Shown: positions 1 to 64,000 of the stretch, one piece after another
Layout of the letters: every line of letters starts with the position of its first letter
Position numbering within the stretch: position 1 is the first letter of the stretch
Virus record (IMG/VR): IMGVR_UViG_3300042502_001233
Coordinates: 1 to 64,000 of that record
Length of the DNA stretch: 64,000 bases
Reading direction: 5' to 3' (one strand)
Notes under the pieces: generated by a model
Database searches by the model: none
What the model saw: the letters and a program-made list of their open reading frames with translations, nothing else
Told to the model about the DNA's origin: nothing
Position numbers and translations under genes: made by a program

Positions 1-83
1 TTCGTGATTTGTTGTGCGGCTTGTCCTAAGACGATTTCAGTGCTCACACTTGCTTTCTTTGCGGTTGTTGTTTTTCCAGCCAT
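1..83 (-). CDS. hypothetical protein, 5' part (runs off window)
   Basis: ATG at 83, open frame MAGKTTTAKKASVSTEIVLGQ, promoter motif at 138-145. Confidence 0.6.
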   Translation of the reverse strand, partial: MAGKTTTAKKASVSTEIVLGQAAQQIT

Positions 84-323
84 TTGATTGTTTTTGTTTG
101 TTTGTTATGTTATGATAATTAATCCATTTTTATAATACAAAGATACTAACTTTTAAGTCAAAAGTCAAGTAAAAATTCGTATTTTTAACAACTTTTTTTG
201 CTGTATAAACAACTGATTGTCAATAAGTTAAAGAACTATTTTTAGAAGTCATGAGCCCAGTATTTTTGACCTGTAATATCGCTGGTTCTGGTTCCAACTT
301 GGCTAAGACTGCTCACTCTTCTG

Positions 324-701
324 TTATTCGATTATGTCCCCATCATGAAGGTTCAAAAACAGGTCTTCATCGATGTCTTTTACAATCGTTAAGTACCCGT
401 TTGGTCTTTTGATTGTAACATAATTGTCTTTTGCTTTTTGTTCTGATGTTCCTCTAGAGGCACAATCAGTGGTGTAAACAACACCTTTAGGTAATTTGGT
501 TTCGGTAGATGACCAGTATCTAACTTCTTTAGCTACTAGTGTTTCTTTAGCTACCTCTTCATCTGTTGGTTCATCCTCATCAATATACATTGAGTCTATG
601 GTGATTGTGTAACTCTCAGTTGAAGTTTCATCAACGCTACTTTGTTTTTTGCAACTAAATAAAGTCACCCCTAACAAAGCAACCAAAATGGTTTTCTTCA
701 T
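324..701 (-). CDS. putative lipoprotein
   Basis: signal peptide with lipobox-like LFSC. Confidence 0.7.
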   Translation of the reverse strand: MKKTILVALLGVTLFSCKKQSSVDETSTESYTITIDSMYIDEDEPTDEEVAKETLVAKEVRYWSSTETKLPKGVVYTTDCASRGTSEQKAKDNYVTIKRPNGYLTIVKDIDEDLFLNLHDGDIIE

Positions 702-715
702 ATTTCAATATTTTA

Positions 716-794
716 GTTGACGGGACGGGAGTCGAACCCATCGGCAACTAGTATTCGCCCTCTCAATGGGCTGCCGCACCGTTTCCACCGCCAA
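716..794 (-). ncRNA. tRNA-like RNA (atypical, possible Ser-TGA loop)
   Basis: acceptor TTGGCGG/CCGTCAA and T-arm GATGGG-TTCGACT-CCCGTC; non-canonical D/anticodon region. Confidence 0.4.
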
Positions 795-954
795 GGTTTG
801 TGATTTTGAACCGTATTCTACTTTCGGTTCGGGTCTCTTTCAAGTTATCACAATCACCCCCTTCCTTGACATTGGAACCCTCGCAATCCGAGTGGTCGGC
901 ATCCAACGTCTATCATAGTTTCCCTTGCGGGTGCCACCTGTGTAGAAGGTCGTG

Positions 955-1027
955 TGGTGCGGGCTGGAATCGAACCAGCGACACAAGGATTTTCAGTCCT
1001 TTGCTCTACCAACTGAGCTACCGCACC
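955..1027 (-). tRNA. tRNA-Phe(GAA)
   Basis: canonical cloverleaf, AAGGA-CTGAAAA-TCCTT. Confidence 0.95.
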
Positions 1028-1252
1028 TTGATTGAGTGAATATATTTCCAAGTATTCACTCATATTAGCTTTTTTTACTAGTATAGGAAAGCCACAAACT
1101 ATTCGTTCTTTTCTCTCTTGGAAGAAGGGTGTGACGACAAAAAACCTAGTTGTTCTGGTACAACCTTCAAACCTTGACCTTCAGTAGTCAACACTGAGTC
1201 GAAAGTTCCTTTATAAAGCGTCCTAGGTCTTTATAATCTCACAGTCTAGTCG

Positions 1253-1329
1253 TGGGGGAAGCTGGACTCGAACCAGCGACCTTTCGCCCTCCTAAGACAG
1301 CGACAATCTGCCAACTGAAATATTCCCCC
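1253..1329 (-). tRNA. atypical tRNA (possible TAG anticodon, bulged anticodon arm)
   Basis: GGGGGAA/TTCCCCC acceptor, canonical T arm, irregular anticodon arm. Confidence 0.55.
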
Positions 1330-1537
1330 ATTTGCCTCGGTTTGTAACCGAGGGCTTTTTCCGTGACATATCTGCCCCAGAGATTTACGTCCTTGTGTTT
1401 GATACCACCGTCAGTACTAAGTTTCATTTATCTTTCGATAAAGAGGAGGAACTTCCATCTGACTATACCTCTCAAACACCCTACGATGGTTTTACTTTGC
1501 AAATATACTAACTATTTTTTTATGTTGCAAGTTTTTT

Positions 1538-2026
1538 TTAAACTTTTTTTGCTAACAAATGATAGTAACTTGATTTTGAACTTGATGCAACATCACTTTT
1601 CTTATTGAATATCAAATCACAATGTTTACTTAACGCAAACTCTTTACCATCATTATCATAAAACTCTATAAGACCATAATCAATATAATCACGTTCATTT
1701 TCCACCCAATAAGAATCTATTTCACCAACGGTTAATCGTTCATCACAAACAACCATAACATTACCAATATCTGAATGTTGTTCAAAAGCTTCTAATTGTT
1801 CGTACAATCCTTTTCCAAGTATAATACCTTCTTCACGCCATATAGTATCTGTCGCTGGTACAATAACCATCATGTCACAGTCTAATAATTGTTTGTGGGA
1901 ATAGGTGCCACCTTTGAATTCGACAACCTCGACATCATACTTAGAAAGGGTTTGGCGAACAGAACTTACCACATCTGGGTTGGCTCTGTTTGATTTCGCC
2001 AAATACACTTTCGTTGTTTCTTCCAT
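1538..2026 (-). CDS. hypothetical protein
   Basis: 162-aa ORF in tandem with 2029..2361. Confidence 0.75.
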   Translation of the reverse strand: MEETTKVYLAKSNRANPDVVSSVRQTLSKYDVEVVEFKGGTYSHKQLLDCDMMVIVPATDTIWREEGIILGKGLYEQLEAFEQHSDIGNVMVVCDERLTVGEIDSYWVENERDYIDYGLIEFYDNDGKEFALSKHCDLIFNKKSDVASSSKSSYYHLLAKKV

Positions 2027-2028
2027 GA

Positions 2029-2361
2029 TTACTTGCTTGGTTCTTCTCCGAAGTACTCGTCGTGGATAGCTTGCGCTTCTGCTAATTCAACATCTTTCAA
2101 CGCTAAATCCATACGACATTGGTGTAACTCAGAAACCCATTTTGCGGCATCAAAATCTGGATGACCAGGTCTCAAGGATGTTGTGTTTTCTGGTGCCAAG
2201 TCAGTTAACTTGTTAACCTTGCTTTTTAATTGAGATTTTTCTCTTTTCAAGTTGTTGATGAAAGAGTTTAACTCCAAAGATACTTCTTCGGCTAAGTCGC
2301 TAGCTCTGCTAGCCAATGTAGTTGAATTACTAGCCGAAACCATTTTTTCAAATTTACTCAT
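2029..2361 (-). CDS. hypothetical coiled-coil protein
   Basis: 110-aa ORF behind TAnnTTTG motif at ~2398-2405. Confidence 0.75.
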   Translation of the reverse strand: MSKFEKMVSASNSTTLASRASDLAEEVSLELNSFINNLKREKSQLKSKVNKLTDLAPENTTSLRPGHPDFDAAKWVSELHQCRMDLALKDVELAEAQAIHDEYFGEEPSK

Positions 2362-2431
2362 TTTATTTAAATGTTTTAATTGTTATTAATTACAATGCAA
2401 ATATACGAACAAATTTCAAACGGTGCAACTT

Positions 2432-4774
2432 TTATTTGATTAATTTTTTAAAATTTTTTAAAACTTCAAATAATTTGTAGTTTTTGAAGTACGAAGGAAT
2501 GTCTTTAATGAACATATAACCGTTGTAGGTACTGTTATCTTCTTTGTGAATAACACTGGTATATATCGACCCGTTTGTTTTTATTTTGCTTCTATCAAAC
2601 ACGATACGCACCAATTCATTTTCAATTTCACTAACGTTTTCATCTTGACCTAACCCTTTAAGAGTTTTTTCAAATGCTGTTAGAATATCATATTTGGTTT
2701 TTTTCAAATTTTCAATTTCACCAGTATCGTAATCAGAATATTCTTCATCATCATCGTATATTTTATCATCAATGATTTCGTAAATACTATCTTTAATTCG
2801 CTGAACAATTTTATCTGTATCAACATTCATATTCCCACCTTCCCTAACACTTTCCGATAAGGAATCGTAGCTGCTAGGTAAATCAGCTTGTTCCATCATA
2901 TCTTCCAACAATGACTCAAACGCTGATTCAAAATCTGTTTTATCTTTCGTTAATATGTCAGAATCTGAAATCAACGCACCAATAAAATTTTTAATTTTTA
3001 TTGTTATTTCTTTAAAATTACTACTATTATAACCACCATAATAACTACGGTTACTATCTTCATATTTTATTATATCAGTAAATTTATCATGATACGCATC
3101 AAAAACTTCATCTTCACCTTCAGTCTTAGCTTCAGTAAACAATTCATCGATAAACTCTTTTATTGGTTCACTAAACTTAAATTTCTCTAATAAAGACGCT
3201 ACAATAGTTAGTGTTGGGTTCACTCCGTTTTTTCTTAAGTCTGAAACCAAAGTTTGGTCTGTAAGCGCAGATTCAATAAAACCATTATATTCCTCATCAA
3301 GACCATCTTTCCAACCTTCAAAATAACTATCATTCCATGATTCCCAACTATTACGAGACAAAGTACTCATCAAATCTTCTAAATCATGGTGAAAGTTAAA
3401 ATTATTAGGTAATTCAAATGTTATTTCATCTGAATATCTGCCATACGTAACAGACACACTATCTGGAAGCATTTCATTTAATTGCTCAATAGTTCCATCA
3501 TCTTCCTTATACCTATGTTCTGCGCTGTGTTTTAAACCATCAATAATCGGTTTAATTTCAGAATAGTTATTAACCAATTTACCTGAAGCATGCTTCTCAA
3601 GCATTTCTAATTTATCGGCACCGTTGATTGCGATGAAGTTTCCAATTTGTCTTTTACTTAAACTGCTCATGTATTCTGATATTCTATTGTCTGGCAAAAC
3701 AATCAACTCAGTATACATCATACGTAGTTGTTTTCTAGTGTATCCGTCAACGTTTAAATATGTATCTAGTTTCCTATCACTAATTTGAGCATAACGTTTA
3801 ACTAATTTAGGGTTATTTTTGATACTTTCAAATTGTTCATCATCCAAACCAATACCAAATGATACGTAAAGATTTTTTAAATCTTCTGGTAACATCAAAA
3901 ATTGTTTGGTTGATATTGGTTTTGCTATTGTTGGGTAAATATCCAAATAAGCTTTTTTATCCTCATAACTAAGGTTTTTAAATTCATTATCATTTAAACC
4001 TTTTTTGAATCTCTCATGTTGAGCTCTTTCTTCTTCTGTAAACGGTTTAGGTTTTAACACTTCTTTTATTCCAGCTAATTTAGGACTTATTTTAATGATT
4101 TGATTCCAACTCATTTGGTTATCACCATCATTGTTTGCTGATGTAACAATATATTGAGGTGTTTCATTGTCATCTGGGTTAAGGTTCTTAGGTACTTGAA
4201 TAACGAAAAAGTGATATCTATTTGTAAACCCACCACTAATACTACCTTTTTTAGCAATTGCAGCCAATTCTTGTTCAGTTGCTTTTACATCTTTGACAAA
4301 ATAAAAAGCTGGTTCATATGGTTTAAATCTATATGTGTAGAACATGTTAGAAGAATCGGACCTAGCAACACACCAACTATATGGCATACTACCCTTGTAT
4401 TTGATACATGCTCTTGGGTTATCAGCATAAAACACTTCTATACCATTTTTATTATATACAGCTTCACCAGTAACTTCAATGTCGTTTTGTTTCGACATAG
4501 TGGTTTTAACTGGTCTTTGACCTGACACATAATCAACTAGAGTTTCAAGAGAATTAAACGTTGGGTAAGCATCAATATCAAATCTTTTTTCAACTGGAAC
4601 GTTGATGTTTAAATCAGGGTTAAGCGCCTCACGGTACTTACCATCTCTAATGTATTTGAATTTTTCAATATACGTTCTAACAATTTCTAAATCATAACCT
4701 TGAGAAACAAATTTCTGAGTTTGAGTTTTGAAATCTTCGTTTAATAAATCCTTGAATATGTGTGATAACTTCAT
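2432..4774 (-). CDS. large hypothetical protein, possibly virion-associated
   Basis: long ORF; likely start MKLSHIFKDLLNE at 4774 behind ATATTTAT motif. Confidence 0.75.
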   Translation of the reverse strand: MKLSHIFKDLLNEDFKTQTQKFVSQGYDLEIVRTYIEKFKYIRDGKYREALNPDLNINVPVEKRFDIDAYPTFNSLETLVDYVSGQRPVKTTMSKQNDIEVTGEAVYNKNGIEVFYADNPRACIKYKGSMPYSWCVARSDSSNMFYTYRFKPYEPAFYFVKDVKATEQELAAIAKKGSISGGFTNRYHFFVIQVPKNLNPDDNETPQYIVTSANNDGDNQMSWNQIIKISPKLAGIKEVLKPKPFTEEERAQHERFKKGLNDNEFKNLSYEDKKAYLDIYPTIAKPISTKQFLMLPEDLKNLYVSFGIGLDDEQFESIKNNPKLVKRYAQISDRKLDTYLNVDGYTRKQLRMMYTELIVLPDNRISEYMSSLSKRQIGNFIAINGADKLEMLEKHASGKLVNNYSEIKPIIDGLKHSAEHRYKEDDGTIEQLNEMLPDSVSVTYGRYSDEITFELPNNFNFHHDLEDLMSTLSRNSWESWNDSYFEGWKDGLDEEYNGFIESALTDQTLVSDLRKNGVNPTLTIVASLLEKFKFSEPIKEFIDELFTEAKTEGEDEVFDAYHDKFTDIIKYEDSNRSYYGGYNSSNFKEITIKIKNFIGALISDSDILTKDKTDFESAFESLLEDMMEQADLPSSYDSLSESVREGGNMNVDTDKIVQRIKDSIYEIIDDKIYDDDEEYSDYDTGEIENLKKTKYDILTAFEKTLKGLGQDENVSEIENELVRIVFDRSKIKTNGSIYTSVIHKEDNSTYNGYMFIKDIPSYFKNYKLFEVLKNFKKLIK

Positions 4775-4805
4775 GTCTTTTTTTAATATAAATATCAACA
4801 AAACC

Positions 4806-5305
4806 TTAAACAGAACACCTTTTAATAATTTTTCTGTATATCCTATCTTCAAAATCTTTCATAAGAGAATCTGGTATCTTTATACCCTTGTTTTCAAATT
4901 CCTCAATGATTTCTCTTTTTAAGAAAGTACCTTCAGCAATCCCATCACCCCATTGGTCACACCACAAACCCCAACTCTTTTTCCCAACAATTACAGCCTT
5001 GACTATGTTGGGGTGTCTAGTTACTATGGGTTTACCACCTGAGTATTGCCCGTTATCAAATTTTCTAAATGTGTTTTTACCCTCAGATTCGTTTACATCA
5101 AACTCAACGTTGACAATTGAACCGCAGAAAGTTAATATTCCTTTCCTATAAGAATTAAGGAAAAAACTGAATATTTCATTGAAGTTATCAGAATATCTAG
5201 TTAGCTTTCTGTCTAAGCGGCCACCAGTTTCCTTTTTGCGTAATTCAATACGCTCTAATTTTGTTAGGCTCCCAAGCGGTCACCCCCATTATGTGTGTTT
5301 TTCAT
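4806..5305 (-). pseudogene. frameshifted hypothetical gene
   Basis: protein-like frames GSLTKLERIELRKK...IFSF and FLNSYRKG...KRCSV* joined by a shift in the T7 run (5161-5167); second shift near the start. Confidence 0.5.
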
Positions 5306-5320
5306 AACATTTATGTTTAG

Positions 5321-5393
5321 TTGAGTAAGAGGGTTTCGAACCCTACGCTACCACCCGTCTAGGTGGTCTTCTAACCAATTAAAGTATTACCCA
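5321..5393 (-). tRNA. degenerate tRNA, anticodon uncertain
   Basis: TGGGTAA/TTACTCA acceptor, D and T arms; anticodon loop not 7 nt. Confidence 0.45.
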
Positions 5394-5401
5394 AATTTTT
5401 G

Positions 5402-5474
5402 TGGAGCTGACGGGAGTTGAACCCGCATCCTCTACCGTGCAAGGGTAGCGCTCAGCCAGTTGAGCTACAGCCCC
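5402..5474 (-). tRNA. tRNA-Ala(TGC)
   Basis: cloverleaf, G3:U70, CTACC-CTTGCAC-GGTAG. Confidence 0.95.
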
Positions 5475-5660
5475 TTCCTATGGCGTTGATGCAACTTAAT
5501 AGATTCGTCAATCCATTAGCGGTTACACCAACTAACCATTTCTGTGCGGATATCAGTGGAATCGAACCACAACCTCTTCAGCGTCGAAGAATACTCTCAT
5601 TTAAAACCTATGGTTTACAACACATAAGTTTAACATAAATGATGGTGTGGCCACACCCCA

Positions 5661-6356
5661 TTATACTAATGATACCCATTTTCTTATAGCGTTATCGCTA
5701 ACACCGTATTTACGACCAGTTGCTGAATAACCTAATTCTTCTATTTCTTTTAACAAAACTTCTTTATCAGGTCTTTCAACTTTTCTTTGATTTATTGAAC
5801 TTAGAATTTGTTTATTTGTTTTACCACCATTTTTAGTTCTTTCTAGTATCAATAAATTTTTATTTTCTTTTATCTTATTATGTTTAATTTCATCTATTTT
5901 GTATTTTACAATATTTTTACCACCATGTGTATCTAATGTTGCGTTACAATTTGGACAAACAATTCTAAGATTTTCTAGTCTATTATCATTATGCGTCCCA
6001 TTTTTATGGTCTAATATCAATGACATTTTTTTACCCATCCATTCTTCACCTTGACCGCATAACTCACAACAACGTTGTTTTAACCCTTCATCATATAACT
6101 TGTTTTTTAGACTAGTTGTATGTATGTAGTTAGAATTTTCTATTAAAATTTCATCTAAAGTAAACTTACTTTTTATTTTAACTTTACTAGGTATATAAAA
6201 ATGGTCAATCTGTAAACCATATTCGTTAACATATTTTTTAATAGTGTCTCGGTTACCTTTACCAGTACCAATATTTAATTTTCTACATGCGTCAGTATAA
6301 TTAATACTATTTTTTATAATCTCACTAAAATACTGTTTTTCATATTTATTTTTCAT
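5661..6356 (-). CDS. HNH homing endonuclease
   Basis: CELC...LDHKNG...NLRIVCPNC. Confidence 0.85.
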   Translation of the reverse strand: MKNKYEKQYFSEIIKNSINYTDACRKLNIGTGKGNRDTIKKYVNEYGLQIDHFYIPSKVKIKSKFTLDEILIENSNYIHTTSLKNKLYDEGLKQRCCELCGQGEEWMGKKMSLILDHKNGTHNDNRLENLRIVCPNCNATLDTHGGKNIVKYKIDEIKHNKIKENKNLLILERTKNGGKTNKQILSSINQRKVERPDKEVLLKEIEELGYSATGRKYGVSDNAIRKWVSLV

Positions 6357-6423
6357 AATTTAACTTTTATATAAATATACATCTATATTTAAAAAAGTCA
6401 AGTGTTCGAACTAAATATTTTTG

Positions 6424-6495
6424 TAGCCCGTATGGGGTTCGAACCCATGCCTCCCGATAGAAAGTCGGACGTGTTAACCACTTCACTAACGGGCC
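6424..6495 (-). tRNA. tRNA-Glu(TTC)
   Basis: cloverleaf, TCCGA-CTTTCTA-TCGGG. Confidence 0.9.
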
Positions 6496-6502
6496 ATTTT
6501 TG

Positions 6503-6588
6503 CAGCTACAACGGGAGTCGAACCCGCTACGTGGATAAATCCACACTAGAGTGACAGTCTAGCACACCAACCGTTATGCGCTGTAGCT
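6503..6588 (-). tRNA. tRNA-Asp(GTC) with long variable arm
   Basis: CTAGA-CTGTCAC-TCTAG followed by hairpin GTGGA-TTTA-TCCAC. Confidence 0.85.
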
Positions 6589-6593
6589 ATTTT

Positions 6594-6668
6594 TGGCGGT
6601 CTATGAGGGAATCGAACCCTCATCACAAGCGTGACAAGCTTGCATCCTAGCCGTTGAACGAATAGACC
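6594..6668 (-). tRNA. tRNA-Asp(GTC)
   Basis: cloverleaf with encoded CCA. Confidence 0.93.
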
Positions 6669-6705
6669 ATTTAGATTTTTGATTACTGGAATCTTAACCA
6701 GATTG

Positions 6706-6780
6706 TAGCCCTGACGGGATTCGAACCCGCATTGCGCACCTTGAAAGGGTGGCTTCCTATTCCGTTTAGAAGACGGGGCC
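6706..6780 (-). tRNA. tRNA-Glu(TTC)
   Basis: cloverleaf, CCACC-CTTTCAA-GGTGC. Confidence 0.9.
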
Positions 6781-6786
6781 ATGTTG

Positions 6787-6859
6787 TGGGGACAGAGGGA
6801 GTCGAACCCTCGACACCTGACTCTTCAGGCCAGTGCTCTACCAACTGAGCTACATCCCC
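6787..6859 (-). tRNA. tRNA-Phe(GAA)
   Basis: canonical cloverleaf. Confidence 0.95.
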
Positions 6860-6869
6860 GATTATGTTG

Positions 6870-6940
6870 TGGAACCAACGGGAGTCGACCCCGTGTCTCT
6901 GCGCCTTCAACGCAGTGCTAAACCCCTCAGCTATGGAACC
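6870..6940 (-). tRNA. atypical tRNA-Phe(GAA)
   Basis: CTGCG-TTGAAGG-CGCAG; two U-U mismatches in acceptor; T-loop GTCGACT. Confidence 0.7.
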
Positions 6941-6960
6941 AATTTTTGCTTAATAAAAAA

Positions 6961-7359
6961 CTACATTTTTAAAACTTGATTATAAATTTCATCAATAGTT
7001 AACCCATTTTTATGTAAATTAACAATAAACTCAATATGTTCTTTAGATGTTAACTTAGGTCTCCTATTTTCTAAATTTTCTTTTCTTGTCACAACCCTTA
7101 GATTTATTAATCTATTATCGTCCTTATCTCGGTTAATATGGTCAACTTCTAAACCATCTAATTTATCAGTAATAAAAACTTCAGCTACTAATCTATAAAC
7201 ACTAAACTGATGTCTTTTTTCATCTATTTTTAATTTTATCCTATGATAACCTTTTTTATTTACAAATGGTTTTAAAATTCTATTCGTTAGAATATTTCTA
7301 ATTCTACCTAAATCTGAAATTTCATAAAATGTTTCTCTAAATTTTTTCCAATTTTCCAT
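6961..7359 (-). CDS. NUMOD4-HNH homing endonuclease
   Basis: ENWK..YEISDLGRIR; VDHINRDKDDNRLINL. Confidence 0.85.
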   Translation of the reverse strand: MENWKKFRETFYEISDLGRIRNILTNRILKPFVNKKGYHRIKLKIDEKRHQFSVYRLVAEVFITDKLDGLEVDHINRDKDDNRLINLRVVTRKENLENRRPKLTSKEHIEFIVNLHKNGLTIDEIYNQVLKM

Positions 7360-7373
7360 TTTAATTTTTTAAT

Positions 7374-7405
7374 AAAAAAAGCCTGACATTTTTACTGTCA
7401 GGCTT
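7374..7405 (-). terminator. attenuator terminator of Phe/Glu/Asp/Ala tRNA operon
   Basis: AAGCCTGACA-GTAAAAA-TGTCAGGCTT followed by U tract. Confidence 0.85.
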
Positions 7406-7430
7406 ATCATTTATATCGTTAATTTAAACG

Positions 7431-7520
7431 TTAACTTATGACAGTGTTTGACCTTCCGTAAGAGTAATCCTCCTCGGCTGCGAAAAATGCAAAATCAAAT
7501 ATGTTAGTTAAAGTTCTCAT
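7431..7520 (-). CDS. attenuator leader peptide MRTLTNIFDFAFFAAEEDYSYGRSNTVIS
   Basis: 29-aa ORF between promoter and terminator; 11 consecutive F/D/A/E codons; 3' ACTGTCA complementary to terminator 5' arm. Confidence 0.8.
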   Translation of the reverse strand: MRTLTNIFDFAFFAAEEDYSYGRSNTVIS

Positions 7521-7601
7521 TGTGTTTTCTTTTTGTATTTGTTTATAAATATGCGACTTTTTTTAAAAAGTCATTTTTTTTCTTTGTTTTTAATTATAGT
7601 G

Positions 7602-7633
7602 CAAAGATACGAACTGTTTTAATACATGTCAAG
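7602..7633 (-). promoter_or_regulatory. Bacteroidetes-type housekeeping promoter
   Basis: CTTGAC...TATCTTTG, matches the TAnnTTTG -7 element; same motif recurs upstream of many units. Confidence 0.7.
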
Positions 7634-7747
7634 TTTTTTTGCAACTTTTTTTTGAAATATTTTATATTTCGTTGTTTCTCAATTGATTAAGATAAGGTTT
7701 CATCTCATCTTTTTCTGTGTATTTGAATACTCAGCAAAACATATTTA

Positions 7748-8668
7748 TTATTTGTTGTTTGTTTTTTTAGACCAGTTTGTGTTAGTATCACCTTTTTTAA
7801 ATCCACCTAATGCACCACCTTTATTTATATTTAAAACTTCCCAACCTTCTAACTTTCTATCATCAATTCTTTTATTTTCAATCACACCTATTTGGTTTTC
7901 TGGATAAAATTTATCATCTTCAAACCACTCAAATTCTTCTTTTTTTTCCATTAAATCTCTAACAAACTTATTTGATGATTTGACCATGTGAGATTTTTTT
8001 CTTGTTGTTGGGTCAAAACTTAAACCGATATATATTTTTTTTACGTTATAAAACCTAATTTCATAAATTTTACGTTTACATTTATTACCAACAACCCTAA
8101 AATGTTTACCAACGTCATCTAATAAATTATATCTAACAGCATGACGATACGCTCTACGATATTTTTTTTGAAATTCCCATTTCGTTTCGCATTTTAACGC
8201 TAAATCTTTTACTTCATCATAAGACCAATAATGTTTTACATCCATATGACTAGTAATTTCATCATAAATTTTATGTCTAATAGCATAATCATAGGCGCCA
8301 GGTGCTTCTTTAATAAAATCATTTTTTTTATTATATTTTAAAGCTATTTTTTTCACACTATCGTGACACCATAAATTATTTCCTTTTAATAACGCATAAC
8401 ATTCATCTAAATAACCATGTTTTTTAGCAAATTGAAAAGCACCGCTTTTTCCATGGAAATCTTTTTTATAGTCACAACTTTTAACATATTCTATTAATAA
8501 TTCATATGTCCATTTAAATTTAGCTAAATCTCTGGTAATTTCATGATAAAAACCATGTCTTCTAGCATATTTAACCGCACCACTATATTTACGTTGAAAA
8601 TCATTTTTGGAATCACATTCTAATACCGCTAATCTGACGTTTGTTTCATTCCATCGTCTTTCTTTCAT
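7748..8668 (-). CDS. GIY-YIG-like homing endonuclease with N-terminal repeats
   Basis: 4 repeats W..E.V...A..C..K..F.K; C-terminal KIY..IYIGLS...R...H. Confidence 0.75.
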   Translation of the reverse strand: MKERRWNETNVRLAVLECDSKNDFQRKYSGAVKYARRHGFYHEITRDLAKFKWTYELLIEYVKSCDYKKDFHGKSGAFQFAKKHGYLDECYALLKGNNLWCHDSVKKIALKYNKKNDFIKEAPGAYDYAIRHKIYDEITSHMDVKHYWSYDEVKDLALKCETKWEFQKKYRRAYRHAVRYNLLDDVGKHFRVVGNKCKRKIYEIRFYNVKKIYIGLSFDPTTRKKSHMVKSSNKFVRDLMEKKEEFEWFEDDKFYPENQIGVIENKRIDDRKLEGWEVLNINKGGALGGFKKGDTNTNWSKKTNNK

Positions 8669-8686
8669 AAAAAACATTTTTTTTCG

Positions 8687-8769
8687 TACCGCTGGCGAGA
8701 CTCGAACTCGCACACCCTCACGGGCACCAGATTCTTAGTCTGGCGTGTCTACCATTCCACCACAGCGGC
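8687..8769 (-). tRNA. tRNA-Leu(AAG)
   Basis: CCAGA-CTAAGAA-TCTGG, class II variable arm. Confidence 0.9.
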
Positions 8770-8774
8770 AGGTA

Positions 8775-8863
8775 CAAGATAGTTAATTTTGTGGATTTGA
8801 ACCACTTCGTTCGCATTTTAAGTGTGAATTTTTAACCAGTTTTTGTTTGCTGAAACTATCTTT
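8775..8863 (-). ncRNA. Y-RNA-like/tRNA-mimic RNA (TTCAGCAA-stem family, copy 1)
   Basis: terminal stem AAGATAGTT/AACTATCTT enclosing TCAGCAAAC, an anticodon-like arm and T arm GTGG-TTCAAAT-CCAC. Confidence 0.5.
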
Positions 8864-8866
8864 TAG

Positions 8867-8949
8867 TACGGATAGTCGGACTCGAACCGACACTCATATT
8901 TCAGAACACGGGTCTAAGCCGTGTGTGTCTACCATTCCACCATATCCGC
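8867..8949 (-). tRNA. tRNA-Leu(TAG)
   Basis: CACGG-CTTAGAC-CCGTG. Confidence 0.9.
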
Positions 8950-8958
8950 AAATCTGAA

Positions 8959-9102
8959 TTAGATTTCTTCTAATTCAATATCTTCCAAGTTTTCTTGTTC
9001 TTTATTCTCTTTATTGGCACATGTAATATGCACAAATTTTTTGTCTACTAGTAAAGCAGCTCCGTGGATAATACCACCGCATTCGCAACAACTAAATTTC
9101 AT
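8959..9102 (-). CDS. small putative zinc-binding protein
   Basis: MKFSCCECGG...HITC, acidic tail, 47 aa. Confidence 0.5.
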   Translation of the reverse strand: MKFSCCECGGIIHGAALLVDKKFVHITCANKENKEQENLEDIELEEI

Positions 9103-9132
9103 ACTTCCATAATTTTAAATAACATGTTATTG

Positions 9133-9216
9133 TAGCCAGAGTGGGAATCGAACCCACACGTCCTTGCGGACACAAGATTTTGAGTCTTGCGCGTCTACCT
9201 GTTTCGCCATCTGGCC
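9133..9216 (-). tRNA. tRNA-Leu(CAA)
   Basis: CAAGA-CTCAAAA-TCTTG. Confidence 0.95.
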
Positions 9217-9285
9217 ATGATGTGATTGGCATTTTAACCATTGCATGAATTTAATCAAGTGTGAGTATACGCCTTTCACATTTTG

Positions 9286-9372
9286 TAGCTAGAGTGGGAC
9301 TCGAACCCACATGGACCTTTCGGTCCGCCAGATTTTAAGTCTGGTGCGTATACCTAATTCCGCCATCTAGCC
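9286..9372 (-). tRNA. tRNA-Leu(TAA)
   Basis: CCAGA-CTTAAAA-TCTGG. Confidence 0.95.
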
Positions 9373-9379
9373 ATTATTT

Positions 9380-9904
9380 TTAATTCATCTTCCTAATTGA
9401 ATGATGTCTTAATCTATGACAATTTGAACATAAAACGTCGCATTTATCAATCTCATTTTTTATTGTTTCCCATTTTTGAAATTTTATCTTATTAAAATTA
9501 GGGTCTTTCTCAGACGGGTTTAAGTGATGAAAATCAAAAATACAATAATTATTATCATTTAATTTTATTTTACAATCATTACATTCACCACCTTTATATT
9601 GAACCATTTTAATTTTAACGTTTTTAACTCTTTCCGAATGATAAATATTACTACATTTTTTGCAATAACCGTTATAATCATCTCTATTTGTACGTTTATA
9701 ATATTCGCTTAATGGTTTTAATTTTTGACATTTTGGACATAATTTATCAACAGATGATTTTTTGTTATGTTGATTAAGTTTAGTTTTTAATTCAAATTTT
9801 TTAAGCCAATATTTTACGTTACTTTGAGAACATTTTAATTCATCAGCAATTTCTCTTTGAGATTTACCTAGATTGATAAACTTTATTAATAAATCTTTTT
9901 CCAT
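9380..9904 (-). CDS. HNH endonuclease
   Basis: CPKC, FDFHH...LCSNCHRLRH. Confidence 0.8.
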   Translation of the reverse strand: MEKDLLIKFINLGKSQREIADELKCSQSNVKYWLKKFELKTKLNQHNKKSSVDKLCPKCQKLKPLSEYYKRTNRDDYNGYCKKCSNIYHSERVKNVKIKMVQYKGGECNDCKIKLNDNNYCIFDFHHLNPSEKDPNFNKIKFQKWETIKNEIDKCDVLCSNCHRLRHHSIRKMN

Positions 9905-9967
9905 TTGTGTTTTATATTAAAAATAACTCACTTTTGAAAAAAGTAAATATTAACCAGTGATTTATTG

Positions 9968-10053
9968 TAGGGCTAGCTGGACTCGAACCAGCGTTATACT
10001 TCTCGTCTCCATCTTGTAAGGATGGGATGTTTAACCAACTACACCATAGCCCC
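9968..10053 (-). tRNA. tRNA-Val(TAC) with long variable region
   Basis: CCATC-CTTACAA-GATGG plus 16-nt variable region. Confidence 0.85.
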
Positions 10054-10067
10054 GTTTTTGGTAGGTT

Positions 10068-10367
10068 TTAACCTACCTTGATGAAGTCTTCGTTTTCAAT
10101 GGCTCTTTCAATCCATCTAATCAATTCAGACCCTTTGATTTCAGCATCGAATGTGGTTGTACCCAAGTCCTCAGCCAAAACAAGTGTTGGAATTTTTTCA
10201 ATTTCTCTAGTGTCCATCACATATGATTTTTGAACCGTTTTGATTGGAAATTGATAAGTTCCGTCTAATACTTCAACTTTATAATATAGGTTCCCACCTA
10301 CATAGTGGCTAAATCTAGCCAGATTCTTTGACTTATATAAGTCTTTTTTGATTTCATTTTTTTCCAT
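10068..10367 (-). CDS. hypothetical protein
   Basis: ORF, start reassigned to MEKNEIKK outside tRNA-Cys. Confidence 0.7.
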   Translation of the reverse strand: MEKNEIKKDLYKSKNLARFSHYVGGNLYYKVEVLDGTYQFPIKTVQKSYVMDTREIEKIPTLVLAEDLGTTTFDAEIKGSELIRWIERAIENEDFIKVG

Positions 10368-10388
10368 CGCTTCCTTCTTTATCATTAG

Positions 10389-10459
10389 AGGCGCCGACTG
10401 GATTCGAACCAGTGTACGGGGATTTGCAGTCCCCTGCCTAGCCACTCGGCCACAGCGCC
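10389..10459 (-). tRNA. tRNA-Cys(GCA)
   Basis: canonical, U73. Confidence 0.95.
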
Positions 10460-10471
10460 ATTGTTATCAAT

Positions 10472-10500
10472 AAAAAAACCCATCTGGTTAGGATGGGCTT
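10472..10500 (-). terminator. attenuator terminator of Cys/Val/Leu tRNA operon
   Basis: AAGCCCATC-CTAACCA-GATGGGTTT-TTTT, 12 nt before tRNA-Cys. Confidence 0.85.
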
Positions 10501-10528
10501 TTTGAGAGAGATACTTATCTTATTCAGA

Positions 10529-10612
10529 TTAGTTAACACACAAGAAGCCCAGCTGTGTTTCCACAAGCAAGCATAAGCTTAAAAGGACTAATATGTTAAA
10601 AGTATTTCTCAT
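10529..10612 (-). CDS. attenuator leader peptide MRNTFNILVLLSLCLLVETQLGFLCVN
   Basis: 27-aa ORF rich in L/V/C; TGGGCTT complementary to terminator 5' arm AAGCCCA. Confidence 0.8.
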   Translation of the reverse strand: MRNTFNILVLLSLCLLVETQLGFLCVN

Positions 10613-10653
10613 TTTGTTTTTTTGTTTTCTGTAAGTTAAACTTTGATACAGTG

Positions 10654-10685
10654 CAAATATACTAACTATTTTAATACAAGTCAAG
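10654..10685 (-). promoter_or_regulatory. Bacteroidetes-type promoter
   Basis: CTTGAC...TATATTTG. Confidence 0.7.
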
Positions 10686-10731
10686 TGTTTTGCAATTTTT
10701 TTTATAATAAATATGTAATTTTTTAAAAAAG

Positions 10732-11313
10732 TTATTTTTTTGACCAATCTTTTTTAGATTGTCTAGCAGCTGCTTTTGATATACCACAACTAGTTGCTTT
10801 AAAACTAGGGCCTTGCATTCCATCTAATGCAACATCATCTTGCTTGTTTTGGTTTTTAATATACTTTTGATATTTTTTTAAATTTATTTTTAATTTGGTA
10901 CCATCTTCTAACTCTCTATAGATAATATCTGGCATTTCAAAAGATGTTCCATCTAAATAATCAGCTTCTTGAGCCATAGTTGTATTACAACTTGATTTAA
11001 ACTCTTCTTCGTCTACGACTTCAACAAAGTTTCTAATGTACGCCCCTTTTATAAAATTTTCATAATTCTTTTTACGTTGAGCTTCTCTTTTTTCTTTGGC
11101 AGCAGCTCTTTGTTCTGGTGTACCAAACATTGGTTTTTGAGTTGTTGTTTGAGTTGTTGGTTCAGTCGTTGTTGGTTGAGTTGTTTGACCTTGCGCACCC
11201 AACGTACCAAGCGTCATTGCGGCACCAGCCGCTAAGCCTTTCCAATTAACTTCGTTTAATTGTTCTTCTTCTAATAAAGATTCTCTAAGTTTTTGTTTTA
11301 TAAACGTTTTCAT
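10732..11313 (-). CDS. hypothetical protein, possibly virion-associated
   Basis: N-terminal MKTFIKQKLRE motif, T/Q/P-rich linker. Confidence 0.7.
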   Translation of the reverse strand: MKTFIKQKLRESLLEEEQLNEVNWKGLAAGAAMTLGTLGAQGQTTQPTTTEPTTQTTTQKPMFGTPEQRAAAKEKREAQRKKNYENFIKGAYIRNFVEVVDEEEFKSSCNTTMAQEADYLDGTSFEMPDIIYRELEDGTKLKINLKKYQKYIKNQNKQDDVALDGMQGPSFKATSCGISKAAARQSKKDWSKK

Positions 11314-11335
11314 CAATATTTTTATTATAAATATC

Positions 11336-11935
11336 TTAAAAATCCAATAATTTCAAAACACCTTTAGAATTATAACCAATATTTTCAGAATGAACATCTA
11401 AATCAGAAGCATTTGGTATTTGTTCTTTTATTTTAAGAAAAAAATCAATATAATTTATTGTTACTGTTTTTTCGGATGGTTCTAAATCTTTATCCGTGAT
11501 AACTAACTCACGTAACTTATGCAATAAATTAGGGTTTTTTGTACCTCTCCAAAACATTTCTTCAATAGCAGAACTTACTGTTGTAGAATCTTTAAATAAA
11601 CTTAAATCGTATTTTGAAACCACATCATATAGAATTTCATCATCGTTTTCGATTTCATCCGTATTTAATTTCTCTATGATAGCATATCTATCATTGTGTT
11701 TGTAAACTTTTGGGAATATGTCTGGATAATCTAACATTTTTTCGATATGACTAGCTTTTAAAACACCACTACCAACTGGTTTACCCCATTCACCAACATA
11801 CGCAATTTTGATTACTTTAGAAGGGTCTTTTTCAAAAGGGTATACGATATGGTCTCTACCCATACCTAAGTCACCCTTTTGTCTGATTTCTTCTTCAATA
11901 CTCTCTCTAACCAAAAATTTTATCAATGATTTCAT
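11336..11935 (-). CDS. protein kinase-like protein
   Basis: G-rich loop GMGRDHIVY, KVIK, DVHSENIG, LLDF. Confidence 0.65.
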   Translation of the reverse strand: MKSLIKFLVRESIEEEIRQKGDLGMGRDHIVYPFEKDPSKVIKIAYVGEWGKPVGSGVLKASHIEKMLDYPDIFPKVYKHNDRYAIIEKLNTDEIENDDEILYDVVSKYDLSLFKDSTTVSSAIEEMFWRGTKNPNLLHKLRELVITDKDLEPSEKTVTINYIDFFLKIKEQIPNASDLDVHSENIGYNSKGVLKLLDF

Positions 11936-11991
11936 AGTGTTTTTTACTATAAATATTGACAAAATCTAAAAACTTTCTTATATTTATGATT

Positions 11992-12099
11992 ATGGGATAT
12001 GTATACCTTTTATTACAAATAGATTTTGATGGGAATGAATCCTACAAAATTGGTATTACCAAAAATGACCCAAATAAACGTGTAAAACAACTGCAAACT
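11992..12099 (+). pseudogene. orphaned 5' end of GIY-YIG/T5orf172-like gene
   Basis: MGYVYLLLQIDFDGNESYKIGITKNDPNKRVKQLQT, homologous to the start of 12948..13271. Confidence 0.85.
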
Positions 12100-12136
12100 T
12101 TTTCACAAATCGATATATTTATAATAAATTAAACAC

Positions 12137-12946
12137 ATGAAAAATTATATTTATATTTTGACAGACCCTATTACTAACGATGTTAGATATGTTGGTAAAA
12201 GTATTAACCCAGAAGTTAGAGTTAGAAAACATATTAGCGAAGCTAAAACTGGAAAAAGTAATAATCACAGAATTAATTGGATTAAATCTTTATTAAATAA
12301 AAACCTTAGACCTAACATAGAAATCATAGATGAAACTAACGACGATTGGGTTTTATTAGAAGAATATTGGATTAGTCAATTTACTACATGGGGTTTTAAT
12401 TTAGTTAACGGTACTGACGGTGGTGAAAACCCACCATCATGGAAAGGTAAAACCCATAGTGATGACTATAAAGAAATTAGACGACAAAAATTTTTAACAG
12501 ATAACCCATCTAAAAATATGAACGATAACTGGCGTAAAAATATTAGTTTATCTCATAAGAAAAATAATTTTTTACCAACAAAAGCTATTGAATCTAACAA
12601 AATTAAAGTAAACCAATTTACTTTGGAGGGTGAGTTTGTAAAAACTTGGAATTCGATAACTGAAGCTTCAAAATCGTTAAACTTAAAAAATATTTCTGGT
12701 ATTATTGACGTTTGTTTAGGGAAAAGGTTTAAATCTGCTAATTTTAGATGGTCATACACCGATAAATTACCTAATTATAGGACTAAAACTTTATCTGTTA
12801 AACAATACGATTTGAATGGTAATTTTATCAAAGAATGGGAATCAATTTCTATTGCTTCTAAAACATTAATAATAGATAGTTCTACTATTAGAAAAATTTG
12901 TAATGGTAGAGGTAAAACCGCTGGTGGTTTCAAATGGTCATATTAA
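12137..12946 (+). CDS. GIY-YIG homing endonuclease with NUMOD repeats
   Basis: YIYIL...RYVGKS...R...H; NUMOD1-like repeats. Confidence 0.9.
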   Translation: MKNYIYILTDPITNDVRYVGKSINPEVRVRKHISEAKTGKSNNHRINWIKSLLNKNLRPNIEIIDETNDDWVLLEEYWISQFTTWGFNLVNGTDGGENPPSWKGKTHSDDYKEIRRQKFLTDNPSKNMNDNWRKNISLSHKKNNFLPTKAIESNKIKVNQFTLEGEFVKTWNSITEASKSLNLKNISGIIDVCLGKRFKSANFRWSYTDKLPNYRTKTLSVKQYDLNGNFIKEWESISIASKTLIIDSSTIRKICNGRGKTAGGFKWSY

Positions 12947-12947
12947 A

Positions 12948-13271
12948 ATGGGATACGTGTATTTATTACTTTCAATCGACCCTAATGGTGAAGAGACTTA
13001 TAAAATAGGTATAACTAAAAGGGATATAAAAATTAGAATATCCGAATTGCAAACTGGTAACCCAAATAAAATTAGTCTACATAGAAAATATGAATCTAAA
13101 AACTATTTGAAAGTTGAACGATGGTTGCATAGAAAATATCAAATCAAAACCGAAGCTAAAAATGAATGGAGAACACTTACTGATGAGCAAGTATTCTCCT
13201 TTCTAGATGACTGTAAAACAGCCGATGATAATATACAATTTTTGTTAGACAACAACAGTTTCTTCGAATAA
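12948..13271 (+). CDS. GIY-YIG/T5orf172-like protein
   Basis: YVYLL..YKIGIT..R...LQTGNP...E..LH...NEW. Confidence 0.8.
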   Translation: MGYVYLLLSIDPNGEETYKIGITKRDIKIRISELQTGNPNKISLHRKYESKNYLKVERWLHRKYQIKTEAKNEWRTLTDEQVFSFLDDCKTADDNIQFLLDNNSFFE

Positions 13272-13763
13272 AACTTTATACATATCCAAGAACTCTTTCT
13301 TGGCTCTTGCATGGTCCCAACATTCAAACTCATCATTTTCATTTACAACTAAATTTTCCCATTCATATAACAACATTTCACGGTCAATTGCATGAACATT
13401 ATCAGACAATGGAAACTCAAATTCAAATTTCTCAGCTATTTTAGTCATTAAATTACCTTCATACATTTTGTAATCTGGTAGTTTGGCTTTTATAGGGGTT
13501 GGAATATCTAACATATACGCTTCGCTACCGTCATGTAGCAATGCAGCTTTTTTGTCTTCTAAACTAGTTGCCCTCATAGCGCACATGACGCTATGTTGAG
13601 CTACTGAATAGTGTTGATTCAAATGTCCCCCGAATCTTGGTAATGAAGCTAGCGCATGGGCTATGTCTTCAATTTGTATCATCTCCAATGTTGGTTCAAA
13701 TACGTTCATATAGATACCAGAATTTGTTCTGATACTATCTTTTGGTGCGTCAAATATATTCAT
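13245..13763 (-). CDS. HD-domain 5'-deoxynucleotidase (YfbR/YfdR-like)
   Basis: IEDIAHALA..RFGGH...YSVAQHS, LLHDGSEAY. Confidence 0.85.
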   Translation of the reverse strand: MNIFDAPKDSIRTNSGIYMNVFEPTLEMIQIEDIAHALASLPRFGGHLNQHYSVAQHSVMCAMRATSLEDKKAALLHDGSEAYMLDIPTPIKAKLPDYKMYEGNLMTKIAEKFEFEFPLSDNVHAIDREMLLYEWENLVVNENDEFECWDHARAKKEFLDMYKVLFEETVVV

Positions 13764-13769
13764 ATTATA

Positions 13770-14393
13770 TTAATTAAAAAGGCCAAAAAAAAAGTTGGAG
13801 TTTTTTTCATTAGGGTTATAAAATTTTGTTCTAATACTAACCAATAAGTTATTTACCAAATTCTTATCTACGTTGTTCGGTAGATTAGATTTTTCAAACA
13901 CTTCATCCATATTTTCAATGGCTTTGTCAGCGATTTCAATGAGCGAATCCAAATCAACTTCACCACGTCTAATCGTAAGAAGTTCTTGAGCATCTGGTCG
14001 TCTTACGATGATACCTTTACCTTCACCAATCTCAGTAGCCATTTTAATAAGACGCATACAGTGCATCATATTTTTACCATCAATTTTTTGGTGTTTGGAA
14101 CCATAAACTATTCCTTTTTGTAAACTAGCAACTATCAATTCGTGTTGTTGGTTTCCCGAAACAATTTCTGGTTTATAACCATAAATATCTTCAAACAAGT
14201 TTTTAGCTAATTGATAAGATTCATAATCTTCGTCAAGAGTTTCTTGCTCAAGGTTTTCTTTTTCTACAATATCAATTACTTTAAAAACTATTTCTTTAGG
14301 TGTAAAAAATGTTTTGTGTTCATTATTTTCTGAAACAGATTCTACCCATTCTAGATATTTTTTAAGTATTAATTCTTTATTAGTGTTTTTCAT
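13770..14393 (-). CDS. chimeric ORF carrying C-terminal part of a nucleotidyltransferase
   Basis: DGKNMMHCMRL...ELLTIRRG...SNLP is typical of the C-terminus of YcgL-like NTases. Confidence 0.6.
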   Translation of the reverse strand: MKNTNKELILKKYLEWVESVSENNEHKTFFTPKEIVFKVIDIVEKENLEQETLDEDYESYQLAKNLFEDIYGYKPEIVSGNQQHELIVASLQKGIVYGSKHQKIDGKNMMHCMRLIKMATEIGEGKGIIVRRPDAQELLTIRRGEVDLDSLIEIADKAIENMDEVFEKSNLPNNVDKNLVNNLLVSIRTKFYNPNEKNSNFFFGLFN

Positions 14394-14574
14394 TTTTGTT
14401 TATGTTTTTTAATTTTTATAACTACCCCAACCTATAAAATAACATAGATTAAATAAGTTTTTTATCCCAAAAATGTATTTTTTAAATCCACCAGAATACA
14501 CCCCATCACTTAAAGAAAATAATCCAAAACAATTATGTTCAGCTTTTTTTCCAAATAATAATTTTATTTTCATA

Positions 14575-14778
14575 CTATTTTGAATTATTTCCAATTTGAA
14601 TAATCCCCACTTTCAACATTCGTATTTGTTGGTCTTTTTGTTCCAATACCAATCTTACTAATTTAGCAGGGGCTGTCCCTAACTGTCCGTGTTCTTCAAT
14701 CATCGCTTCTGATAATTCAAGTTCATTAACTACATCTTCAAGCATATTTTCTAATTCTTCTTTTGTCCAACAACTCAT
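14575..14778 (-). CDS. hypothetical protein
   Basis: 67-aa ORF. Confidence 0.55.
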   Translation of the reverse strand: MSCWTKEELENMLEDVVNELELSEAMIEEHGQLGTAPAKLVRLVLEQKDQQIRMLKVGIIQIGNNSK

Positions 14779-14939
14779 TTTATTTTATTTTTTTAGTTAA
14801 CATTTTGTTTGCTATTTACTACATCTGTCATTGATATTAGTTTCATAATTATTTATCGTTTAATTTTGAATTAGCTTTTGAAAATAAATCTTCCAGATGA
14901 TTATTTTCAGGGTGAATAGTCCCTTCTATGGGATTAATT

Positions 14940-15140
14940 TTACCCCATGTAATCCTTATTTACGTTGATTTGTTCTACATAACCAGTACCCAAGATATAA
15001 TCCTCAGGTAGAATGTAGACAAATTTCTTATCTACGTCACTTGTAGGTGTTTGGGTACCGTATGCTTGAGAACCGATAATGGTTTCAAACAAGATAAGTC
15101 CGTTCTCTACAAGAAACTCGTGTGTTAATTGTTTACTCAT
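14940..15140 (-). pseudogene. truncated N-terminus of pol-beta-family nucleotidyltransferase
   Basis: GSQAYGTQTPTSDVD motif, stop after 66 aa. Confidence 0.7.
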
Positions 15141-15206
15141 TTTAAATAATTTTTGCAAATATACTATTTTTATTTCTATTTACCAAATATTTATAAATAA
15201 AAGATT

Positions 15207-15542
15207 ATGTGGAAAGAAATTAAACAATTTTTTAGAGAGGTATTTAAAGATGAACGTGGTCATTATTCGTCTAAACGTCTTATAGGTATTATTGCTGGTT
15301 TAACCTTGTGTGTTACGCTAGTGTTAAATAGTTTTTATAACAAAGATATAAAGCCATCCGATACACTAGTATACGCTGTTGCCATGTTATCTTTTGGTTG
15401 TTTGGGTCTTGCATCAATTGATAAAATTTGGGGAAGAGTTCAAATGCCTTACACTCCTAAAGAATCTGATTTAATCCCAGATACCGATTATGGTACTAGC
15501 GCTGTTCCAGATAGTGACGAACCTCTAATCACACCAGAATAA
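15207..15542 (+). CDS. membrane protein, holin-like
   Basis: SSKR followed by two transmembrane segments. Confidence 0.6.
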   Translation: MWKEIKQFFREVFKDERGHYSSKRLIGIIAGLTLCVTLVLNSFYNKDIKPSDTLVYAVAMLSFGCLGLASIDKIWGRVQMPYTPKESDLIPDTDYGTSAVPDSDEPLITPE

Positions 15543-15550
15543 TTAAAAGG

Positions 15551-16105
15551 CTACTTTATGTAGCCTTTTTTTAATGAATCATGTAAATACTTTGAATGTT
15601 CAATATTCTTTTCGTTAGCGTATCCAAGGCTCATGTGCATCCCAAAGAATGGTCTACCTAACCCTATTTCATTTCTGATGGCTTGCAATCCATCTCGTTC
15701 TTCGTTTGGGATATTCAACCACCAGCTTCTACCGTCGCTTCTAGGGTCCAAATCCAACACTATCTCGATTTTCTTACCGTGCCATTTCTTTTTAGAGGTT
15801 TCCCACGCATTTAGAGCCTCTTCTACAGACTTTTCTCCGTTTTGTGTTAAATCATTCATACTATCATTAATAAACGAAATATGAGCCCCTCTAAGTGGTT
15901 TATTCAACACCAAGTTGTATCTCTTTTTGATGAACCATGCGTAATATTCGCAAATCTCTCCATCTATAAGAACCATAGCCATTTTTTTCCATGCGGCTTG
16001 ATTCATGTGTTTTTTTGTCTTGTCTTCTGGCTCAAACTCAATCTTGCCAGTAAGTATTATTCTATCCTTCACGTCGTAATCCAAATAAATTGTTAAGTAT
16101 TTCAT
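15551..16105 (-). CDS. hypothetical protein, possible 2H-phosphoesterase fold
   Basis: HIS and HMS motifs. Confidence 0.55.
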   Translation of the reverse strand: MKYLTIYLDYDVKDRIILTGKIEFEPEDKTKKHMNQAAWKKMAMVLIDGEICEYYAWFIKKRYNLVLNKPLRGAHISFINDSMNDLTQNGEKSVEEALNAWETSKKKWHGKKIEIVLDLDPRSDGRSWWLNIPNEERDGLQAIRNEIGLGRPFFGMHMSLGYANEKNIEHSKYLHDSLKKGYIK

Positions 16106-16463
16106 TATCTATCTCGTTGGCGATTTCTTGAGACAACAAAGCTGTTAATTCAGCTTCTGCGTCTATGTTATGGAAAGCTTGTAAATCTTGAATCATTTCT
16201 GGTGACCAAGTCACTCTTAAACCTTTCCAATAAGCATCACCCCATTCTTTTTCAGGTAACCCCTTGTTAAGTGCCCACTTTTTTAAACAGTAATCACAAT
16301 ACCATTTACTATACTGAAAAATTATAATTAAGGATTTCGAAACATAATCACCTTTTACTTCGTGTGGGTCATGTATGTCCCAAATCCTATGGTTTTTTAT
16401 CTCATAGTTTTTCGATATGTATTTTAATACTGATTCATATTTCTCTCTGGTTGTCATATACAA
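16062..16463 (-). CDS. hypothetical protein ending in a major-capsid-like segment
   Basis: WSPEMIQDLQAFHNIDAEAELTALLSQEIANEID resembles a conserved T4-like gp23 region. Confidence 0.6.
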   Translation of the reverse strand: MYMTTREKYESVLKYISKNYEIKNHRIWDIHDPHEVKGDYVSKSLIIIFQYSKWYCDYCLKKWALNKGLPEKEWGDAYWKGLRVTWSPEMIQDLQAFHNIDAEAELTALLSQEIANEIDNEILNNLFGLRREG

Positions 16464-16493
16464 TTATACGAAAACCAGAGGAATATGTAAATG

Positions 16494-17219
16494 TTATGCT
16501 AACCTAAGTGGTTTCAAAAACTCTCTTAAGAAAGCATTCTTTGGGCCACCAATCTTTTCAACCCATTTTTGATAGTTGGCTTCGTTTCTTTCTTCCAACT
16601 CAACCTCAACTTTTTTGGATGGTTTGCGAACACCGTATGGTAGTTTTTCTTCCTGAAAATCTGGATACAATTCTCTGTTGAATACTCTCTCGTCAACCAA
16701 GAAAACAAAAGCTGTTAATTGGTCACCCAAATCTGGTTCAAAAAAGATACCTACTTTAACACCCATTTCAGTAATTTGTTTAAGATGTTTATTTAAAGTA
16801 CCCAATCTTTCTCTATTTCTATTTGTTGTACCACCATTAAGGATGATAAACGTTTTGTCTTCTTTAGCCCACTTATTGTATATTTTTTGCATTGGTTCAA
16901 GACCCAACGTATTTTGTTGATATTCTACAACAGCATGACCAAATTGGATACCAGCGTGTATTGTACCGCATAATTGATATGCAACTAAACCATACATACG
17001 ATACTCTAAATATTTATCTGTTTTTCGTTGTAAAGAATTTGATTTAACTTTACATTTACTTAAATGTTTAATAAACTCATCTTTAGTTATTTTTTTCTCA
17101 AAAAAATATTCTTCGGGGGTTAATTGTAAATCTGAATACCATTCACCCACATCTAAAACTCTAATATTACTATTTATACACCAGTTATACGAAGTATTTA
17201 TATTGTTATCATTTTCCAT
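16494..17219 (-). CDS. peptidyl-tRNA hydrolase 2-like protein with N-terminal extension
   Basis: IQFGHAV..W..TFIIL..FFEPDLGDQLTA; similar to 43940..44290. Confidence 0.6.
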   Translation of the reverse strand: MENDNNINTSYNWCINSNIRVLDVGEWYSDLQLTPEEYFFEKKITKDEFIKHLSKCKVKSNSLQRKTDKYLEYRMYGLVAYQLCGTIHAGIQFGHAVVEYQQNTLGLEPMQKIYNKWAKEDKTFIILNGGTTNRNRERLGTLNKHLKQITEMGVKVGIFFEPDLGDQLTAFVFLVDERVFNRELYPDFQEEKLPYGVRKPSKKVEVELEERNEANYQKWVEKIGGPKNAFLREFLKPLRLA

Positions 17220-17965
17220 CCTATTGTATTTTTTGCGTTTATTCTATTACCAATTATTTCTTTATCACTTATAAAAATATTTTGATTGTTTTTTAATACA
17301 TGGTATTGTAATTTATTAATCTTACAAAATTCTTGTAATTTTTTAGCACCTAATATTTTATATTCATCTTTGTTAGGTGAGATTAATAAATAAGTTTTAA
17401 CGTCAGACCTAATCACTGAATTGTTTGAACCTTTTCTTTTTTTACCATTTTCAATTATCTTTTTACGACCTTCATCTGTTAATTTTATTAAACCATTTTT
17501 ATGTAAAATTTTAACAGATTCTTTTTGTTTTAAACTTGTTGTTTTTCCATACATTGGGTTCTTCTCACCTTTTTTAGCTTCGCTTAATTTTTTTCTTGAT
17601 TGTTCGGTTCTTTTATAACCAGCTTCACCACCTTCAGTCATATTACACAATGTACCAGTTTCAATATCAATTCTACCAATTAAATCGATTAATATTTTTT
17701 CATAAACTAAAGATTCATTTTCTGTTATTGATTCGATTAGTTTATATCTAATAGGTTCAAAACCATCGTTTAAAATTTTTCTTAATTTATTATAAAATAA
17801 ACTATTTTTATTTTTATTAATATTAATTAAATGATGATTTATCCTATTTCTAGTTCCTTTACCAATGTACATTGGTTCATAATTAAACTTATATTTACCA
17901 TACACGTATTCACCCTTTTTTCTTGGGTCTAAATAAACATAAACATAGTATTTCTTTTCTTCCAT
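17198..17965 (-). CDS. GIY-YIG homing endonuclease with NUMOD3
   Basis: YYVYVYLDP...YIGKG..R...H; NMTEGG; GEKNPMYG. Confidence 0.88.
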   Translation of the reverse strand: MEEKKYYVYVYLDPRKKGEYVYGKYKFNYEPMYIGKGTRNRINHHLININKNKNSLFYNKLRKILNDGFEPIRYKLIESITENESLVYEKILIDLIGRIDIETGTLCNMTEGGEAGYKRTEQSRKKLSEAKKGEKNPMYGKTTSLKQKESVKILHKNGLIKLTDEGRKKIIENGKKRKGSNNSVIRSDVKTYLLISPNKDEYKILGAKKLQEFCKINKLQYHVLKNNQNIFISDKEIIGNRINAKNTIGWKMITI

Positions 17966-18006
17966 AATATTCTTTTATTATAAATATCACGGTTTTGGTA
18001 AAAACT

Positions 18007-18288
18007 TTAAATAATACAAAAAAAATGTTGAATTGGACTTAAGTTGTAAGGTACAAGTCCATACATTCTGTATTCCAAATACATTTCAGTTTTTCTTGGC
18101 ATCGAGTTGGCTTTTACTTTACATTGTGACAATGCTTCAAGGAATTCATCCTTCGGCATTGTTGGAAATGTAAAATAATGTTTTTCTTTCGACCCATACC
18201 ACTCTAGTGGCCATTCGTTTAGGTCCAAGACCCTAATATTAAGTTCTACACACCATTGATACGGTGTTTTAAATTCCATTTCTTCCAT
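18007..18288 (-). pseudogene. orphaned 5' part of the Pth2-like gene
   Basis: homologous to residues 1-85 of 16494..17219 (YLEYRMYGLV), truncated at YNLSPIQ. Confidence 0.85.
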
Positions 18289-18299
18289 TTGTTTTTATT

Positions 18300-18509
18300 T
18301 TACCAACTATCGTAGTCGGTTATATCTTTTTTAACTTCAAACAATCCTTTTTCTTTGCTTTTTATAATAACTTCAATGTTATCACCAATACCAGTTGGTG
18401 TAAAGCAAAACGTTCTTGTGTAATATGTCTCATGACCGTATAATGTTTTAACAGCGTCTTCAACTTCTTTTAAGTTTTGTTTTTCTTTTTCGTTTAAACT
18501 AAAATCCAT
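18300..18509 (-). CDS. hypothetical protein
   Basis: MDFSLNEKE...DITDYDSW. Confidence 0.6.
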   Translation of the reverse strand: MDFSLNEKEKQNLKEVEDAVKTLYGHETYYTRTFCFTPTGIGDNIEVIIKSKEKGLFEVKKDITDYDSW

Positions 18510-19798
18510 TAGTGTTCCATTTGTATTAAATGAGAAATTGTACATTGTACTGGATTGTAAATGATAAACTCATCATTTCTCAAGTCAGCACCACCGTGAG
18601 CGTATACGCTATCAAAACCATCCTTTTGGATGTTAGAGTAACTCAAACTATAGCATGATGAATCATGTTTATGAATGTGTTTCTCGTTCCCTAAATGTAC
18701 ATCGAACAATGCCAAGAAACCTATTTGAGAATTCCCTCTAGTCCAATGAGAACCTGATAGAGAACTATACCCTAGCGATTTTTGGCTCTTGTTTGCAAAA
18801 TATACACCATCACCGAACATTGAACCAGTATACACCGCGCCAGAAGGTCTAATCATAAGACCAGTCTGAATAATGTTAAACCAGTTCTCGTTACGCGAAC
18901 CATGCCAGTAAAGTCTTTTCTTTTTAACTTTGGCAGTTTTAAAGTGAGCATCAAACTTAGCTTGTGTAGCCAAGTTAACCACTTTGAAAATCTTTTTAGC
19001 TTTGTTGGCGTTATCACCCAATAATTTGGTGATAAGGTTAAGAGTTTCACTGTCTTTTTCAACTTCAACTTTAAGACCCATTTGAGTAAGAATGTCAATG
19101 TCTGACATTTCTTCACCAGTGGTTTCAACAGTTTGTTTTTGTTGTTTGATAAGTTTAACCTGACCAGACATCGTATCTAACGCGCTTTGTTCTTCACCCA
19201 ACAACCTTTGTGCTTTTTCTAATTCAACATCGTCACCCAACCCTTGAACCAAATGGTTTTTAACGTTGTCCATCTTTCTTGGGATGATTGTGTAAAGCTT
19301 CAACAACTCGTTGTTAACGTCTTTAAGGTCACCACCAACTTTCAACATAGCAGTTACTCTTGATAACACTTCTTGAGCCGATTCCACTTGTTGTTCAGAA
19401 ACTGCATCTTGTGTTACTTTGTAGTTTTTCTGGATAGACTTATTCGCGTATGCCATAAGGTCTTGGACCAATTTCTTAACCATTGCGTCTTTGATTGCTT
19501 CAACGGTATTGTTTTTTGATGCACCGTTTGAATCATCAACAACTGGTTCAGCTAACAATTCAGTTACGTCAGTGTAACCTTTGGTTGATGACGTTTTTTC
19601 GCGTAAGATTTTATCCCACTCGTTTTTACTTTTAAACACAGTAGCCATGTTTTTACCCACTCTACCATACTCACATTTTATTCTACCATCTGAAAGTTCT
19701 TCCATGATGTAGACTTTGTTGCTATTGTCTGTTTTACCATTGTCTACCGACACGTGAATCAGTTTAGCATATCTTAACCCGTTTTCTTTTGTAACCAT
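18509..19798 (-). CDS. PARP-like ADP-ribosyltransferase (WGR + regulatory + catalytic)
   Basis: YGRVG; LYTIIP; YWHGSR, GSMFGDGVYFA, KSLGY, NDEFIIY (H-Y-E triad). Confidence 0.9.
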   Translation of the reverse strand: MVTKENGLRYAKLIHVSVDNGKTDNSNKVYIMEELSDGRIKCEYGRVGKNMATVFKSKNEWDKILREKTSSTKGYTDVTELLAEPVVDDSNGASKNNTVEAIKDAMVKKLVQDLMAYANKSIQKNYKVTQDAVSEQQVESAQEVLSRVTAMLKVGGDLKDVNNELLKLYTIIPRKMDNVKNHLVQGLGDDVELEKAQRLLGEEQSALDTMSGQVKLIKQQKQTVETTGEEMSDIDILTQMGLKVEVEKDSETLNLITKLLGDNANKAKKIFKVVNLATQAKFDAHFKTAKVKKKRLYWHGSRNENWFNIIQTGLMIRPSGAVYTGSMFGDGVYFANKSQKSLGYSSLSGSHWTRGNSQIGFLALFDVHLGNEKHIHKHDSSCYSLSYSNIQKDGFDSVYAHGGADLRNDEFIIYNPVQCTISHLIQMEH

Positions 19799-19852
19799 GT
19801 TAAATAATTTTTGACAAATATACCATTATAATTTTAAACCACCAAATATTTT

Positions 19853-20128
19853 TTAAAAACCTTTAAAATCATCTGGAAGTCTTTGACAAATGTTGTTTTT
19901 CCACCATTCGCTAAATATTATCTTGTTAAAATAATATCTCCATAAATGTGTAGCCCATAAAAACACGCATTCAGCTATTAACTCAAGACGAAATAAATCT
20001 TCCAAATCATCAAAAAATTCTGGGTCATTATCAACCATAAAACTCATTTGCAGACCATACATGATTCCTCCGATTAAAATATACGTTAATAGTAAAATCA
20101 TAATAATACTTACCATAGTTATTTCCAT
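19853..20128 (-). CDS. membrane protein
   Basis: hydrophobic N-terminus. Confidence 0.6.
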   Translation of the reverse strand: MEITMVSIIMILLLTYILIGGIMYGLQMSFMVDNDPEFFDDLEDLFRLELIAECVFLWATHLWRYYFNKIIFSEWWKNNICQRLPDDFKGF

Positions 20129-20325
20129 TTTTTAGTTACATCGTCAAATTTTGACTCATTATTTGTCACATAATCCAAAAACAATTTTTGCATTGCTGGT
20201 GGAACTGGATATCCGTTGACATAAACAACGTCCATCACTATTTCGACTTCTTGACCAGCTGGAAGTGGCATATCTTTTGCCACTTCAACACCCTCTTTAA
20301 GTCTGTAAACTTTATTCTGTATCAT
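20119..20325 (-). CDS. hypothetical protein
   Basis: 68-aa ORF. Confidence 0.65.
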   Translation of the reverse strand: MIQNKVYRLKEGVEVAKDMPLPAGQEVEIVMDVVYVNGYPVPPAMQKLFLDYVTNNESKFDDVTKKWK

Positions 20326-20444
20326 TTGAATTCATTCGTTTTTTATTATTAATATACGTTATTTTCTAAAAAAAATAAATAGTTTTCGCTAAAAAACTTT
20401 AATTATTTTTAACTACTAACTCTTTCTTTATCAAATATTTAAGG

Positions 20445-21521
20445 TTATGACAACCCAACTTTTTCGTTTAATCTTTGGGAGAAAAACTTTTTAGAAATTT
20501 CAGAAACATATTTACCAATATCCTTTATTTCTAACCCTTCATCGCTAATAGTTTGAAGCTCTTCTTTTACTATGTCATTCATAACTGATTTTATATATTT
20601 ACCAGTATCTTTAACATCGAAAGTACCACCATTTAACGTGTCAAATGTTTCATTAAGCATTTGTTCAAGTCTCCAAGCTGGGGTGATTTTTTCAGCTAAG
20701 TCTATGCATTTTTGTACCCTCGCATCATCAACTGGTTTGAGTGTTTTAACTTTTGAAACACCAGCGTGTTTCTCACCTTTAGATTTGAAAAAGATTCTAA
20801 CACCATTTTCATCTAAATTTGAAAAAACAATCCCTTCACCTACAGTATTTGGAAAACCAAAGTGTTTAGCCACTGGACATTCGTCTTCAACACTTAAAGT
20901 CATTTCAATCATTTTGTTTTGACTAAGTTCAGGTCTATTAAAATCAATTTCAATTTCATATGTTTGAAAATCTAACATATTGTAAATTCTTTTTTCGTTA
21001 TCCCTGAAACCTGAATAATCGACCCAATAAGCTGGGTTGTTTTTTAATTCTTCTTCATTTTCTACGATAGGTGAAATCTTTATACCATAGATAAACACCG
21101 ATTTTTCAATATTGGTAATACCAACACCTTTTTGAATATTAGAACCAGCCCACTCTGAATAAACACCAATTGTGTTATTATCCAAATCGATACCGTATTT
21201 ATCAGCTATTTCGTTGATGATTCTCAACCAAGATTCTTTTGTTGATTCTGCAAAAAAAGCAAAACCAGCATTGTCGGATTGAGGGGTGATGATATTACCT
21301 CTACTCTGACACCACATACCTGATTTGTTATTAAACAAAACACCAGCTGAAGTACCGTGTAGTTTAACAGTACCAATAAATTTAATAATTGGTTTTGGTT
21401 TAGATGGGTCGTAAATAGGCTCACCATTTTCATCTAAACCACAGAAGTTATGTTTTCTGTTTACATCACTAACAACCTCTCTAAATTGAGGGGTTGATGG
21501 GTATTTTACCATTTTTTTCAT
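20445..21521 (-). CDS. RNA ligase, Rnl2 family
   Basis: KLHGT motif I, GEGIV, FKSK. Confidence 0.8.
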   Translation of the reverse strand: MKKMVKYPSTPQFREVVSDVNRKHNFCGLDENGEPIYDPSKPKPIIKFIGTVKLHGTSAGVLFNNKSGMWCQSRGNIITPQSDNAGFAFFAESTKESWLRIINEIADKYGIDLDNNTIGVYSEWAGSNIQKGVGITNIEKSVFIYGIKISPIVENEEELKNNPAYWVDYSGFRDNEKRIYNMLDFQTYEIEIDFNRPELSQNKMIEMTLSVEDECPVAKHFGFPNTVGEGIVFSNLDENGVRIFFKSKGEKHAGVSKVKTLKPVDDARVQKCIDLAEKITPAWRLEQMLNETFDTLNGGTFDVKDTGKYIKSVMNDIVKEELQTISDEGLEIKDIGKYVSEISKKFFSQRLNEKVGLS

Positions 21522-21653
21522 AGTATAATTTTTTTAGTAGAAAAAATGGGTGTTATCACACACCCATTTTTGTTTTTAATTTTATTGTTATTGTTTTGAA
21601 GTACAAATATACTACTTTATTTTGTAACCTCCAAATTTTTTATTGTTTTTTGA

Positions 21654-23057
21654 TTAATCTACCAATAAGGTTTTAATCATGTTTTCAATTTCTTTTATAG
21701 ACTCCAAGGAATCACACGTGTCTTTGTCGTCTCTAAACCCAGCAAAAGAAGGGTATAACAATGAGTAATTACCATCAACATCGTTTGATAACCCGTTACA
21801 TTTACATTGGATTACAGTACCCAACAAATTCTCTTGGTTTTCTGTGATATAAGCCATCATATCTTCTTTAAGACCTTGTGGTCTTGTTTTAACCAACCCA
21901 TCAGAAGACTCGCAGTTAAAGCTAGAGATTACATTCTCATTCTTTGTTCCTTTGGTTCCGTAGTTGAACCCTACAATACGTAAATCAACATCCATTTCCA
22001 ATTTCATTTTGATTTGCCACGTTGGTTTTCCGTCTTTCCACTCACCATTCCATGCTTTAAGGATTGTACCTTCTTCACCAGCAGCCAATACTTCTTGGAA
22101 GTGGGTCATAGCTTGTGCATAATTGTGAACAATAAGACTTTCAACGATGTTTACATGTGTTGGACCAACTCTTTCGATAGCTCTTTCCAAATATGCTAAA
22201 CGTTCAGCGTATTTAAGTTTTGATGATTTGTTGAAGTATTCATCTACTGTAAGACGGTCCCATACGGTATAACGAATTTTGTCTAGAGCTTCTTCCATCG
22301 AACCATGTTTGTCAGTGAATGCTTTTAATTTTTTCTCATTTTCTTTGTCACTTCTAGAATCTTTTTTACCCAAGATGTCGATAAGTGACGCGATGATACC
22401 GTTAGACTCGTATCTAGGGGTATCAACCATAGTTAACTCTCCGTTAAGAACACAATCTTCAAATGAAGTTAATTCATCTAAGAATTTAGCGCCAGTTAAG
22501 ATTGTTGGTTCACCTTGACGTGATTCCATTTCAACTTCACCACTACGAATAACAGCGTTGCAGTAACGACCATCCATTTTTATTTGTGATATTCCTTTAC
22601 CACCTTTTTCGAAAATTTTACGAGCTTTCTTCTCGTCGAAAGATACAGCACCCATATAAGGTGTGTCTTCAATAAGGTCTTTGAATACTTTATTCATAAA
22701 AGTAGTTCCCATACCAATCTTACAGTCTTTCTCAATGATACGTTCAATGATGTAAGCATCTTCTGGTTGTAAATTAGACAAAACATTTACTAATAAAGTT
22801 AACGCTTCATTACCCGAAACTTCTCTATTTGATATACTTTCTAATATATTTAAACCCCAATTCAAATCTCTTGATGGTTCAAATATTTGTCTTGTGTATT
22901 CAGGAATTCTTTTAATATAGAATTTAACTCGTTTAGAGTTTGCCATGTATAGCACTTTCTTTAGTAACTCGTTATCCGAGTACTTTCTAAGGATATCAAC
23001 CTTAGCGTTGTTACCGCTCTCAGCAGCAATCTCATCAAAAATTTGTTTGATTGTCAT
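21654..23057 (-). CDS. ATP-dependent DNA ligase
   Basis: KMDGR, LNGEL, EGTILK, KMK, OB-fold end. Confidence 0.92.
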   Translation of the reverse strand: MTIKQIFDEIAAESGNNAKVDILRKYSDNELLKKVLYMANSKRVKFYIKRIPEYTRQIFEPSRDLNWGLNILESISNREVSGNEALTLLVNVLSNLQPEDAYIIERIIEKDCKIGMGTTFMNKVFKDLIEDTPYMGAVSFDEKKARKIFEKGGKGISQIKMDGRYCNAVIRSGEVEMESRQGEPTILTGAKFLDELTSFEDCVLNGELTMVDTPRYESNGIIASLIDILGKKDSRSDKENEKKLKAFTDKHGSMEEALDKIRYTVWDRLTVDEYFNKSSKLKYAERLAYLERAIERVGPTHVNIVESLIVHNYAQAMTHFQEVLAAGEEGTILKAWNGEWKDGKPTWQIKMKLEMDVDLRIVGFNYGTKGTKNENVISSFNCESSDGLVKTRPQGLKEDMMAYITENQENLLGTVIQCKCNGLSNDVDGNYSLLYPSFAGFRDDKDTCDSLESIKEIENMIKTLLVD

Positions 23058-23058
23058 A

Positions 23059-23376
23059 TTAATTATTTAATATTATTGAGTCACCTACTTTTTTGTTAAG
23101 GTATAACTCATGAGTTATTGTATAAACGTCTTCACCTTTTTTGGTTTTAATAACCATTTTGTCGTTGGGTAATTTTTTGGTCACTAGACCTTTAGTAGGT
23201 GGTGTTGGTTCTGCGATAGCGATAGCTATAAAGTATATACCAACACCTATCGCTATTAACGCAATTGTAATCATTAAACACCCAATACCAGATTTTTTGT
23301 TGTTAGAACTACCAGCAGCTTCAATACCAATTTCAGCTACCCCTGCTATTAACTCACCAATTATTTCGCCAGCCAT
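23059..23376 (-). CDS. membrane protein
   Basis: single transmembrane segment. Confidence 0.6.
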   Translation of the reverse strand: MAGEIIGELIAGVAEIGIEAAGSSNNKKSGIGCLMITIALIAIGVGIYFIAIAIAEPTPPTKGLVTKKLPNDKMVIKTKKGEDVYTITHELYLNKKVGDSIILNN

Positions 23377-23414
23377 AATGTTTTTGTTTTAGAGTACAAA
23401 TATACTACTTATTT

Positions 23415-23660
23415 TTAATCCTCCAAACTTTTTCCCAATAATTTTTCCAAATGTTCCCACATTGGTTTGGCAGCGATTGGTGTGTTAAGGTACAAAGCAC
23501 CTTTGAACTCCGCGTATTCCTTGGCATACATGTCAATTTTACCACCGTGTTCGATGTTCGCAATTCTATCACCCAACTTAAGAATAATTGCATCTGGGTT
23601 GCTATGCACTTTGATAGCTACCAACTTTGCTTCTTCGTAAGTTTTATCTGTGTAAGTCAT
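23415..23660 (-). pseudogene. internally deleted HD-domain (Mesh1/SpoT-hydrolase-like) gene
   Basis: A..VAIKVH joined directly to SNPDAIILKLGDRIAN; central HD core missing. Confidence 0.5.
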
Positions 23661-24037
23661 TATTCTTTCTCCTTTTCTTTTACGTGGTCATCACATAGTG
23701 TGTATAACCAACCTTTTATTTTTCTGTTTGTACCTTTTTCACCACATTTCTCACACGTTTCGTAAGATAGTTTTTCGTATTTTATGATAACATCAGCAGC
23801 ACCTTCTGGATACGTTTCGATATAGAATCTTAACCCACCAAATTTTTCTTTAACTTGAACAGGTCTTTTATCCCACCCCAATGCGATTAATTCAGTTATT
23901 AGGTCTTTGATAATAGGATACCAACCTTCACCAACACCAAAAGCATATGCATCAACGATTGGTCCTTTATCTTCTCGATATGTTCTTTCTAACCCACCTA
24001 TGGAAACTAGAAATTCATCCATTTCTTTTTTGGTCAT
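23660..24037 (-). CDS. conserved phage protein
   Basis: QVKEKFGGLRFY, CEKCG. Confidence 0.75.
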   Translation of the reverse strand: MTKKEMDEFLVSIGGLERTYREDKGPIVDAYAFGVGEGWYPIIKDLITELIALGWDKRPVQVKEKFGGLRFYIETYPEGAADVIIKYEKLSYETCEKCGEKGTNRKIKGWLYTLCDDHVKEKEKE

Positions 24038-24222
24038 TATCTTCGAATTAAAACGTATTTATAATCTTTTTTTTCTACTGGTTCTGGATAATCAATCTCA
24101 ACACATGGGTTGTATCTTACTGGTGAGTTAGGGTTATAAAAACAAACTGGTAAACCAGTATTCCATCTCATTTCTTGACCGTATTTGTTAATTACCCTGC
24201 CGTATCTATCTAGTTTGTGCAT
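24037..24222 (-). CDS. hypothetical protein
   Basis: ORF ending YKYVLIRR. Confidence 0.55.
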   Translation of the reverse strand: MHKLDRYGRVINKYGQEMRWNTGLPVCFYNPNSPVRYNPCVEIDYPEPVEKKDYKYVLIRR

Positions 24223-24223
24223 A

Positions 24224-24568
24224 TTATCTTCGTATTAAAAGGTATTTATATTCATTTTTTGTTTCTCTTTTTTGGTTCAATTTACCATTAGTTTCGTGTT
24301 CCCAACCGTAGCGTTCAAAATTATGTGGTGCATATTGTCCATTGCATTTTCTCCAAATTTCTTCTGTTGTCGATGTTAAACTAAATTTATTTAAAGAATT
24401 AATATCGCTAATTGTGGATAAACTACCATCATCTCTTTTATTGATATAAACTTTCCAACGACCACCATCACGATAATAATAATACTGTCTACCATCATGC
24501 ATTAACCTTAATGCAGTGCTATTATCCATCAGCACAAACTGTGGGTATAAGGGTGTTATTTTTGCCAT
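24224..24568 (-). CDS. hypothetical protein
   Basis: ORF ending YKYLLIRR. Confidence 0.65.
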   Translation of the reverse strand: MAKITPLYPQFVLMDNSTALRLMHDGRQYYYYRDGGRWKVYINKRDDGSLSTISDINSLNKFSLTSTTEEIWRKCNGQYAPHNFERYGWEHETNGKLNQKRETKNEYKYLLIRR

Positions 24569-24816
24569 TACCAACTAATTTTTAAATAACCACCATCTCT
24601 AAAATCCCCATCAACATACTTGGTTTTAAAACCACGTTTGTTTAACTCTTTGATTGTTAAATCATCTGGATAACATGAAACATCGCAAGAAAATTGATTT
24701 CTTTTTACTGACATTTCTATGGATTCCAAACAAAGTTTTATTTGTTTTTCAACTTTTTCACCTAAAATTGTTTCTGCTGTTTTTCTAGCCCAATCGGCTG
24801 TAATGTTTTCTTTCAT
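24568..24816 (-). CDS. hypothetical protein
   Basis: 82-aa ORF. Confidence 0.65.
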   Translation of the reverse strand: MKENITADWARKTAETILGEKVEKQIKLCLESIEMSVKRNQFSCDVSCYPDDLTIKELNKRGFKTKYVDGDFRDGGYLKISW

Positions 24817-24854
24817 ATATATTATTTTAAAGGTTATGCTCTAACCCATAAGGA

Positions 24855-25805
24855 TTAGAGCATTTTGTATAACAATTTGTCATCGTAGTTAACTATGAAG
24901 TCTTCTACTGAATCAACTTTACCATCAACCAACCCAAAATACAATCCAGTGAATTGTTTTAAGTCGTGTTTTCCACAAACTTCAAAGACAGCCGCAGCGT
25001 ATCTTTTCTTTTCTTCTTTGGTTATGTTTCTTGGTTTACGAGCGCTTAACTCACCCCACATTTCATTTAACTTTACAGTCAATTTGTCGTAGTTCTCTTT
25101 AAGTCTTAACAATTCGTCTTTTCTTTCTGGGAAAGTTGAGGCGAATTCTTCTATCTCGTTAGATTTAACGATAGTTATGATATTGTGTTCAGCAGTTTTA
25201 CCTTTAAGGTGATGTGCGTGTACGTAAGCTGGGTTTTTTATCTTGATACGATTGAAATTAGCGTCTACAACAACGTAACCTTCTTCTGACCATGGCATAC
25301 CCTCAAATGTACGTAACAACGCACCCACATCTTTAGCGTTCAAGTCAAATCTTTTAACCAATGGTAATCTTAAAGATACGGATACCATTTCTAAGTCTTT
25401 CCAAGACAATTCCACTAAAGTCACTCGGTTTCTAACAGTCAACAAAGTTGCTGATGATTCTCCGTGTGGTGCTACAACGATATTGTATGGAGTAGTTAAC
25501 TCAAAAACGTATACGTGGTCTTTATCCAACATACATGGGTTTAACGCGTATTGTTTTGTTACAGTATCCCAAAATAACGAGTTGAATGTTGTTCCCATTT
25601 TGTTGTTTACTTCACCTTCACCTTCGGCTGTACCAGTTGTACCAGCAAACCATTTATTAGCGTGCCAATCCCAATATACTTGGATTAATGAATTATGTAC
25701 TAGAATACCATTAGCGAAAAAATTATTAGTTATTTTGGTTTGAATGTCGTATCTTTTAGATTCACAAGTAATTGATTTGATACTTTTTATTTTAACTATT
25801 TTCAT
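24855..25805 (-). CDS. split intein C-fragment (38 aa) + RNA ligase 1 C-extein
   Basis: ...NNFFANGILVHN|SLI; FELTTPYN, EGYVV, RIKIK. Confidence 0.9.
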   Translation of the reverse strand: MKIVKIKSIKSITCESKRYDIQTKITNNFFANGILVHNSLIQVYWDWHANKWFAGTTGTAEGEGEVNNKMGTTFNSLFWDTVTKQYALNPCMLDKDHVYVFELTTPYNIVVAPHGESSATLLTVRNRVTLVELSWKDLEMVSVSLRLPLVKRFDLNAKDVGALLRTFEGMPWSEEGYVVVDANFNRIKIKNPAYVHAHHLKGKTAEHNIITIVKSNEIEEFASTFPERKDELLRLKENYDKLTVKLNEMWGELSARKPRNITKEEKKRYAAAVFEVCGKHDLKQFTGLYFGLVDGKVDSVEDFIVNYDDKLLYKML

Positions 25806-26719
25806 TTTAATAAATTTATTTGTTCAACAATAAATAACTCCAACTCAATATCATTAAGCGATGATATATCCATTTCCCATAATGTGATAACTTTGTATTG
25901 ATTTTTATATGCAATATCTATTTTTTTTTCATCTTTCTTCCATATAGTTTCAGCTAAGACATGTTTTTTTGGGAATGGTAATATATCACCAATCTTATAT
26001 TTTCTTGGGTTAGCGTGCCAAAAATCACCATTTACTTCAATAAGAATATTAGTATTGTTAATATAGTAATCAAATACTTTACCTTTTAACGTAAATTGTG
26101 GTTCAAATTTAAGTCCGATATCAATCAAAATCTTACCAACTCTTTTTTCCAAAATAGAAGAACCGCCACTACATAGTCTTTTTATTTGATTTAGTTTTTG
26201 TTCTTCGGTATATGAATACCAACCACTAATTCTTTTTACACCATATTTTTTTAACATTAATTCATTAACATTATCTTTAAATTCATCAAGTTTAAAGATA
26301 TTATCAACACCATAATTTTTGATAAAAGTTTTTTGTTTTTTTTCTTTTATTGATTCGTTGTTTGAGACATTATCAACACCAAAACGTTTAAAACAAGTTG
26401 TTTTATATTTATTTCTAACTGATTTTTGATTACTTATTTCTTTTGATGATTTCAACTTAATATTATTTAATTTTAATAGTGAAGTTAAACTTTTATTAGG
26501 TATTTTATATTCTTTAACCAAACTAAAAACAGAACCGTCATTAATATATTTTTTAATAATTTCACCTATTAACACATCAGTTAAACCAAACCTTGTTTTT
26601 AAAACAAACAATTCTAGTTCAGTTTCATTTTTAAATTCACTATTGTGACTATTTTTAACGTGTAATTTAAACATTTTACTATCAAATTCACACTCACATT
26701 TTATACATTTAATCTTCAT
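25802..26719 (-). CDS. free-standing Vsr/DUF559-like endonuclease
   Basis: FDYY..IEVNGDFWH...D..K...LWE; YGVDN repeats. Confidence 0.8.
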   Translation of the reverse strand: MKIKCIKCECEFDSKMFKLHVKNSHNSEFKNETELELFVLKTRFGLTDVLIGEIIKKYINDGSVFSLVKEYKIPNKSLTSLLKLNNIKLKSSKEISNQKSVRNKYKTTCFKRFGVDNVSNNESIKEKKQKTFIKNYGVDNIFKLDEFKDNVNELMLKKYGVKRISGWYSYTEEQKLNQIKRLCSGGSSILEKRVGKILIDIGLKFEPQFTLKGKVFDYYINNTNILIEVNGDFWHANPRKYKIGDILPFPKKHVLAETIWKKDEKKIDIAYKNQYKVITLWEMDISSLNDIELELFIVEQINLLK

Positions 26720-26776
26720 AACTTTTTTTTATTATAAATATCTAGAAATATTAGAAAAGTTAGATTAGTATCAAAT

Positions 26777-27379
26777 TTATTTAGTAATTAATAAAAATTC
26801 ATCTTCTTCTGTTAATTCGCTGACCATTCTATAACAATTTAGTTTAGGTAACCAAACTTTATGATTTCCAGTTAATTTAACGGTAGTCCCATCTTCTAAT
26901 TCAATTTCAAACCAATCGTTAATATTCTTCTTAACTGAATAATCAATAATCTCGTCATACATTGGTTCATTACTTTCTAAATCTAATGATAAAACTTTAC
27001 CAGAATACTTAGTTTCACATATCTCACGAATCGTCATTTCACCATCTTCAGTTATAAGAACAGTGTCCTCATGACAGCAACCATCAAGTTTCTCTAACAC
27101 ATTGGCTGTGTTCCAATCTATTTTAGCAGCGTTTCCTTCTTCAGCGTTGAAGAATTTACGGAACGCCAACGACATAACTTTCCACGTACCTTTTTCAAGA
27201 ATAAGACCACGACAATCTTGCATCTCTGGCAACCCCATAAGAGTTGGTGACGATAATTGGTCATATTTCAAAAGAATCTTGTTATCGTATTCTCTTGATT
27301 TAAGTTTAAAGTCATTTATAGCTTTATCTAGTCCATATTTTTTTATATATGTAACGATAGCTAATTCATTATTTTTCAT
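26777..27379 (-). CDS. RNA ligase 1 N-extein + split intein N-fragment (100 aa)
   Basis: CRGLIL, KFFN, EKLDG|CCHEDT...LTGNHKV. Confidence 0.9.
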   Translation of the reverse strand: MKNNELAIVTYIKKYGLDKAINDFKLKSREYDNKILLKYDQLSSPTLMGLPEMQDCRGLILEKGTWKVMSLAFRKFFNAEEGNAAKIDWNTANVLEKLDGCCHEDTVLITEDGEMTIREICETKYSGKVLSLDLESNEPMYDEIIDYSVKKNINDWFEIELEDGTTVKLTGNHKVWLPKLNCYRMVSELTEEDEFLLITK

Positions 27380-27397
27380 TTTTTTTTTATTTTTAAA

Positions 27398-28243
27398 TTA
27401 AAAAATATACCTGATAGTTTCTAAAGGAAAATACTTAGAATATAAATCTTTAAACTCTAATATTAAACCATGTTTGAAACGTCTTTCATATCTGATGTTA
27501 TCAGCAGCATACTGAGAATCTTTAGCTTCTTGTAACTCAGGAATACTAAGTAGATTATTTACTTCTAAAGTATTTCTTTTAAGTTGAATATTATTGTAAG
27601 TTAAAAAGATACATTCTGATTTAAACTCAATACCTTTCAACATTTCAAACAACTCTTTATAATCATCTAACCAATTTGGATAATATACAATAGGACTAAA
27701 GTTAATATGAACTTCCATTTTTTCTTGAAGAATAGGAATCATTGCAATTCTATCAGCGATACTATCCGTTTTAGGTTCTAAAACATCTGATATTTTTTGA
27801 GGTATTAAACTAATTCTTATTCTATGCTTATTTGCAGCTAAATTATAGTCTTGTATATTAAACTTTGTTGGGTATTTGGTTGCAAAAGTAGTTTTTACTT
27901 TGTCATGTGTGTTGAAAAAATCAAATACTTGTTGCCACTCATAGTGTTTACCATGTAAAGGCACATCAGTACTACACCCTATATCTATACAATAGTAAGT
28001 GTCATCAACTTGATTTGACACTTTAGGCCATGGCTTGGATTCAACCCATTTATTAACGGAAGCTAAGATTTGCTCTGTGTTTTCGTTGATATAAACCTTG
28101 TCAGCATTATATCTACCTACATAACAATATGACTTCATACACCCACCAAGACAACCATATATAAAATTAGGTGAAATAGCGTCACTACTTCTATCATTAT
28201 CTCTGGTTATTAAGGTTTTAGTTTTTTGTTTCTTAATTTCCAT
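27398..28243 (-). CDS. spore photoproduct lyase-like radical SAM protein
   Basis: GCLGGCMKSYCYV, FATKY, RIRISL, NFSP. Confidence 0.75.
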   Translation of the reverse strand: MEIKKQKTKTLITRDNDRSSDAISPNFIYGCLGGCMKSYCYVGRYNADKVYINENTEQILASVNKWVESKPWPKVSNQVDDTYYCIDIGCSTDVPLHGKHYEWQQVFDFFNTHDKVKTTFATKYPTKFNIQDYNLAANKHRIRISLIPQKISDVLEPKTDSIADRIAMIPILQEKMEVHINFSPIVYYPNWLDDYKELFEMLKGIEFKSECIFLTYNNIQLKRNTLEVNNLLSIPELQEAKDSQYAADNIRYERRFKHGLILEFKDLYSKYFPLETIRYIF

Positions 28244-28262
28244 TTTAAATATTAAAGTTTAA

Positions 28263-28622
28263 TTATTGTTCGTCGTCTTCTTCGTTATCATCGTTATCAT
28301 CGAAGCCATCTTCTCTCATGTCTTCAATTGCTCTGATGATATCATCATAAGTTCCGCTGTCTGCTCTCTGTTTCATATCCCTAAGGAAAGATGAATCCGA
28401 TTCATCCAAATTATCAAATAATTTTTTAGCAGAGAACATGGAAACTAGTTCGCTAAATTTGTTTACGTCATTTTCATCGAAAGCTAAACCCCCTAAGAAA
28501 ATTAACATTGTTCCTAATTGTGATATGGTTACATCACCAGTTTCAGAACCTTCGTGCATCAGAGCTTGACCCATTTTCATGAATTTAGTCGTCAGCTCTA
28601 ATCGTCTTTCTACGTTTGCCAT
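28263..28622 (-). CDS. hypothetical protein
   Basis: ORF with acidic tail. Confidence 0.7.
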   Translation of the reverse strand: MANVERRLELTTKFMKMGQALMHEGSETGDVTISQLGTMLIFLGGLAFDENDVNKFSELVSMFSAKKLFDNLDESDSSFLRDMKQRADSGTYDDIIRAIEDMREDGFDDNDDNEEDDEQ

Positions 28623-28669
28623 AATTTTGTGTTTTTTACAAAGATACTATTTTAAACAATACCAAGCAA

Positions 28670-29311
28670 TTATTTTGAATAATAATAACTTGGGATTCTT
28701 ATTTTAACACCGTGTCTAGCACCCAAAGCATCAACACCTTCTGTAAATCTAGTATCAAAACCACAAGTTTCTTCAACGACACCCGTAAGATAAAGAGTAT
28801 ACTGAGCTTTACCCAACCAATCTTTTTCTTTTCTAATATCACTAACACTTACTATTAAACCGTTGAATGTATGGTCTTTCATAAACTCATTCAATTCTTC
28901 TTTAAGGGTTTCTTCATCAATATCCATTTGAAATGGAACACCCATAGATGTTAGTGATTCGCTAACCATTTCGTTGTATCTTCCGAAACTTCCGTTTATT
29001 AAAACTTGGAATGGAACCCATTTAACCACATGTGGTTCATTATGGTTTATTTTACCAGAATACTTGGCTAAATAAGTATAACCCATGTTACCACTTTTAT
29101 GTATCGCAAATACCAATTGTAAATCAGAAATATCCAAACCAGTTTCTTCTTTACATTCTCTTATGGCTGTTACCATAGGGTTTCCGATGTCTTCTATTTC
29201 ACCTTTGCCGCCGATTAACCCAAAATCATTATGATTATCTTTTCTAGAAACACCAAGTATTAACCCGTCTTCATTTATTAATACAACTTGTGACGTATAT
29301 TTTATTTCCAT
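28670..29311 (-). CDS. Nudix hydrolase
   Basis: GGKGE...TAIRECKEETGL Nudix box. Confidence 0.9.
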   Translation of the reverse strand: MEIKYTSQVVLINEDGLILGVSRKDNHNDFGLIGGKGEIEDIGNPMVTAIRECKEETGLDISDLQLVFAIHKSGNMGYTYLAKYSGKINHNEPHVVKWVPFQVLINGSFGRYNEMVSESLTSMGVPFQMDIDEETLKEELNEFMKDHTFNGLIVSVSDIRKEKDWLGKAQYTLYLTGVVEETCGFDTRFTEGVDALGARHGVKIRIPSYYYSK

Positions 29312-29391
29312 TATTTTATTTTTTTACAAAAATACGAATTAATTTTAAACAAAACAAGAACTTTAAAAAATATCTTCATATTTATAGATAT

Positions 29392-29544
29392 ATGAAGAAT
29401 AAATATAAAACGAAAACAAAAGTAAATTATTCTATTAATTCCGAAATAGTTAATAGTTTTAATGATTTAGCTGATAAAAAATCAGTTAATAAATCAAAAT
29501 TAATAGGTCAATTAATACAAAAATGGATAAATGAAAACTTATAA
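29392..29544 (+). CDS. small ribbon-helix-helix-like protein
   Basis: KVNYSI...NKSKLI..LI; similar to ORFs at 49280, 49493, 54207, 54421. Confidence 0.65.
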   Translation: MKNKYKTKTKVNYSINSEIVNSFNDLADKKSVNKSKLIGQLIQKWINENL

Positions 29545-30169
29545 AATTTACACTTTAAACCATCCAATTACTAATGAAATACGTTATGTTGGACAAACTG
29601 TTTATGAACTTAAAATAAGGTTAAGAAAACATTTAGTTTCTAAAGATAAATCATATAGGACAAACTGGATACAATCATTGTTAAAACAAGATTTAAAACC
29701 GATAATAAATTTAGTTTTAGATAATTTATCAAAAGAAGAAAGTAATTACTATGAACAATATTATATACAAAAATATAAAGAAAACGGTGTTAACTTAGTC
29801 AATTTAACAAACGGTGGTGAAGGTAGTAATGGGTTTCGTCATAGTGAAGAGACTAAAAAATTATTATCCAATATTAGAAAAGAACAAAAAGAAAAAAATA
29901 TACTAAAATTTAACTCTATAAATAATAAAATTAGTAAAACTAAAACACCTAAAATTGATATTGAGGTTTATTCCGCTAACGTGATAAATCAAAAAGGTAG
30001 AAGAAATATTAAGCAATTTACATTAGATGGTGAATTTATCCGAGAATTTATCTCATTACGAGAAATAGAACGAGAATTAGGTTATTTTAGAGCAAATATA
30101 ACACCTTGTTTAAAAGGTGAGTTTAAACAGGCTTATAATTTTATATGGAAATACTCTGATGAAACTTAA
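29531..30169 (+). CDS. GIY-YIG homing endonuclease
   Basis: KIYTL..RYVGQT..R..H; NLTNGGEG, HSEETKK. Confidence 0.9.
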   Translation: MKTYKIYTLNHPITNEIRYVGQTVYELKIRLRKHLVSKDKSYRTNWIQSLLKQDLKPIINLVLDNLSKEESNYYEQYYIQKYKENGVNLVNLTNGGEGSNGFRHSEETKKLLSNIRKEQKEKNILKFNSINNKISKTKTPKIDIEVYSANVINQKGRRNIKQFTLDGEFIREFISLREIERELGYFRANITPCLKGEFKQAYNFIWKYSDET

Positions 30170-30420
30170 ATGATTCTATGTTTAATCATTGACGTATCTA
30201 TCCCAGCTTTATTTGCCTTTTCGATAAGTTCTTTAAGCACACATTTACCAACCTCAGTTATTTCTTTAGCTTTATCCATATCATATAACGTATAACCACG
30301 TTCTAATGCGGAAATTTTAACTTTTTCACTAATTGTTAGTTTATCATTGTGGTTATCCTTTCTAGACACCCCAAGTATTAAACCTTCTTCGTTAATCAAT
30401 ACTACTTGTGCTGTTATCAT
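30166..30420 (-). pseudogene. orphaned 5' end of Nudix gene fused to unrelated tail
   Basis: QVVLINEEGLILGVSRKDNHND nearly identical to start of 28670..29311. Confidence 0.8.
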
Positions 30421-30734
30421 TTTTTTCTATTTTTTTTAGGGGTTAAAGTTGTTTTCCTTTTTTGCCATATTTTAAACTTTGTAGCTAACACATTTTGAGT
30501 ATAAGTGTTAAGCGGTTCTTCAAAAGTTTCACATTTTTCATATGATTCTTTATATAATAAATGCATAAGATGAATAGCAGATGTTACATCAACGTGATTT
30601 ATATCGTTTACTATTTTATCAAACCTATTTAATAACCTAGCTGGTTTTCTGGAATCTAAACCCCTTTCATTTATTATATTAACCATGGTTATGGCTGCTG
30701 GTGAATCACCAAATGTTCTTTCATCTAATTTCAT
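30417..30734 (-). CDS. hypothetical protein
   Basis: 105-aa ORF. Confidence 0.65.
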   Translation of the reverse strand: MKLDERTFGDSPAAITMVNIINERGLDSRKPARLLNRFDKIVNDINHVDVTSAIHLMHLLYKESYEKCETFEEPLNTYTQNVLATKFKIWQKRKTTLTPKKNRKK

Positions 30735-30735
30735 G

Positions 30736-31257
30736 TTATATAATTTTAAAATTAATAGCTTGATGGATACTGAGCCTATCCTCTTTTATCGCATCTTCAA
30801 TTGTTTCGTGACCAATGTACCAAAAAGAATCAAATTTACAAAATTTTTCTTTACCCTTTATGTTTCGTTTATAAACCCCATTTGTTTCTGGGAAAATACT
30901 GGACTCAATTTTCATTGTAGGGTGTTTTTTAAGTGACCATTTAATTGGAGTTTTCCAAGTTATAAACAAAGTTTTCGTAACCCCATTTATTGATTTAATT
31001 CTGTGGAAGTCTGTTGGTTTCCTGAATATTACTGAACCAACACTATGTTTTTTAACCTTTATTTTATCACCATCTAAAAATTCTTCAACATAACCATTTT
31101 TAAGGATTACGGATATGAAATAAAAAGGATGGTTATGTAAAAAAGGCGTTTTGTCTTCACTTAAAATTGTGTGAAAACGAACATGTAGTTTTTTATAAGA
31201 CATCAAAGTCTTTCTAATCATATAATTAGGTAAACTATTATACTCCTTAAGTAACAT
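30736..31257 (-). CDS. cupin-fold protein
   Basis: LHNHPF..S.IL..GY.E...FHRI. Confidence 0.65.
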   Translation of the reverse strand: MLLKEYNSLPNYMIRKTLMSYKKLHVRFHTILSEDKTPFLHNHPFYFISVILKNGYVEEFLDGDKIKVKKHSVGSVIFRKPTDFHRIKSINGVTKTLFITWKTPIKWSLKKHPTMKIESSIFPETNGVYKRNIKGKEKFCKFDSFWYIGHETIEDAIKEDRLSIHQAINFKII

Positions 31258-31313
31258 AACTATTTTTTACAAAGATACGATATGTTTTTAATATATGCAA
31301 ATAAAAAGGGGTC

Positions 31314-32252
31314 TTAGGACCCCTTTTTTATTTCAGTTACTATACCTTTAATAGCAAAGTTTTTTATTTTTTGCCATTTGGTGATGTTGTTTGACATCAC
31401 TGGTTTACCACCATCTGGATTTATTGCAATCGTAATGTGTGGTATTGCATTGGCTGATGGATAACCTTCTACTTTGACCGCCATGGCCATATCGCTAAGA
31501 CCTATGGCTTCAACATACAACGTTACCTCTTTACCTAAGTCTTCTTTGTTTGGAACACCTTTACCGAATACAATTGTCATGTGGTGAGCAAATACTTTCC
31601 AACCTTCTGGGATATAATCATCAAGTCTAGATAACAACGCTGCTTTAGAACCATTATCCAATACAACAGCTGAATATAACACATCAGATTCTTTGTACAT
31701 GTCTTTAGACTCCAAAACACTTTTCAATGTTAGCAATCCTTGACCTTTGTGAGATTCAATCAATGATTGAATTTTTTCCAATGGTACACCGTGAGTATTT
31801 CTCTCAGCAAGTATTTCCGCTGGTAACCCGTTGGTACCTATATCAACAAATTTTATGTTGTTATCAGACAAACCTAATTCTAACGCTGCTTTCACATACG
31901 CTTTGGATTCGTTTTGTTTGATGTTCGTGTTATCCACAATAACTGGTGATAATCCTTCTTTCAAAGATTTTATCGCATTTTTCAAGTTTGTTGAGTGCGC
32001 TCTTGACAATGGTGTGAAATCTTTCGACTCAAACATTGCTGCAAAGAATTTGTTGTAATCACCTTGTGACTCAATAACATCGTCTGTGGAGTGTATGATA
32101 CCTTCACCTACTAGTTCTTTAGCTTTTGTGGATTTACCAGAACCTGGTATACCGCGCATAACTATCAGTTCTTGTGTTGGTCTTGTAACTACAACACCCA
32201 ACGCATTTTTTTTCATGTCTTCTCTTAATATTGTTCTTATTTCTTTTTTCAT
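31314..32252 (-). CDS. polynucleotide kinase-like P-loop + 2H cyclic phosphodiesterase (RNA end healing)
   Basis: GIPGSGKS, VDNTN, RNTHGVP; HHMT and HIT motifs. Confidence 0.8.
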   Translation of the reverse strand: MKKEIRTILREDMKKNALGVVVTRPTQELIVMRGIPGSGKSTKAKELVGEGIIHSTDDVIESQGDYNKFFAAMFESKDFTPLSRAHSTNLKNAIKSLKEGLSPVIVDNTNIKQNESKAYVKAALELGLSDNNIKFVDIGTNGLPAEILAERNTHGVPLEKIQSLIESHKGQGLLTLKSVLESKDMYKESDVLYSAVVLDNGSKAALLSRLDDYIPEGWKVFAHHMTIVFGKGVPNKEDLGKEVTLYVEAIGLSDMAMAVKVEGYPSANAIPHITIAINPDGGKPVMSNNITKWQKIKNFAIKGIVTEIKKGS

Positions 32253-32276
32253 TGTGCAAATGTATATATTAGTTTT

Positions 32277-33038
32277 TTAACTAGCAACTTTTTTATATAA
32301 TAATTTTTTAACGTTTGGTGTCAAAGAGAAATTTGGAATTTCTTTTAAACACCATTTAAGATAATGCGGTGCTGTTTTGGCAATCTCTCCAACTGTTTTA
32401 CCTTTGTTCTTACCAAAATTAATCACATCATCTTCATCCAACGCTTTTGATACTTTGGTTGTGGCTGGTTTCTTTTTATCTTCCATTAACATAAGTTTAG
32501 AATCTTTTAAATCAACCATGTGAAGCATAATCTTAGCCTCATCTTTAGCATCAGCGCCAGCTCTATGTTCTTCAACATATACCTCACCGTCCTTCATAAA
32601 GAATTGGTTATAAATCTCTTCCACCGATGGTCTTTTGGTTTTACCATTCTTATCTTTGTATTGTGAGTATTGTGTGGCTGTTTGCATAAGACACTTAACG
32701 TCTTTCATTTCAAACCCAGCAGCTTTCAAGAATCTAAGGTCAAATGATTTGTTATATGCGGTCATTTTGTATTTGTCAAACAATTCTTGGAGTTCTTCTC
32801 TGTAATCATCCAAAGATTTCGCATTTTCAACGTCTTCAACCGTAAGTGTTGTGTTTTGGAATATCCAAGAGTTCTTATGTCTTTTTGAGTTAAACTTATC
32901 GTGTTTAATTACGTTATCGAAAACTATTTCGATTTTTTTGGTTACGGTATCCACTAAGGCAATACCTATTTCTACGATAGCATCAGACTGCGCGTAAAAA
33001 CCTGTTGTTTCAATATCTACTACTAATAATTTCATGTA
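32277..33038 (-). CDS. DEDDh 3'-5' exonuclease
   Basis: DIETTG, YNKSFD, HRAGADA; C-terminal FGKNKG domain. Confidence 0.85.
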   Translation of the reverse strand, partial: YMKLLVVDIETTGFYAQSDAIVEIGIALVDTVTKKIEIVFDNVIKHDKFNSKRHKNSWIFQNTTLTVEDVENAKSLDDYREELQELFDKYKMTAYNKSFDLRFLKAAGFEMKDVKCLMQTATQYSQYKDKNGKTKRPSVEEIYNQFFMKDGEVYVEEHRAGADAKDEAKIMLHMVDLKDSKLMLMEDKKKPATTKVSKALDEDDVINFGKNKGKTVGEIAKTAPHYLKWCLKEIPNFSLTPNVKKLLYKKVAS

Positions 33039-33066
33039 TTTTGTTGTTATAAACAAATATACTAAA

Positions 33067-33999
33067 TTAAGTTTGATTTATCAAGTGAATAATTGAAGGG
33101 TTGTAAACTATTATGTGTTTTATATTTTCATAGTCTTTATTTACTATGATTCCGTCAATACCTAAAGAAACACAATTTCTAACAAATTCAACTGGGTTAT
33201 ATCTGTAAAAATCAATCCATACTTGAAGAATGCAGTCTTTTTCGTTATCATTGAAGTTCATACAACCTTCAACAAATTCTTGCATACCTCTTATTGGATT
33301 TTCGTCCCAATTTTGTGCACTACCTTCCCAATCTTCAGCCATCATAGCTAATTTTTTGATATAAGGTCTTAATTTATTTTTGTTTATTGGAACTTGGTCA
33401 AATAAAACTCTTGGTGTTAGTTTTACACTATAGATATTTTCACCATAACGACCAGCTTCTTCTTTTGATGTGGTGAAGTAAATACCTGGACCTTCTAGGT
33501 CATTGGCTTCTTTACCACCAACAAAATCATCCATAAATTTAGTTATTTTGGTTGGGCTACCGTGAAATACGTAGTATTCACCACCATCGATTGATTCTGG
33601 TAATAAATTTTCCCTAAGCAAAGTCTTAATCAAAAACTTATTCTCGTTTAACGAATTTAACATAAAATTACAGTTTGGAAATAAAATAATTTCATTGGTT
33701 TCACCATCTTTCATTGTGATAATCGCATCATAACCCAAACCCATTAATTTTTTTGTTAATTGTTTACCCTTGGCTTTATATTCTTTAGCCAATTCGTATT
33801 TGTAAGAAATTTGGGTGTCATCGTCAACCTCTATTGTAAGTGGATTTTTTATTACAGCCAAACCAGAAACCCATGGTTCTTTAACTGGTCTATCAGTATC
33901 TTTTTCAATCACATATGTACCAGATGGTTCAACATCTTGACCGAACATAGAACCGTAGTATTGTGCTGGTTCCATGTTTTTCATTATCCTTAATATCAT
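33067..33999 (-). CDS. ADP-ribosyltransferase-like (ART-PolyVal-type) protein
   Basis: FHGS, GPGIYFT..A..Y, GIDGII; second degenerate N-terminal copy (GYDAII). Confidence 0.6.
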   Translation of the reverse strand: MILRIMKNMEPAQYYGSMFGQDVEPSGTYVIEKDTDRPVKEPWVSGLAVIKNPLTIEVDDDTQISYKYELAKEYKAKGKQLTKKLMGLGYDAIITMKDGETNEIILFPNCNFMLNSLNENKFLIKTLLRENLLPESIDGGEYYVFHGSPTKITKFMDDFVGGKEANDLEGPGIYFTTSKEEAGRYGENIYSVKLTPRVLFDQVPINKNKLRPYIKKLAMMAEDWEGSAQNWDENPIRGMQEFVEGCMNFNDNEKDCILQVWIDFYRYNPVEFVRNCVSLGIDGIIVNKDYENIKHIIVYNPSIIHLINQT

Positions 34000-34039
34000 A
34001 TTTTCTTTTTATATAAATATCATGATTCAAGGGAAAATC

Positions 34040-34127
34040 TGGAGGAGAATATGGGATTCGAACCCATGGGCCGAACTAACGGCCACGGTTTAGCAAACCG
34101 CTCCAATAACCACTCTGGCAATTCTCC
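34040..34127 (-). tRNA. tRNA-Ser(GCT)
   Basis: class II cloverleaf with CCA. Confidence 0.93.
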
Positions 34128-34134
34128 AAATTTG

Positions 34135-34170
34135 TACCCCTACAGGGACTCGAACCCCGATTCTAGCCTT
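34135..34170 (-). pseudogene. orphan 3' half of a tRNA
   Basis: GGCTAG-AAT-CGGGG-TTCGAGT-CCCTG-TAGGGGT-A directly after the HNH stop codon; no 5' half. Confidence 0.7.
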
Positions 34171-34771
34171 AATTTTTGTAATTTTTTAAATATCGGTCTT
34201 TTCTAGCTGAGTTTTTATTTTTAGATTTATATGTATCTAATTGTGAATCACAATTATGACATATTAACCTTAAATTATTTCTCATATTATTAGACGCATT
34301 TCCGTTAATATGGTCTAAAATAAAATTCATAGGTTTACCATTCCAAACATTTTTAATATTACATATATCACATTCACAATTTTGTTCTATTAATATATGT
34401 TTTTTCAATGGTGCTAAATCTTTATTAGCGTTACAAAAATCTTCTTGATTACTCAAATAATTTTTATAGTATTCTTCAGTTTTATGTTTTACCCAACATT
34501 CTTTATTACAATATAATTGTTTATCATAAGAAGTGTTAACTTCTTTACCACAACACAAACAATTTATTTTCTTACCCTTACCAGTGTTAACTGGTTTGAA
34601 ATTTTCACCAAATTTTGCTCTGATTGGTAATTCAATTCCTAATCGTTTACATACTTTTTTTATATATGTATCAGAAACACCGTATTTTTCACCAATTTTT
34701 CTATAAGAAATTTTTTGAACAAAAATTAAATCTTCTAGGTCTACTTTTTTATATTTTTCATTATAATCCAT
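34169..34771 (-). CDS. HNH homing endonuclease
   Basis: LDHINGN...NLRLICHNC. Confidence 0.85.
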   Translation of the reverse strand: MDYNEKYKKVDLEDLIFVQKISYRKIGEKYGVSDTYIKKVCKRLGIELPIRAKFGENFKPVNTGKGKKINCLCCGKEVNTSYDKQLYCNKECWVKHKTEEYYKNYLSNQEDFCNANKDLAPLKKHILIEQNCECDICNIKNVWNGKPMNFILDHINGNASNNMRNNLRLICHNCDSQLDTYKSKNKNSARKDRYLKNYKN

Positions 34772-34849
34772 AATATTTTTTTATTATAAATATAATGAAT
34801 TCGAACCAAAAGTCAACTATTTTTAAATTTAATTTTATGTTCAGATTTG

Positions 34850-34922
34850 TGACCTTATCGGGATTCGAACCCAAACGACAAATTTAGAAGATTTGTATGC
34901 TAATCCGTTACATCATAAGGCC
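34850..34922 (-). tRNA. tRNA-Arg(TCT)
   Basis: CAAAT-CTTCTAA-ATTTG. Confidence 0.88.
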
Positions 34923-34940
34923 AGTTATTATTTAATGTTG

Positions 34941-35014
34941 TGGCTCCGACAGGGCTCGAACCTGTGACCCACAGATTAGAAATCTGTTGCTCTGTCCATC
35001 TGAGCTACGGAGCC
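34941..35014 (-). tRNA. tRNA-Arg(TCT)
   Basis: ACAGA-TTTCTAA-TCTGT. Confidence 0.93.
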
Positions 35015-35021
35015 AATTTTT

Positions 35022-35098
35022 TGGTGACCACGGTAGGATTCGAACCTACAACCTCCGCAGTCGTAATGCGGTGCGCTATCCAGTTGCGCCACGTGGCC
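35022..35098 (-). tRNA. tRNA-Arg(ACG)
   Basis: CCGCA-TTACGAC-TGCGG, CCA. Confidence 0.93.
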
Positions 35099-35104
35099 AG
35101 TATT

Positions 35105-35177
35105 TGGTACCGAGTATGGGAGTCGAACCCATGTATTCATCTTTATGAGGGATGAACGTTTTCCTATAACCCTCGGC
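35105..35177 (-). tRNA. atypical tRNA with CAT anticodon (Met/Ile2)
   Basis: short D arm, extended anticodon stem TTCATC/GATGAA, CCA. Confidence 0.65.
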
Positions 35178-35183
35178 ATTTTG

Positions 35184-35257
35184 CGGCCTCGACAGGATTC
35201 GAACCTGTAACCCTTGAGTTAACAACTCACCGCTCTAACCATTATAGCTACGAGGCC
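35184..35257 (-). tRNA. tRNA-Asn(GTT)
   Basis: cloverleaf, G73. Confidence 0.9.
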
Positions 35258-35264
35258 TTTTTTT

Positions 35265-35340
35265 TGGCGGCCTAGGTAGGATTCGAACCTACACGCCTCA
35301 CCTTAACAGGGTGCCGCTCTACCGTTGGAGCTACTAGGCC
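35265..35340 (-). tRNA. tRNA-Asn(GTT)
   Basis: cloverleaf, CCA. Confidence 0.92.
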
Positions 35341-35446
35341 AATTTTATATTTTTATCAATACACCGAGTACCACAATTACGGTGCGCCTCTGGCCTACTC
35401 GCCAGCAATGCTGTTTTTACCCGTGGTTACACCATTTGATAGGGTG

Positions 35447-35520
35447 TGGTCCCCTCGGGACTCGAACCCGAAACCGTCGCGTTATGAGCGCGCTGCGCTA
35501 ACCAATTGCGCCAGAGGACC
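35447..35520 (-). tRNA. tRNA-CAT (Ile2 or elongator Met)
   Basis: GCGCG-CTCATAA-CGCGA. Confidence 0.88.
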
Positions 35521-35763
35521 TTATTTACGTTTTTCAACAAGATAGTTAATGTAATCTTCGTAGCCATCATCATCATCATCATCATCATCATAATCATCAT
35601 CTTCTGGTTCAAAGTCTTCATCTAACATTTTATCCAGAACTTCAAAAGCTATTTTCATTACTTCGTTTTCTTTACCCTTTAATTGTGGGTTAGGAAGCAA
35701 AATGAACAATCCAACTATGGCTTCTACCAATCCTTTTTCATTTTCACTATATTGTCTTTTCAT
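35521..35763 (-). CDS. acidic hypothetical protein
   Basis: poly-Asp encoded by GAT repeat. Confidence 0.6.
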   Translation of the reverse strand: MKRQYSENEKGLVEAIVGLFILLPNPQLKGKENEVMKIAFEVLDKMLDEDFEPEDDDYDDDDDDDDGYEDYINYLVEKRK

Positions 35764-35765
35764 AG

Positions 35766-35849
35766 TTGTGACGGTGGGGCTCGAACCCACATTGTGTTAT
35801 AAACACCCAGCGTATCAGGCTGGTGACTAAACCATTCATCCACATCACA
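35766..35849 (-). tRNA. tRNA-Ile(GAT) with long variable arm
   Basis: CCAGC-CTGATAC-GCTGG + GTGTT-TAT-AACAC hairpin. Confidence 0.8.
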
Positions 35850-35856
35850 GTTTTCG

Positions 35857-35930
35857 TGGGTAACACGGGAGTCGAACCCATAACCTCTCGCGTATCAGGC
35901 GAGTGCTCTAACCAGTTGAGCTAGCTACCC
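35857..35930 (-). tRNA. tRNA-Ile(GAT)
   Basis: canonical. Confidence 0.93.
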
Positions 35931-35938
35931 ATTATTTG

Positions 35939-36011
35939 CACGGACCAAGAGAATCGAACTCTTTCCATTCGAGGTTTTGGAGACCTGATGCATGCCATTA
36001 TGCTGGCCCGT
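35939..36011 (-). tRNA. tRNA-Trp(CCA), slightly atypical
   Basis: AGGT-CTCCAAA-ACCT, G73. Confidence 0.8.
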
Positions 36012-36019
36012 ATTTAATT

Positions 36020-36113
36020 TATCACCAAAGGATTCGAACCTTTACACCCTTCTCGGGTTACCGTTTTCACTACAGCAGTCAGTACCCAGTTTACTCTTTT
36101 GACTCACGTGATA
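36020..36113 (-). tRNA. degenerate tRNA-Ser(TGA)-like
   Basis: acceptor, long variable arm, T arm; enlarged D loop, G33. Confidence 0.45.
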
Positions 36114-36120
36114 AATTTAG

Positions 36121-36207
36121 GGTGAAAAGACGGGACTCGAACCCGCAAGGACATTTCTGTCATCTGGCTCACAACCAGACTCGCTACCGTTACGTACTAC
36201 AATCACC
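36121..36207 (-). tRNA. tRNA-His(GTG) with long variable arm
   Basis: TCTGG-TTGTGAG-CCAGA + GACA-GAAA-TGTC; imperfect acceptor. Confidence 0.75.
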
Positions 36208-36216
36208 ATGTATTTC

Positions 36217-36849
36217 TTATACTCGACCTAATCTCCAATTATCTGGAATTAAATCATCTTTTTTAATCTTTTTATTTTCACTACCATTTGTTACCCATCG
36301 ACTACCAAATTGTGAATTTGTTTCACCAACACCAGTACCTTTTTTTACTTTAGACATTAATTGTTTAGATTCATGACTATGGGTTTCACCTTCCCAATTT
36401 TTAATCCAATTTTTATCTCTAGTACCAGTTAAATATTCTAGTGTTCTAGCTGTTGATATTTTATTACTTTTCTTTTCTACCCATTCTGGGTCTTGTCTTA
36501 AAAGCTTTTGTTTTTCGTTTGATTTAATCGCATTCAATTTTTGTTGTTCCGAGCTAAACCCACCAGTACCACCTTCTCTAAGATTCATACACATAGGGTT
36601 TTCCACCAACTCTTTAGTAACAATTTCAATCTCTCTAAGAACCATTTCTTCTCTTGTAGGTAAAAATTCAAGTATTTCTTTTGTATGGTTTTCCACACCA
36701 TGTTTTCTAATTGAATACCTAAGTCTTTTACCACTCCCCATATAACCATCTTCCAGGTTATATGCACTATGCATTCCTACATAATATCTTCCCGTTACAT
36801 TACATGTTGTTTTATATATGTAATGTATGTTTCTTTGTTTTCTTGCCAT
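36217..36849 (-). CDS. GIY-YIG (Seg-like) homing endonuclease
   Basis: YIYKTT..YYVGMH..DGYMGSG; paralog of 57153..57812. Confidence 0.88.
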   Translation of the reverse strand: MARKQRNIHYIYKTTCNVTGRYYVGMHSAYNLEDGYMGSGKRLRYSIRKHGVENHTKEILEFLPTREEMVLREIEIVTKELVENPMCMNLREGGTGGFSSEQQKLNAIKSNEKQKLLRQDPEWVEKKSNKISTARTLEYLTGTRDKNWIKNWEGETHSHESKQLMSKVKKGTGVGETNSQFGSRWVTNGSENKKIKKDDLIPDNWRLGRV

Positions 36850-36908
36850 TTCTCTTTCTTTCTAAATAAATATCTTAAGAAAGAGAAAAGTACAAAAAAG
36901 TTTAAGAG

Positions 36909-36983
36909 GGTGGTATATCGGGTTCGAACCGATGACCCTCGACACCACAAGCCGATGCTCTAACCAACTGAGCTAATACCACC
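36909..36983 (-). tRNA. tRNA-His(GTG)
   Basis: canonical, G-1:C73. Confidence 0.93.
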
Positions 36984-37076
36984 ATGTTTAATTTACATTC
37001 ACCGCATTTTTGCGGCGATTATCACCGTTAACTTTAAAAATTATAAACTATGCGGTGATAATATTGTCTATTCGCC

Positions 37077-37511
37077 TTATTTTTGCGGTGAATATTTTTC
37101 TATATAATTTATTAAATTATTCAAATAATTAATATCTTCTTTTACATTACCCAACAATTTATTACATTTGTCACATAAAATATCTCTAACAACACCAGTT
37201 AAATGACAATGGTCCACATGTGTGTTTTTATCATTTTTTAGAACATCACTACAGATAGAACATTTATTATCTTGTTTATCTAATTTTAAAAAATATTCTT
37301 CTTTTGTAAGACCATAATTTCTTAAAATTGAATTATATTTTATTTTTTCTTTCTGAATAGGGTTTTGATATCTAATCTTAGTCCTATTATTTTCACACTC
37401 TTTACAATAATGATTTAAACCATCTTTATTATAATTCTTAATACCAAATAAATCAATACTTTTTACTTCTTGACATTTGGAACATCTTTTTACGTTCGTA
37501 TTTATTTCCAT
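37077..37511 (-). CDS. endonuclease VII-like HNH protein
   Basis: YGLT...QDNKCSIC..VDHCH..G.VR.ILC..CN. Confidence 0.85.
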   Translation of the reverse strand: MEINTNVKRCSKCQEVKSIDLFGIKNYNKDGLNHYCKECENNRTKIRYQNPIQKEKIKYNSILRNYGLTKEEYFLKLDKQDNKCSICSDVLKNDKNTHVDHCHLTGVVRDILCDKCNKLLGNVKEDINYLNNLINYIEKYSPQK

Positions 37512-37580
37512 ACTAATAAATATCTAACATTTTGTAAAAGTGCGGATAATTTTTAATATTCACCGCATTTGTAAACTTTG

Positions 37581-37668
37581 CGGAGATAGTAGGATTCGAA
37601 CCCACAAGCCGTTTCCGACCACAGTTTTCAAGACCGCCAAGCTTAGTCCACACTGCTCTTATTCTTCC
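37581..37668 (-). tRNA. tRNA-Ser(TGA)
   Basis: GCGGT-CTTGAAA-ACTGT, long variable arm, G73. Confidence 0.8.
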
Positions 37669-37850
37669 AATTCATCGTCCTTTTTAATCTCTACAAAGAT
37701 TACGGTGAACCCACCTTCTTTATGAAATCTTAGCTCTCCGTGATATCCACTGGCATCAGCTATCTTTCTGTACTTATCGACTATCAGGTCGAAATCTTTT
37801 GTAAGGTTTACAGTTTTCTCTGTTCCTAATTTTCTCACCAACTCACCCAT
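37659..37850 (-). CDS. hypothetical protein
   Basis: 63-aa ORF, first cistron after attenuator. Confidence 0.6.
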   Translation of the reverse strand: MGELVRKLGTEKTVNLTKDFDLIVDKYRKIADASGYHGELRFHKEGGFTVIFVEIKKDDELEE

Positions 37851-37861
37851 AGTCTTAAAAT

Positions 37862-37896
37862 AAAAAAACCCGATTAAGTTTTCACTCATCGGGTTG
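37862..37896 (-). terminator. attenuator terminator of Ser/His/Trp/Ile/Met/Asn/Arg tRNA operon
   Basis: AACCCGAT-GAG...CTTA-ATCGGGTT + U tract. Confidence 0.85.
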
Positions 37897-37921
37897 TATA
37901 TTGTTATCTTTTGAATTCTTA

Positions 37922-38020
37922 CTAGAACTCTATGATGTCACAATTAGACATACCCGACACTTGGTGACTATTGCGTCTCCAATTCGAAATCGAAATCATA
38001 TGTATGTTAATTGTTCTCAT
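37922..38020 (-). CDS. attenuator leader peptide MRTINIHMISISNWRRNSHQVSGMSNCDIIEF
   Basis: 16 consecutive I/N/H/M/S/W/R codons; GTCGGGT complementary to terminator arm ACCCGAT. Confidence 0.8.
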   Translation of the reverse strand: MRTINIHMISISNWRRNSHQVSGMSNCDIIEF

Positions 38021-38056
38021 TTTGTTTTATTTTTAATGTTGTTTTTAAATTCTTTG

Positions 38057-38088
38057 CAAATATACGAACTTATTTAATACAAGTCAAG
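38057..38088 (-). promoter_or_regulatory. Bacteroidetes-type promoter
   Basis: CTTGAC...TATATTTG. Confidence 0.7.
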
Positions 38089-38108
38089 TTTTTTGCAACT
38101 TTTTTTTT

Positions 38109-38222
38109 CTATTTTTTTCTTTTTACTGTTGTTCTTGATACTTGGACTGTTTTTCTACTGTTTGTAGTACCTTTTCTTGTTTCAATAACTCTAGAATGTG
38201 CTTTCCTTTTATGTGATGGCAT
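38109..38222 (-). CDS. small basic peptide
   Basis: MPSHKRKAHSRVIETRKG...VKRKK, 37 aa. Confidence 0.5.
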   Translation of the reverse strand: MPSHKRKAHSRVIETRKGTTNSRKTVQVSRTTVKRKK

Positions 38223-38282
38223 ATCTTTTATTATTAAATATGTGCAAAGATACAAAAAGTTAAAATACTGTGCAAGTTTTTT

Positions 38283-38723
38283 TTAAAAAATTTCAGCTGT
38301 TATATAAACTTCTGATGTTGTAGCTACCAATTCTCTGCGTTTTAACCAATCGTCAAGATTTTTTAAACCTTTGAATTGTTGACCCCAAATATAGTCAACA
38401 CCTAGTGTTTTTGGATAATCTTTTAATTTGTTTCCGTAACCCATACCTCTTATACTAGAGTCTGTCGCCAACAGCACACCTTCAACACCTACTAGGTCAT
38501 CATATTTTGATGCTGTTACAAAATCTGTTATTTGATGGTTACCTAATAAATAAACACCTAATATTTTTCCATCTTCATTAAGCAGCAAAGCTGATATATC
38601 CCAATTAGTTACTGACTTCAAATATTCTTCGAAGCTGTATTTGCTCATAAGATGGTTAAAGTATGAGTATGGAAACTCCAATACGTTATCTCTTAATTCT
38701 TGTGGTATTCCTTTTTTAATCTG
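38283..38723 (-). CDS. GNAT-like acetyltransferase
   Basis: L...SSIRGMGYG motif A. Confidence 0.65.
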   Translation of the reverse strand, partial: QIKKGIPQELRDNVLEFPYSYFNHLMSKYSFEEYLKSVTNWDISALLLNEDGKILGVYLLGNHQITDFVTASKYDDLVGVEGVLLATDSSIRGMGYGNKLKDYPKTLGVDYIWGQQFKGLKNLDDWLKRRELVATTSEVYITAEIF

Positions 38724-39192
38724 CATCTGTAATAATTTCAAAAAATTGATAGTCTCTGACCATCCAAATATCGTTAAGTTGTTTTGGTGTATATTTGATT
38801 ATTCCTTGCCATGGGTCTAATATGTCGAAGTGTTGTTCACTGTATCCGTTTACTATTATCCAATGTGGGACACCGTGTGTTATTGTTCTAACAATTGGTA
38901 TGTTATCTGAGTCGATAACTTGTTTAAGTAAATCAAAAGGTCTTGGAGAGTGAATGTATTCAATGTATTTTAAGTTACACGCTTCGAATCCTTTAATCAT
39001 TTTATCTGGTGGTGTTCCTACCACCCAATCGGTGCCGCATGCTTCAGCAATTTTCTCTACTGTGTCTGAAATTTCAACATCAAACGGTAAATCGTTTGGT
39101 TTGTTCATAACATATCTTAAAGCCATGTATATACAAGTTGGACCGCATGTATTTCCAGTAGGTTGTTGTTTATAACTAATAGTTATCATCAT
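38716..39192 (-). CDS. C39-like cysteine peptidase
   Basis: QQ...TCGPTC, HWIIV.G, DPW. Confidence 0.8.
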   Translation of the reverse strand: MMITISYKQQPTGNTCGPTCIYMALRYVMNKPNDLPFDVEISDTVEKIAEACGTDWVVGTPPDKMIKGFEACNLKYIEYIHSPRPFDLLKQVIDSDNIPIVRTITHGVPHWIIVNGYSEQHFDILDPWQGIIKYTPKQLNDIWMVRDYQFFEIITDAD

Positions 39193-39562
39193 CGTCTTCG
39201 TCCCCGTAGTTGTCGTATAAGTTGTCTATATCTTCATCATCATCATCAAAATCTATTTCGTCTTCGTCCCCGATAACTTCTTCTAAGAAAGATTCTGTGA
39301 TAAAAATACCAAATTCGTTGTTAAATAATCTTTTAAATGTTTTTGCTTCTTCGTTTGTGATTTCTTTGAATTCGATTCTACCTAATAAATCTTCACCGCT
39401 TGAGTATTCTAATTCATCAGCACCCATCTTGTAAACAAATGGCCAATTGATGCTGGCGGCTAATTCTTCGAAGTTTTCAACTTCTTTGTCGCTCATTACT
39501 GTAAAACCGTTGATTTCAATTTCGTCCAACGTATCTGTGAACGTTACTAAAAATTTTGCCAT
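39176..39562 (-). CDS. acidic hypothetical protein
   Basis: 128-aa ORF. Confidence 0.7.
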   Translation of the reverse strand: MAKFLVTFTDTLDEIEINGFTVMSDKEVENFEELAASINWPFVYKMGADELEYSSGEDLLGRIEFKEITNEEAKTFKRLFNNEFGIFITESFLEEVIGDEDEIDFDDDDEDIDNLYDNYGDEDDDDNY

Positions 39563-39607
39563 AATATAAAGTATTTTTACATAAATATATTATGGCAAAG
39601 TAATAAA

Positions 39608-40801
39608 TCAAGATAATCCTAATAATTTTTTAAATTTATCAGTTTCCATTTTTTGAATGGCTTTTCCAAGTTCAGGTCCAGGACCTATATTGAATTTTTC
39701 CATCGCTTCTGGACCAGTAACTGTTAGTCTGAACTCTTCAAAAGCATCTAGCAATTGTGATGATATACCTTCGTTGCTACCAAAATTTCTAATTTGGTCG
39801 TTGGATACTCCAGAAGTTTGTTGTACTTTCTTTAATAAGTAAGCAGTGTCAACATCTAACTTCAATAATGAAATTAAAAACACAATGGCTTTAATCTCAT
39901 CCGATGAGTATTTTAAATCATTTAGTTTTTTTCTCAATACATCAACGTTGTTACCTTTTAACAACCTAGCTAACAATACTATGTAATCATCAGCTTTGTA
40001 ATCAGAGTTTCTTCTAAATACTCTTGTGTCTACATCCAAATTAGGAAATATCCAATCAAACAATTTGTATTTGTCTAACATCAACAAGTAAGCGTCGGTT
40101 GATTTAGCTGATATAAGCCCTTTGATAAATTCATCTCTAATACGTTCACCAGAAATACCTTCAAGACTAGCATCTTGTTGTAACGCAGCATCTACGTCAG
40201 GGTCCAACCCACTACCAAATCTACCAGCCAGTCTTATACCTCTAAGTTTACGTAATTTATCTTCACTAAACCTGTCTTCTGATTTACCAACAGTGCGTAT
40301 AACAGAATTTTTTAAATCAACGATACCACCTACTAAATCTACTACTTCTTGGGTGTCCATATCATAAAACAAAGCATTTACACTAAAATCTCTTCTTAAA
40401 ACATCAGATTTTATATCTGAAAATTCAACGTAATCTGGTCGTCTACCATCACTACTACCGATATCTTTACGCATAGTAGCTATCTCATATTCACCATCTG
40501 TAGTTATAACATTAACCACACCAAACGCTTTACCTGTTTCCAATATATTTGTAACAAATTCTTGATTTTTTAATAAATTTATTACGTTATCTGGTGTGGC
40601 ATTTGTTACTAAATCAAAATCTTTTGGTGTTACATTAAGTAACATATCACGAACTGACCCACCAATAGGGTATAATTCAAAACCATTTTTTTTAAAAATT
40701 GAATGAATTTTATTAACATTTGTCGGAAATTTAAAATAAATTTTTAATCTCTTCTCTGATGTTAAATTTTTTTTTAAAATTTCCTTTATAATTGTTTTCA
40801 T
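39608..40801 (-). CDS. cca: CCA-adding tRNA nucleotidyltransferase (class II)
   Basis: GGSVRD..DFD, EIAT.R, RRDFSVNA, EDKLR.LR; most tRNAs here lack an encoded CCA. Confidence 0.88.
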   Translation of the reverse strand: MKTIIKEILKKNLTSEKRLKIYFKFPTNVNKIHSIFKKNGFELYPIGGSVRDMLLNVTPKDFDLVTNATPDNVINLLKNQEFVTNILETGKAFGVVNVITTDGEYEIATMRKDIGSSDGRRPDYVEFSDIKSDVLRRDFSVNALFYDMDTQEVVDLVGGIVDLKNSVIRTVGKSEDRFSEDKLRKLRGIRLAGRFGSGLDPDVDAALQQDASLEGISGERIRDEFIKGLISAKSTDAYLLMLDKYKLFDWIFPNLDVDTRVFRRNSDYKADDYIVLLARLLKGNNVDVLRKKLNDLKYSSDEIKAIVFLISLLKLDVDTAYLLKKVQQTSGVSNDQIRNFGSNEGISSQLLDAFEEFRLTVTGPEAMEKFNIGPGPELGKAIQKMETDKFKKLLGLS

Positions 40802-41673
40802 ATTTTATTATCATTTAAAATGTTTAATAACATTTTTTTAACAACATCAAATTTATTTTTAATATCAAATTCCCAAAATCTAATTATTTTAATATTATTG
40901 TCTTTTAACATTATTTCTTTTCTTTTATCTCTATCTATATTTTTAAGTTGAATGGAATCTAGGGTTTTATCTTTATAGACCAATGGGTTTGCATGCCAAT
41001 AATCACCATCACATTCCACCACTAAGTTATACTTAGGTAAATAAAAATCAACTAAAAAATTATTTATTCTATGATTTTTAATAAAATCTATTGATTCATC
41101 AATTAATAAATCTTTAATTTTTAATTCAATAATAGTTGGTTTTCTATTTTGAATCATCGCTTTATTTAAACGATTAATTATTATTTGTTTTTCTTCATCT
41201 GTTTTTTTAGACCAATTTAACTTAGCCTTTTCCGATAATTTCTCAGAATATTTTAAAATTCTTTCATCATTAAATTTAGTTTTCCCATTATTCCAAGCTG
41301 TTGAACCATACATAGGGTTATTTTCGCCACTTAAGCTTGGTAAGGTACCAGATTTAAACATATCAATTCTAGTTTTAGCTAACTTCTCAGATTTTATTCT
41401 AACTATTTGTGAATTTTCTTTAGTTTTACCTTTTAACGGTGAAACTTTACCAAACATTGCATTGTTTTCACCACTATTTAATCTAGATTTTATTTGATAT
41501 GTTTGTTCTTTAGAGTGTTTCAATTTTAATTTACCTATTTTAACACTAATCGCTTCTAATGTTCTATTATATTTCGAATTAAACAATGGATATATCTCAC
41601 TTACAGAAAAACCGTTATTTTCATATAATTCTCTTAAATACCTAACTTCTTCTTCAGACCAATATTTTCTCAT
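40798..41673 (-). CDS. Vsr/DUF559-like homing endonuclease with NUMOD3
   Basis: GENNPMYG; VDFY..VECDGDYWH..RFWE. Confidence 0.8.
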   Translation of the reverse strand: MRKYWSEEEVRYLRELYENNGFSVSEIYPLFNSKYNRTLEAISVKIGKLKLKHSKEQTYQIKSRLNSGENNAMFGKVSPLKGKTKENSQIVRIKSEKLAKTRIDMFKSGTLPSLSGENNPMYGSTAWNNGKTKFNDERILKYSEKLSEKAKLNWSKKTDEEKQIIINRLNKAMIQNRKPTIIELKIKDLLIDESIDFIKNHRINNFLVDFYLPKYNLVVECDGDYWHANPLVYKDKTLDSIQLKNIDRDKRKEIMLKDNNIKIIRFWEFDIKNKFDVVKKMLLNILNDNKI

Positions 41674-41747
41674 AAATTTAATTTTATAATAAATATCTCT
41701 TAATATCCTAAAAGTGTCTTGTTATTTTGCAAAGATACTACTATTTT

Positions 41748-42974
41748 TTAATTAAACAAATTAGTTCTTAATATTTTTTTTATTTCGTTTAAATCCAAGG
41801 CTAATTGATTAGGGTCAACAAATTTTTGTTTCTTCTTTTTCTCTTTTGGTGGTTGAATACCAAAATTCATCACTTTCATTGCTGTTGGTAAATCTAAGTA
41901 AGTTTCAATCATTCTATTAATATAACTACCATAAATTTCATCTTCATCATCACCAGAATCGCCCATATCTCTGTTGGCCATATTGTATAATCTTTCAGAA
42001 TCGCCTCTATAATCTGAATAATCATATAATAATGGTTTTGTAAGTACGTGCATGAAATCTTCAGAATCTGAAGCTTGCGAAAAATCTATAATTATGTAAC
42101 AATACCCGTTAGTAGAATTGTTGTACCAATCATTCCAATTTGTATCACCACCTTTTCTATTATAAGTAAAACACCACAATGAATTACAACCAATTAGTTT
42201 AATACCTTCTGGACCAGAAACTTCAATAATCATTATGTTACCTTTATTATATTTAACCTTTAACTCATCATAATTTTCTTTATCGTATTTAAGTATTTGC
42301 CCTACTTGTTTTCTGGTCATATCGACACCACCCAAAAGACTTTCTTTGTCGTAAAGAAAATCCATAACGTTATCCAAGGTTGTATTTTTTGTAAAAATTT
42401 TAGCTAGAATACTACGTTTAGCTTCTTCGTTTCTATTGTTTAACATGGACATATAAGCGTCAGCATTTTCTAATGAATCTCTATAATGATTCATTTCACT
42501 ACTATCTCTTTCTCTTCTAATATCATCCTTCATATTTCGTTTTGCTATTGAAGGCCATTCGTTAAATATGTTAAGTATTTTTTCACGCTGAGTCAAAGCT
42601 CTGATTAAGTCATTTACGTTTTCAACACCGTTGATATTAAAACCTTTGATTGGGAATACGTTTTTGTTGTATTCTTTTAATTGATTGTATAATGGTCTTA
42701 GTTTTTTCAAATCATCCATACCCATAACGTCATTCTCAGGTTTTTCAGTTTCTTGATGTTCTGGGTCTATTTGTTTTAACACCCAATTACCTGTTCTATG
42801 ACCATCCATTAACATAATGTAGTATATGTCAGTCATAATTTTGGTATATGGGTCACCATTGGTGACATGTGTGATTATTTCTCTAACTCTAGGTGATAAT
42901 TTTCCAGAATTGAAATAAACTTTGTCAGCCAATTGTAGGTTTTCTCTAAGTAATTGTTTTATAAAATCCTTCAT
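41748..42974 (-). CDS. hypothetical protein, possibly virion-associated
   Basis: MKDFIKQLLRE start; SLWC region resembles 2432..4774. Confidence 0.7.
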   Translation of the reverse strand: MKDFIKQLLRENLQLADKVYFNSGKLSPRVREIITHVTNGDPYTKIMTDIYYIMLMDGHRTGNWVLKQIDPEHQETEKPENDVMGMDDLKKLRPLYNQLKEYNKNVFPIKGFNINGVENVNDLIRALTQREKILNIFNEWPSIAKRNMKDDIRRERDSSEMNHYRDSLENADAYMSMLNNRNEEAKRSILAKIFTKNTTLDNVMDFLYDKESLLGGVDMTRKQVGQILKYDKENYDELKVKYNKGNIMIIEVSGPEGIKLIGCNSLWCFTYNRKGGDTNWNDWYNNSTNGYCYIIIDFSQASDSEDFMHVLTKPLLYDYSDYRGDSERLYNMANRDMGDSGDDEDEIYGSYINRMIETYLDLPTAMKVMNFGIQPPKEKKKKQKFVDPNQLALDLNEIKKILRTNLFN

Positions 42975-43025
42975 ACCTATAAATATCCTATAAAATAAAA
43001 AAGGGCCTCAGTGGGCCCTAATTTA

Positions 43026-43439
43026 TTATACTACATGTAGCTTTTCAATCAAATCTTTTTTGTATTGTTCCATAACTTTGTAATTTACGTCTGGAGCATC
43101 CATTGAAGCTATGATTTCTTTCAAACCATCAATTATAGGTTGTGTTTTTCTTTTAAGTCTAACACTCATGTAACCTTGGTCCAAAAACATAAGATGTTTA
43201 AGACCATTCTTAGCGTTAGGGCTTGACCAACCGTCAATGTTGAATTGGATGTTGATTCTGTTGGGTGTTAAATCTTCATTTAACAATATTCCCATCCAAT
43301 ATGTTTTACCATCTTTGGTTTTAGCGTCAAAAAGTCTAAAAGCTACTTTTTTATCGTTGATTGTTTTTACAAATACATGTTCTGATGTTTTGTTTAAATA
43401 TGTGTTCAATTCTTGTTGAACTTGTTCTAATGTTTTCAT
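43026..43439 (-). CDS. hypothetical protein
   Basis: 137-aa ORF downstream of RAPP minigene. Confidence 0.7.
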   Translation of the reverse strand: MKTLEQVQQELNTYLNKTSEHVFVKTINDKKVAFRLFDAKTKDGKTYWMGILLNEDLTPNRINIQFNIDGWSSPNAKNGLKHLMFLDQGYMSVRLKRKTQPIIDGLKEIIASMDAPDVNYKVMEQYKKDLIEKLHVV

Positions 43440-43556
43440 TTTTTTTTCTTTTTAAGTTTATTATTTTTATGTTTTGTCCAAGAACATAGACACGATGTCT
43501 ATGTTGATGTCTATGTTGGACATGTTGTCCAAGATAGTGTCCAAGTTATAATAAAC

Positions 43557-43586
43557 TTAAGGCGGTGCTCTGATAATCTATTTCAT
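43557..43586 (-). promoter_or_regulatory. amber-containing leader minigene M-K-(TAG)-I-I-R-A-P-P-stop
   Basis: ATG AAA TAG ATT ATC AGA GCA CCG CCT TAA. Confidence 0.55.
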
Positions 43587-43608
43587 AGTTTCTATTATTT
43601 AAAGTTTG

Positions 43609-43683
43609 AGGTCGGAGAGAGATTTGAACTCCCACCGTAAAGGTTCTTGCGGAACCAGTGCCTTACCATTCGACCATCCGACC
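43609..43683 (-). tRNA. atypical tRNA-Cys(GCA)-like
   Basis: GGTCGGA/TCCGACC, U73, GGTT-CCGCAAG-AACC. Confidence 0.6.
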
Positions 43684-43689
43684 CTGTTA

Positions 43690-43947
43690 TTACGGATAAA
43701 TCCTTGCGGTTATACCTTCATCCGTAGTTGTTATTTGTATCTTGCCTTTGAATTTCAACGACCCTTTGGTACTTGGGTTATCTGGCGTTTCTTTGGTTGA
43801 AAATCCTATACCAGAATCCATAACCAAGTGGTCCACATAATAGGTTTGACCTTTGGCTTTTATTACCCACATCGGAATGCTAGGTTCTTGCAAATGCATT
43901 TTGTTGAAATGAAATATAATCTCGGTTCTTTTATCTATGTTAAGCAT
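43690..43947 (-). CDS. hypothetical protein
   Basis: 85-aa ORF coupled to Pth2-like gene. Confidence 0.7.
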   Translation of the reverse strand: MLNIDKRTEIIFHFNKMHLQEPSIPMWVIKAKGQTYYVDHLVMDSGIGFSTKETPDNPSTKGSLKFKGKIQITTTDEGITARIYP

Positions 43948-44290
43948 ATTGAACCTCCTTTCCCATTAACGGACATGAGCTCGTTAATTTTTTGGCAGCA
44001 TCGGTTGGCTCAAAAGCAACAGCCGTTATTTCGTTACCCAAGTCAGGTTCACGGAAAATTGTGTGTTTGATACCCATAAAGATAGCTTTGGTAATCAATT
44101 TGATTAGCGCTTCTTCATCAGCGACAGTTAATAATGCTAAATAGTTTGATTTTGTTTGCCATTCGGTAGCTTCAACAGGGTGTTGATATTGGAAATCTAC
44201 CAAGGCATGAGCTGATTGAACAGCTTGTTGTGAAGGTGTTAAGTCACGTCTTGTGACAACTCTTAATTTTTGATTGTTAATCTAAGTCAT
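43940..44290 (-). CDS. peptidyl-tRNA hydrolase 2-like protein with in-frame TAG at codon 3
   Basis: ATG ACT TAG ATT... continues in frame: KLRVVTRRDL..QQAVQSAHA...FREPDLGNEITA. Confidence 0.75.
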
Positions 44291-44350
44291 AATTTCTAAT
44301 TTTTTGTTTATTATAAATATACCACACTTTTAAAAAATGTAAAGTGTTTG

Positions 44351-44423
44351 TAGTTCTAATCGGACTCGAACCGATATCTCTCCGTTTTAGAGGCGGGTGT
44401 ATTCACGTTAATACTATAGAACC
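44351..44423 (-). tRNA. amber suppressor tRNA (anticodon CTA)
   Basis: GGTTCTA/TAGAACT acceptor, loop CT-CTA-AA, canonical T arm; weak anticodon stem. Confidence 0.8.
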
Positions 44424-44473
44424 TTATTGTGGTACAAAGATACCACAAGTTTTTTAATTGTACAACTTTTTTT

Positions 44474-44686
44474 CTAACTTTTTTTCAAAAATTTTCCAAG
44501 TCTTAAAACTTTCTCTTTAAATTCCTCAAAAGTTCCGTTGTTTTCAATGATGATATCAGCACATGTTTTGTCAATATCAAACGATGATGGGTCTTCCAAC
44601 GGAAGTCTTTCAGACGCATCAACCCAAATGATTATATCAAATAAACCTTGTCTCATACACTCGTTGATTTCAGCTCTATCTCGCAT
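44474..44686 (-). pseudogene. 3' half of interrupted dNMP kinase-like gene
   Basis: continues 50297..50590 at YVG|MRD; IIWVDA, ADIIIENNG. Confidence 0.75.
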
Positions 44687-45302
44687 CTAAAGATAATTCA
44701 ATAATTAAATCGTTAACAACTTTTTTTAACGCTTTAATGTCTTTTTTATCATTATAAATAACTTTACTAAAGTTAGTATAATCATCTAGATTAGTTTCTG
44801 AGATATGGTTTAAATCACGTAAGCTGTTCTCTCTAACACCCATTGGGTCGCCTTCCAGTCGAATTAAATAACCACCTTCTTTAAGGATATAGTCAGCTTC
44901 ATTAACAAATCTAACATCTGGTATCACAATAATTTTACCATTATTTAACTTAGTATCTAATTCTTCATTAAAGAATGATTTAACCCAAATATCAGTATCA
45001 TAATTATCTCTAAATAAATCAGTACCAACTAATTGTAATGTTTCACCAATAGTTTTATCAAATTGTTTAATAACTATATTTTTTTGGTCTTGAGTATAAT
45101 TACGAATCTCATTGCAGAATGGTTTATTAGCTTCATGAGTTGTCGTCATACGTATACCACTAATTATTTCCGTAATTAACCTTAATTTATCAGCCAATGC
45201 ATGTCTTTCTACTTTACCATGTAATTGCTCAGCTAATAATTCAGCAAAGGTATCTTTACCACTACCTATTTTTCCACTAATACCTATAATTTTTTTTTTC
45301 AT
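44676..45302 (-). CDS. deoxynucleoside monophosphate kinase (element-borne replacement)
   Basis: GISGKIGSGKDT, LQ.VGT..R, DVRF.NE, HISE. Confidence 0.85.
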   Translation of the reverse strand: MKKKIIGISGKIGSGKDTFAELLAEQLHGKVERHALADKLRLITEIISGIRMTTTHEANKPFCNEIRNYTQDQKNIVIKQFDKTIGETLQLVGTDLFRDNYDTDIWVKSFFNEELDTKLNNGKIIVIPDVRFVNEADYILKEGGYLIRLEGDPMGVRENSLRDLNHISETNLDDYTNFSKVIYNDKKDIKALKKVVNDLIIELSLDAR

Positions 45303-45305
45303 ATT

Positions 45306-48300
45306 TTACATTTTAAATGCTGTAACATAAATAAATTTATCACTTTCTCTTAAAACCAAGTTATCAAAACCTATTTCTAAAAGTATTCTTTTAAATTCAT
45401 CTTCATTATCTTTCCATTGATTGGCTGTTTCTGCAATCATGATTGGTTGCATAGTTCTCAATACTCTGTAAGCTTCTTTTAAATAATCTTCATAATTGCT
45501 ACCCATAAGTGATAAACTAAAAACAACAACATCTATAGATTCATCGTCTAAAGGTAATTTTGAAATATCACAAGCTATTACTGAATCATCAATGGCTACG
45601 TGGTCAAATGATAACACTTTGTTGGGTATTTCAGTTTTTAAAAGGTTTTCACCACATCCAAAATCACCAACAATATAATCTTTACGTTTAATTTGTTTAG
45701 CGATTTCTTTATATGGTATTTCTGACCAAGTTTTTCTAGCTTCACGATACAAAGTATGATACTGATACCACTCAGTTGGGTCCTCGGTTAATCGTTTGTT
45801 AGTTGTAATAGAATTTGATACACCCCAGCGTTTATTCATTTGACTGAACTCACCATATTTAGGTAGGTTATGATTAACATAATTTGGATTCAAAGGTATT
45901 TTAAATTCTTCTCTATCAAACGTGATAATCTCACCGTTGTTTAAACGATTAACCCATTCGGCCAACTCTTGTTGTGCTTCAAACACTAATCGTTCTCTTG
46001 AAGGTAGGAGATTTCTAGGAACACGCCCATCAATTGCTAAATCACCCAAAGTTGCTTTAAATCTAATTATATTATGTCTACGTCTGTCCCAACTCCAAAT
46101 ATGTTCGCCAGCTGGTATAATAACTTGTGGAATATAAATGTTAACTTTATCAAATTTAGAACCTTGTCTATTAACACGACCAACTAATTGGTCATATTCA
46201 GAACTGGTCCATGGAAGTACTATTGGTATCAATGTGTCACACACATATTGAATACCGTCTACACCAGTACCAACTGGTGCCGAACCAATTAAAACATCTA
46301 ATTTACCCTTTTTAAAAGCTTCTAAACCACTTTTATCGTCACCAGTATAAAATCCTATACTAAAACCTAAATCTTTTACGAATTTACCTATAATATCGGT
46401 TAATTCAGTAACATAATATGTGTATATTAAAGTCCCCCTTTTTATTTTATCTTTAACAGAATCAAGTTTAGTATTAATTAAAACTTTTTCGAACTCGCTA
46501 ACAGCACCTTTAGGTATTGCTATGATTTCATTAAACAAATGACTACCATCAGATTCTATGATTTCTTCGTTAACTGAAATACCATAATTAGGTTTATAAC
46601 GAAGACCATATCTTGTTAATGCTTTATACATTTCAATACCATTTACAATGTTTTCTTTGGTTTCTAATTCGTTATGAGATTCACCTGTTAACAATTCAAT
46701 TAATTTTTTAGGTTCTGTTAAATTGTTAATAATTGGTGTTGCCGACATAGCCATAACTAATAAATTTTCATTATCTTCTTTAGAGTTTATTATTAGTTTT
46801 TTAACAACATTCCTTCTAATAGATTCTTCGTTATCACGCTGCTTAACATTTTGAACTTCATCTAAAATTATGTAATCAATCTGATTATATTTTAACAATT
46901 CAGAAACAATATATTCACCATCTTCTAACTGAAACGTTTCATAATTTAATACTAAATAATTATAAACATTTTCTTTTAATTTTATGTTATGTTTATGAAC
47001 TAAATTATAATTAGAATTAACACCTTCTAATTCTTTCTTAACGTAAATCTGATTGTTAGTGAAATATTCATTTATGGACTCAACCCAGCCCTCAACAGTT
47101 GCATTATTACAAATTATTATAGTGTTTTTAGCACCAGCTAACCTACCAGCAAATATTGCAGATAAAGTTTTACCAGCACCAGTTCCAGACCAGTTACCGT
47201 ATTTTTTCTCTTTAATTAAACGATAACTAATTAGTTTTTGCATTAAGTTTGGCTGATGTTGAAAAATGTAATCACTTGGGGCGACTATTTTACAAACTTC
47301 TTCGTATTCACTAAAAAACCAGTCTTTAATTATTGTAAACCTTTCACCACCAGTTTCACCTCTTAAAGTATCAACATCTATTTGATTGTTAAGAACTTTA
47401 TTCCACAATTTTTTTAATTGATTCTTTAACAAGAAATCAATATTTTCATCATCCAAAGAAGCGGTAACCATTGTATTATCATACATATGTAATTCTTTAA
47501 TTGGGTCTAAAGGTGCTAATGACTCTGGTTCTTCTTCAGTAATTTCATCAACATTACCCTCAACTAAATCAACTTCTAAATTAGTTGGTTCGTTTAGAAT
47601 AGAATCATTGTTGGTGTCATCGTCAGACTCATCGTTTTCTAACGTATCTAATATATCGTGAATTAATCTTTCTCTTTCCTCCGAACCAGCTTCAGAAGAA
47701 GTTAAAGAATCTAATGACCCTATTTGTTGTATTTTTTTAGCGAGATTGTTTGAATTTATTATGGTTATTAGTTCAACTGAGTCCATATAAATTAAATCTT
47801 TTTCTAAAGATTTAATAAAGTCTAACATATAACGTTTATTCCAATAGTGACCATCACCTAAAGAACCTAACCAATCACCCATAGAAACCCACCCAGAATA
47901 TTTGTATGTTTTTTCTGGCATTGCTGGGATGTTGTCTGGTTTTTTTATGTTTTTCCATTCACTATAAGATTTAAGACCTAAAGTTCTAGCATATTCTCTA
48001 GCTTCTTCAAATGGTAAAAACTCCCTAAAATTTGATAACTTACCATGACCTAACCAATCACTCCAAGATACCCAACCAGATTCTTTATAAACTTGAGATG
48101 GTGATGCTGGAATTTCATCTGGTTTAGCTGAAGATTTAGAAAACAACCTCCATTCTTTTTCACCAGTTAATTTTAAACTTCTAGCATATTCTCTAGCTTC
48201 TTCAAATGGTAGATAATCTCTTTTGTTACATGATATGTAATTAGTTCCTAACCAATCACCCAGCGACACCCAACCAGAATCTTTATAAACCCTATCTGGG

Positions 48301-49202
48301 GCACTAGGTATATTATTTGGTCTTAATTCAGATTTAATAAATTCAACCCATTCCTTTTGTCGGGTTATATTTAATTTTCTAACATATTCTCTAGCCTCTT
48401 CAAACTGTAAAAATTTTTTATCAAAATTTGATAACTTACCGTGACCTAACCAATCAACCCAAGATACCCAACCAGAATCTTTATATGTTTTATTTGGTGA
48501 TTTAGGAATTTTAACATCATAATCGGTAGATTTTAAATATGTTCTAAACTCATTAGTGTTATTTAATTTTAAATTATGTATTATTTTCCTAGCTTCTTTA
48601 AAATCATAAAACTCATCAAAATCTTTTTTATAACCTAAAAAATCACCCCAAGATTTCCACCCATAATTTTTATACATTACGTGAGGTGAATAAGGTAAAC
48701 CATTCACATTTGTTTTGTTTAAATATTCATGATATTTAGTTTGTGATGTTAAACCTAAAATTTTAACTACGTTTTTGGCCTCTTCAAAGGATAAATAATT
48801 TCTATTTTTTAAAGCAACGTAATTAGTTCCTAACCAATCACCCAGCGACACCCAACCAGAATCTTTATATATTTTATCTGGCGATGTAGGTATGTTGTGA
48901 GGCCTTAATTCAGACTTATAAAAATTTTTCCAATCTTGTTGTGTTTTTAATCCTAAACTCTTAACAAAATTTTTAGCAATTTCAAAAGGTAGGTAACCGT
49001 CTTTTAGATTCACCGATGAACATTTAGTTTTATTTAACAAAGCATATGGTGTTATTAAATGTTCTGTATTAAACTTTTTATCAATAACCACCACTTTTTG
49101 GTTAGTATTGACATATTCGACTTTGGAATAATCATAATTATCGTTCCAATTACCACTATCTCTTAATTTTTGTAAAAACTCTTTTGTTTTATCAGTCATC
49201 AT
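45306..49202 (-). CDS. repeat-containing SF2 helicase fused to SAM methyltransferase
   Basis: 6 repeats PFEEAR...GWVSWGDWLG; GTGAGKT, DEVQ, SAT; DFGCGE, FSLSLMG. Confidence 0.8.
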   Translation of the reverse strand: MMTDKTKEFLQKLRDSGNWNDNYDYSKVEYVNTNQKVVVIDKKFNTEHLITPYALLNKTKCSSVNLKDGYLPFEIAKNFVKSLGLKTQQDWKNFYKSELRPHNIPTSPDKIYKDSGWVSLGDWLGTNYVALKNRNYLSFEEAKNVVKILGLTSQTKYHEYLNKTNVNGLPYSPHVMYKNYGWKSWGDFLGYKKDFDEFYDFKEARKIIHNLKLNNTNEFRTYLKSTDYDVKIPKSPNKTYKDSGWVSWVDWLGHGKLSNFDKKFLQFEEAREYVRKLNITRQKEWVEFIKSELRPNNIPSAPDRVYKDSGWVSLGDWLGTNYISCNKRDYLPFEEAREYARSLKLTGEKEWRLFSKSSAKPDEIPASPSQVYKESGWVSWSDWLGHGKLSNFREFLPFEEAREYARTLGLKSYSEWKNIKKPDNIPAMPEKTYKYSGWVSMGDWLGSLGDGHYWNKRYMLDFIKSLEKDLIYMDSVELITIINSNNLAKKIQQIGSLDSLTSSEAGSEERERLIHDILDTLENDESDDDTNNDSILNEPTNLEVDLVEGNVDEITEEEPESLAPLDPIKELHMYDNTMVTASLDDENIDFLLKNQLKKLWNKVLNNQIDVDTLRGETGGERFTIIKDWFFSEYEEVCKIVAPSDYIFQHQPNLMQKLISYRLIKEKKYGNWSGTGAGKTLSAIFAGRLAGAKNTIIICNNATVEGWVESINEYFTNNQIYVKKELEGVNSNYNLVHKHNIKLKENVYNYLVLNYETFQLEDGEYIVSELLKYNQIDYIILDEVQNVKQRDNEESIRRNVVKKLIINSKEDNENLLVMAMSATPIINNLTEPKKLIELLTGESHNELETKENIVNGIEMYKALTRYGLRYKPNYGISVNEEIIESDGSHLFNEIIAIPKGAVSEFEKVLINTKLDSVKDKIKRGTLIYTYYVTELTDIIGKFVKDLGFSIGFYTGDDKSGLEAFKKGKLDVLIGSAPVGTGVDGIQYVCDTLIPIVLPWTSSEYDQLVGRVNRQGSKFDKVNIYIPQVIIPAGEHIWSWDRRRHNIIRFKATLGDLAIDGRVPRNLLPSRERLVFEAQQELAEWVNRLNNGEIITFDREEFKIPLNPNYVNHNLPKYGEFSQMNKRWGVSNSITTNKRLTEDPTEWYQYHTLYREARKTWSEIPYKEIAKQIKRKDYIVGDFGCGENLLKTEIPNKVLSFDHVAIDDSVIACDISKLPLDDESIDVVVFSLSLMGSNYEDYLKEAYRVLRTMQPIMIAETANQWKDNEDEFKRILLEIGFDNLVLRESDKFIYVTAFKM

Positions 49203-49279
49203 TTATAAAATTTCTACAAAGATACGAATTAAAATTTACTTATTAAAGAAAAAGTCATATATTTATAATAAAAATTATT

Positions 49280-49420
49280 ATGAAGAAAGAAAATAAAATT
49301 ATTGGAATTGCTGTTGATAAAGAATTACTTAAAAAAGTTGACGCTGGAAACTATAACCGTTCTAAACTTATCGATGATTTGTTGACCAAACACTACGAAG
49401 AAAAAAAAGTTAAAAAATAA
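49280..49420 (+). CDS. small RHH-like protein
   Basis: MKKENKIIGIAV...NRSKLIDDLL; paralog of 54207..54347. Confidence 0.7.
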   Translation: MKKENKIIGIAVDKELLKKVDAGNYNRSKLIDDLLTKHYEEKKVKK

Positions 49421-49492
49421 TTCATAAATTTATGACTTTTTTAAATTTCCACGATATTTATAAGTATATAACATTTATTAATACTCATTATC

Positions 49493-49654
49493 ATGGGAAG
49501 AAAAGCAAAAATACAAGAAGAAAAGAAAGATAAAATTAGTATCTCTATCTCAAAAGAAAACTACGAAGCAATGGCTTCAGAAGGTATCAATAAGTCACAA
49601 CTAATCAATTGGTTGTTAGAACAACACTTTAATTTATTAAATTATGGAAAGTAA
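49493..49654 (+). CDS. small RHH-like protein
   Basis: MGRKAKIQEEKK...NKSQLINWLLEQHF; paralog of 54421..54588. Confidence 0.7.
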   Translation: MGRKAKIQEEKKDKISISISKENYEAMASEGINKSQLINWLLEQHFNLLNYGK

Positions 49655-50309
49655 AATTTGTAATACGTGTAATACTGAATTACCATTAGATAATTTTTCT
49701 AAAGACAATGCAACTAAAGATAAATTAAAAAATACATGTAAAAAATGTTCCTCAATTAAAAACGCTGAATGGAGAAAAAATAATAAAGAAAAAAGAAAAC
49801 AATACCATAAAGAATATCATAATAAAAATAAAGAAAAATTAAAAGAGTATAATAAAAAGATTAACAATGAATTTAAAAAAACACATGGTATATCTAGACA
49901 TACTTTATGGGATAGAGAGAATAAAGATAGACGTAAAGAATTATTGAAAATTAGACTAAAAAATCCAGTAGAGGCTTTAAAGTATAAATTAAGGAGTTCT
50001 TTAAATGCAATTTTTAGATATAACGGTTATACTAAAAAACATAAATCACACGATATTATAGGTTGTTCATATGAAGAATTTAAACAACACCTTGAATCTC
50101 AATTTGAACCTTGGATGAATTGGGATAATCGTGGGTTATATAATGGTGAGTTTAACTATGGTTGGGATATTGACCATATGGTACCATTATCAACGGCAAC
50201 AACTGAAGAAGAGTTAATTAATTTATGTCACTACACAAACACACAACCATTATGTAGTAAAGTTAATAGGGATATAAAGAAAAATAAAGTTGATTTTTAT
50301 CCAACATAA
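49644..50309 (+). CDS. HNH homing endonuclease
   Basis: WDIDHMVP...HYTNTQPLC..N. Confidence 0.85.
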   Translation: MESKICNTCNTELPLDNFSKDNATKDKLKNTCKKCSSIKNAEWRKNNKEKRKQYHKEYHNKNKEKLKEYNKKINNEFKKTHGISRHTLWDRENKDRRKELLKIRLKNPVEALKYKLRSSLNAIFRYNGYTKKHKSHDIIGCSYEEFKQHLESQFEPWMNWDNRGLYNGEFNYGWDIDHMVPLSTATTEEELINLCHYTNTQPLCSKVNRDIKKNKVDFYPT

Positions 50310-50590
50310 CAGTCAGAATGTTCCAAGATACCTTTGGCTAGTTTGGCTCTGTCATCTTTGTTGTAATCACAAATAAGTTCTTTCCATTCAGCTCTGTGGT
50401 TAACTCTATCCTCAAAACATTCTTCTGGTGTTGTATAACCATATTTGTCTTTAAGTGTGTTGTATAGAAATATATCAGCAGCGGCTTGTGATGATGATTT
50501 GAATGTTAACCCATAATTATCTCGCCATATTTCAGCTAACGTATCTTTCGCGTGGCGAGCGTGTCCGATTACCAGAATTTTTTTAAGCAT
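50297..50590 (-). pseudogene. 5' half of interrupted dNMP kinase-like gene
   Basis: P-loop GHARHAKDT; ends at the insertion junction. Confidence 0.75.
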
Positions 50591-50644
50591 AATTTTATTT
50601 TTTATTAGAAGAAACCCTACCTTTTACAGTAGAGTTCCTTGGTT

Positions 50645-51583
50645 TTATTTAAGTTGGTTTAGCACTGCTGTGCTACCCACAACTTGTGGAACCCTTGGTG
50701 TGTTAGGGTCAACATCAATCCATTTTAAATATTCAATATACAACGGAGTGATTTCTCTTTTTCTAATTTGCATCGCTTCAGCTTGCGCTTTAGCTTCGAT
50801 AATTGTTTGTTGTGCGTTACCGTTAGCAATTGCCACTTTCTTTCTAGCTTCGGCCTCAGCTGTAAGCGCTTTTTGGTCTTCCGCTTGTGCTTGTTGAATG
50901 GCTTTGGTTTTTGCAATAATGGTTTCTTGTAACGATTGTGGTGGAACGATGTTAGTCCTTAACTGTGACACAGTAAACCACTTGGATAAACGTTTGTTAC
51001 ATTCTGTTTTGATAGCAGCTTCAAATAATTCACGTTCGTTGAAGATTTTGTCAACTTCCCATTTGTTAGCTACGTCATTTATAGCACCTACTATGGCTGT
51101 TTGTAACCAACCTTGTTCTACCGATTTAATATCCAATCTTAAGTTTTGGAACATATCACCAACAGCACCAGCTTTTAATGAATAGTTAAAACTAGGGTGA
51201 ATCGTAGCTGGGAAACCACCTTTGGTTATGACTTGTTGTTTTTCGTAACCAATTGTTTGTTGGAAGGTTGGGAATTCATAAAGCTGTTCAGCCCATGTGT
51301 TGAATACAACCCAACCAGTTTTGTATTCATACTTTGACACACCACGTGCATCTCCAGTTAAGTTTACTTTGATACCTACGTTACCAGCGTCAACTCTACT
51401 TAATTTGTAAGGTTGTATAAACCCTACTACAAGGCCAATTACAAAAATGCTTATTGGTTTGATTAACCAACCGCTGTTGAACTCTGGTCCCCATTGTGTT
51501 TGTTTTGTGCTATTTTCCCTCGTGGAAAGAGCAATTACTATCGCTACTATTAGCGATAAGACAATAATAATTGTTGAAATCAT
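50645..51583 (-). CDS. SPFH/band 7 membrane protein
   Basis: TM segments, VDAGNVGIKV, A/E-rich coiled coil. Confidence 0.85.
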   Translation of the reverse strand: MISTIIIVLSLIVAIVIALSTRENSTKQTQWGPEFNSGWLIKPISIFVIGLVVGFIQPYKLSRVDAGNVGIKVNLTGDARGVSKYEYKTGWVVFNTWAEQLYEFPTFQQTIGYEKQQVITKGGFPATIHPSFNYSLKAGAVGDMFQNLRLDIKSVEQGWLQTAIVGAINDVANKWEVDKIFNERELFEAAIKTECNKRLSKWFTVSQLRTNIVPPQSLQETIIAKTKAIQQAQAEDQKALTAEAEARKKVAIANGNAQQTIIEAKAQAEAMQIRKREITPLYIEYLKWIDVDPNTPRVPQVVGSTAVLNQLK

Positions 51584-51588
51584 AAAAT

Positions 51589-51783
51589 TTATTTGTTTAA
51601 GTTATTAATTACGTATTTGTGTGTTTTGCTAATCATGTAAACCGTTGCTATTAGCGCTCCAATTGTGGTTATAAATTGGGTAGTTTCATTCATTGGTCTG
51701 GAGATTATGTATTCGGCAAGAATATTCATACCTATTACCCATAATACCCAACCTAGAATCAATGTTAAAGGTGTTGTTTTCAT
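51589..51783 (-). CDS. small membrane protein
   Basis: two transmembrane segments. Confidence 0.6.
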   Translation of the reverse strand: MKTTPLTLILGWVLWVIGMNILAEYIISRPMNETTQFITTIGALIATVYMISKTHKYVINNLNK

Positions 51784-51859
51784 ATTTTTAAGTTTTTTTT
51801 ACAAATATACTAAATCTTTTTCATATATGCAAATAAAAAAGGGGCAAATGCCCCTCTTA

Positions 51860-52183
51860 TTATGATAGAAGTTCGATTCTTCCTCTGGATATATCTTTAA
51901 GACTTGCAGTCTTGTTGGTTATGTGGTCAACTACCACCCCATCCTTGACTCTGTACGTTCTTCGTTTGTCGCTTCTGTCACCTTTACCGATTTGTTCACG
52001 TCTCTCGTCAACGCTTTCTTGTATGTGACCAGTTCTGTAATATTCGTTCACACGCTTTTTAAGCTCTTTTAAGGCATCTTCTTTGTTCTGGTGTTGATTC
52101 CTTCCATCTCGAACTACTTTGAGCCCTGTGGCCGCGTGTGTGACTACTACACATGAATCTGTGGTATTTTTGTGCTGACCACC
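51860..52183 (-). pseudogene. orphaned 3' part of release factor gene starting at GGQ
   Basis: GGQHKNTTDSCVVVTH...KRRTYRVKD...IELLS homologous to the end of 55208..55891. Confidence 0.88.
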
Positions 52184-52186
52184 AAA

Positions 52187-52510
52187 TTAAACGGCACGAT
52201 ATTCATTAAGCATTTTTTTAATATATTCCCAACAAATATTTGCGTTTTTAAATTCAACATCACCAAATTGACATAATCTCGTGTATTCTTCATCAATTTC
52301 ATTGGAAAATTTAGTGCTATATTTTTTCACATCATCTTTTGATAATTCGTAAAAACTAGGTAAACCATTTTTAACTAAAATATTAGAAAACGCTTCAATT
52401 CTAGTATCTTTATCACCACTATAAAAATGGTCAATCATCTGACAACGACTAGAAATAAGTTCTTCAACTACTTCTAAAGCTTTTATTTTATTTTTAATAT
52501 CTTTTTTCAC
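52187..52510 (-). CDS. hypothetical cargo protein
   Basis: 107-aa ORF following the GHKL gene. Confidence 0.6.
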   Translation of the reverse strand: MKKDIKNKIKALEVVEELISSRCQMIDHFYSGDKDTRIEAFSNILVKNGLPSFYELSKDDVKKYSTKFSNEIDEEYTRLCQFGDVEFKNANICWEYIKKMLNEYRAV

Positions 52511-52512
52511 GA

Positions 52513-54051
52513 TTAATAAATTATAAATTTTCGTAACCTTTCACTAACTTTAATGAAATATTCGGTTAACATTATTTCTTTTTCAGTATCATTATAATAC
52601 TCAATATCAGCTAAAGCCAACCCTAATGAAGCTAATAACTTAAAAGCTACATCTTTAGTTTCAAAGTTAGTTTTACTCATAAATTTAGACCAAAAAGGAT
52701 GTTCTTGATTTATTTCTAAAATATATAGACCTTGTTCTTTAACCGTTTTAAACATCAAACCATTTTCACCTAATTTAATAAATCTATAATCAAAAAATTT
52801 ATCATCTCTGACTCTAGTTTGATTTGGTTTACTTCCTGGTTTAACCGTTTCTTTCTTTTCAACTGGTGTCTCACGTTTTGTGTTCATACCCCTTTCTTTT
52901 TTAATATCAATAAAACGGTTATTATTGATACTTTTAGTTGACTCATCTAACTCTTTTTTAACATCCTCAGTCAACTCTATATTCAATGTTTGGTCTTCTC
53001 TACTTCTGATTGTTTTAATATAAGGTTGGATAGCATTTCTACAAATATCTTTAAACCCTTGGTCAATATCATTTTTATCCTTTTCATGTATCATTTTATT
53101 GAAAGTTGACCCGAATAAGTCATCACCACTACCATTAACAAATAATTCAATTCTAACACCATTAGAATACCCATCACCTATTTTACCCACAATACCTAAA
53201 TCCAAACCAGCCCCAACTAAACGTTTATTTCTATAAATATAAAGGCCAGCATTACTACTATTTCTACCAATTTTTGTTGATAATGAAGTACTAACACCTT
53301 CTAAATTATAAACACTAAATTTAATTTCATTCTCACCATAAACTATTTTTTCATTTGATGTGAGACATTTGGAGTAAAATTCTTTACGAAACATTGGGTC
53401 GAAAGATTCAACTAACTCATCGTTAACAAATAATTTAACATTTAATTCATCAATAAAATATTTGAAATATAAACTAAGTTTACTTTTTAAAATATCTTTA
53501 AAAATAGAAGGGTTTGAATTTGATACTTTATCAAGTTTATATAATTTAATAATAGTACCTGTATCAGAACCAACGTCTTCTTTAAACGATTCTAATTCTT
53601 CTGGAGTACCAGTTCTAATAGGAATAATAAAAGTATTTTGGTCTAACAAAACCTCTAAATCATAAGTGGCAATATATAATGAACCATTTTCACTTTTTGT
53701 TATCACATCAAAAGCTTTACCGATAGATAAGGCAGCAGCTTTAAGACCAGTACCATATGAACCTAAATCGAACTCTCTGTTTTTACCAGTTAAAGCACCA
53801 AGTTTAAATGCTTCTTTTAACGTTTCTAAATCCATACCACAACCATCATCACAAATTTTAATGTGGTCATACTCATCTTTGATTTTCTTAATTGTAATTT
53901 TAACGTTTTTTGAGTTAACGTTTGTGTCTAGTGAATTATCAATAATATCAGCAATTGCCGCATAATTATTGTAACCAGAATTTCTTAAAGTCGCTAAGAA
54001 ATTGACATTTGGAGTTACATCCAAACCATTTGTTTCGTTTAATTTTTCCAT
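52513..54051 (-). CDS. MORC-like GHKL ATPase
   Basis: AIADIIDNSLD, DDGCGM, GSYGTGLK, GT. Confidence 0.85.
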   Translation of the reverse strand: MEKLNETNGLDVTPNVNFLATLRNSGYNNYAAIADIIDNSLDTNVNSKNVKITIKKIKDEYDHIKICDDGCGMDLETLKEAFKLGALTGKNREFDLGSYGTGLKAAALSIGKAFDVITKSENGSLYIATYDLEVLLDQNTFIIPIRTGTPEELESFKEDVGSDTGTIIKLYKLDKVSNSNPSIFKDILKSKLSLYFKYFIDELNVKLFVNDELVESFDPMFRKEFYSKCLTSNEKIVYGENEIKFSVYNLEGVSTSLSTKIGRNSSNAGLYIYRNKRLVGAGLDLGIVGKIGDGYSNGVRIELFVNGSGDDLFGSTFNKMIHEKDKNDIDQGFKDICRNAIQPYIKTIRSREDQTLNIELTEDVKKELDESTKSINNNRFIDIKKERGMNTKRETPVEKKETVKPGSKPNQTRVRDDKFFDYRFIKLGENGLMFKTVKEQGLYILEINQEHPFWSKFMSKTNFETKDVAFKLLASLGLALADIEYYNDTEKEIMLTEYFIKVSERLRKFIIY

Positions 54052-54206
54052 AAATAAAAATTATTTTATATTTAATCGTATTATTTTACGCATTCTAAAT
54101 TTTTCAATTTAAAATACATGCAAAGATACTAACAATATCATCGCTTGTCAAGTTTTTTTCTATTTATTTTTAATTAATTTTCAATATATTTATTAAAAAC
54201 AAAACT

Positions 54207-54347
54207 ATGGACCAGAAAAAAATAAGCGTAGCATTATCACCAGAAGTTCTAAAACAATTAGAAGATAGTAACTATAATAAATCAAAATTAATCGATTCTT
54301 TATTAACTGAACACTTTAAAAAAGAAAATGAAAAAAAGTTAAAATAA
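54207..54347 (+). CDS. small RHH-like protein
   Basis: MDQKKISVAL...NKSKLIDSLL. Confidence 0.7.
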   Translation: MDQKKISVALSPEVLKQLEDSNYNKSKLIDSLLTEHFKKENEKKLK

Positions 54348-54420
54348 AAATCGCACTGGTACGACTTTTTTCTAATTTCTAGATATTTATAGATATAACA
54401 ATTATCTAACACAAAATATC

Positions 54421-54588
54421 ATGGGAAGAAAAGCAAAACTACAAGAAGAGAAAAAAGGTAAACTATCAATCACCATCTCATCCGATAACTATGAAATACT
54501 AGTTAATGAAAACATCAATAAATCTAAATTAATCGATTGGTTATTAGAACAACATTTTAACTCTTTAAACAATGGGAAGGGTGCTTAA
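54421..54588 (+). CDS. small RHH-like protein
   Basis: MGRKAKLQEEKK...NKSKLIDWLLEQHF. Confidence 0.7.
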   Translation: MGRKAKLQEEKKGKLSITISSDNYEILVNENINKSKLIDWLLEQHFNSLNNGKGA

Positions 54589-55195
54589 TGATGAACAGAA
54601 AAAAGCTAGAGCTGAATACCAAAAAGCTTGGCGAGAAGCTAATAAAGAACGTTTAGCTGAATGGCATAGAGAATATAGAAAGAATAACCCAGAAAAGAAC
54701 AAAACCAACACTAAAGCGTATAGAGAGCGTCACCCAGAAAAAGCAAAAGAATCAACTAAAAAATATAAAGCGAATAATCAAGACAAAATTAAAGCTGCAT
54801 CAATAGTGTATAGAGGTAGAAAACTTGAATTACATAATATCAAAAAAGCTAATGACCCAGTGTATAATTTAAAATGTACTGTTAGAAGCGGTATATTAAA
54901 ATCTTTCTCCAGAATCAACGCTAAGAAAAACAATAAAACAGTTGAAATTCTAGGATGTTCTTATGAGTTTTTAAAAGAACATATTGAATCAAAATTTGAA
55001 CCATGGATGACTTGGGGCAACAAAGGTCTTTATAATGGTGAATTAAACTACGGTTGGGATGTAGACCACATCATACCACTGGATACAGCGGTGACCGAAG
55101 AAGATGTGATTAGACTTAACCATTATACCAACCTACAACCACTTTGTAGTAAAATCAATCGAGATATTAAAAAAAATAACCCTAGTTACTACTAG
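54572..55195 (+). CDS. HNH homing endonuclease
   Basis: WDVDHIIP...HYTNLQPLC; close paralog of 49644..50309. Confidence 0.85.
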   Translation: MGRVLNDEQKKARAEYQKAWREANKERLAEWHREYRKNNPEKNKTNTKAYRERHPEKAKESTKKYKANNQDKIKAASIVYRGRKLELHNIKKANDPVYNLKCTVRSGILKSFSRINAKKNNKTVEILGCSYEFLKEHIESKFEPWMTWGNKGLYNGELNYGWDVDHIIPLDTAVTEEDVIRLNHYTNLQPLCSKINRDIKKNNPSYY

Positions 55196-55207
55196 GGTTA
55201 TTTATTA

Positions 55208-55891
55208 TTATGAAAGAAGCTCTATTTTACCTCTTAATATGTCTTTTAGACTAGCAGTCTTATTAGTGATATGGTCTACAACCATATCATCCTTTACACG
55301 ATAAGTCCTTCTTTTATCGGCACGACCACCTTCACCAATTTGTTCATTACGGTTTTCAATGGTTAATGAATCATGACCTGTTTTATAAAAGTTATTAACC
55401 CTTTGAGTTAATTCAGCAATCGCTGCTTCTTTATTTTGGTGTTGACTTCGACTATCACGTCTAACTTTAATCCCAGTTGCTATATGAGTTACAACAACAC
55501 ATGATTCAGTTTTATTCCTTTTTTGCCCACCGTTCCCAGTTCCTCTGGTTGTTTCCAAACGATATTCACTAGGATGTAATTCTACTTCCTTATAATCGTT
55601 TTCTTCCATAAGTGCTACGGTGATTGAACTTGTATGAACCCTACCTTTTCTTTCGGTTGGTGGTACTCTTTGCCACCTATGTGAACCTACATGGTTTAAG
55701 AACACATTTTTAACATTATATCCAGATATTCAGATAGTTATCATACCATCTTTCTCATCAATAACTTTAGCTTCAAATGAATAATTTTTGCAAGCTTTTA
55801 AAAAAATATCTCGCATATCTTTAATTAATAATTTTGAATCATCACCGCCTTCTGACGCTCTTAATTCTAATAAAATTTTATTTGTTTTCAT
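55208..55891 (-). CDS. class I peptide chain release factor-like protein (no domain 1) with in-frame TGA at codon 54
   Basis: LELRASEGG..., HRWQRVPPTERKGRVHTS, GGQ; frame continuous across TGA 55730-55732. Confidence 0.85.
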
Positions 55892-56669
55892 TGTATTTTG
55901 GTCTATTTAAATTGCCTTCATATATAACACCGTTTATTTCCCTTGTTGTTCCCCACATTGGTCTAAGATTCGATAAAGCGTTTACCACACTGGCTGGAGT
56001 TTCTGGTGGAAAACTAATAATTTGTTTTATATGGTCTATGTGCCATTCTCCATAATTATCCCATGTCATTCCGTCAGTAAATAAGTTTGTGATATGTTCT
56101 TTAAATTCTAAAGCTGAATAGCCTAACATATCTATGGTCTTACCAGTTTTTTTGTTATGTAAATCACGTAGCGAATTTTTTAATATTCGCCTCCAAGCTA
56201 TTACGTGTGGGTTTTTTTGATTATATAATTTAGCGTTTTCTTTTATTTTTTCTTTATTATTTTTTCTATATTCTTTACCGTAAGCTGATTTTTTTTCACG
56301 ATTATCTATTAAATATTGTTTGTCATACGCTTTTTTCTTTTCTTTATTTAACGCAACGTATTCTTTATTTTTTTGTTTAACATATTCAATATTTTCTTTA
56401 CGATATTCTTTTTGATAATTATTTCGTTTATCTTTATTTTCCAAACGGTGGTTAATAAAATACTCATTTAACTTTTCTTTATTCTTTTCCCTATACTTTG
56501 CATCGAGTAACTTCTTTTTTTGTAAAGAAACATCACTATGGATTTTCACATCAGGATATAACTCCCTTAACTGTTTAACCGTTAAATTGTGTGATTTTAA
56601 ATGTTTGGTCGATAATGAAGATAAATCTTTTCCACATACTGGACAAGTTACAAATGAAGATGGTTCCAT
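55878..56669 (-). CDS. HNH homing endonuclease
   Basis: CPVC..HL..H, K/E repeats, WHIDHI...NLRPMW..N. Confidence 0.85.
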   Translation of the reverse strand: MEPSSFVTCPVCGKDLSSLSTKHLKSHNLTVKQLRELYPDVKIHSDVSLQKKKLLDAKYREKNKEKLNEYFINHRLENKDKRNNYQKEYRKENIEYVKQKNKEYVALNKEKKKAYDKQYLIDNREKKSAYGKEYRKNNKEKIKENAKLYNQKNPHVIAWRRILKNSLRDLHNKKTGKTIDMLGYSALEFKEHITNLFTDGMTWDNYGEWHIDHIKQIISFPPETPASVVNALSNLRPMWGTTREINGVIYEGNLNRPKYNENK

Positions 56670-56731
56670 AATATTCTTTTATAATAAATATCACAAATAA
56701 TTAAAAAAACCACAAATGGCAAAGAATTCCA

Positions 56732-56926
56732 TTCGTTCTTAAAGATTTCTTTTGCGTTTTTACCCGTTAGTCAGATGCTAACAAATCCTAACCTATCTTC
56801 GGTTATTATTCAGTCGATGTTATTGTTCTTCGCTGTTTTAATGTAAATGTCGCGCATTTCACAAACCAACAGCTTCGCATCGGTTCCACCTTCTGCGTCT
56901 CGGATTTCTAAATTAATTTTTCCCAT
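56732..56926 (-). pseudogene. orphaned original 5' part of release factor gene (two in-frame TGA)
   Basis: MGKINLEIRDAEGGTDAK...ID*II...FVSI*LTGKNAKEIFKNE. Confidence 0.85.
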
Positions 56927-56962
56927 TGGTTTTGTTTTTTGTTGTTTGTTATTAGTTTTAAT

Positions 56963-56989
56963 AAAAAACCCCATATTGCTATGGGGTTT
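56963..56989 (-). terminator. intrinsic terminator
   Basis: CCCCAT-AGCAAT-ATGGGG-TTTTTT. Confidence 0.75.
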
Positions 56990-56998
56990 AGTATTTTA

Positions 56999-57053
56999 CA
57001 GAATAGTTTTTGTTTTTTTTTCCTTAAAAATTTCAATTGCTGAATCTATTCTT
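56999..57053 (-). ncRNA. TTCAGCAA-stem RNA, copy 2
   Basis: AGAATAG-ATTCAGCAA...CTATTCTG. Confidence 0.45.
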
Positions 57054-57057
57054 CTAG

Positions 57058-57145
57058 TTGCGGAAGTAGGACTCGAACCTACAACACAGTGTTACTGCTC
57101 CTCTAGGTTATGAGCCTAGCATGTTTCCATTTCCACCATTCCGCG
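57058..57145 (-). tRNA. tRNA-Met(CAT), initiator-like C1:A72, long variable arm
   Basis: CTAGG-CTCATAA-CCTAG + 20-nt variable arm. Confidence 0.8.
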
Positions 57146-57152
57146 ATGTATT

Positions 57153-57812
57153 TTATTTTCTACCCTTAACCCAACCTTCGTTCAGATAAGTTTCAAGGTT
57201 TTCTTTTTTTATCTTTTTGTTAGCACCGTCTCTGGTTATCCAACACGTACCGTATTGACTATTTGTTTCACCAATACCAGTACCTTTTCTTTTTTCAGAG
57301 ATTAAACGTTTAGATTCTTCAGCATGATTTTTACCAGTCCAATCTAGATTTTTTAATTTATTCTGTCTGTATTCTTCATTTTCCCAAGCTATTTTATTAA
57401 CATGAGAATTGAATCTACTTAACCAGTTTTCATCACCACCGAACTTTTCTTTTAAAACTTCGTCAGTTTTTTTTCTACCAGCTTTAACACATTTAAACAT
57501 ATGTTCTTCATTGATAAAACCACCACCTTCACCACCAAGAGCCAAATTCATACATTTGGAATCTGAAATTAATTCTTTATTAACAATTTCTTTTTCTCTT
57601 TTAGCTAATTCTTCTCTATTTTCTAAAAATTCTAGAATCTCTTTTGTGTGATTTTCTTTACCGTATTTTCTAATAGAACGTCTTAATGTTTTACCACTAC
57701 CTATATAACCATCTTCTAAGTTATACGTGCTATGCATTCCGATGTACCATCGTCCTGTTATATTACACGTTGTTTTATAAATGTAGTGTATGTTTTTTTC
57801 TTTTCTTGCCAT
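57153..57812 (-). CDS. GIY-YIG (Seg-like) homing endonuclease
   Basis: paralog of 36217..36849. Confidence 0.88.
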   Translation of the reverse strand: MARKEKNIHYIYKTTCNITGRWYIGMHSTYNLEDGYIGSGKTLRRSIRKYGKENHTKEILEFLENREELAKREKEIVNKELISDSKCMNLALGGEGGGFINEEHMFKCVKAGRKKTDEVLKEKFGGDENWLSRFNSHVNKIAWENEEYRQNKLKNLDWTGKNHAEESKRLISEKRKGTGIGETNSQYGTCWITRDGANKKIKKENLETYLNEGWVKGRK

Positions 57813-57870
57813 TTCAATTTCTTTAATAATAAATATCTCAGAAAACTGAAAAGTACAAAAAAGTCTCCAG

Positions 57871-57943
57871 TTGCGGGGGCACGACTCGAACGTGCGACCT
57901 CAAGGTTATGAGCCTTGCGAGCTACCTACTGCTCTACCCCGCG
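57871..57943 (-). tRNA. tRNA-fMet(CAT)
   Basis: CGCGGGG start, C1:A72. Confidence 0.92.
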
Positions 57944-57950
57944 ATGTTAG

Positions 57951-58030
57951 TGCGGTAGGCTGGAGTGACCCAGCTATCTTAGTGAATGCTGTGAAGCAAT
58001 CGTTCAGATAAAAACTTAATTTCTACCGCG
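57951..58030 (-). ncRNA. tRNA-like RNA, possible TCA loop
   Basis: GCGGTAG/CTACCGC stem, GCTGG-GTCACT-CCAGC arm, central CTTCACA. Confidence 0.35.
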
Positions 58031-58036
58031 TGTGGC

Positions 58037-58105
58037 CAGAATCTCTGTTTTGCTTGTTTTTTCTCAAATGTAAAATTGCTTTTTTATTTGCTGAAAAGAT
58101 TCTTT
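58037..58105 (-). ncRNA. TTCAGCAA-stem RNA, copy 3
   Basis: AGAATCT-TTTCAGCAAAT...AGAGATTCTG. Confidence 0.45.
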
Positions 58106-58122
58106 AACCATATAATGTATCT

Positions 58123-58323
58123 CAAGATGATAGTTCGCCTTGTTTTACGTTACTAACGTGCTCACGGCAGTGGATTTAAAGTGCCCTCACAACACTTCCA
58201 GTTTTATTCACTTTCGTGTGACTTTAAGAACTCATGATATTTCAATGTGGTTATTAAAATCTATGGGAGACCAGTTACTCCCTCTCTTAAATTTGTAGTT
58301 TTCTGTTTGCAGAAATCATCTTT
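58123..58323 (-). ncRNA. TTC(T)GCAA-stem RNA, copy 4 (multi-hairpin)
   Basis: AAGATGAT-TTCTGCAAAC...ATCATCTTG enclosing 4 hairpins. Confidence 0.5.
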
Positions 58324-58436
58324 CTAGATATAATGTCTATGAACGTATTGTAATAAATATATGCAAAGATACTAATATTTCACTCTCATGTCAAGTTTTT
58401 TTTTAACTTTTTTAAATTTTTTTTATAAACCCTTGA

Positions 58437-58646
58437 TTATGAGGGTAATTTGTCACCAAATTGTTCTACAATTAGATACGTACCTTGTTTATTATCTGTA
58501 GAATGTACCACGTTAAGAACTCTATAATAAACATTTATATGCCAAACGTATTCATCGCGTCTTGGTATTGATGATAATTTTATGTTGGATTTTATAATAT
58601 TCCATTTACTATCTAACAGACTTACTGTATATTTTTTACTAAACAT
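58437..58646 (-). CDS. hypothetical protein
   Basis: 69-aa ORF. Confidence 0.6.
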   Translation of the reverse strand: MFSKKYTVSLLDSKWNIIKSNIKLSSIPRRDEYVWHINVYYRVLNVVHSTDNKQGTYLIVEQFGDKLPS

Positions 58647-58772
58647 ATTAATAATTTATTTTTATTGATATTTATATTTGTTATAACACTTTAAATAATT
58701 CTACAAAATCATGAAAAACAAAGGATGCGGTTGCAAACCACCTAAAAGATAATCAAATTATCTTAAAAAATT

Positions 58773-58807
58773 AAACCCCACGTAAAGCGATTTACAGTGG
58801 GGTTTTT
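58773..58807. terminator. bidirectional intrinsic terminator
   Basis: AAACCCCAC...GTGGGGTTT between a convergent small ORF and tmRNA. Confidence 0.7.
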
Positions 58808-58849
58808 ATTTCTCACTCATTGGTTTATTTTGAGCAGAATCATTACTGA

Positions 58850-59227
58850 TGGTGGAGTTATGGGGAATCGAACCCCAGTGTTGCATATTCTTCAAAAGCT
58901 TTCTACATGTTTATCTAGTTTCTAATTCTAGCAAAGTTGTGCTGCGTTATTTATCCCGATGGAAGTGCAGCGACCATCGTTCCTTTTTTTACAACTAGGA
59001 AGTTGGTTCTTGGTGATTTATCACCATCAAGTGGAATTACCACTATTAGCTATAATTAGGCTACAGCTACCTCTCCTGCGAAACTGAATGCAGCTTCGTT
59101 AAGGAAATTTTCAGAAACGATGAAATCGTTGTCAATTCAATTTTTTAATAGACAGATTAAAGTGCTTCCAATCTAGCACTACATGCTTACGATTTACGAC
59201 TATATCCAGTCAATACCGTTTAACCCC
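58850..59227 (-). ncRNA. ssrA: tmRNA
   Basis: GGGGTTA/TAACTCC-A-CCA acceptor with G3:U70, T arm, tag ORF DNDFIVSENFLNEAAFSFAGEVAVA*. Confidence 0.9.
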
Positions 59228-59325
59228 AATAATTTAAAGAACTTATGTATATAAATATACGTATTTTTTATTTTTTACAAATATACTACATATTTTATCA
59301 AAATGCAAGTTTATTTTAAAATATT

Positions 59326-59637
59326 TTATTTTTCTTTTTCTTGAAACGAAGATGGTAATATGTACTTGTTAAGTTTTAAATACTTGGTAAGTATAAAGAA
59401 TATCGTACCACCAGGCAACAATGCAATACCAACCAACCCCGTAGTCTTCAACACATCTTTCAGTTGCTCACCAACCTTGTTCTTTTCCTCTTGAGTCAAT
59501 TTTTTACCTTCTTTGACCGAGTCAACAATCAACATGAAAGCCTCTTTGGTTTCGAGGCTTTCTTGTTCAGTGTTTTTTATAAAGTCTTTGGCGTTAACCT
59601 TAAGTTCTTTATAATATTTTTGAATGGTTGAAAACAT
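59326..59637 (-). CDS. hypothetical protein
   Basis: 103-aa ORF, ALLPGG. Confidence 0.65.
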   Translation of the reverse strand: MFSTIQKYYKELKVNAKDFIKNTEQESLETKEAFMLIVDSVKEGKKLTQEEKNKVGEQLKDVLKTTGLVGIALLPGGTIFFILTKYLKLNKYILPSSFQEKEK

Positions 59638-60356
59638 TATTTCTTTCTGTTTATGATTATATCATCAACAATACCGTAAGCTTTAGCTTCTTCTGCATTT
59701 AACCATAAATCTCTGTCAGCATCTATTTTAACTTGTGCTGGGTCTTTGTCAGTATATTGACCTAACAAACCAAACAAAAGTTCGTTGTATTTCCTAGCTT
59801 CTGCCAATGAGATTTCAATGTCTTGAATAGTACCTTGTGCACCACTTGATACTTGGTGTAACATTACTCGACTGAAATTCAATGTAAATCTCTTGCCTTT
59901 GGTTCCAGCACCCAAAAGGATACTACCCATACTAGCAGCCATACCAGTGTTGATTGTGATGATATCGGACTTAACGTAGTTCATAATGTCTACGATTGAC
60001 AAACCTGATTTAACGGAACCACCTGGACTGTCTACGTGCAAGGTGATGTCTTTCAATTCTAAATTGTCCAAGAACAATAACTGTGCTTGTACTACAGTGC
60101 TCATTCTATCGTTAACTGGACCAGCCAACCAAATGATTCTATCCATCATCATTCTGGAAAAGATATCCATTTGAGTTACCCTCAATTCTCTTTCTTCAAG
60201 GATATATGGTGTCAAAGATGCTGACGGACCAGTTGTAATCAAAGGAGCTTGCGCACCATAGATTTTTTCTTGAAGTTGTTCCCAATTGTGGAAATCTATC
60301 CCAGATATCCCCATATGCTTAATAGCATAGTCTTTAAATTCTTGCGTGTAATTCAT
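59637..60356 (-). CDS. clpP: ATP-dependent Clp protease proteolytic subunit
   Basis: DIFSR..DRII, SPGGSV, GMAASMG, MLHQ, DRD. Confidence 0.95.
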   Translation of the reverse strand: MNYTQEFKDYAIKHMGISGIDFHNWEQLQEKIYGAQAPLITTGPSASLTPYILEERELRVTQMDIFSRMMMDRIIWLAGPVNDRMSTVVQAQLLFLDNLELKDITLHVDSPGGSVKSGLSIVDIMNYVKSDIITINTGMAASMGSILLGAGTKGKRFTLNFSRVMLHQVSSGAQGTIQDIEISLAEARKYNELLFGLLGQYTDKDPAQVKIDADRDLWLNAEEAKAYGIVDDIIINRKK

Positions 60357-60373
60357 ATTTTTGTTTTGTTATT

Positions 60374-60796
60374 TTATTCTGTTTCTTCTATAAACAAATG
60401 CAACGGTGTGTAATCTCCAACAAATGCTCCAGCCACATTATAACCGAAATACTCCAAAGCCATCATATAAGCAGCGTCATCTCGTGTCATACCATCTTCA
60501 ACATCGTCGTCAGATACTTCCATGTCGTTCATTAATATTTTAATCGCTTTTTCAACATCGTAAGCTACTAGACCTTCAAAACTTGGTCTATCCCAATTAT
60601 CTATTGAGTCAAATTCATCATATTCTTCAAAACCCTCATAAAAGTTTGGGTCTAATTTAATATTTACAATACCGTTAGAATTATAGATAACTAGGGGACC
60701 AAAATCTTCTTTTTTGGCCAAACCTATGATTGCCTCATCTAAACCATCCCACACAATAGCGTTTGGACTTAATAAAGCTATTTCATCCCTAGTCAT
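60374..60796 (-). CDS. conserved phage protein
   Basis: DGLDEAIIG, EYFGYNV.GA.VG..TP. Confidence 0.7.
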   Translation of the reverse strand: MTRDEIALLSPNAIVWDGLDEAIIGLAKKEDFGPLVIYNSNGIVNIKLDPNFYEGFEEYDEFDSIDNWDRPSFEGLVAYDVEKAIKILMNDMEVSDDDVEDGMTRDDAAYMMALEYFGYNVAGAFVGDYTPLHLFIEETE

Positions 60797-61230
60797 TATT
60801 TTATTATAGCTTCTGTTTCATCTTCTTGTTGCTTCTCAGCTTGTTGAAGAGTTATGATTGACTCTCTCATCACATTCCATTTATCGAAACCGTATTTAGC
60901 CAAGACACCACTGTATGTGATTACATCTGGGTTAGTCATTTCTAATTTGTCTTTTTCGGTGTTGTAATGGATACCAGCCAAGGATTCTTCCATTACGATT
61001 TGAATTTGGTCTGGTTGTAATTGGTCCAAAATAGTTTGGTTGATGATAATGTTTACATCATCACCCGTTTTGAACTTTTCAAGTTCTGTACATTTTTTAA
61101 CAACAAAGATTTTCTTTTGTTTGTTGTCAGATAAGATTGTGATGTTTAAGTAGTTTGATAACCCAGCTCTATCGATTAATTGGTTATACAAATCTAGTGT
61201 GTCGTCATACGGAGCTTCGTATTTTGCCAT
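60796..61230 (-). CDS. hypothetical protein
   Basis: 144-aa ORF. Confidence 0.7.
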   Translation of the reverse strand: MAKYEAPYDDTLDLYNQLIDRAGLSNYLNITILSDNKQKKIFVVKKCTELEKFKTGDDVNIIINQTILDQLQPDQIQIVMEESLAGIHYNTEKDKLEMTNPDVITYSGVLAKYGFDKWNVMRESIITLQQAEKQQEDETEAIIK

Positions 61231-61280
61231 TCGTTTAATGTTTTTATTTTTGTTATGTTATTTTTACAAATATACTAATA

Positions 61281-62300
61281 TTATCCTTTATTTGCAAGTT
61301 TTTCTTTAAGATTTATCACAGCTTCTTTAGCTTCATCATCCAAAACTTTAGGTATTTCAATACCTAACGTAACTATAAGGTCACCTCTACCATCTTTACC
61401 GTATACACTAACACCTTTAAACGGAACTCTAAGGTTAGTACCAACGTCGCTATACTCTGGAACACTCATTCTTATTTTGTTACCTTCAATTGTGTCTATT
61501 TCTACTTTGTCACCCAAAACCAATTGTGGATAAGATAGTTTAAGATTCATCTTTAAATCAGGACCTATTCTAGTAAAGACTTTATGTGGTAACTCAATAA
61601 TTTTTATGTGTAAATCACCATTGTTTCCTGATTTAACACCTTGACCTTTACCCTCCATTACAAATGTCATCCCATTTTGAATACCAGCTGGAACTGTAAC
61701 TTGTACAGTTTCTTTTATGTTTGTTAACCCACTACCACTACATGTGTTACAAGGAGTTCTATGTTTGGTCCCAGTAGCGTCACATGAAGGGCAAGGTTGT
61801 GTTGTTTGAAAAACACCCATTGGAGTTCTGGTAAGACTTGTTACCATACCGCTACCATTACAAGATGGACAATCATATGGGTCAGTACCACCGTGACCTT
61901 CGCAGTCTGTACAACTAACATTTCTGTTGTAGTTATAGGTTTTATTCACCCCAGAGAATATTTCTTCAAGGGTTAATTTAACAGTTAAGCTAAGAGTTTC
62001 ACCAACCCTAACTTGTTTATGACCTTGGTTGAAATGACGACCAAAGATATCATGAAAACCTCTAAACATATCATCTGGGTTGCCTCTGTTATCTGAATTG
62101 TGTCCAAATCTGTCATATTTTGCTTTTTTATCATCATCGGACAAAACTTCATAAGCTTCAGACACTTCTTTGAACTTATCTTCATCACCACCCTTATCTG
62201 GGTGTAACTCTTTGGCTAGCTTTCTATAAGCTTTCTTGATTTCATCTTGTGAAGCGCCTTTGGCTAACCCTAAAACCTCATAATAATCTCTTTTACTCAT
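61281..62300 (-). CDS. dnaJ: DnaJ chaperone
   Basis: J domain HPD, four CxxCxGxG repeats. Confidence 0.95.
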
Positions 62301-62358
62301 GTGTAATCTTTATTTTTATGCAAATATACTTAAATTTATAATATAAAACAAATAATTT

Positions 62359-63012
62359 ATGAAATACCGCGTAATTTTAACATCCAATGGTGAATACAAG
62401 AAAACTCTACATATAAGTAAGACCAGAGAAACAGCCTTTAAGAACTTTCACAAGATAAAAGATGAAAACAAAGTGTATTTTCCTAAAAAATTCATAAATA
62501 GCCATGGTATTAGACCAGTTAAATATGAAATATGTATCACTAAACCAACTGAAGAAGGTGATGTGTTTAGAACGCGTAGAGATGACTATGGAAAATTGTA
62601 TACTGAACCACCATTGGGTGATTGGACTATTCTACATTCTGATAATTTTGAAATAGAAGAAACATTTTACATATATGGTTACGAAGAAAAAGAAAGACCT
62701 ACTATTACTGAAATAGTTAAACGTCTTATGGTTAACGCTCACTCGAAAAAGATTGTGAAACAAGTTATCGTGGTTTATAATAAGTTAATCATATACAATG
62801 AAGAACAATTTGATTTGGTTTTGTGTAAAAACCTAGAAGAAGCTCAAAGATTGCACCATACACTAGCCAAAATAGTAAAAAAGCAAAAGATTAAAAGTTT
62901 ATTGTTTATGGGCACCGCTTCAAAAGCGAATATAGGGCGTTTATACGATTTAATTCACGATGAAACAGGTTGGTCGTACAGAAAGATAAGAAGAACCAGT
63001 ACAAAACCTTAA
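62359..63012 (+). CDS. hypothetical protein
   Basis: 217-aa ORF. Confidence 0.75.
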   Translation: MKYRVILTSNGEYKKTLHISKTRETAFKNFHKIKDENKVYFPKKFINSHGIRPVKYEICITKPTEEGDVFRTRRDDYGKLYTEPPLGDWTILHSDNFEIEETFYIYGYEEKERPTITEIVKRLMVNAHSKKIVKQVIVVYNKLIIYNEEQFDLVLCKNLEEAQRLHHTLAKIVKKQKIKSLLFMGTASKANIGRLYDLIHDETGWSYRKIRRTSTKP

Positions 63013-63638
63013 AAAAGTAAAATACAACTAGTTGGTCTAATGGTTAGTTTTATATCCATCAATTCATCTGATGAGTAATCTAACTCACCAAAATCTATTC
63101 GACTAACAAAACCTCTGATAACCCATTCTTCAACCAAGTCACCAACTGGACCCAATAATTGTATTCTATATTCAAATTCTCTATTGGTGTAAGAACTACC
63201 AACTCTCAAAAATAGTTCGTGCATTCTTTCAGCCATTGATGGTCCGATTGGGTCTCTAAAAATTATTTCGATATCTTCCCATTCCACTCTACCATTATTA
63301 AACGTAACACTAGGCCTAACAGTTGTTTTTACAACTTGATGAGGAATTTCAAATTCGTCTGGGAATAACAACATAAATCTATTAGGTCTTTTAGGTTCAT
63401 AAAAACTAGCTAGGTTAGGTTTGCTCCAAAATTTATCTAGGTTTTCTAAATCATCAATTTTGTTTGAAATCCATTGTTTAACTACTTGTTCAGAAATAGA
63501 TAATTCTACAGAAAAAATAAGTGTAATCTCTTCTGCAATATGTCTACCATAATCTTTACCACCAAAATGAGTGTGAACTATGTTTGAATCACCCAACACA
63601 TAGTTCATATCCATATAATCAAACAATCTTTTTTCCAT
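63009..63638 (-). CDS. N-terminal domain fused to tail-tube (gp19)-like domain
   Basis: YEPKRPNRF...WEDI.I.FRDPI...EEW.I.G...DFGELDYS. Confidence 0.65.
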   Translation of the reverse strand: MEKRLFDYMDMNYVLGDSNIVHTHFGGKDYGRHIAEEITLIFSVELSISEQVVKQWISNKIDDLENLDKFWSKPNLASFYEPKRPNRFMLLFPDEFEIPHQVVKTTVRPSVTFNNGRVEWEDIEIIFRDPIGPSMAERMHELFLRVGSSYTNREFEYRIQLLGPVGDLVEEWVIRGFVSRIDFGELDYSSDELMDIKLTIRPTSCILLF

Positions 63639-63826
63639 TATTTAAACAAACCTTCAAGTTTTCCAACTAGTACCGAAATCCTAGCATCATTTTTTCTTAT
63701 TTGTTCTTCTAAGTGTGGTGGTATGTTACCAGCAAATTCAGATTTTATTTTAGAGTTTTGTCTTTGAAGCGCATCGCTTTCTCTAAGACATTCTTCATAT
63801 ATCGCAGCTTTTTGGTCGTTATTCAT
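63638..63826 (-). CDS. hypothetical protein
   Basis: MNNDQKAAIYEE... ORF. Confidence 0.6.
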   Translation of the reverse strand: MNNDQKAAIYEECLRESDALQRQNSKIKSEFAGNIPPHLEEQIRKNDARISVLVGKLEGLFK

Positions 63827-64000
63827 TTTTATCACATTTACAGTTACCACCGCATTCGCATGGTTTATTTTCAGTTTCTTCGTCTTCAACATCGATATCA
63901 GTATCTATTGAAAATTGTTCTTTTATATCTTCAACCATTTGGTTAATTTTTGCCATATCAGCCTCAGCTATGATTGATGGGTTGATACATTCTACTCTTT

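What the first reader, a model, noticed from the sequence alone, without database searches (positions are those of the whole stretch)
8775..58323. Family of four small RNAs with a closing stem and TTC(A/T)GCAA motif, one containing a tRNA mimic
Copies at 8775-8863, 56999-57053, 58037-58105 and 58123-58323 share AAGA-stem-TTCWGCAA...stem'-TG. Stem sequences differ but pairing is kept, and interiors vary from 30 to 170 nt. Copy 1 encloses D-loop, anticodon (TAA) and T-arm-like elements, an architecture reminiscent of bacterial YrlA Y RNAs (Ro60-binding stem + tRNA-like domain). All are co-transcribed with tRNAs.
Basis: partly seen in the sequence, partly recalled or inferred. Interest (0 to 1): 0.65.

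Follow-up and report, generated by a model that had tools for sequence, protein, structure and literature searches.

The report
Jumbo-phage small RNAs sharing one handle
A 362-kb freshwater bacteriophage carries at least seven small structured RNAs inside its tRNA operons; all share one conserved stem-plus-motif "handle" around interchangeable interiors (two are tRNA look-alikes), a design like Y RNAs and, almost letter for letter, like the Class I RNAs so far known only from social amoebae.

Summary
All four elements lie on the minus strand at the reported coordinates. Each has a 7-8 bp closing helix, TTCWGCAA directly after the 5' arm and a G after the 3' arm. The window holds 4 such sites against 0.13 expected. 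Three more copies lie elsewhere in the same 362-kb phage genome.

In 22 short members from related phages the helix is always paired, and six of its seven pairs change on both sides. The interiors diverge freely. Free-standing copies carry a second, covarying outer helix.

The YrlA idea is only partly right. Two copies outside the window have a T-arm, a closed acceptor hairpin and a D-arm, and they hit Rfam YrlA below threshold. No Ro60 gene and no Ro60-binding motif is present.

The handle instead matches the hallmarks of Dictyostelium Class I RNAs: AAG start, short covarying stem, UU(A)CAGCAA, CUG end, about 60 nt. It scores 28-31 bits against a gathering score of 41.5.

Freshwater metatranscriptome contigs cover c4 as a discrete unit. 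They carry a 3'-to-5' joint, which means either a circular RNA or tandem copies.

Best reading: a new phage family of modular small RNAs, released from tRNA transcripts, whose handle binds an unidentified protein.

The parts
8775..8865 (-). c1. Inner helix AAGAUAGU/ACUAUCUU, motif UUCAGCAA (8854-8847), canonical T-arm GUGG-UUCAAAU-CCAC (8805-8791), 3' G at 8775. It lies between tRNA-Leu(tag) and tRNA-Leu(aag).
   Evidence: Model R1, which was not trained on it, scores it 38.1 bits. The orthologue in G001/G002 is identical except for one compensatory T-arm pair and one inserted base, although the flanking tRNAs differ.
56999..57055 (-). c2. Helix AGAAUAG/CUAUUCU, one spacer A, motif UUCAGCAA (57044-57037), 30-nt A-rich interior, end CUGU. 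It starts 5 nt after tRNA-Met (57057-57145).
   Evidence: R1 scores it 61.4 bits. Its interior diverges in relatives while the handle is kept. The Rfam Class I model scores it 22.2 bits.
58032..58110 (-). c3. Inner helix AGAAUCUU/GAGAUUCU (58103-58096 with 58045-58038), motif UUCAGCAA (58095-58088), G 58037. Outer helix UGGU (58110-58107) with GCCA (58036-58033).
   Evidence: The Rfam Class I model scores it 29.7 bits, E 2.2e-4 for the whole genome, and the next best hit is 15 bits.
58118..58330 (-). c4. Inner helix AAGAUGAU/AUCAUCUU (58322-58315 with 58131-58124), motif UUCUGCAA (58314-58307), about 175-nt interior of several hairpins, G 58123. Outer helix UAUCU (58330-58326) with AGAUA (58122-58118).
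   Evidence: The outer helix covaries in relatives: UAUCC/GGAUA and AAACC/GGUUU. It is covered by metatranscriptome contigs from two studies, which carry a 3'-to-5' joint.
58364..58394 (-). Promoter-like site upstream of c4: TTGACA (58394-58389), 17 nt, then TATCTTTG (58371-58364), which fits the Bacteroidota -7 box TAnnTTTG.
   Evidence: Read from the sequence and conserved in relatives. TAnnTTTG lies 5-80 nt upstream of 64 of 277 minus-strand ORFs, against 18 for the reversed motif. Shine-Dalgarno motifs are found upstream of only 1 of 277.
56963..56989 (-). Intrinsic terminator-like hairpin CCCCAUAGCAAUAUGGGG followed by a U run, after c2. It marks the end of the operon.
   Evidence: The hairpin is conserved in relatives.
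57057..57943 (-). Operon context: tRNA-Met (57870-57943), homing endonuclease ORF (57153-57812), tRNA-Met (57057-57145).
   Evidence: phrog_314, E 5.5e-36. The layout resembles the T4 tRNA cluster with segB, rnaC and rnaD.
57944..58028 (-). An uncalled tRNA-like element between c3 and tRNA-Met. It has a 7-bp acceptor-like stem GCGGUAG/CUACCGC and a T-arm-like hairpin GCUGG-N7-CCAGC.
   Evidence: Read from the sequence. It is kept in relatives with a C-to-U change that leaves a G-U pair. ARAGORN and Rfam do not call it.

Best explanation
The elements belong to a previously undescribed family of modular small RNAs. They are encoded on the transcribed strand of the tRNA/tmRNA operons of a clade of roughly 360-kb freshwater phages whose promoters are of the Bacteroidota type.

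Each RNA has a constant handle and an exchangeable interior.

The handle: an invariant A and an invariant G flank a 7-8 bp helix of variable sequence, A-[AGRRUNN]...[NNAYYCU]-G. Directly after the 5' arm comes the single-stranded motif U-H-C-W-G-C-A-A.

The interiors:
- an A-rich loop (c2, c3);
- one hairpin with a 7-nt loop (c5);
- a T-arm (c1);
- a tRNA-like domain with a T-arm, a closed acceptor hairpin and a D-arm (c6, c7);
- about 175 nt of hairpins (c4).

Proposed mechanism, inferred and not shown. The RNAs are cut out of polycistronic tRNA transcripts. RNase Z and RNase P acting on the neighbouring tRNAs would release the tRNA-adjacent copies. Cleavage at the outer helix would release the free-standing ones. 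The handle then binds one protein, of phage or host, as the Ro60 stem of Y RNAs and the Rnp1A-bound Class I RNAs do. The interior brings a second partner to it or occupies one; for the tRNA-like interiors that partner would be a tRNA-binding enzyme or a tRNA-directed nuclease. The partner is unknown and is not Ro60.
For: - The family is real and strand-specific: 7 closed motifs on the minus strand, 0 on the plus strand, 0.88 expected.
- The inner helix covaries strongly.
- The outer helix covaries in free-standing copies. Its mean length is 3.8 bp against 2.3 with permuted partners, 0 of 200 permutations reaching the observed value.
- In orthologues the handle is kept while the interiors of c2, c3 and c5 diverge.
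- c1 is more conserved than its flanking tRNAs.
- The c7 orthologue keeps the T-arm through two compensatory pairs. It keeps the closed hairpin with an entirely different sequence.
- Model R1 recovers the untrained c1 and finds members in seven related contigs.
- Position in the operon: 4-5 nt after tRNAs, with a promoter before c4 and a terminator after c2.
- Metatranscriptome contigs cover c4 at about 19x. The adjacent c3 and the promoter region have none, and the neighbouring ORF has about 3x.
- Resemblance to two protein-bound RNA classes: YrlA at 41.2 bits for c7, and Class I at 28-31 bits for five members, which are the only non-tRNA, non-tmRNA hits there apart from two weak hits that look like chance (RsmY 25.3 bits, permuted tmRNA 24.5 bits).
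Against: - No binding protein is identified. No TROVE, RRM or RtcB gene is present in the genome.
- The ORFs next to the RNA loci have no informative family.
- RNA ends are not mapped, because contigs cannot show them.
- c2 and c3 have no coverage in the runs laid.
- The outer helix and the operon position would equally suit a pure processing or stability signal.
- The Rfam matches are all below gathering scores.
- The family was found only in relatives with ClpP identity of 69% or more. It may therefore be a young, lineage-specific invention of unknown importance.
Confidence: 0.5

Rival explanations
1. The elements are bacterial-type Y RNAs (YrlA/YrlB). The handle binds the host's Ro60 (Rsr), and the tRNA-like copies act as in Salmonella or Mycobacterium.
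For: - c7 and c6 have the YrlA topology and match RF02553 over the whole model, at 41.2 and 21.3 bits.
- Several copies with different effectors per genome is the pattern seen for Y RNAs (PMC4201824).
- Some Bacteroidota have TROVE genes; B. thetaiotaomicron rings in the control.
Against: - No TROVE gene was found in this phage or in five relatives.
- The Ro60 motif GNCGAAN0-1G is absent from the handle.
- The scores are below the gathering score of 69, and the model gives 27.7 bits on an ordinary tandem-tRNA junction.
- Known YrlA genes lie next to rsr, and these do not.
Confidence: 0.1
2. The elements are pure cis-acting punctuation. The double helix with its internal loop is a processing or stabilising signal for an RNase III-like or other endonuclease that separates and protects segments of the tRNA operon transcript. 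The excised pieces have no function of their own.
For: - The outer plus inner helix (12-18 bp in all) with an asymmetric internal loop flanks the free-standing copies.
- The elements sit exactly between tRNAs.
- The interiors of c2 and c3 are poorly conserved.
Against: - An invariant single-stranded 8-mer inside the helix is not needed for a duplex nuclease.
- c1 is conserved throughout, more so than its neighbouring tRNAs.
- c6 and c7 carry elaborate tRNA-like domains kept by compensatory change.
- c4 is the most abundant segment of the region laid in the two runs that cover it. A discarded spacer would not be expected to accumulate.
Confidence: 0.17
3. The helices bring the two ends together for ligation, so the mature forms are circular RNAs, at least for c4. 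The phage's own RNA ligases would seal them. This can coexist with the best explanation.
For: - X1 record 3 is a closed 222-nt cycle. Both ends of the 252-nt contig lie on the same 30 nt (58179-58208), and c4's 3' flank is joined to its 5' flank. A second study (X6) shows the same kind of joint.
- No DNA contig has c4 followed by c4: 0 in viral contigs and 0 in metagenome contigs. By contrast 9 plus 9 contigs have c4 followed by c3.
- The phage encodes an Rnl2-like RNA ligase and an intein-split Rnl1-like ligase.
Against: - Contigs cannot distinguish a circle from tandem identical copies in an unsampled strain.
- The linker resembles the normal leader (ACAUUAUAU-N4-A) that precedes each unit, as a tandem array would give.
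- One relative (L163) has a partial internal duplication of the c4 5' module, so duplications do occur.
- The runs laid are stored as contigs, so no raw reads were seen.
Confidence: 0.15
4. The elements are decaying tRNA pseudogenes, or DNA-level sites such as homing-endonuclease targets or recombination hairpins, with no RNA function.
For: - T-arm fragments occur in c1, and tRNA halves in c6 and c7.
- A homing endonuclease gene lies in the same cluster.
- The motif can be read as tRNA positions 8-15 (U8 ... A14 A15).
Against: - The helix covaries and uses G-U pairs, which would be C-A mismatches on the other strand.
- The handle is under purifying selection while the interiors drift.
- All copies lie on the transcribed strand.
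- c4 is present in RNA libraries with a non-uniform profile.
Confidence: 0.05

Closest known systems
Class I RNAs of dictyostelid social amoebae (Rfam RF01414; Kjellin et al. 2021, PMC7919456)
   Same: - A short terminal stem joins the 5' and 3' ends, with its sequence free and its pairing kept.
- A conserved single-stranded motif lies directly after the 5' arm. Class I has CCUUACAGCAA; the phage family has UUCAGCAA, or UUACAGCAA in some relatives.
- The five positions invariant across Dictyostelia (T3, C6, C9, A10, A11) correspond to invariant columns U12, C14, C17, A18 and A19 of A1.
- Class I has a conserved AAG start with an invariant G, and a CUG(U) end. The phage family has A3 A4 G5 ... 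C83 U84 G85.
- Both have a variable A/U-rich interior. Total length is about 55-66 nt for c2, c3 and c5.
- Both occur as many paralogues per genome.
   Different: - The phage RNAs are encoded by a bacteriophage inside tRNA operons, with a bacterial promoter and terminator and no DUSE element.
- The spacing between the U and the CAGCAA is one nt shorter in most copies.
- The stem is 7-8 bp, not 6.
- Some members carry large interiors (tRNA-like, 175 nt) and an outer helix.
- Scores are 28-31 bits against a gathering score of 41.5.
- Class I RNAs were reported as absent outside Dictyostelia.
- Whether the resemblance reflects descent, transfer or convergence is unknown.
Bacterial Y RNAs YrlA/YrlB (Rfam RF02553; Chen et al. 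2014, PMC4201824)
   Same: - Both have a modular design: a terminal helix with a conserved motif on the 5' strand, plus a variable effector.
- In c6 and c7 the effector is a tRNA-like domain in the permuted order T-arm, closed acceptor hairpin, D-arm.
- Both occur as several paralogues per genome, and examples in phages are known.
   Different: - There is no Ro60/TROVE gene nearby or anywhere in the genome.
- The handle lacks GNCGAAN0-1G.
- The matches are sub-threshold.
- Most members (c2-c5) have no tRNA-like domain.
- The RNAs are embedded in tRNA operons, not in an rsr locus.
T4 small stable RNAs rnaC and rnaD (species 1 and 2 RNAs)
   Same: They are small stable RNAs of unknown function, encoded at the end of a phage tRNA cluster that also holds a GIY-YIG homing endonuclease. 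rnaC carries a T-arm-like hairpin.
   Different: There is no shared motif or handle. R1 finds nothing above 10.4 bits in the T4 tRNA region.

Membership tests
YrlA / bacterial Y RNA | Encoded next to (within about 2 kb of) a Ro60/TROVE gene | tested here: not met
   PF05731 finds nothing in the 362-kb genome or in five related records. The controls D. radiodurans and B. thetaiotaomicron ring.
YrlA / bacterial Y RNA | GNCGAAN0-1G motif near the 5' end (proposed Ro60 contact) | tested here: not met
   The handle consensus from A1 is A-AGRRUNN-N-UHCWGCAA. It contains no GNCGAA. The motif definition comes from PMC4201824.
YrlA / bacterial Y RNA | tRNA-like domain: T-arm, closed acceptor stem, D-arm | tested here: met
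   Met for c6 and c7 only, both outside the window. c1 has a T-arm only. c2-c5 have none.
YrlA / bacterial Y RNA | Score at or above the Rfam gathering score (69 bits) | tested here: not met
   c7 scores 41.2 bits and c6 scores 21.3 bits. A tandem-tRNA junction scores 27.7 bits with the same model.
YrlA / bacterial Y RNA | Binds Ro60/Rsr | not testable with these tools
   This needs co-immunoprecipitation or in-vitro binding, and the host is unknown.
Dictyostelium Class I RNA | Short stem joining the 5' and 3' ends, with structure kept and sequence free | tested here: met
   The seven pairs are standard in all 22 sequences, and six of them change on both sides.
Dictyostelium Class I RNA | Conserved 11-nt motif next to the 5' arm (T3, C6, C9, A10, A11 invariant) | tested here: inconclusive
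   Eight or nine of the 11 positions are shared, and all five invariant letters are present. In most copies the spacing is one nt shorter, and the leading CC is absent.
Dictyostelium Class I RNA | Conserved termini: start AAG, end CUGU | tested here: inconclusive
   The letters A3 A4 G5 and C83 U84 G85 are invariant or nearly so in A1. The real RNA ends are not mapped, and the free-standing copies extend into an outer helix.
Dictyostelium Class I RNA | Length 42-65 nt | tested here: inconclusive
   c2 (about 55 nt), c5 (59 nt) and c3 (66 nt) fit or nearly fit. c1 (87 nt), c6 and c7 (about 127 nt) and c4 (199 nt) do not.
Dictyostelium Class I RNA | DUSE promoter element about 60 nt upstream; eukaryotic transcription | tested here: not met
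   The phage copies sit in tRNA operons, with a TTGACA-N17-TATCTTTG promoter and an intrinsic terminator.
Dictyostelium Class I RNA | Score at or above the Rfam gathering score (41.5 bits) | tested here: not met
   Five members score 28.2-30.8 bits. No gathering-level hit was found in five relatives.
tRNA | Cloverleaf recognised by ARAGORN or Rfam RF00005 | tested here: not met
   None of c1-c7 is called.
Retron msr-msd RNA | Adjacent reverse transcriptase | tested here: not met
   PF00078 finds nothing in the genome.
T4 rnaC/rnaD | Sequence or structure similarity to the T4 RNAs | tested here: not met
   R1 scores at most 10.4 bits on the T4 tRNA region. No shared motif is seen by eye.

The most novel reading that the evidence does not exclude
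The phage handle and the dictyostelid Class I RNA are the same RNA device. They would be related by descent or horizontal transfer between phages of prey bacteria and bacterivorous amoebae, or they would have converged on one conserved partner. On this reading a class thought unique to social amoebae has a counterpart in bacteriophages. In addition, at least c4 would mature into a circular RNA sealed by the phage's own RNA ligases.
Probability: 0.2. Interest if true: 0.9.

Novelty: new variant of a known kind. Interest (0 to 1): 0.74.

Why it matters
Phage tRNA clusters are usually read only as codon-usage or anti-defence supplements. Here they also carry a conserved, multi-copy family of non-tRNA RNAs built on one handle, and some members have tRNA-mimicking interiors. 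This gives three testable openings.

1. A new phage RNP, or a decoy system acting on the host's tRNA or RNA-repair machinery.
2. A prokaryotic-virus look-alike of Class I RNAs, whose molecular function in Dictyostelium is still unknown. A shared partner or fold could be found in either system.
3. A possible genome-encoded circular RNA in a phage that also encodes two RNA ligases.

The family is absent from Rfam and was not found in 151 Bacteroidota genomes or in GenBank phages.

Tried and rejected
- Ro60 partner: no TROVE gene in the phage or in five relatives.
- Phage RRM protein, by analogy with Rnp1A: none.
- RtcB: none.
- Retron reading (a1/a2 stem plus a conserved G): no reverse transcriptase.
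- T4 rnaC/rnaD homology: none.
- Known RNA families: nothing at Rfam gathering level in the window, or in five relatives, other than tRNA and tmRNA.
- Tandem c4-c4 genes in DNA: the exact junction and a gapped pattern both found nothing in viral contigs and metagenome contigs. The positive control, c4 followed by c3, found 9 contigs.
- Wider distribution: R1 found nothing in phage contigs with about 60% ClpP identity, in 151 sampled Bacteroidota genomes (only 33 candidates were scored per genome, so this is weak) or in three single genomes. blastn of c3-c4 against GenBank phages found nothing.
After the closing-stem filter only L019 was a true member.
- Host assignment through ClpP in genome contigs: uninformative. 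The best hits are Patescibacteria at 45-48% identity.
- Neighbouring ORFs: no informative Pfam or PHROG family.
- The third fold used the wrong strand of L143 and is meaningless.
- 'relatives' and 'of' searches cannot be run from a virus record or a locus id.

Full report
**Setting.** The window is the first 64 kb of a 362,018-bp IMG/VR virus record with 31% G+C. ARAGORN finds 45 tRNA genes, all on the minus strand, 32 of them in the window. Rfam adds a tmRNA at 58850-59227. Of the minus-strand ORFs, 64 of 277 have TAnnTTTG 5-80 nt upstream, against 18 for the reversed motif. Shine-Dalgarno motifs are practically absent, at 1 of 277. These are the expression signals of Bacteroidota, so the host is probably of that phylum. 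This is an inference. Runs that hold parts of the locus are mostly freshwater metatranscriptomes.

**The observation.** On the minus strand each of the four elements reads A-AGAnnnn, then UUCWGCAA, then an interior, then nnnnUCU(U)-G. Exact coordinates are in the parts list. A scan asked for the motif, a closing helix of at least 7 bp within 260 nt and a following G. It finds 4 sites on the minus strand of the window and none on the plus strand, against a mean of 0.13 (maximum 1) in 200 shuffles. In the genome it finds 7 against 0.88.

The three extra copies all lie on the minus strand:
- c5 at 356290-356348, between tRNA-Gln and tRNA-Tyr;
- c6 at 360430-360556;
- c7 at 361017-361144.

The record is linear in the database, but related contigs show that these loci adjoin the window's start.

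**Comparative evidence.** A conserved stretch of c4 retrieved eight related viral contigs. The neighbouring ClpP gene retrieved 58 loci with 25-100% protein identity. Two larger relatives, G001 and G002, carry orthologues of c1, c2, c3, c4, c5 and c7.

Comparing these orthologues shows the following.
- The handle is unchanged while the interiors of c2 and c3 are largely rewritten.
- c5 has two one-sided stem changes that keep pairing (A-U to G-U, G-C to G-U). Its inner hairpin UCAAA/UUUGA is retained.
- c1 is identical apart from one compensatory T-arm pair and one inserted base, although both flanking tRNAs differ.

In more distant relatives the stems are quite different: AGGAUUAU/AUAAUCCU, GGAAUCAU/AUGAUUCC, AGAGUCG/CGACUCU, AAGUUAG/CUAACUU and AAAGUGG/CCACUUU. 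The motif relaxes to U[UAC]C[AU]GCAA. That scan gave 62 sense hits against 21 antisense hits, and most of the antisense hits are a single conserved coding site.

An alignment of 22 short members (A1) gives the consensus A3-A4-G5-R-R-U8-N-N-(N)-U12-H-C14-A-G-C-A-A19 ... N-N-A-Y-Y-C83-U84-G85. Counted as eight pairs, 92.6% of cells pair against 75% in shuffles. There are 33 cells changed on both sides against 8.5, with 0 of 500 shuffles reaching the observed value. Pairing is 33-45% when the partner is slid. The seven pairs 4-10 with 78-84 are standard in every sequence.

**A second, outer helix.** Copies not preceded directly by a tRNA (c3, c4, c6, c7, and a further locus upstream of ClpP in relatives) have a 4-10 bp helix formed by their flanks. 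An asymmetric internal loop separates it from the inner helix, with 2-4 nt on the 5' side and G or GU on the 3' side.

This helix covaries. For c4 it reads UAUCU/AGAUA, UAUCC/GGAUA and AAACC/GGUUU. For c3 it reads UGGU/GCCA and UUGGC/GCCAA. In c7 it is UAGACA/UGUCUA and in c6 GAGUG/CACUC. Its mean length is 3.8 bp against 2.3 with permuted partners, with 0 of 200 permutations as high. tRNA-adjacent copies have none.

**Interiors.**
- c6 and c7 contain, in order, a T-arm, a closed acceptor-like hairpin and a D-arm.
- Rfam YrlA matches c7 at 41.2 bits and c6 at 21.3 bits over the full model.
- The c7 orthologue keeps the T-arm through two compensatory pairs. It replaces the 7-bp closed hairpin by an unrelated 11-bp one, which argues for a closed hairpin as the selected feature.
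- c1, and two members in relatives, carry a canonical T-arm next to the 3' arm.
- c4 homologues share only the handle and short CGAAC-containing stretches. Their hairpins vary.

**Why it is not a Y RNA in the strict sense.**
- No TROVE gene is present.
- The GNCGAAN0-1G motif is absent.
- The scores are below the gathering score.
- The YrlA model gives 27.7 bits on an ordinary tandem-tRNA junction.

**The Class I resemblance.** The only other Rfam model that responds is Dicty_Class_I_RNA. c3 scores 29.7 bits (E 2.2e-4 for the whole genome), and the next best hit is 15 bits. Four members in relatives score 28.2-30.8 bits. Apart from tRNAs, tmRNAs and two weak hits that look like chance (RsmY 25.3 bits, permuted tmRNA 24.5 bits), they are the only matches in 38.8 kb.

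The published hallmarks of Class I RNAs all have counterparts in invariant columns of A1. Those hallmarks are:
- start AAG with an invariant G;
- a 6-bp stem with compensatory changes;
- an 11-nt motif with invariant T3, C6, C9, A10 and A11;
- end CUGU;
- a median length of about 60 nt;
- a variable remainder.

Some relatives have UUACAGCAA exactly. Against membership stand the sub-threshold scores, the one-nt shorter spacing, the bacterial promoter context and the large interiors of some members. I therefore treat this as a strong resemblance of unknown cause, not as membership.

**Expression.** Contigs from four metatranscriptomes were laid on 56950-58450. c4 (58112-58323) is covered in two studies, at about 19x in X1 and 5-8x in X6. 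c3, the tRNA-like element and the promoter region have no coverage, and the endonuclease ORF has about 3x. DNA contamination does not explain so uneven a profile.

X1 record 3 is a closed 222-nt cycle. c4's 3' flank is joined to its 5' flank through about 10 extra letters, and both ends of the contig lie on the same 30 nt. X6 shows a similar joint. No DNA contig in two collections has c4 followed by c4, whereas 18 have c4 followed by c3.

The phage encodes an Rnl2-like RNA ligase (20445-21521) and an intein-interrupted Rnl1-like ligase (24855-27379). A circular c4 RNA is therefore possible. Tandem copies in unsampled strains are not excluded, and one relative shows a partial internal duplication.

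**Distribution.** Model R1 finds the family in relatives with ClpP identity of 69% or more. It finds nothing in contigs at about 60% identity, in 151 sampled Bacteroidota genomes or in the T4 tRNA cluster. blastn against GenBank phages finds nothing.

**Verdict.** The family is genuine, selected and at least partly expressed. The most economical mechanism is a protein-binding handle with modular interiors, released from tRNA transcripts. I put this at 0.5. A pure processing signal, Ro60 binding through the host and circularisation remain open. 

Noticed in passing
G000 360750-360864 (-), outside the window (L001 8732-8846): A tRNA-like gene (RF00005, 47 bits) has a 49-nt insert in place of the anticodon loop, and the insert itself contains a second T-arm-like hairpin. 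The counterpart in G001/G002 has a 10-nt loop containing GGUUCG. ARAGORN does not call it.
   Followed up: partly
G000 357545-357616 (-), outside the window (L001 5527-5598): An HDV-like ribozyme hit (RF02682, 32.3 bits, gathering score 44) lies directly downstream of tRNA-Pro(tgg). The position is that of the 'theta' ribozymes described behind phage tRNAs.
   Followed up: no
window 44350-44423 (-): A tRNA with anticodon CUA, called Pyl by ARAGORN, may be an amber suppressor. This raises the question of TAG recoding in part of the genome.
   Followed up: no
window 57057-57145, 6502-6588, 36120-36208, 9967-10053 (-): Several tRNAs that are not class II are 86-89 nt long (Met, Asp, His, Val). 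This suggests long inserts or extra arms.
   Followed up: no
window 24855-27379 (-): A T4 Rnl1-like RNA ligase appears to be split by an intein (Hint/intein_splicing hits on both flanking ORFs), with a DUF7487 ORF in between. Nearby are an Rnl2-like RNA ligase (20445-21521), an ATP-dependent DNA ligase (21654-23057) and a protein with a PARP catalytic domain (18509-19798).
   Followed up: partly
window 57944-58028 (-): An uncalled tRNA-like element with a 7-bp acceptor-like stem and a T-arm-like hairpin lies immediately upstream of tRNA-Met. It is conserved in relatives.
   Followed up: partly
window 5320-5393 (-): ARAGORN calls a tRNA with a four-base anticodon (agac), which could be a frameshift-suppressor-like or aberrant tRNA. 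A second odd call, with a two-base anticodon, is at G000 305591-305666.
   Followed up: no
L163 2344-2511 and the matching places in L165, L166, L170, L172, L174: Relatives carry a further family member about 3.5 kb upstream of ClpP, with a 7-10 bp outer helix. No counterpart was found at that place in this genome.
   Followed up: partly

Follow-up and report, generated by a model that had tools for sequence, protein, structure and literature searches.

In Enterobacteria, the leaders of ilvGMEDA, ilvBN and leu consist of a short ORF with Leu/Val(/Ile) codons, the hairpins 1:2, 2:3 and 3:4, and a terminator. These attenuators sense several amino acids at once, and the codon choice of the leu leader sets its sensitivity. 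In E. coli, a leader peptide lies upstream of the aminoacyl-tRNA synthetase genes pheST. The genes for tRNAs are usually described as promoter-controlled, through growth rate and the stringent response. Phages such as T4 and T5 carry tRNA arrays interspersed with homing endonucleases, and why phages carry tRNAs and when these are expressed is still debated. Huge phages have up to 67 tRNAs, and the paper that describes them (PMC7162821) mentions neither attenuators nor leaders; leader peptides also precede leuS, alaS, thrS and trpS in Streptomyces lividans (PMC8079986). A full-text literature search found no earlier description of a leader-peptide attenuator for tRNA operons or phage tRNA arrays.

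The window analysed here is a stretch of 64,000 nucleotides, positions 1 to 64,000 of the 362-kb IMG/VR record IMGVR_UViG_3300042502_001233, a huge phage; its proteins match those of this contig at 99% identity, and the DNA runs with the window are lake-water metagenomes. The window is AT-rich (~31% G+C), carries nearly all of its genes on the minus strand and holds 32 tRNA genes and one tmRNA. One of its tRNA operons follows an element, hereafter unit B, that combines a short ORF, an operon-specific codon cluster, a terminator, an antiterminator and an anti-antiterminator; the genes behind it are not those of amino-acid biosynthesis, transport or charging enzymes. Most probably, unit B controls the phage tRNA operon behind it by ribosome-mediated transcription attenuation at a leader peptide, with feedback from tRNA supply. 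The initial annotation had proposed an attenuator whose leader matches the Leu, Val and Cys tRNAs of its operon, and this reading is strongly supported by paralogous units, by relatives, by the genome LR756502.1, and by permutation, covariation and substitution tests. Sequence elements, alternative structures, conservation, covariation and leader–operon correspondence were computed for nine units; we infer that the leader is translated, that read-through is conditional and that tRNA supply is the physiological signal.

Architecture of unit B and its operon

The elements of unit B, with folding energies compared with those of shuffled sequences, are as follows.

10654-10687, minus strand: promoter of Bacteroidota type, with TTG at -33 (10684-10682), a 20-nt spacer and TATATTTG at -7 (10661-10654)
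10612-10529, minus strand: leader ORF, 27 codons plus TAA, MRNTFNILVLLSLCLLVETQLGFLCVN
10562-10591, minus strand: regulatory codon block, codons 8-17, LVLLSLCLLV, with Leu, Val or Cys at 9 of 10 codons
10585-10606, minus strand: region 1, the 5' arm of the anti-antiterminator, whose partner is region 2
10533-10551, minus strand: region 2, codons 21-27, whose partner is region 1 or, via GGGCUU, the terminator 5' arm
10472-10504, minus strand: intrinsic terminator (regions 3 and 4 and the U7 tract), with 5' arm 10503-10492, which doubles as antiterminator partner, loop 10491-10485, 3' arm 10484-10479 and seven U at 10478-10472
10608-10530: anti-antiterminator 1:2, -19.6 kcal/mol, z -2.3, 4 of 200 shuffles as good
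10553-10490: antiterminator 2:3, -17.7 kcal/mol, z -4.8, 0 of 200 shuffles as good
10505-10470: terminator 3:4, -14.0 kcal/mol, z -5.5, 0 of 200 shuffles as good

The promoter lies downstream of the stop codon of the preceding gene (10732, minus strand), and transcription would start near 10648. Near-identical copies of it are found at 7635 and 38090 in the window, where the chance expectation is 0, and the motif TTTG-N18-21-TAnnTTTG is enriched, with 13 occurrences in the window against 4.25 expected. In two Flavobacteriales genomes (L170 and L181) and in L252, a tRNA(CAT) gene stands immediately behind a near-identical promoter, which is alike in its -7 box and around the start as well; ARAGORN labels this tRNA Met, and from its 5' end we read it as the initiator type. 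Judged by these sequence likenesses, the promoter of the phage units looks like a copy of one that the host uses for tRNA genes. Relatives of the unit were gathered from metagenomes and genomes through an exact promoter 17-mer, which biases the set towards close relatives. These scans returned mostly chance matches, and their yield was a handful of additional variants as well as the tRNA promoters of hosts; a second scan with a B-specific 19-mer returned the same six contigs only.

Bacteroidota mRNAs usually lack a Shine-Dalgarno sequence and have an A-rich upstream region. The 5' UTR of unit B (10648-10613) is A-rich and contains neither a Shine-Dalgarno sequence nor another ATG, and the leader ORF begins at the first ATG of the inferred transcript. 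Its Leu codons are TTA (three times), CTT (twice), TTG (twice) and CTG (once), next to GTC, GTG and GTT for Val and TGC and TGT for Cys, and the coordinates and codons given in the initial annotation are correct; outside the matching set are the MRNTFNI start and Ser12. Relative to the amino-acid usage of the window, the block is enriched with a binomial P=4e-7, its boundaries, like those of the other blocks below, having been set after inspection of the data.

Pairing between the leader and the 5' side of the terminator, another element of the original proposal, is borne out: TGGGCTTCTTG (10551-10541) and CAAAAAGCCCA (10504-10494) form base pairs at 10 of 11 positions, the remaining one being a C.A mismatch, and the antiterminator duplex has P 0.016-0.06 against shuffles. 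The effect of a ribosome on these structures was modelled in three B variants by folding the transcript up to the terminator loop with a 30-nt ribosome block placed at each codon, taking the paired fraction of the terminator 5' arm as the readout. In the absence of a ribosome, this fraction was 0.02 in two variants and 0.50 in the one from the window. A ribosome with its A site at codons 1-14 gave 0.55-0.74 in each of the three; codon 15 gave 0.74, 0.55 and 0.30, and positions from codon 18 to the stop gave 0.07 or less. The modelled behaviour is that of a trp-type attenuator, and the scan places the sensing positions at codons 8-15 (L V L L S L C L). Folding without a ribosome also yields the antiterminator for several other units and, in part, for the B variant of the window (0.5), and some units outside class B have a weaker anti-antiterminator 1:2 or none at all.

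Behind the terminator, the operon is laid out as follows.

7748-10459, minus strand: controlled operon with Cys, Val and four Leu tRNAs and ORFs
10459-10388, minus strand: tRNA-Cys, starting 12 nt past the U tract
10364-10068, minus strand: small, conserved ORF
10053-9967, minus strand: tRNA-Val(TAC)
9904-9380, minus strand: HTH-containing ORF
9372-9285, minus strand: tRNA-Leu(TAA)
9216-9132, minus strand: tRNA-Leu(CAA)
9102-8959, minus strand: ORF of 47 codons
8949-8866, minus strand: tRNA-Leu(TAG)
8769-8686, minus strand: tRNA-Leu(AAG)
8674-7748, minus strand: weak GIY-YIG-like ORF

The distance of 12 nt between the U tract and tRNA-Cys agrees with the initial annotation and leaves no room for a promoter of its own. 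Scans of the minus strand from 10471 to 7403 detected no promoter-like or terminator-like sites.

We propose that host RNA polymerase would start at the host-tRNA-like promoter and that a ribosome would begin the 27-codon leader. If aminoacylated Leu, Val or Cys tRNAs arrived slowly, the ribosome would stall within codons 8-15 and cover region 1, region 2 (GGGCUU) could then pair with the terminator 5' arm, and transcription would read through into the Cys, Val and four Leu tRNAs. With fast decoding, the ribosome would reach region 2 and the stop codon, the terminator would form and the transcript would end at 10472; without translation, regions 1 and 2 would pair and the terminator would form likewise. 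The net effect would be a negative feedback in which this group of tRNAs is made only when the decoding of its codons is limiting.

Two freshwater metatranscriptome runs contain 0.93 of the sampled words of 10472-10650, and 0.35 and 0.29 of those of 10300-10800. These shares fit an abundant RNA that extends from promoter to terminator; they could equally come from a relative with diverged flanks or from poor capture of tRNAs in the libraries.

Several further features of these arrays were recorded. Homing-endonuclease-like genes (NUMOD4/HNH, endonuclease VII) are scattered in the tRNA arrays of the window (6961-7359 and 37077-37511, minus strand). Small conserved ORFs lie inside attenuated operons, at 10068-10364 and 37659-37847 (minus strand) in the window and at 9261-9464 and 12001-12339 in L253. 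LR756502.1 encodes a homologue of the ORF at 10068-10364, with 52% identity; Pfam gave no match for this ORF, and PHROG a weak one only, to a family of unknown function. In five relatives (L003 851-932, minus strand; also L004, L006, L007 and L134), attenuator B is followed first by a tRNA-Cys(GCA) whose variable arm is long, a class II-like feature that is unusual for a Cys tRNA.

Paralogous units and the genome LR756502.1

The window contains two further units of the same organization, and a fourth, unit D, is known from pattern scans of relatives only.

7373-7635, minus strand: unit A, with the same promoter, leader ORF 7520-7431, block FDFAFFAAEED and terminator 7403-7373
37861-38090, minus strand: unit C, with the same promoter, leader ORF 38020-37922, block INIHMISISNWRRNSH and terminator 37893-37861

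Downstream of unit A are tRNAs for Phe, Phe, Glu, Asp, Asp, Glu and Ala. Unit C is followed by His, His, Trp, Ile, Ile, Met, Asn, Asn, Arg(ACG), two Arg(TCT) and Ser(GCT), and unit D, with the block KTQTTYQTQYQPK(S/G)GKP, by Pro, Lys, Gly, Gln, Tyr and Thr. Each block tracks its own operon: matching codons number 11 of 11 in A, 9 of 10 in B, 16 of 16 in C and 16 of 17 in D (binomial P of 6e-8, 4e-7, 6e-9 and 2e-7, respectively). The amino-acid sets of the four units do not overlap and jointly cover all 20 amino acids, and the true assignment of leaders to operons is the best of the 24 permutations. No leader lies directly in front of the window tRNA clusters upstream of 6940, 36982 and 5474; the real units of these clusters lie further upstream, with inserted endonuclease genes intervening.

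Individual units show additional features. An HNH gene separates attenuator A from its first tRNA in the window; in relatives, the terminator and the start of tRNA-Phe are within ~20 nt of each other. At 37575-37660 (minus strand), where relatives place Ser(TGA) right behind attenuator C, the window has a degenerate tRNA-Ser(TGA)-like sequence. It is called by neither ARAGORN nor Rfam, and the unit C leader retains two rare TCG codons despite this degeneration. A 5' UTR element, CATATTTATAAACAAA, is conserved at 7545-7560 (minus strand) in the window and in units A, C0 and D of relatives, and in some units a weak A/U hairpin precedes it. Classes A and D have this element, as do some units of class C; class B lacks it. 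A third, more distant unit (L101 1274-1755; L150 3800-4300) has a leader MNTFLRPSL(T/S)LYSQHLYAGQGN.. and a terminator. It is followed in L101 by Pro, Gln and His tRNAs; in L150, Val and Gly come after a degenerate Pro-like sequence. Its leader–operon match is less clear.

The translation-related inventory of the window extends beyond the units. A tmRNA gene lies at 58850-59227 (minus strand; Rfam RF00023, 63 bits; not in the ARAGORN list), and a tRNA with anticodon CTA, an amber suppressor that ARAGORN labels Pyl, at 44350-44423 (minus strand). The unit C leader ends in TAG (37922-37924) with TAA directly after it, and operon A of relatives includes a tRNA(TCA) (L007 2808-2883). The CTA tRNA, the TAG-TAA leader end and the tRNA(TCA) together hint at stop-codon recoding in this phage group. 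ARAGORN also calls a tRNA with a four-base anticodon (agac) at 5320-5393 (minus strand), and upstream of tRNA-Ala, at 5480-5660 (minus strand), is a tRNA-like remnant with a T-loop motif.

An independent set of units comes from LR756502.1, a 642-kb phage genome that is distant from the window phage; phage genomes of such size have been assigned Bacteroidetes hosts (PMC7162821). Within 100 kb of this genome, five tRNA arrays each stand behind a short ORF and a terminator.

Unit F/H/K: K/H/F-rich leader; tRNAs Phe, His, Phe and three Lys
Unit S/R: leader SSRSRSS; tRNAs Arg, Ser and Arg
Unit E/Y/I/G/A (H3): leader IETIGYTGYEGAY; tRNAs Glu, Tyr, Ile(TAT), Gly and Ala
Unit N/L/V/I/T (H4): leader NLNMNLNTLTVVNNTL; tRNAs Asn, Leu, Val, Ile and Thr
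Unit P/D/Q: leader QVQRQVVVDQDQPD; tRNAs Pro, Asp and Gln

A promoter of Bacteroidota type is recognisable for four of the five; the search turned up no such promoter for the Ser/Arg unit. The partition of amino acids is not that of the window lineage, and the leaders track the new one: the true assignment of the five leaders is the best of 120 permutations. The non-matching codons of the unit H5 leader form an L/I/V run. Region 2 of the LR756502.1 units falls between codons 17 and 31; for classes B, C and D, its start is near codon 21 (about codons 21-24).

Codon matching, selection on the leaders and alternative readings

The initial annotation had gone further, proposing that the unit B leader samples all four Leu isoacceptors of its operon and that the match extends to the level of codons. 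The first proposal is weak. Leu codon usage in window genes is TTA 0.56, TTG 0.21, CTT 0.14, CTA 0.07 and CTG 0.01, and by an estimate from this usage eight random Leu codons cover all four Leu tRNAs about 30% of the time, so the sampling is no more than expected by chance. The four Leu tRNAs of the operon read all six Leu codons, so that any Leu codon counts as a match. The single CTG is codon 21, inside the antiterminator arm (region 2); a ribosome that stalled there would promote termination, and in the B1 variant this CTG is out of frame. Relatives without Leu(CAA) retain TTG. GTC, one of the Val codons named in the initial annotation, has no standard wobble cognate in Val(UAC).

Matching at the codon level is not significant in unit B alone and becomes so across the nine units. 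Scoring leader codons 2-20 whose amino acid belongs to the operon's set (n=102), 96 are standard-wobble cognates of an operon tRNA, against 87.8 expected from synonymous usage (P=0.0005). The leaders touch 46 of 55 tRNA species, against 42.6 expected, which is not significant (P=0.08). Among individual cases, two ATA codons occur with Ile(TAT) in unit H3 of LR756502.1, and an ATT codon, at codon 22 and therefore beyond the scored range, with Ile(GAT) in unit H4; AAG, GAG and CAG codons occur in front of operons that carry Lys(CTT), Glu(CTC) and Gln(CTG). Synonymous codons in the blocks are rarer than in genes (0 of 5000 simulations, all blocks combined), and RNA pairing may contribute to this use of rare codons.

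A wider reading, which we offer tentatively and with the balance tilted slightly against it, is that huge Bacteroidota phages split their tRNA complement into operons, each an isoacceptor-resolved tRNA homeostat whose leader reports, codon by codon, how well the very tRNA species of that operon are being supplied for decoding. A shortage of host tRNAs, their poor fit to the codon usage of the phage or their destruction by anticodon nucleases would then switch on phage tRNA supply. The same attenuator could instead respond to amino-acid starvation through uncharged tRNA, with tRNA read-through as a by-product or part of a general stress response. The promoters of the units resemble host tRNA promoters, which bacteria commonly place under growth-rate control, and to a stalled ribosome missing and uncharged tRNA look alike, being indistinguishable in the trp, his and leu attenuators. 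However, extra tRNA would give no relief from amino-acid starvation, and both the exact partition of tRNA identities, re-sorted in LR756502.1, and the codon-level matches in units H3 (ATA) and H4 (ATT) fit feedback on the products themselves. We consider starvation sensing unlikely, if far from negligible, and retain the tRNA-supply attenuator as the preferred reading.

Variation among the units bears on both the RNA structures and the peptide. Terminator stems show compensatory substitutions between variants. In class C, the pairing of region 2 with the terminator 5' arm changes from GUCGGGU/ACCCGAC to CAGGU/ACCUG, and the 3' arm changes too. In class A, GGUC/GACC becomes GGGUC/GACCC, with the added C in the terminator loop, outside the terminator stem; a duplex test limited to stem arms missed this antiterminator, which uses loop bases too, and was rerun with arm and loop. 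In variant A5, the class A terminator is wholly replaced and the new region 2 matches it (UGGGGU/ACCCUA). Within class B, the terminator and the core of region 2 are invariant (the terminator sequence is identical across the six IMG/VR contigs), and antiterminator covariation comes from the paralogous classes only. The RNAalifold consensus of class B has five one-sided compatible changes, two in the 1:2 stem and three in the inner hairpin, and one outer pair is lost through a gap in L005.

The leader ORF is open in all six B variants and in all variants of every class. Of 19 substitutions at operon-matching codons, 18 stay within the operon's amino-acid set (15 synonymous and 3 to another amino acid of the set) and 1 falls outside. 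In the B variants, all three substitutions at Leu or Cys codons are synonymous, and Ser12 changes to Gly. Two variants of class D have AAG/AAA and CCT/CCG positions swapped with codon composition unchanged. Downstream of the blocks, residues and reading frames drift; in the B1 variant, two +1 insertions put the C-terminal 9-10 residues into another frame. This pattern indicates selection on the amino acids encoded by the leader.

Could the leader be an ordinary small gene for a signal-peptide-like or toxin-like peptide, with the hairpin as its terminator and the tRNAs expressed by constitutive leak-through? The peptide is indeed hydrophobic with a signal-peptide-like N-terminal region, and RNA of the leader stretch seems to build up as a separate species. 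Yet the C-terminal third shifts frame between variants, and with the B1 frame change the peptide lacks the whole-length conservation of a small hydrophobic peptide or type I toxin. The paralogous leaders also differ widely in composition, each tracking its own tRNA operon, and region 2 covaries with the terminator, which makes a small gene very improbable. The reading of the hydrophobic peptide as a remnant of a signal peptide or lipoprotein was rejected in view of the frame change and the paralog pattern.

A non-coding RNA with an incidental ORF, whether an sRNA, a tRNA-processing leader or a T-box-like tRNA-binding riboswitch, would account for the nucleotide conservation of leader and terminator above that of the flanks and for the stable fold (z -3.2), but the ORFs are open in every variant of every class, block substitutions are overwhelmingly synonymous or within the set, and Rfam yields neither a family at threshold nor, even at E<=10, a T-box match, so that we give this reading hardly any weight. 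At gathering and permissive thresholds alike, Rfam has no family for the unit B element; the best scores (gathering threshold in brackets) are Phe_leader 21.3 (55), Trp_leader 18.4 (41) and Thr_leader 15.1 (55). Searches of the region against GenBank phages with megablast and blastn gave no match.

Comparison with known attenuators and phage tRNA arrays

If the preferred reading holds, an attenuator read by the very tRNAs that it controls would provide direct product feedback on tRNA supply, and huge phages would manage their decoding capacity group by group. The idea that phage tRNAs compensate for depleted host tRNAs would become testable with simple reporters. The units would be compact, natural, codon-specific sensors of decoding speed, with possible reuse in synthetic biology.

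T-box elements share with unit B a tRNA-specific control of read-through by competition between terminator and antiterminator. They bind uncharged tRNA directly, without translation, and control aminoacyl-tRNA synthetase or amino-acid genes; no T-box features were found in unit B. As in the leader peptides of aminoacyl-tRNA synthetase genes, attenuation in unit B would feed back on the translation component that serves the sensed codon. In the synthetase leaders this component is the charging enzyme, with one amino acid per unit; in the phage units it is the tRNA genes, with 3-7 amino acids. The arrays of the window resemble those of T4, T5 and huge phages in forming large clusters interleaved with endonuclease genes, here HNH, endonuclease VII-type and a weak GIY-YIG-like ORF. 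For those earlier arrays we found no report of a leader-peptide attenuator, whereas the arrays of the window have predicted ones.

Unit B also resembles the ilv and leu attenuators, with which it shares the promoter-proximal ORF, the three alternative hairpins, the intrinsic terminator and, by prediction, the multivalent sensing, although there is no sequence similarity and no Rfam match between them. The ilv and leu attenuators control bacterial biosynthesis enzymes, whereas unit B is predicted to control phage tRNAs that read the codons of its leader, Cys included. What is new in unit B, as read from its sequence, is that it would act on the very tRNAs by which its leader is decoded, and that it is found in a phage.

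What the first reader, a model, noticed from the sequence alone, without database searches (positions are those of the whole stretch)
11992..56926. Self-repairing homing elements: free-standing endonucleases that bring a replacement piece of the gene they disrupt
At least six insertions leave an orphan fragment plus a diverged replacement: T5orf172-like (5' end), Pth2-like (5'), Nudix (5'), RF (5' and, separately, 3' at GGQ) and dNMP kinase (whole gene). Junctions lie at conserved motifs. Both GIY-YIG and HNH enzymes do it. Similar partial-duplication homing is known from fungal mitochondria and T-even intronless homing, but this density in one phage region is notable. The diverged patch probably also confers immunity to cleavage.
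Basis: partly seen in the sequence, partly recalled or inferred. Interest (0 to 1): 0.72.

Follow-up and report, generated by a model that had tools for sequence, protein, structure and literature searches.

The report
Homing endonucleases carrying replacement gene pieces
In this 362-kb lake-water phage, selfish endonuclease genes sit inside conserved genes and carry a spare copy of the part they cut off, so the gene still works and the old piece is left beside it as a stump.

Summary

- **GIY-YIG genes.** Three separate an orphan 5' fragment from an intact gene with a diverged 5' end: T5orf172, PTH2-like and Nudix.
- **HNH genes.** Three paralogous genes do the same at the 5' end and at the GGQ motif of a short release-factor gene. 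The third splits a small kinase gene cleanly with a 5.6-kb island that carries a whole dNMP kinase.
- **Relatives.** They show empty sites with uninterrupted genes, whose sequence matches the orphans better than the patches.
- **Best single proof.** A second phage shares a block of about 1.1 kb (endonuclease plus 5' patch) at 96-100% identity, while the flanks are only 60-78% identical.
- **Footprint of loss.** One relative keeps the orphan and the patched gene but has lost the endonuclease.

The likely mechanism is ordinary double-strand-break homing. The orphan serves as one homology arm, and "endonuclease plus patch" behaves like an intron that needs no splicing. Immunity conferred by the patch fits the two allele classes seen in several cases, but it is untested.

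The principle is known from fungal mitochondria and T4 genetics. I found no report of it in phage genomes. Two SegB-like endonucleases that each carry a second tRNA, and a split-intein "fractured" RNA ligase, extend the theme.

The parts
11989..12132 (+). Case A: orphan 5' fragment of the T5orf172 gene. Homology runs to 12096 (junction after CAAACT, LQT|GNP); the ORF runs on to a stop at 12132.
   Evidence: It is 92% aa identical to the intact gene of empty-site relative L034.
12137..12946 (+). Case A: free-standing GIY-YIG + NUMOD1/3 homing endonuclease gene. Its stop overlaps the start of the patched gene.
   Evidence: PF01541, PF07453, PF22083. Absent in L034, L036 and L037; diverged homologues sit at the same site in L035 and L038.
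12945..13271 (+). Case A: functional T5orf172/MUG113 gene. Its first 108 nt (12945-13052) are the diverged replacement patch.
   Evidence: PF13455, PF10544
18007..18288 (-). Case B: orphan 5' fragment (93-aa ORF) of the PTH2-like gene. Homology ends at about 18026.
   Evidence: It is 94% aa identical to the N-terminus of the intact gene in empty-site relative L025.
17198..17965 (-). Case B: GIY-YIG (LEM-3-like) + NUMOD3 homing endonuclease gene.
   Evidence: It is 96% aa identical in L018.
16494..17219 (-). Case B: PTH2-like hydrolase gene. Positions 16956-17219 are the class II replacement patch.
   Evidence: phrog_3668. Paralogue 43943-44281 matches PF01981. The identity block shared with L018 ends at about 16955.
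30166..30420 (-). Case C: orphan Nudix 5' fragment. Homology covers 30343-30420 plus the native upstream region. The ORF then runs antisense into the endonuclease's 3' flank.
   Evidence: It is contiguous with L005 up to the junction.
29531..30169 (+). Case C: GIY-YIG + NUMOD1 homing endonuclease gene, on the strand opposite to the target gene.
   Evidence: Absent from 15 related loci. About 0.92 kb containing it is deleted in L006.
28670..29311 (-). Case C: Nudix hydrolase gene. Positions 29223-29311 duplicate the orphan. The 5' ~150 nt are only 60-78% identical to L003, against 85-100% further downstream.
   Evidence: PF00293
56745..56974 (-). Case D1: orphan native 5' end of the release-factor gene, with its native upstream hairpin. 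It has two in-frame TGA codons, as in the intact gene of L040.
55878..56669 (-). Case D1: HNH-type endonuclease gene with an N-terminal Ros/MucR-like zinc finger. Its 3' end overlaps the release-factor start.
   Evidence: HNH motif WxIDHI...N...NLxP in alignment A5. Paralogues match phrog_1035. Absent in L027.
55208..55891 (-). Short class-I release factor (domains 2-4, PPT and GGQ motifs, in-frame TGA at 55730-55732). It is a chimera of a foreign 5' patch (55691-55891), a native middle and a foreign 3' patch (55208-55522).
   Evidence: PF00472, PF03462
54572..55195 (+). Case D2: HNH-type endonuclease gene, convergent with the release factor. It has a 330-bp leader (54242-54571) shared with the paralogue at 49321-49651.
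52187..54051 (-). Case D2: cargo of the island. It holds a HATPase_c_3 gene (52513-54051) and a 107-aa ORF (52187-52510) that ends in a TAA directly before the orphan.
   Evidence: No counterpart in L027.
51860..52186 (-). Case D2: orphan native 3' end of the release-factor gene, from GGQ to the stop. It is 86% aa identical to L027, against 77% for the patch.
50297..50590 (-). Case D3: N-terminal half (97 aa, P-loop) of a 166-aa kinase-like gene, ending ...DCYVG followed by a stop.
   Evidence: L027 ORF 7449-7949 is this half plus the C-half, uninterrupted.
49644..50309 (+). Case D3: HNH/EndoVII-like endonuclease gene abutting the N-half.
   Evidence: phrog_1035, 6.7e-15
44676..49202 (-). Case D3: island cargo. 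It holds a 1298-aa SNF2 helicase-methyltransferase gene (45306-49202) and a complete dNMP kinase gene (44676-45302), the whole-gene substitute.
   Evidence: PF21448, PF00176, PF05148
44474..44686 (-). Case D3: C-terminal half (70 aa, starting at the native Met98, MRDR...) of the split kinase-like gene.
36120..36982 (-). Case E1: tRNA-His (36908-36982), SegB-like GIY-YIG endonuclease gene (36217-36849), and a degenerate 89-nt tRNA-His-like sequence (36120-36208).
   Evidence: (phrog_314, 6.6e-36). The 89-nt copy falls below the Rfam threshold.
57057..57943 (-). Case E2: tRNA-Met (57870-57943), SegB-like endonuclease gene (57153-57812), and an 89-nt variant tRNA-Met with an expanded variable region (57057-57145). 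Endonuclease plus variant tRNA is an insertion relative to L027.
   Evidence: 53 bits
24855..27379 (-). Related theme: a 'fractured' RNA ligase 1 gene. The order is N-extein + N-intein (26777-27379), Vsr/DUF559-like endonuclease ORF (25802-26719), then C-intein + C-extein (24855-25805).
   Evidence: The arrangement matches that described in PMC2677866.

Best explanation
Each element is a mobile cassette made of a free-standing homing endonuclease gene plus the adjoining piece of its target gene. That piece comes from a different, presumably cleavage-resistant, allele class.

Shown:
- The cassette sits inside the coding sequence of a conserved gene, at a conserved motif.
- The resident piece of the gene is pushed aside and stays as an orphan.
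- The cassette's own piece is joined in frame to the rest of the resident gene, so a full-length chimeric gene remains.

Inferred:
- The endonuclease cuts cassette-free alleles at or near the junction.
- The break is repaired from a cassette-bearing genome during co-infection. The recipient's own 5' (or 3') part pairs with the donor's orphan, and the remainder pairs with the donor's gene. 'Endonuclease + patch' is therefore copied in exactly as an intron would be, but neutrality comes from duplication rather than splicing.
- The first such structure probably arose when an endonuclease sitting next to its target gene homed into a genome that shared homology on the gene side only, and the other end was joined illegitimately. 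This is the one-sided double-strand-break repair shown experimentally in T4.
- Later the endonuclease can be deleted, leaving orphan plus patched gene.
- Larger versions carry cargo genes, including a whole substitute gene, or a second tRNA.
For: Paired copies with an endonuclease between them occur at six sites.

Empty sites exist in relatives, each with one uninterrupted gene:
- L005, L004 and L007 for Nudix.
- L025, L019 and L022-24 for the PTH2-like gene.
- L034, L036 and L037 for T5orf172.
- L027 for both ends of the release factor, the kinase gene and the tRNA-Met cassette.

Orphans are the native allele. The left flank and orphan are contiguous with L005 or L025 at 86-100% identity, and the match stops at the junction.

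The cassette moves as a unit. Between the window and L018, the stretch from about 18060 to 16955 is 96-100% identical; it covers the end of the orphan, the endonuclease and the 264-nt patch. Both flanks are 54-78% identical.

The release-factor gene is a foreign/native/foreign chimera with breakpoints at the two junctions.

A footprint of endonuclease loss exists. L006 keeps the orphan, 85 bp of cassette and the patched gene, with a deletion of about 0.92 kb at an AAA microhomology.

Patch-type alleles occur naturally in endonuclease-free genomes: class II in L019 and GGQKRNKTES in L028. They differ from the target class right at the junction, including a 3-nt indel.

In case A two diverged endonucleases (57% identity) carry reciprocal orphan-end and patch allele types.

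Catalytic motifs are intact.

One-sided illegitimate repair and co-conversion are established for T4 homing (PMC2988022).
Against: - No cleavage site has been determined, so 'junction = cut site' and 'patch = immune allele' remain inferences.
- In the Nudix case the patched gene is identical to a presumed target (L005) from -22 to +38 around the junction. Immunity there would have to come from more distant differences.
- No donor-type genome (endonuclease beside an intact target gene, no orphan) was found for any case.
- The DNMK|C-half junction occurs in L040 without the endonuclease, the N-half or the SNF2 gene. That island may therefore have been built in several steps.
- Flanking tRNAs of the SegB-like family share an anticodon in only about 5 of 17 related loci.
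Confidence: 0.75

Rival explanations
1. The partial duplications come from general mosaic recombination between diverged phages, with illegitimate joins inside homologous genes. The endonuclease genes are passengers that happen to lie at module boundaries and did not make the breaks.
For: The region is a fine-scale mosaic. Left and right flanks of the Nudix site resemble different relatives, L005 and L003. Endonuclease genes are known to lie at recombination boundaries in other phages (PMC10448857). The DNMK|C-half junction exists without an endonuclease in L040.
Against: All five local partial duplications of protein genes in the window have an endonuclease gene exactly between the copies. 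The block shared with L018 has its limits at the junction and at the end of the patch, not at random points. The same junction nucleotide is used in independent lineages with diverged endonucleases. Junctions fall in conserved motifs, as expected of endonuclease targets.
Confidence: 0.12
2. A tandem partial duplication arose first and one copy decayed. Endonuclease genes later inserted into the spacer between the copies, so the L006-like state would be ancestral.
For: L006 has orphan plus patched Nudix gene with no endonuclease between them.
Against: The two copies are not decayed duplicates of one another. They belong to different natural allele classes: the orphan resembles the local relatives and the patch resembles distant ones. 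L006 retains 85 bp that in the window form the endonuclease's 3' flank, and the missing segment is bounded by a microhomology, as for a deletion. Six independent tandem duplications, each later hit by an endonuclease, is unparsimonious.
Confidence: 0.06
3. The orphans are retained because they have a function of their own, for example as truncated regulatory or decoy peptides. This would add to, not replace, the homing explanation.
For: Orphans A, B, C and D1 keep the native promoter region, start codon and open frame up to the junction. The two halves of the split kinase are both intact ORFs, and the C-half is conserved in L040.
Against: Orphan D2 has no start codon, and a stop codon stands directly before it. 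The downstream tRNA-His copy falls below the Rfam threshold. Under the homing model, orphans are needed only as homology arms.
Confidence: 0.1
4. Metagenome assembly artefact that joins strain variants.
For: The record is a metagenome-assembled genome from lake water.
Against: The same structures appear in independent contigs from other samples (L018, L035, L038, L006, L026, L051-L059). Contigs from runs of other years bridge the D junctions with zero differences.
Confidence: 0.01

Closest known systems
Endonuclease-linked partial gene duplications in fungal mitochondria. Examples: the Allomyces atp6 hybrid gene with a foreign C-terminus and endonuclease ORF (Paquin, Laforest and Lang 1994, from my own knowledge), and C-terminal duplications of atp6 and cob flanked by GIY-YIG/LAGLIDADG ORFs (PMC6279837).
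   Same: A free-standing endonuclease ORF lies between a functional gene with a foreign terminal piece and the displaced resident piece, which persists as a fragment.
   Different: Those cases are in organelles, mostly involve the 3' end, and are single cases per genome. Here the host is a phage, mostly 5' ends are replaced (with translational coupling of endonuclease and patched gene), and both ends of one gene are replaced independently. Empty, occupied and endonuclease-lost states are all seen among relatives.
Intronless homing and marker exclusion by T4 SegF, SegG, SegE and SegB (reviewed in PMC2988022).
   Same: A free-standing GIY-YIG gene sits next to its target gene, cuts the allele of a related phage, and is copied in together with flanking sequence (co-conversion).
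   Different: In T-even phages the endonuclease is intergenic in both partners and no orphan fragment is left. Here the insertion point lies inside the coding sequence and a duplicated piece restores the gene.
[quoted passage not shown]
   Same: Homology on one side only, and a microhomology join on the other. This gives the proposed origin of the orphan+patch structure.
   Different: That was a laboratory construct with an intron. Natural products of this pathway in phage genomes have not, to my knowledge, been catalogued.
Genes in pieces: mobE in nrdA of phage Aeh1, mobA in T4 gene 39/60, and seg in gene 43 (PMC2988022). Also the mobA + 50-nt bypass cassette (Bonocora et al. 2011, from my own knowledge).
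   Same: The split kinase-like gene (97-aa and 70-aa halves, no loss and no duplication) is of this type. The idea that a cassette carries sequence protecting the target from cleavage is shared with the bypass element.
   Different: The island here also brings a complete non-orthologous dNMP kinase. The other five cases are duplications, not splits.
HEG islands at boundaries of genetic exchange (Barth, Dunham and Seed 2023, PMC10448857), and SegB-tRNA association and amplification (Chihara et al. 2026, PMC13096335).
   Same: Endonuclease genes with cargo lie at recombination boundaries (HATPase; SNF2/methyltransferase + DNMK). SegB-like genes are embedded in tRNA arrays (17 of 26 related loci).
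   Different: A search of the first paper's text for duplication, truncation, remnant and partial found no description of orphan-plus-patch pairs. Here the tRNA cassettes carry a structurally variant tRNA of the same anticodon rather than amplified identical copies.
Fractured genes: split inteins with a free-standing Vsr-like endonuclease between the halves (Dassa et al. 2009, PMC2677866).
   Same: The RNA ligase at 24855-27379 has this architecture.
   Different: That is a splicing-based solution. The main finding is a duplication-based solution to the same problem, in the same genome.

Membership tests
Free-standing GIY-YIG homing endonucleases (Seg-like) | GIY-YIG catalytic domain joined to NUMOD-type DNA-binding modules | tested here: met
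   PF01541/PF22945 with PF07453/PF07460/PF22083 for 12137-12946, 17198-17965 and 29531-30169. phrog_314 'homing endonuclease' at E about 1e-36 for 36217-36849 and 57153-57812.
Free-standing GIY-YIG homing endonucleases (Seg-like) | Not embedded in an intron or intein | tested here: met
   Rfam finds only tRNAs and a tmRNA in the window, no group I or II intron. The ORFs have their own starts and stops.
Free-standing GIY-YIG homing endonucleases (Seg-like) | Presence/absence polymorphism at the same locus among related genomes | tested here: met
Free-standing GIY-YIG homing endonucleases (Seg-like) | Site-specific cleavage of the endonuclease-free allele and preferential inheritance in mixed infection | not testable with these tools
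   This needs enzyme assays or crosses. Only the junctions and allele classes are known.
HNH (beta-beta-alpha-Me) free-standing homing endonucleases (Mob-like / EndoVII-motif) | HNH catalytic motif | tested here: met
   W-x-(I/V)-D-H ... N ... N-(L/T)-x-P ... N is conserved in the three paralogues (alignment A5). phrog_1035 'endonuclease VII' at 6.7e-15 and 2.1e-7. There is no Pfam hit to an HNH family and no PDB relative, so the assignment rests on the motif and PHROG.
HNH (beta-beta-alpha-Me) free-standing homing endonucleases (Mob-like / EndoVII-motif) | Presence/absence polymorphism | tested here: met
   L027 lacks all three copies and has intact release-factor and kinase genes. Eight further paralogues lie elsewhere in the genome.
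Partial-duplication endonuclease insertion (Allomyces atp6 type) | The functional gene is a chimera of a resident part and a foreign terminal piece joined in frame | tested here: met
   Identity profiles against endonuclease-free relatives.
Partial-duplication endonuclease insertion (Allomyces atp6 type) | The displaced resident piece persists next to the endonuclease ORF | tested here: met
Genes in pieces (mobE/nrdA type) | The endonuclease insertion splits one gene into two ORFs with no duplication or loss | tested here: met
   True only for the kinase-like gene, split at YVG|MRD. Not met for cases A-D2, which are duplications.
Group I intron- or intein-borne homing | A self-splicing RNA or protein element surrounds the endonuclease | tested here: not met
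   No intron models matched. There are no Hint/intein domains in cases A-D. The exception is the separate RNA ligase split intein.
SegB-like tRNA-associated endonucleases | Homologues embedded in phage tRNA arrays | tested here: met
   17 of 26 representative related loci have a tRNA within 400 bp. The usual spacing is about 50-58 nt after one tRNA and 8-16 nt before the next. The association was published in PMC13096335.

The most novel reading that the evidence does not exclude
Duplication-buffered homing may be a general third way, beside introns and inteins, for endonuclease genes to colonise conserved coding sequence in large phages. In it the orphan is the functional homology arm of the element, and the patch is an immune allele. 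Endonuclease variants and allele classes would then chase each other. Case A hints at this: two endonucleases only 57% identical carry reciprocal orphan-end and patch allele types. The same logic would extend to tRNA genes (endonuclease plus a variant tRNA with an expanded variable region) and to whole-gene substitutes with cargo. That would make these cassettes a main route by which auxiliary genes, and their alleles, are exchanged among uncultivated jumbo phages.
Probability: 0.4. Interest if true: 0.75.

Novelty: new variant of a known kind. Interest (0 to 1): 0.62.

Why it matters
Homing endonucleases do best when they target conserved coding sequence, but inserting there normally kills the gene unless an intron or intein splices the insert out. 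These cassettes show a splicing-free solution in a phage, with all life-cycle stages visible among natural relatives: empty site, occupied site, endonuclease lost.

They also give precise and testable predictions of target sites and of resistant alleles for six uncharacterised endonucleases.

They explain how chimeric alleles and cargo genes spread between diverged jumbo phages. The cargo here includes a HATPase gene, an SNF2-methyltransferase gene, a dNMP kinase and variant tRNAs.

For annotation, short ORFs next to endonuclease genes in phage genomes should be checked as gene stumps before being called new genes.

Tried and rejected
1. **Alternative genetic code.** The window has a tRNA with anticodon CUA and an in-frame TGA in the release-factor gene. 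However, coverage by long ORFs is 0.82 under code 11, against 0.85 with TGA or TAG read as sense, and 0.93-0.99 in the structural region. Stops of long ORFs are TAA 237, TAG 22, TGA 21, and there is no excess of TGA-joined ORF pairs. The genome uses the standard code, so no other code was applied.

2. **Similarity between the DNMK gene and the 70-aa ORF downstream.** There is none and no Pfam hit. The case was resolved only when L027 showed that the 70-aa ORF and the 97-aa ORF 5.6 kb away are two halves of one gene.

3. **Search for donor-type contexts.** Relatives of the Nudix-site endonuclease: none found. Relatives of the PTH2-site endonuclease: only L018 again, plus distant homologues in unrelated contexts.

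4. **Sequence search of solved structures with two of the three HNH paralogues (the D1 and D3 genes).** No usable match.

5. **Contigs of four lake metagenomes laid on 51801-57800, to look for cassette-free variants.** The contigs confirm the junctions. The few 'joints' have only 21-22 letters on one side and are not evidence of variants.

6. **Megablast against GenBank phages.** Only tRNA-sized matches, so no isolate is closely related.

7. **Structure and complex prediction.** Not used, because they would not bear on the claim.

Full report
**Context**

The window is the first 64 kb of a 362,018-bp virus record rated complete. It comes from lake-water metagenomes and recurs in several lakes and years.
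- GC content is about 31%, and genes lie almost all on the minus strand.
- The closest isolates are distant. The DNA ligase is 53% identical to that of Cellulophaga phage phi4:1, and megablast finds only tRNA-sized matches. A Bacteroidota host is my inference.
- The region encodes RNA-repair and translation-maintenance functions: RNA ligases, a polynucleotide kinase/phosphodiesterase-like protein, a CCA-adding enzyme, two PTH2-like hydrolases, a short release factor, 32 tRNAs and a tmRNA. It also encodes Nudix, DNA ligase, PARP-like and ART-like proteins.
- The genome uses the standard code.

**The observation**

In every case an endonuclease gene lies between the copies.

Three cases involve GIY-YIG/NUMOD enzymes, with the orphan at the 5' end:
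- T5orf172: orphan 11989-12096, endonuclease 12137-12946, gene 12945-13271.
- PTH2-like: orphan 18007-18288, endonuclease 17198-17965, gene 16494-17219.
- Nudix: orphan 30343-30420, endonuclease 29531-30169 on the other strand, gene 28670-29311.

Three paralogous genes with an HNH motif (phrog_1035 for two of them) account for the rest:
- Release-factor 5' end: orphan 56745-56974, endonuclease 55878-56669.
- Release-factor 3' end from GGQ: orphan 51860-52186, endonuclease 54572-55195, with a HATPase gene and a 107-aa ORF as cargo.
- The kinase case (below).

Junctions fall at LQT|GNP, IQQ|GIQFGHA, RKDNHND|FGLIGG (just before the Nudix box), FxNE|VGxHRWQRVPPTE and GGQ.

**The dNMP-kinase case**

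This case turned out differently from a duplication.
- The 70-aa ORF after the DNMK gene shows no similarity to DNMK.
- It does match the C-terminus of a family of proteins of about 166 aa, which has a weak DNMK-like P-loop.
- Relative L027 has one 166-aa gene. It equals the window's 97-aa ORF (50297-50590, 73% identity) joined to the 70-aa ORF (44474-44686, 71%).
- The split falls exactly between G97 and M98, with nothing lost or duplicated.
- The 5.6 kb between the halves holds the third HNH gene, a 1298-aa SNF2-methyltransferase gene and a complete DNMK (PF21448).

L040 has release factor, DNMK and C-half, but no N-half, endonuclease or SNF2 gene. The DNMK|C-half join is therefore older or separable, and the endonuclease's role in making it is not shown.

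**Insertion-free relatives**

| Site | Empty in | Identity of orphan vs patched region to the intact relative |
|---|---|---|
| Nudix | L005, L004, L007 | L005 flanking genes 98-99% aa; left-arm nt alignment (86% overall) ends at the junction |
| PTH2-like | L025, L019-L024 | L025 upstream genes 98% aa; intact N-terminus 94% identical to the orphan |
| T5orf172 | L034, L036, L037 | orphan 92% vs patched gene 78% (L034) |
| Release factor 5' / 3' | L027 | 5': orphan 67% vs patch 41%; 3': orphan 86% vs patch 77% |

The window's release-factor gene, profiled against L027, has three parts:
- 33-57% identity up to 55691;
- 67-90% in the middle;
- about 64% after GGQ.

It is thus a chimera with two independently replaced ends. 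The Nudix gene is 85-100% identical to its closest endonuclease-free relative L003, except for the first ~150 nt, which are 60-78% identical.

**The cassette moves as a unit**

L018 comes from another sample and has the same orphan-endonuclease-gene arrangement at the PTH2-like gene.
- Between L018 and the window, identity is 96-100% from about 18060 to 16955. That stretch covers the last few tens of bp of the orphan, the endonuclease and exactly the 264-nt patch.
- Identity is 54-78% on both sides.

Each genome therefore keeps its own native orphan and 3' part, and both share a recently transferred 'endonuclease + patch'.

That is the pattern expected if the element homes by ordinary two-sided repair. 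The recipient's 5' part pairs with the donor's orphan, and its 3' part pairs with the donor's gene. The orphan then serves as the element's homology arm, and the cassette is the equivalent of an intron whose harmlessness comes from duplication.

At the T5orf172 site, L035 and L038 carry diverged endonucleases (57% and 72% identity). In L035, where the orphan is on the contig, the junction is at the same nucleotide as in the window.

**Loss of the endonuclease**

L006 has the Nudix orphan, 85 bp that in the window form the endonuclease's 3' flank, and the patched gene. It lacks about 0.92 kb containing the endonuclease ORF, and the ends meet at an AAA microhomology. This is the degenerate stage of the homing cycle. 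It argues against the idea that a tandem duplication came first.

**Immunity of the patch**

The patches are not decayed copies of the orphans. They belong to a second natural allele class.
- PTH2-like gene: class I (VPYNL-SPIQQ) is found in the orphans and in L025, L022 and L024. Class II (VAYQLxGTIHA, with a 3-nt indel at the junction) is found in the patches and in the endonuclease-free L019.
- Release-factor 3' end: the patch type GGQKRNKTES occurs natively in the distant L028, while orphan and L027 have GGQHKNTTDS.
- T5orf172 site: the window and L038 have patch ...RISELQT, and the window's orphan end is ...RVKQLQT, the type of all empty sites. L035, with the 57%-identical endonuclease, has the reverse. 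This hints at reciprocal specificities.
- Nudix gene: the 22 nt before the junction are identical in patch and native allele.

Resistance is therefore plausible, is not uniform across cases, and is untested.

**Origin of the first cassette**

A free-standing endonuclease next to its target gene could home into a genome that shares only the gene. It would then need an illegitimate join on the other side. Such one-sided repair with microhomology joins was shown for T4 (summarised in PMC2988022). I found no donor-type context (endonuclease beside an intact target, no orphan) for any of the six cases, so this step remains inference.

**Extensions of the theme**

- Two SegB-like GIY-YIG paralogues (51% identical; phrog_314) each sit between a canonical tRNA and an 89-nt copy with the same anticodon: His at 36120-36982 and Met at 57057-57943.
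- L027 has the canonical tRNA-Met followed directly by the release-factor upstream region. 'Endonuclease + variant tRNA-Met' is therefore an insertion.
- The variant tRNA-Met scores 53 bits in Rfam. The tRNA-His copy falls below threshold.
- The family lives in tRNA arrays in 17 of 26 related loci, with matching anticodons on both sides in about five. The tRNA association is published (PMC13096335).
- The RNA ligase at 24855-27379 is a split-intein 'fractured gene' with a Vsr-like endonuclease, as described in PMC2677866.
- About 28 endonuclease-like ORFs occur genome-wide, 12 of them in this window. Nearly all orphan/patch pairs lie in the window.

**Artefact check**

Independent contigs from other samples share each arrangement. 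Contigs of lake metagenomes from other years bridge the D junctions with no differences.

**Comparison with what is known**

- The principle matches endonuclease-linked terminal duplications in fungal mitochondria (PMC6279837; Allomyces atp6, from my own knowledge) and T-even intronless homing with co-conversion (PMC2988022).
- The cargo-bearing versions fit the 'HEG island' idea (PMC10448857).
- Phage reviews describe endonuclease insertions into genes only as genes in pieces.
- My searches found no description of orphan-plus-patch cassettes in phages.

I therefore rate this a new variant of a known kind. It is not a new mechanism, but it is a well-resolved natural series with clear experimental predictions.

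Noticed in passing
window 55730-55732 and 56773/56812; L027:5900-6010; L028:5880-5960; L040:2280-2460: The short release-factor gene carries conserved recoding signals. The window has an in-frame TGA (ATC TGA) in both patch and orphan, and the orphan has a second TGA. The intact gene of L040 has two in-frame TGAs. L027 needs a +1 frameshift at CTT TAG C, and L028 one at GGAGGGGT CTT TGA C, the classical prfB-type site. The protein has a PPT (RF1-like) motif. This suggests prfB-like autoregulation in phage release factors, in several versions.
   Followed up: partly
window 6502-6668, 35765-35930, 36120-36982, 57057-57943, 9967-10053; genome 355791-357705: Many tRNA species occur twice. Often one copy is canonical (74-75 nt) and one is an 85-89-nt variant with an expanded variable region (Asp, Ile, His, Met; also Val, Thr, Pro). 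These isotypes normally have short variable loops. Variable loops are targets of a tRNA-cutting defence (Septu, PMC13096335), so the variants might be resistant versions. Not tested.
   Followed up: partly
window 58850-59227 (-): A full-length tmRNA gene (Rfam RF00023, 63 bits) lies in the phage, next to the release-factor/tRNA region.
   Followed up: no
window 44350-44423 (-) and 5320-5393 (-): A tRNA with anticodon CUA (amber suppressor type) is present, and a tRNA-like gene that ARAGORN reads with a four-base anticodon. The genome as a whole is not recoded.
   Followed up: partly
window 24855-27379 (-): An RNA ligase 1 gene is broken into N-extein+N-intein and C-intein+C-extein ORFs, with a Vsr/DUF559-like endonuclease ORF between them (a 'fractured gene'). 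A paralogous endonuclease lies at 40798-41673, and others lie elsewhere in the genome.
   Followed up: partly
window 16062-16463 (-): A 133-aa ORF matches only positions 148-195 of the Gp23 major capsid protein family (E 5.8e-14). It is conserved at the same place in seven related loci. It may be a capsid-fragment decoy or a remnant.
   Followed up: no
window 43943-44281 (-): A second PTH2 gene (PF01981) has no ATG/GTG in the expected position. A stop codon lies two codons after an upstream ATG, and the only listed start is an internal TTG.
   Followed up: no
window 7584-7653, 10592-10703, 38003-38107, 54112-54181, 58355-58424, 1496-1549, 59274-59327: A family of intergenic repeats of about 55-110 bp, 77-86% identical, is scattered through the window. 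One copy sits at the inner edge of the D2 island.
   Followed up: no
window 45306-49202 (-), repeats 47851-48926: The cargo gene is a 1298-aa fusion of an SNF2-type helicase and a methyltransferase. Its N-terminal third contains tandem repeats of about 190 bp.
   Followed up: no
window 18509-19798 (-) and 33067-33999 (-): Two ADP-ribosyltransferase-like genes (PARP catalytic domain; ART-PolyVal) lie among the RNA-repair genes.
   Followed up: no
genome 95248-99753 (-), 143660-150330 (+), 153533-159797 (-): Further local partial duplications lie outside the window. Examples are the C-terminal 179 aa of a 1139-aa protein repeated in the next ORF at 49% identity, and a 470-aa duplication at 57% identity next to a Vsr-like ORF. 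None was examined.
   Followed up: no
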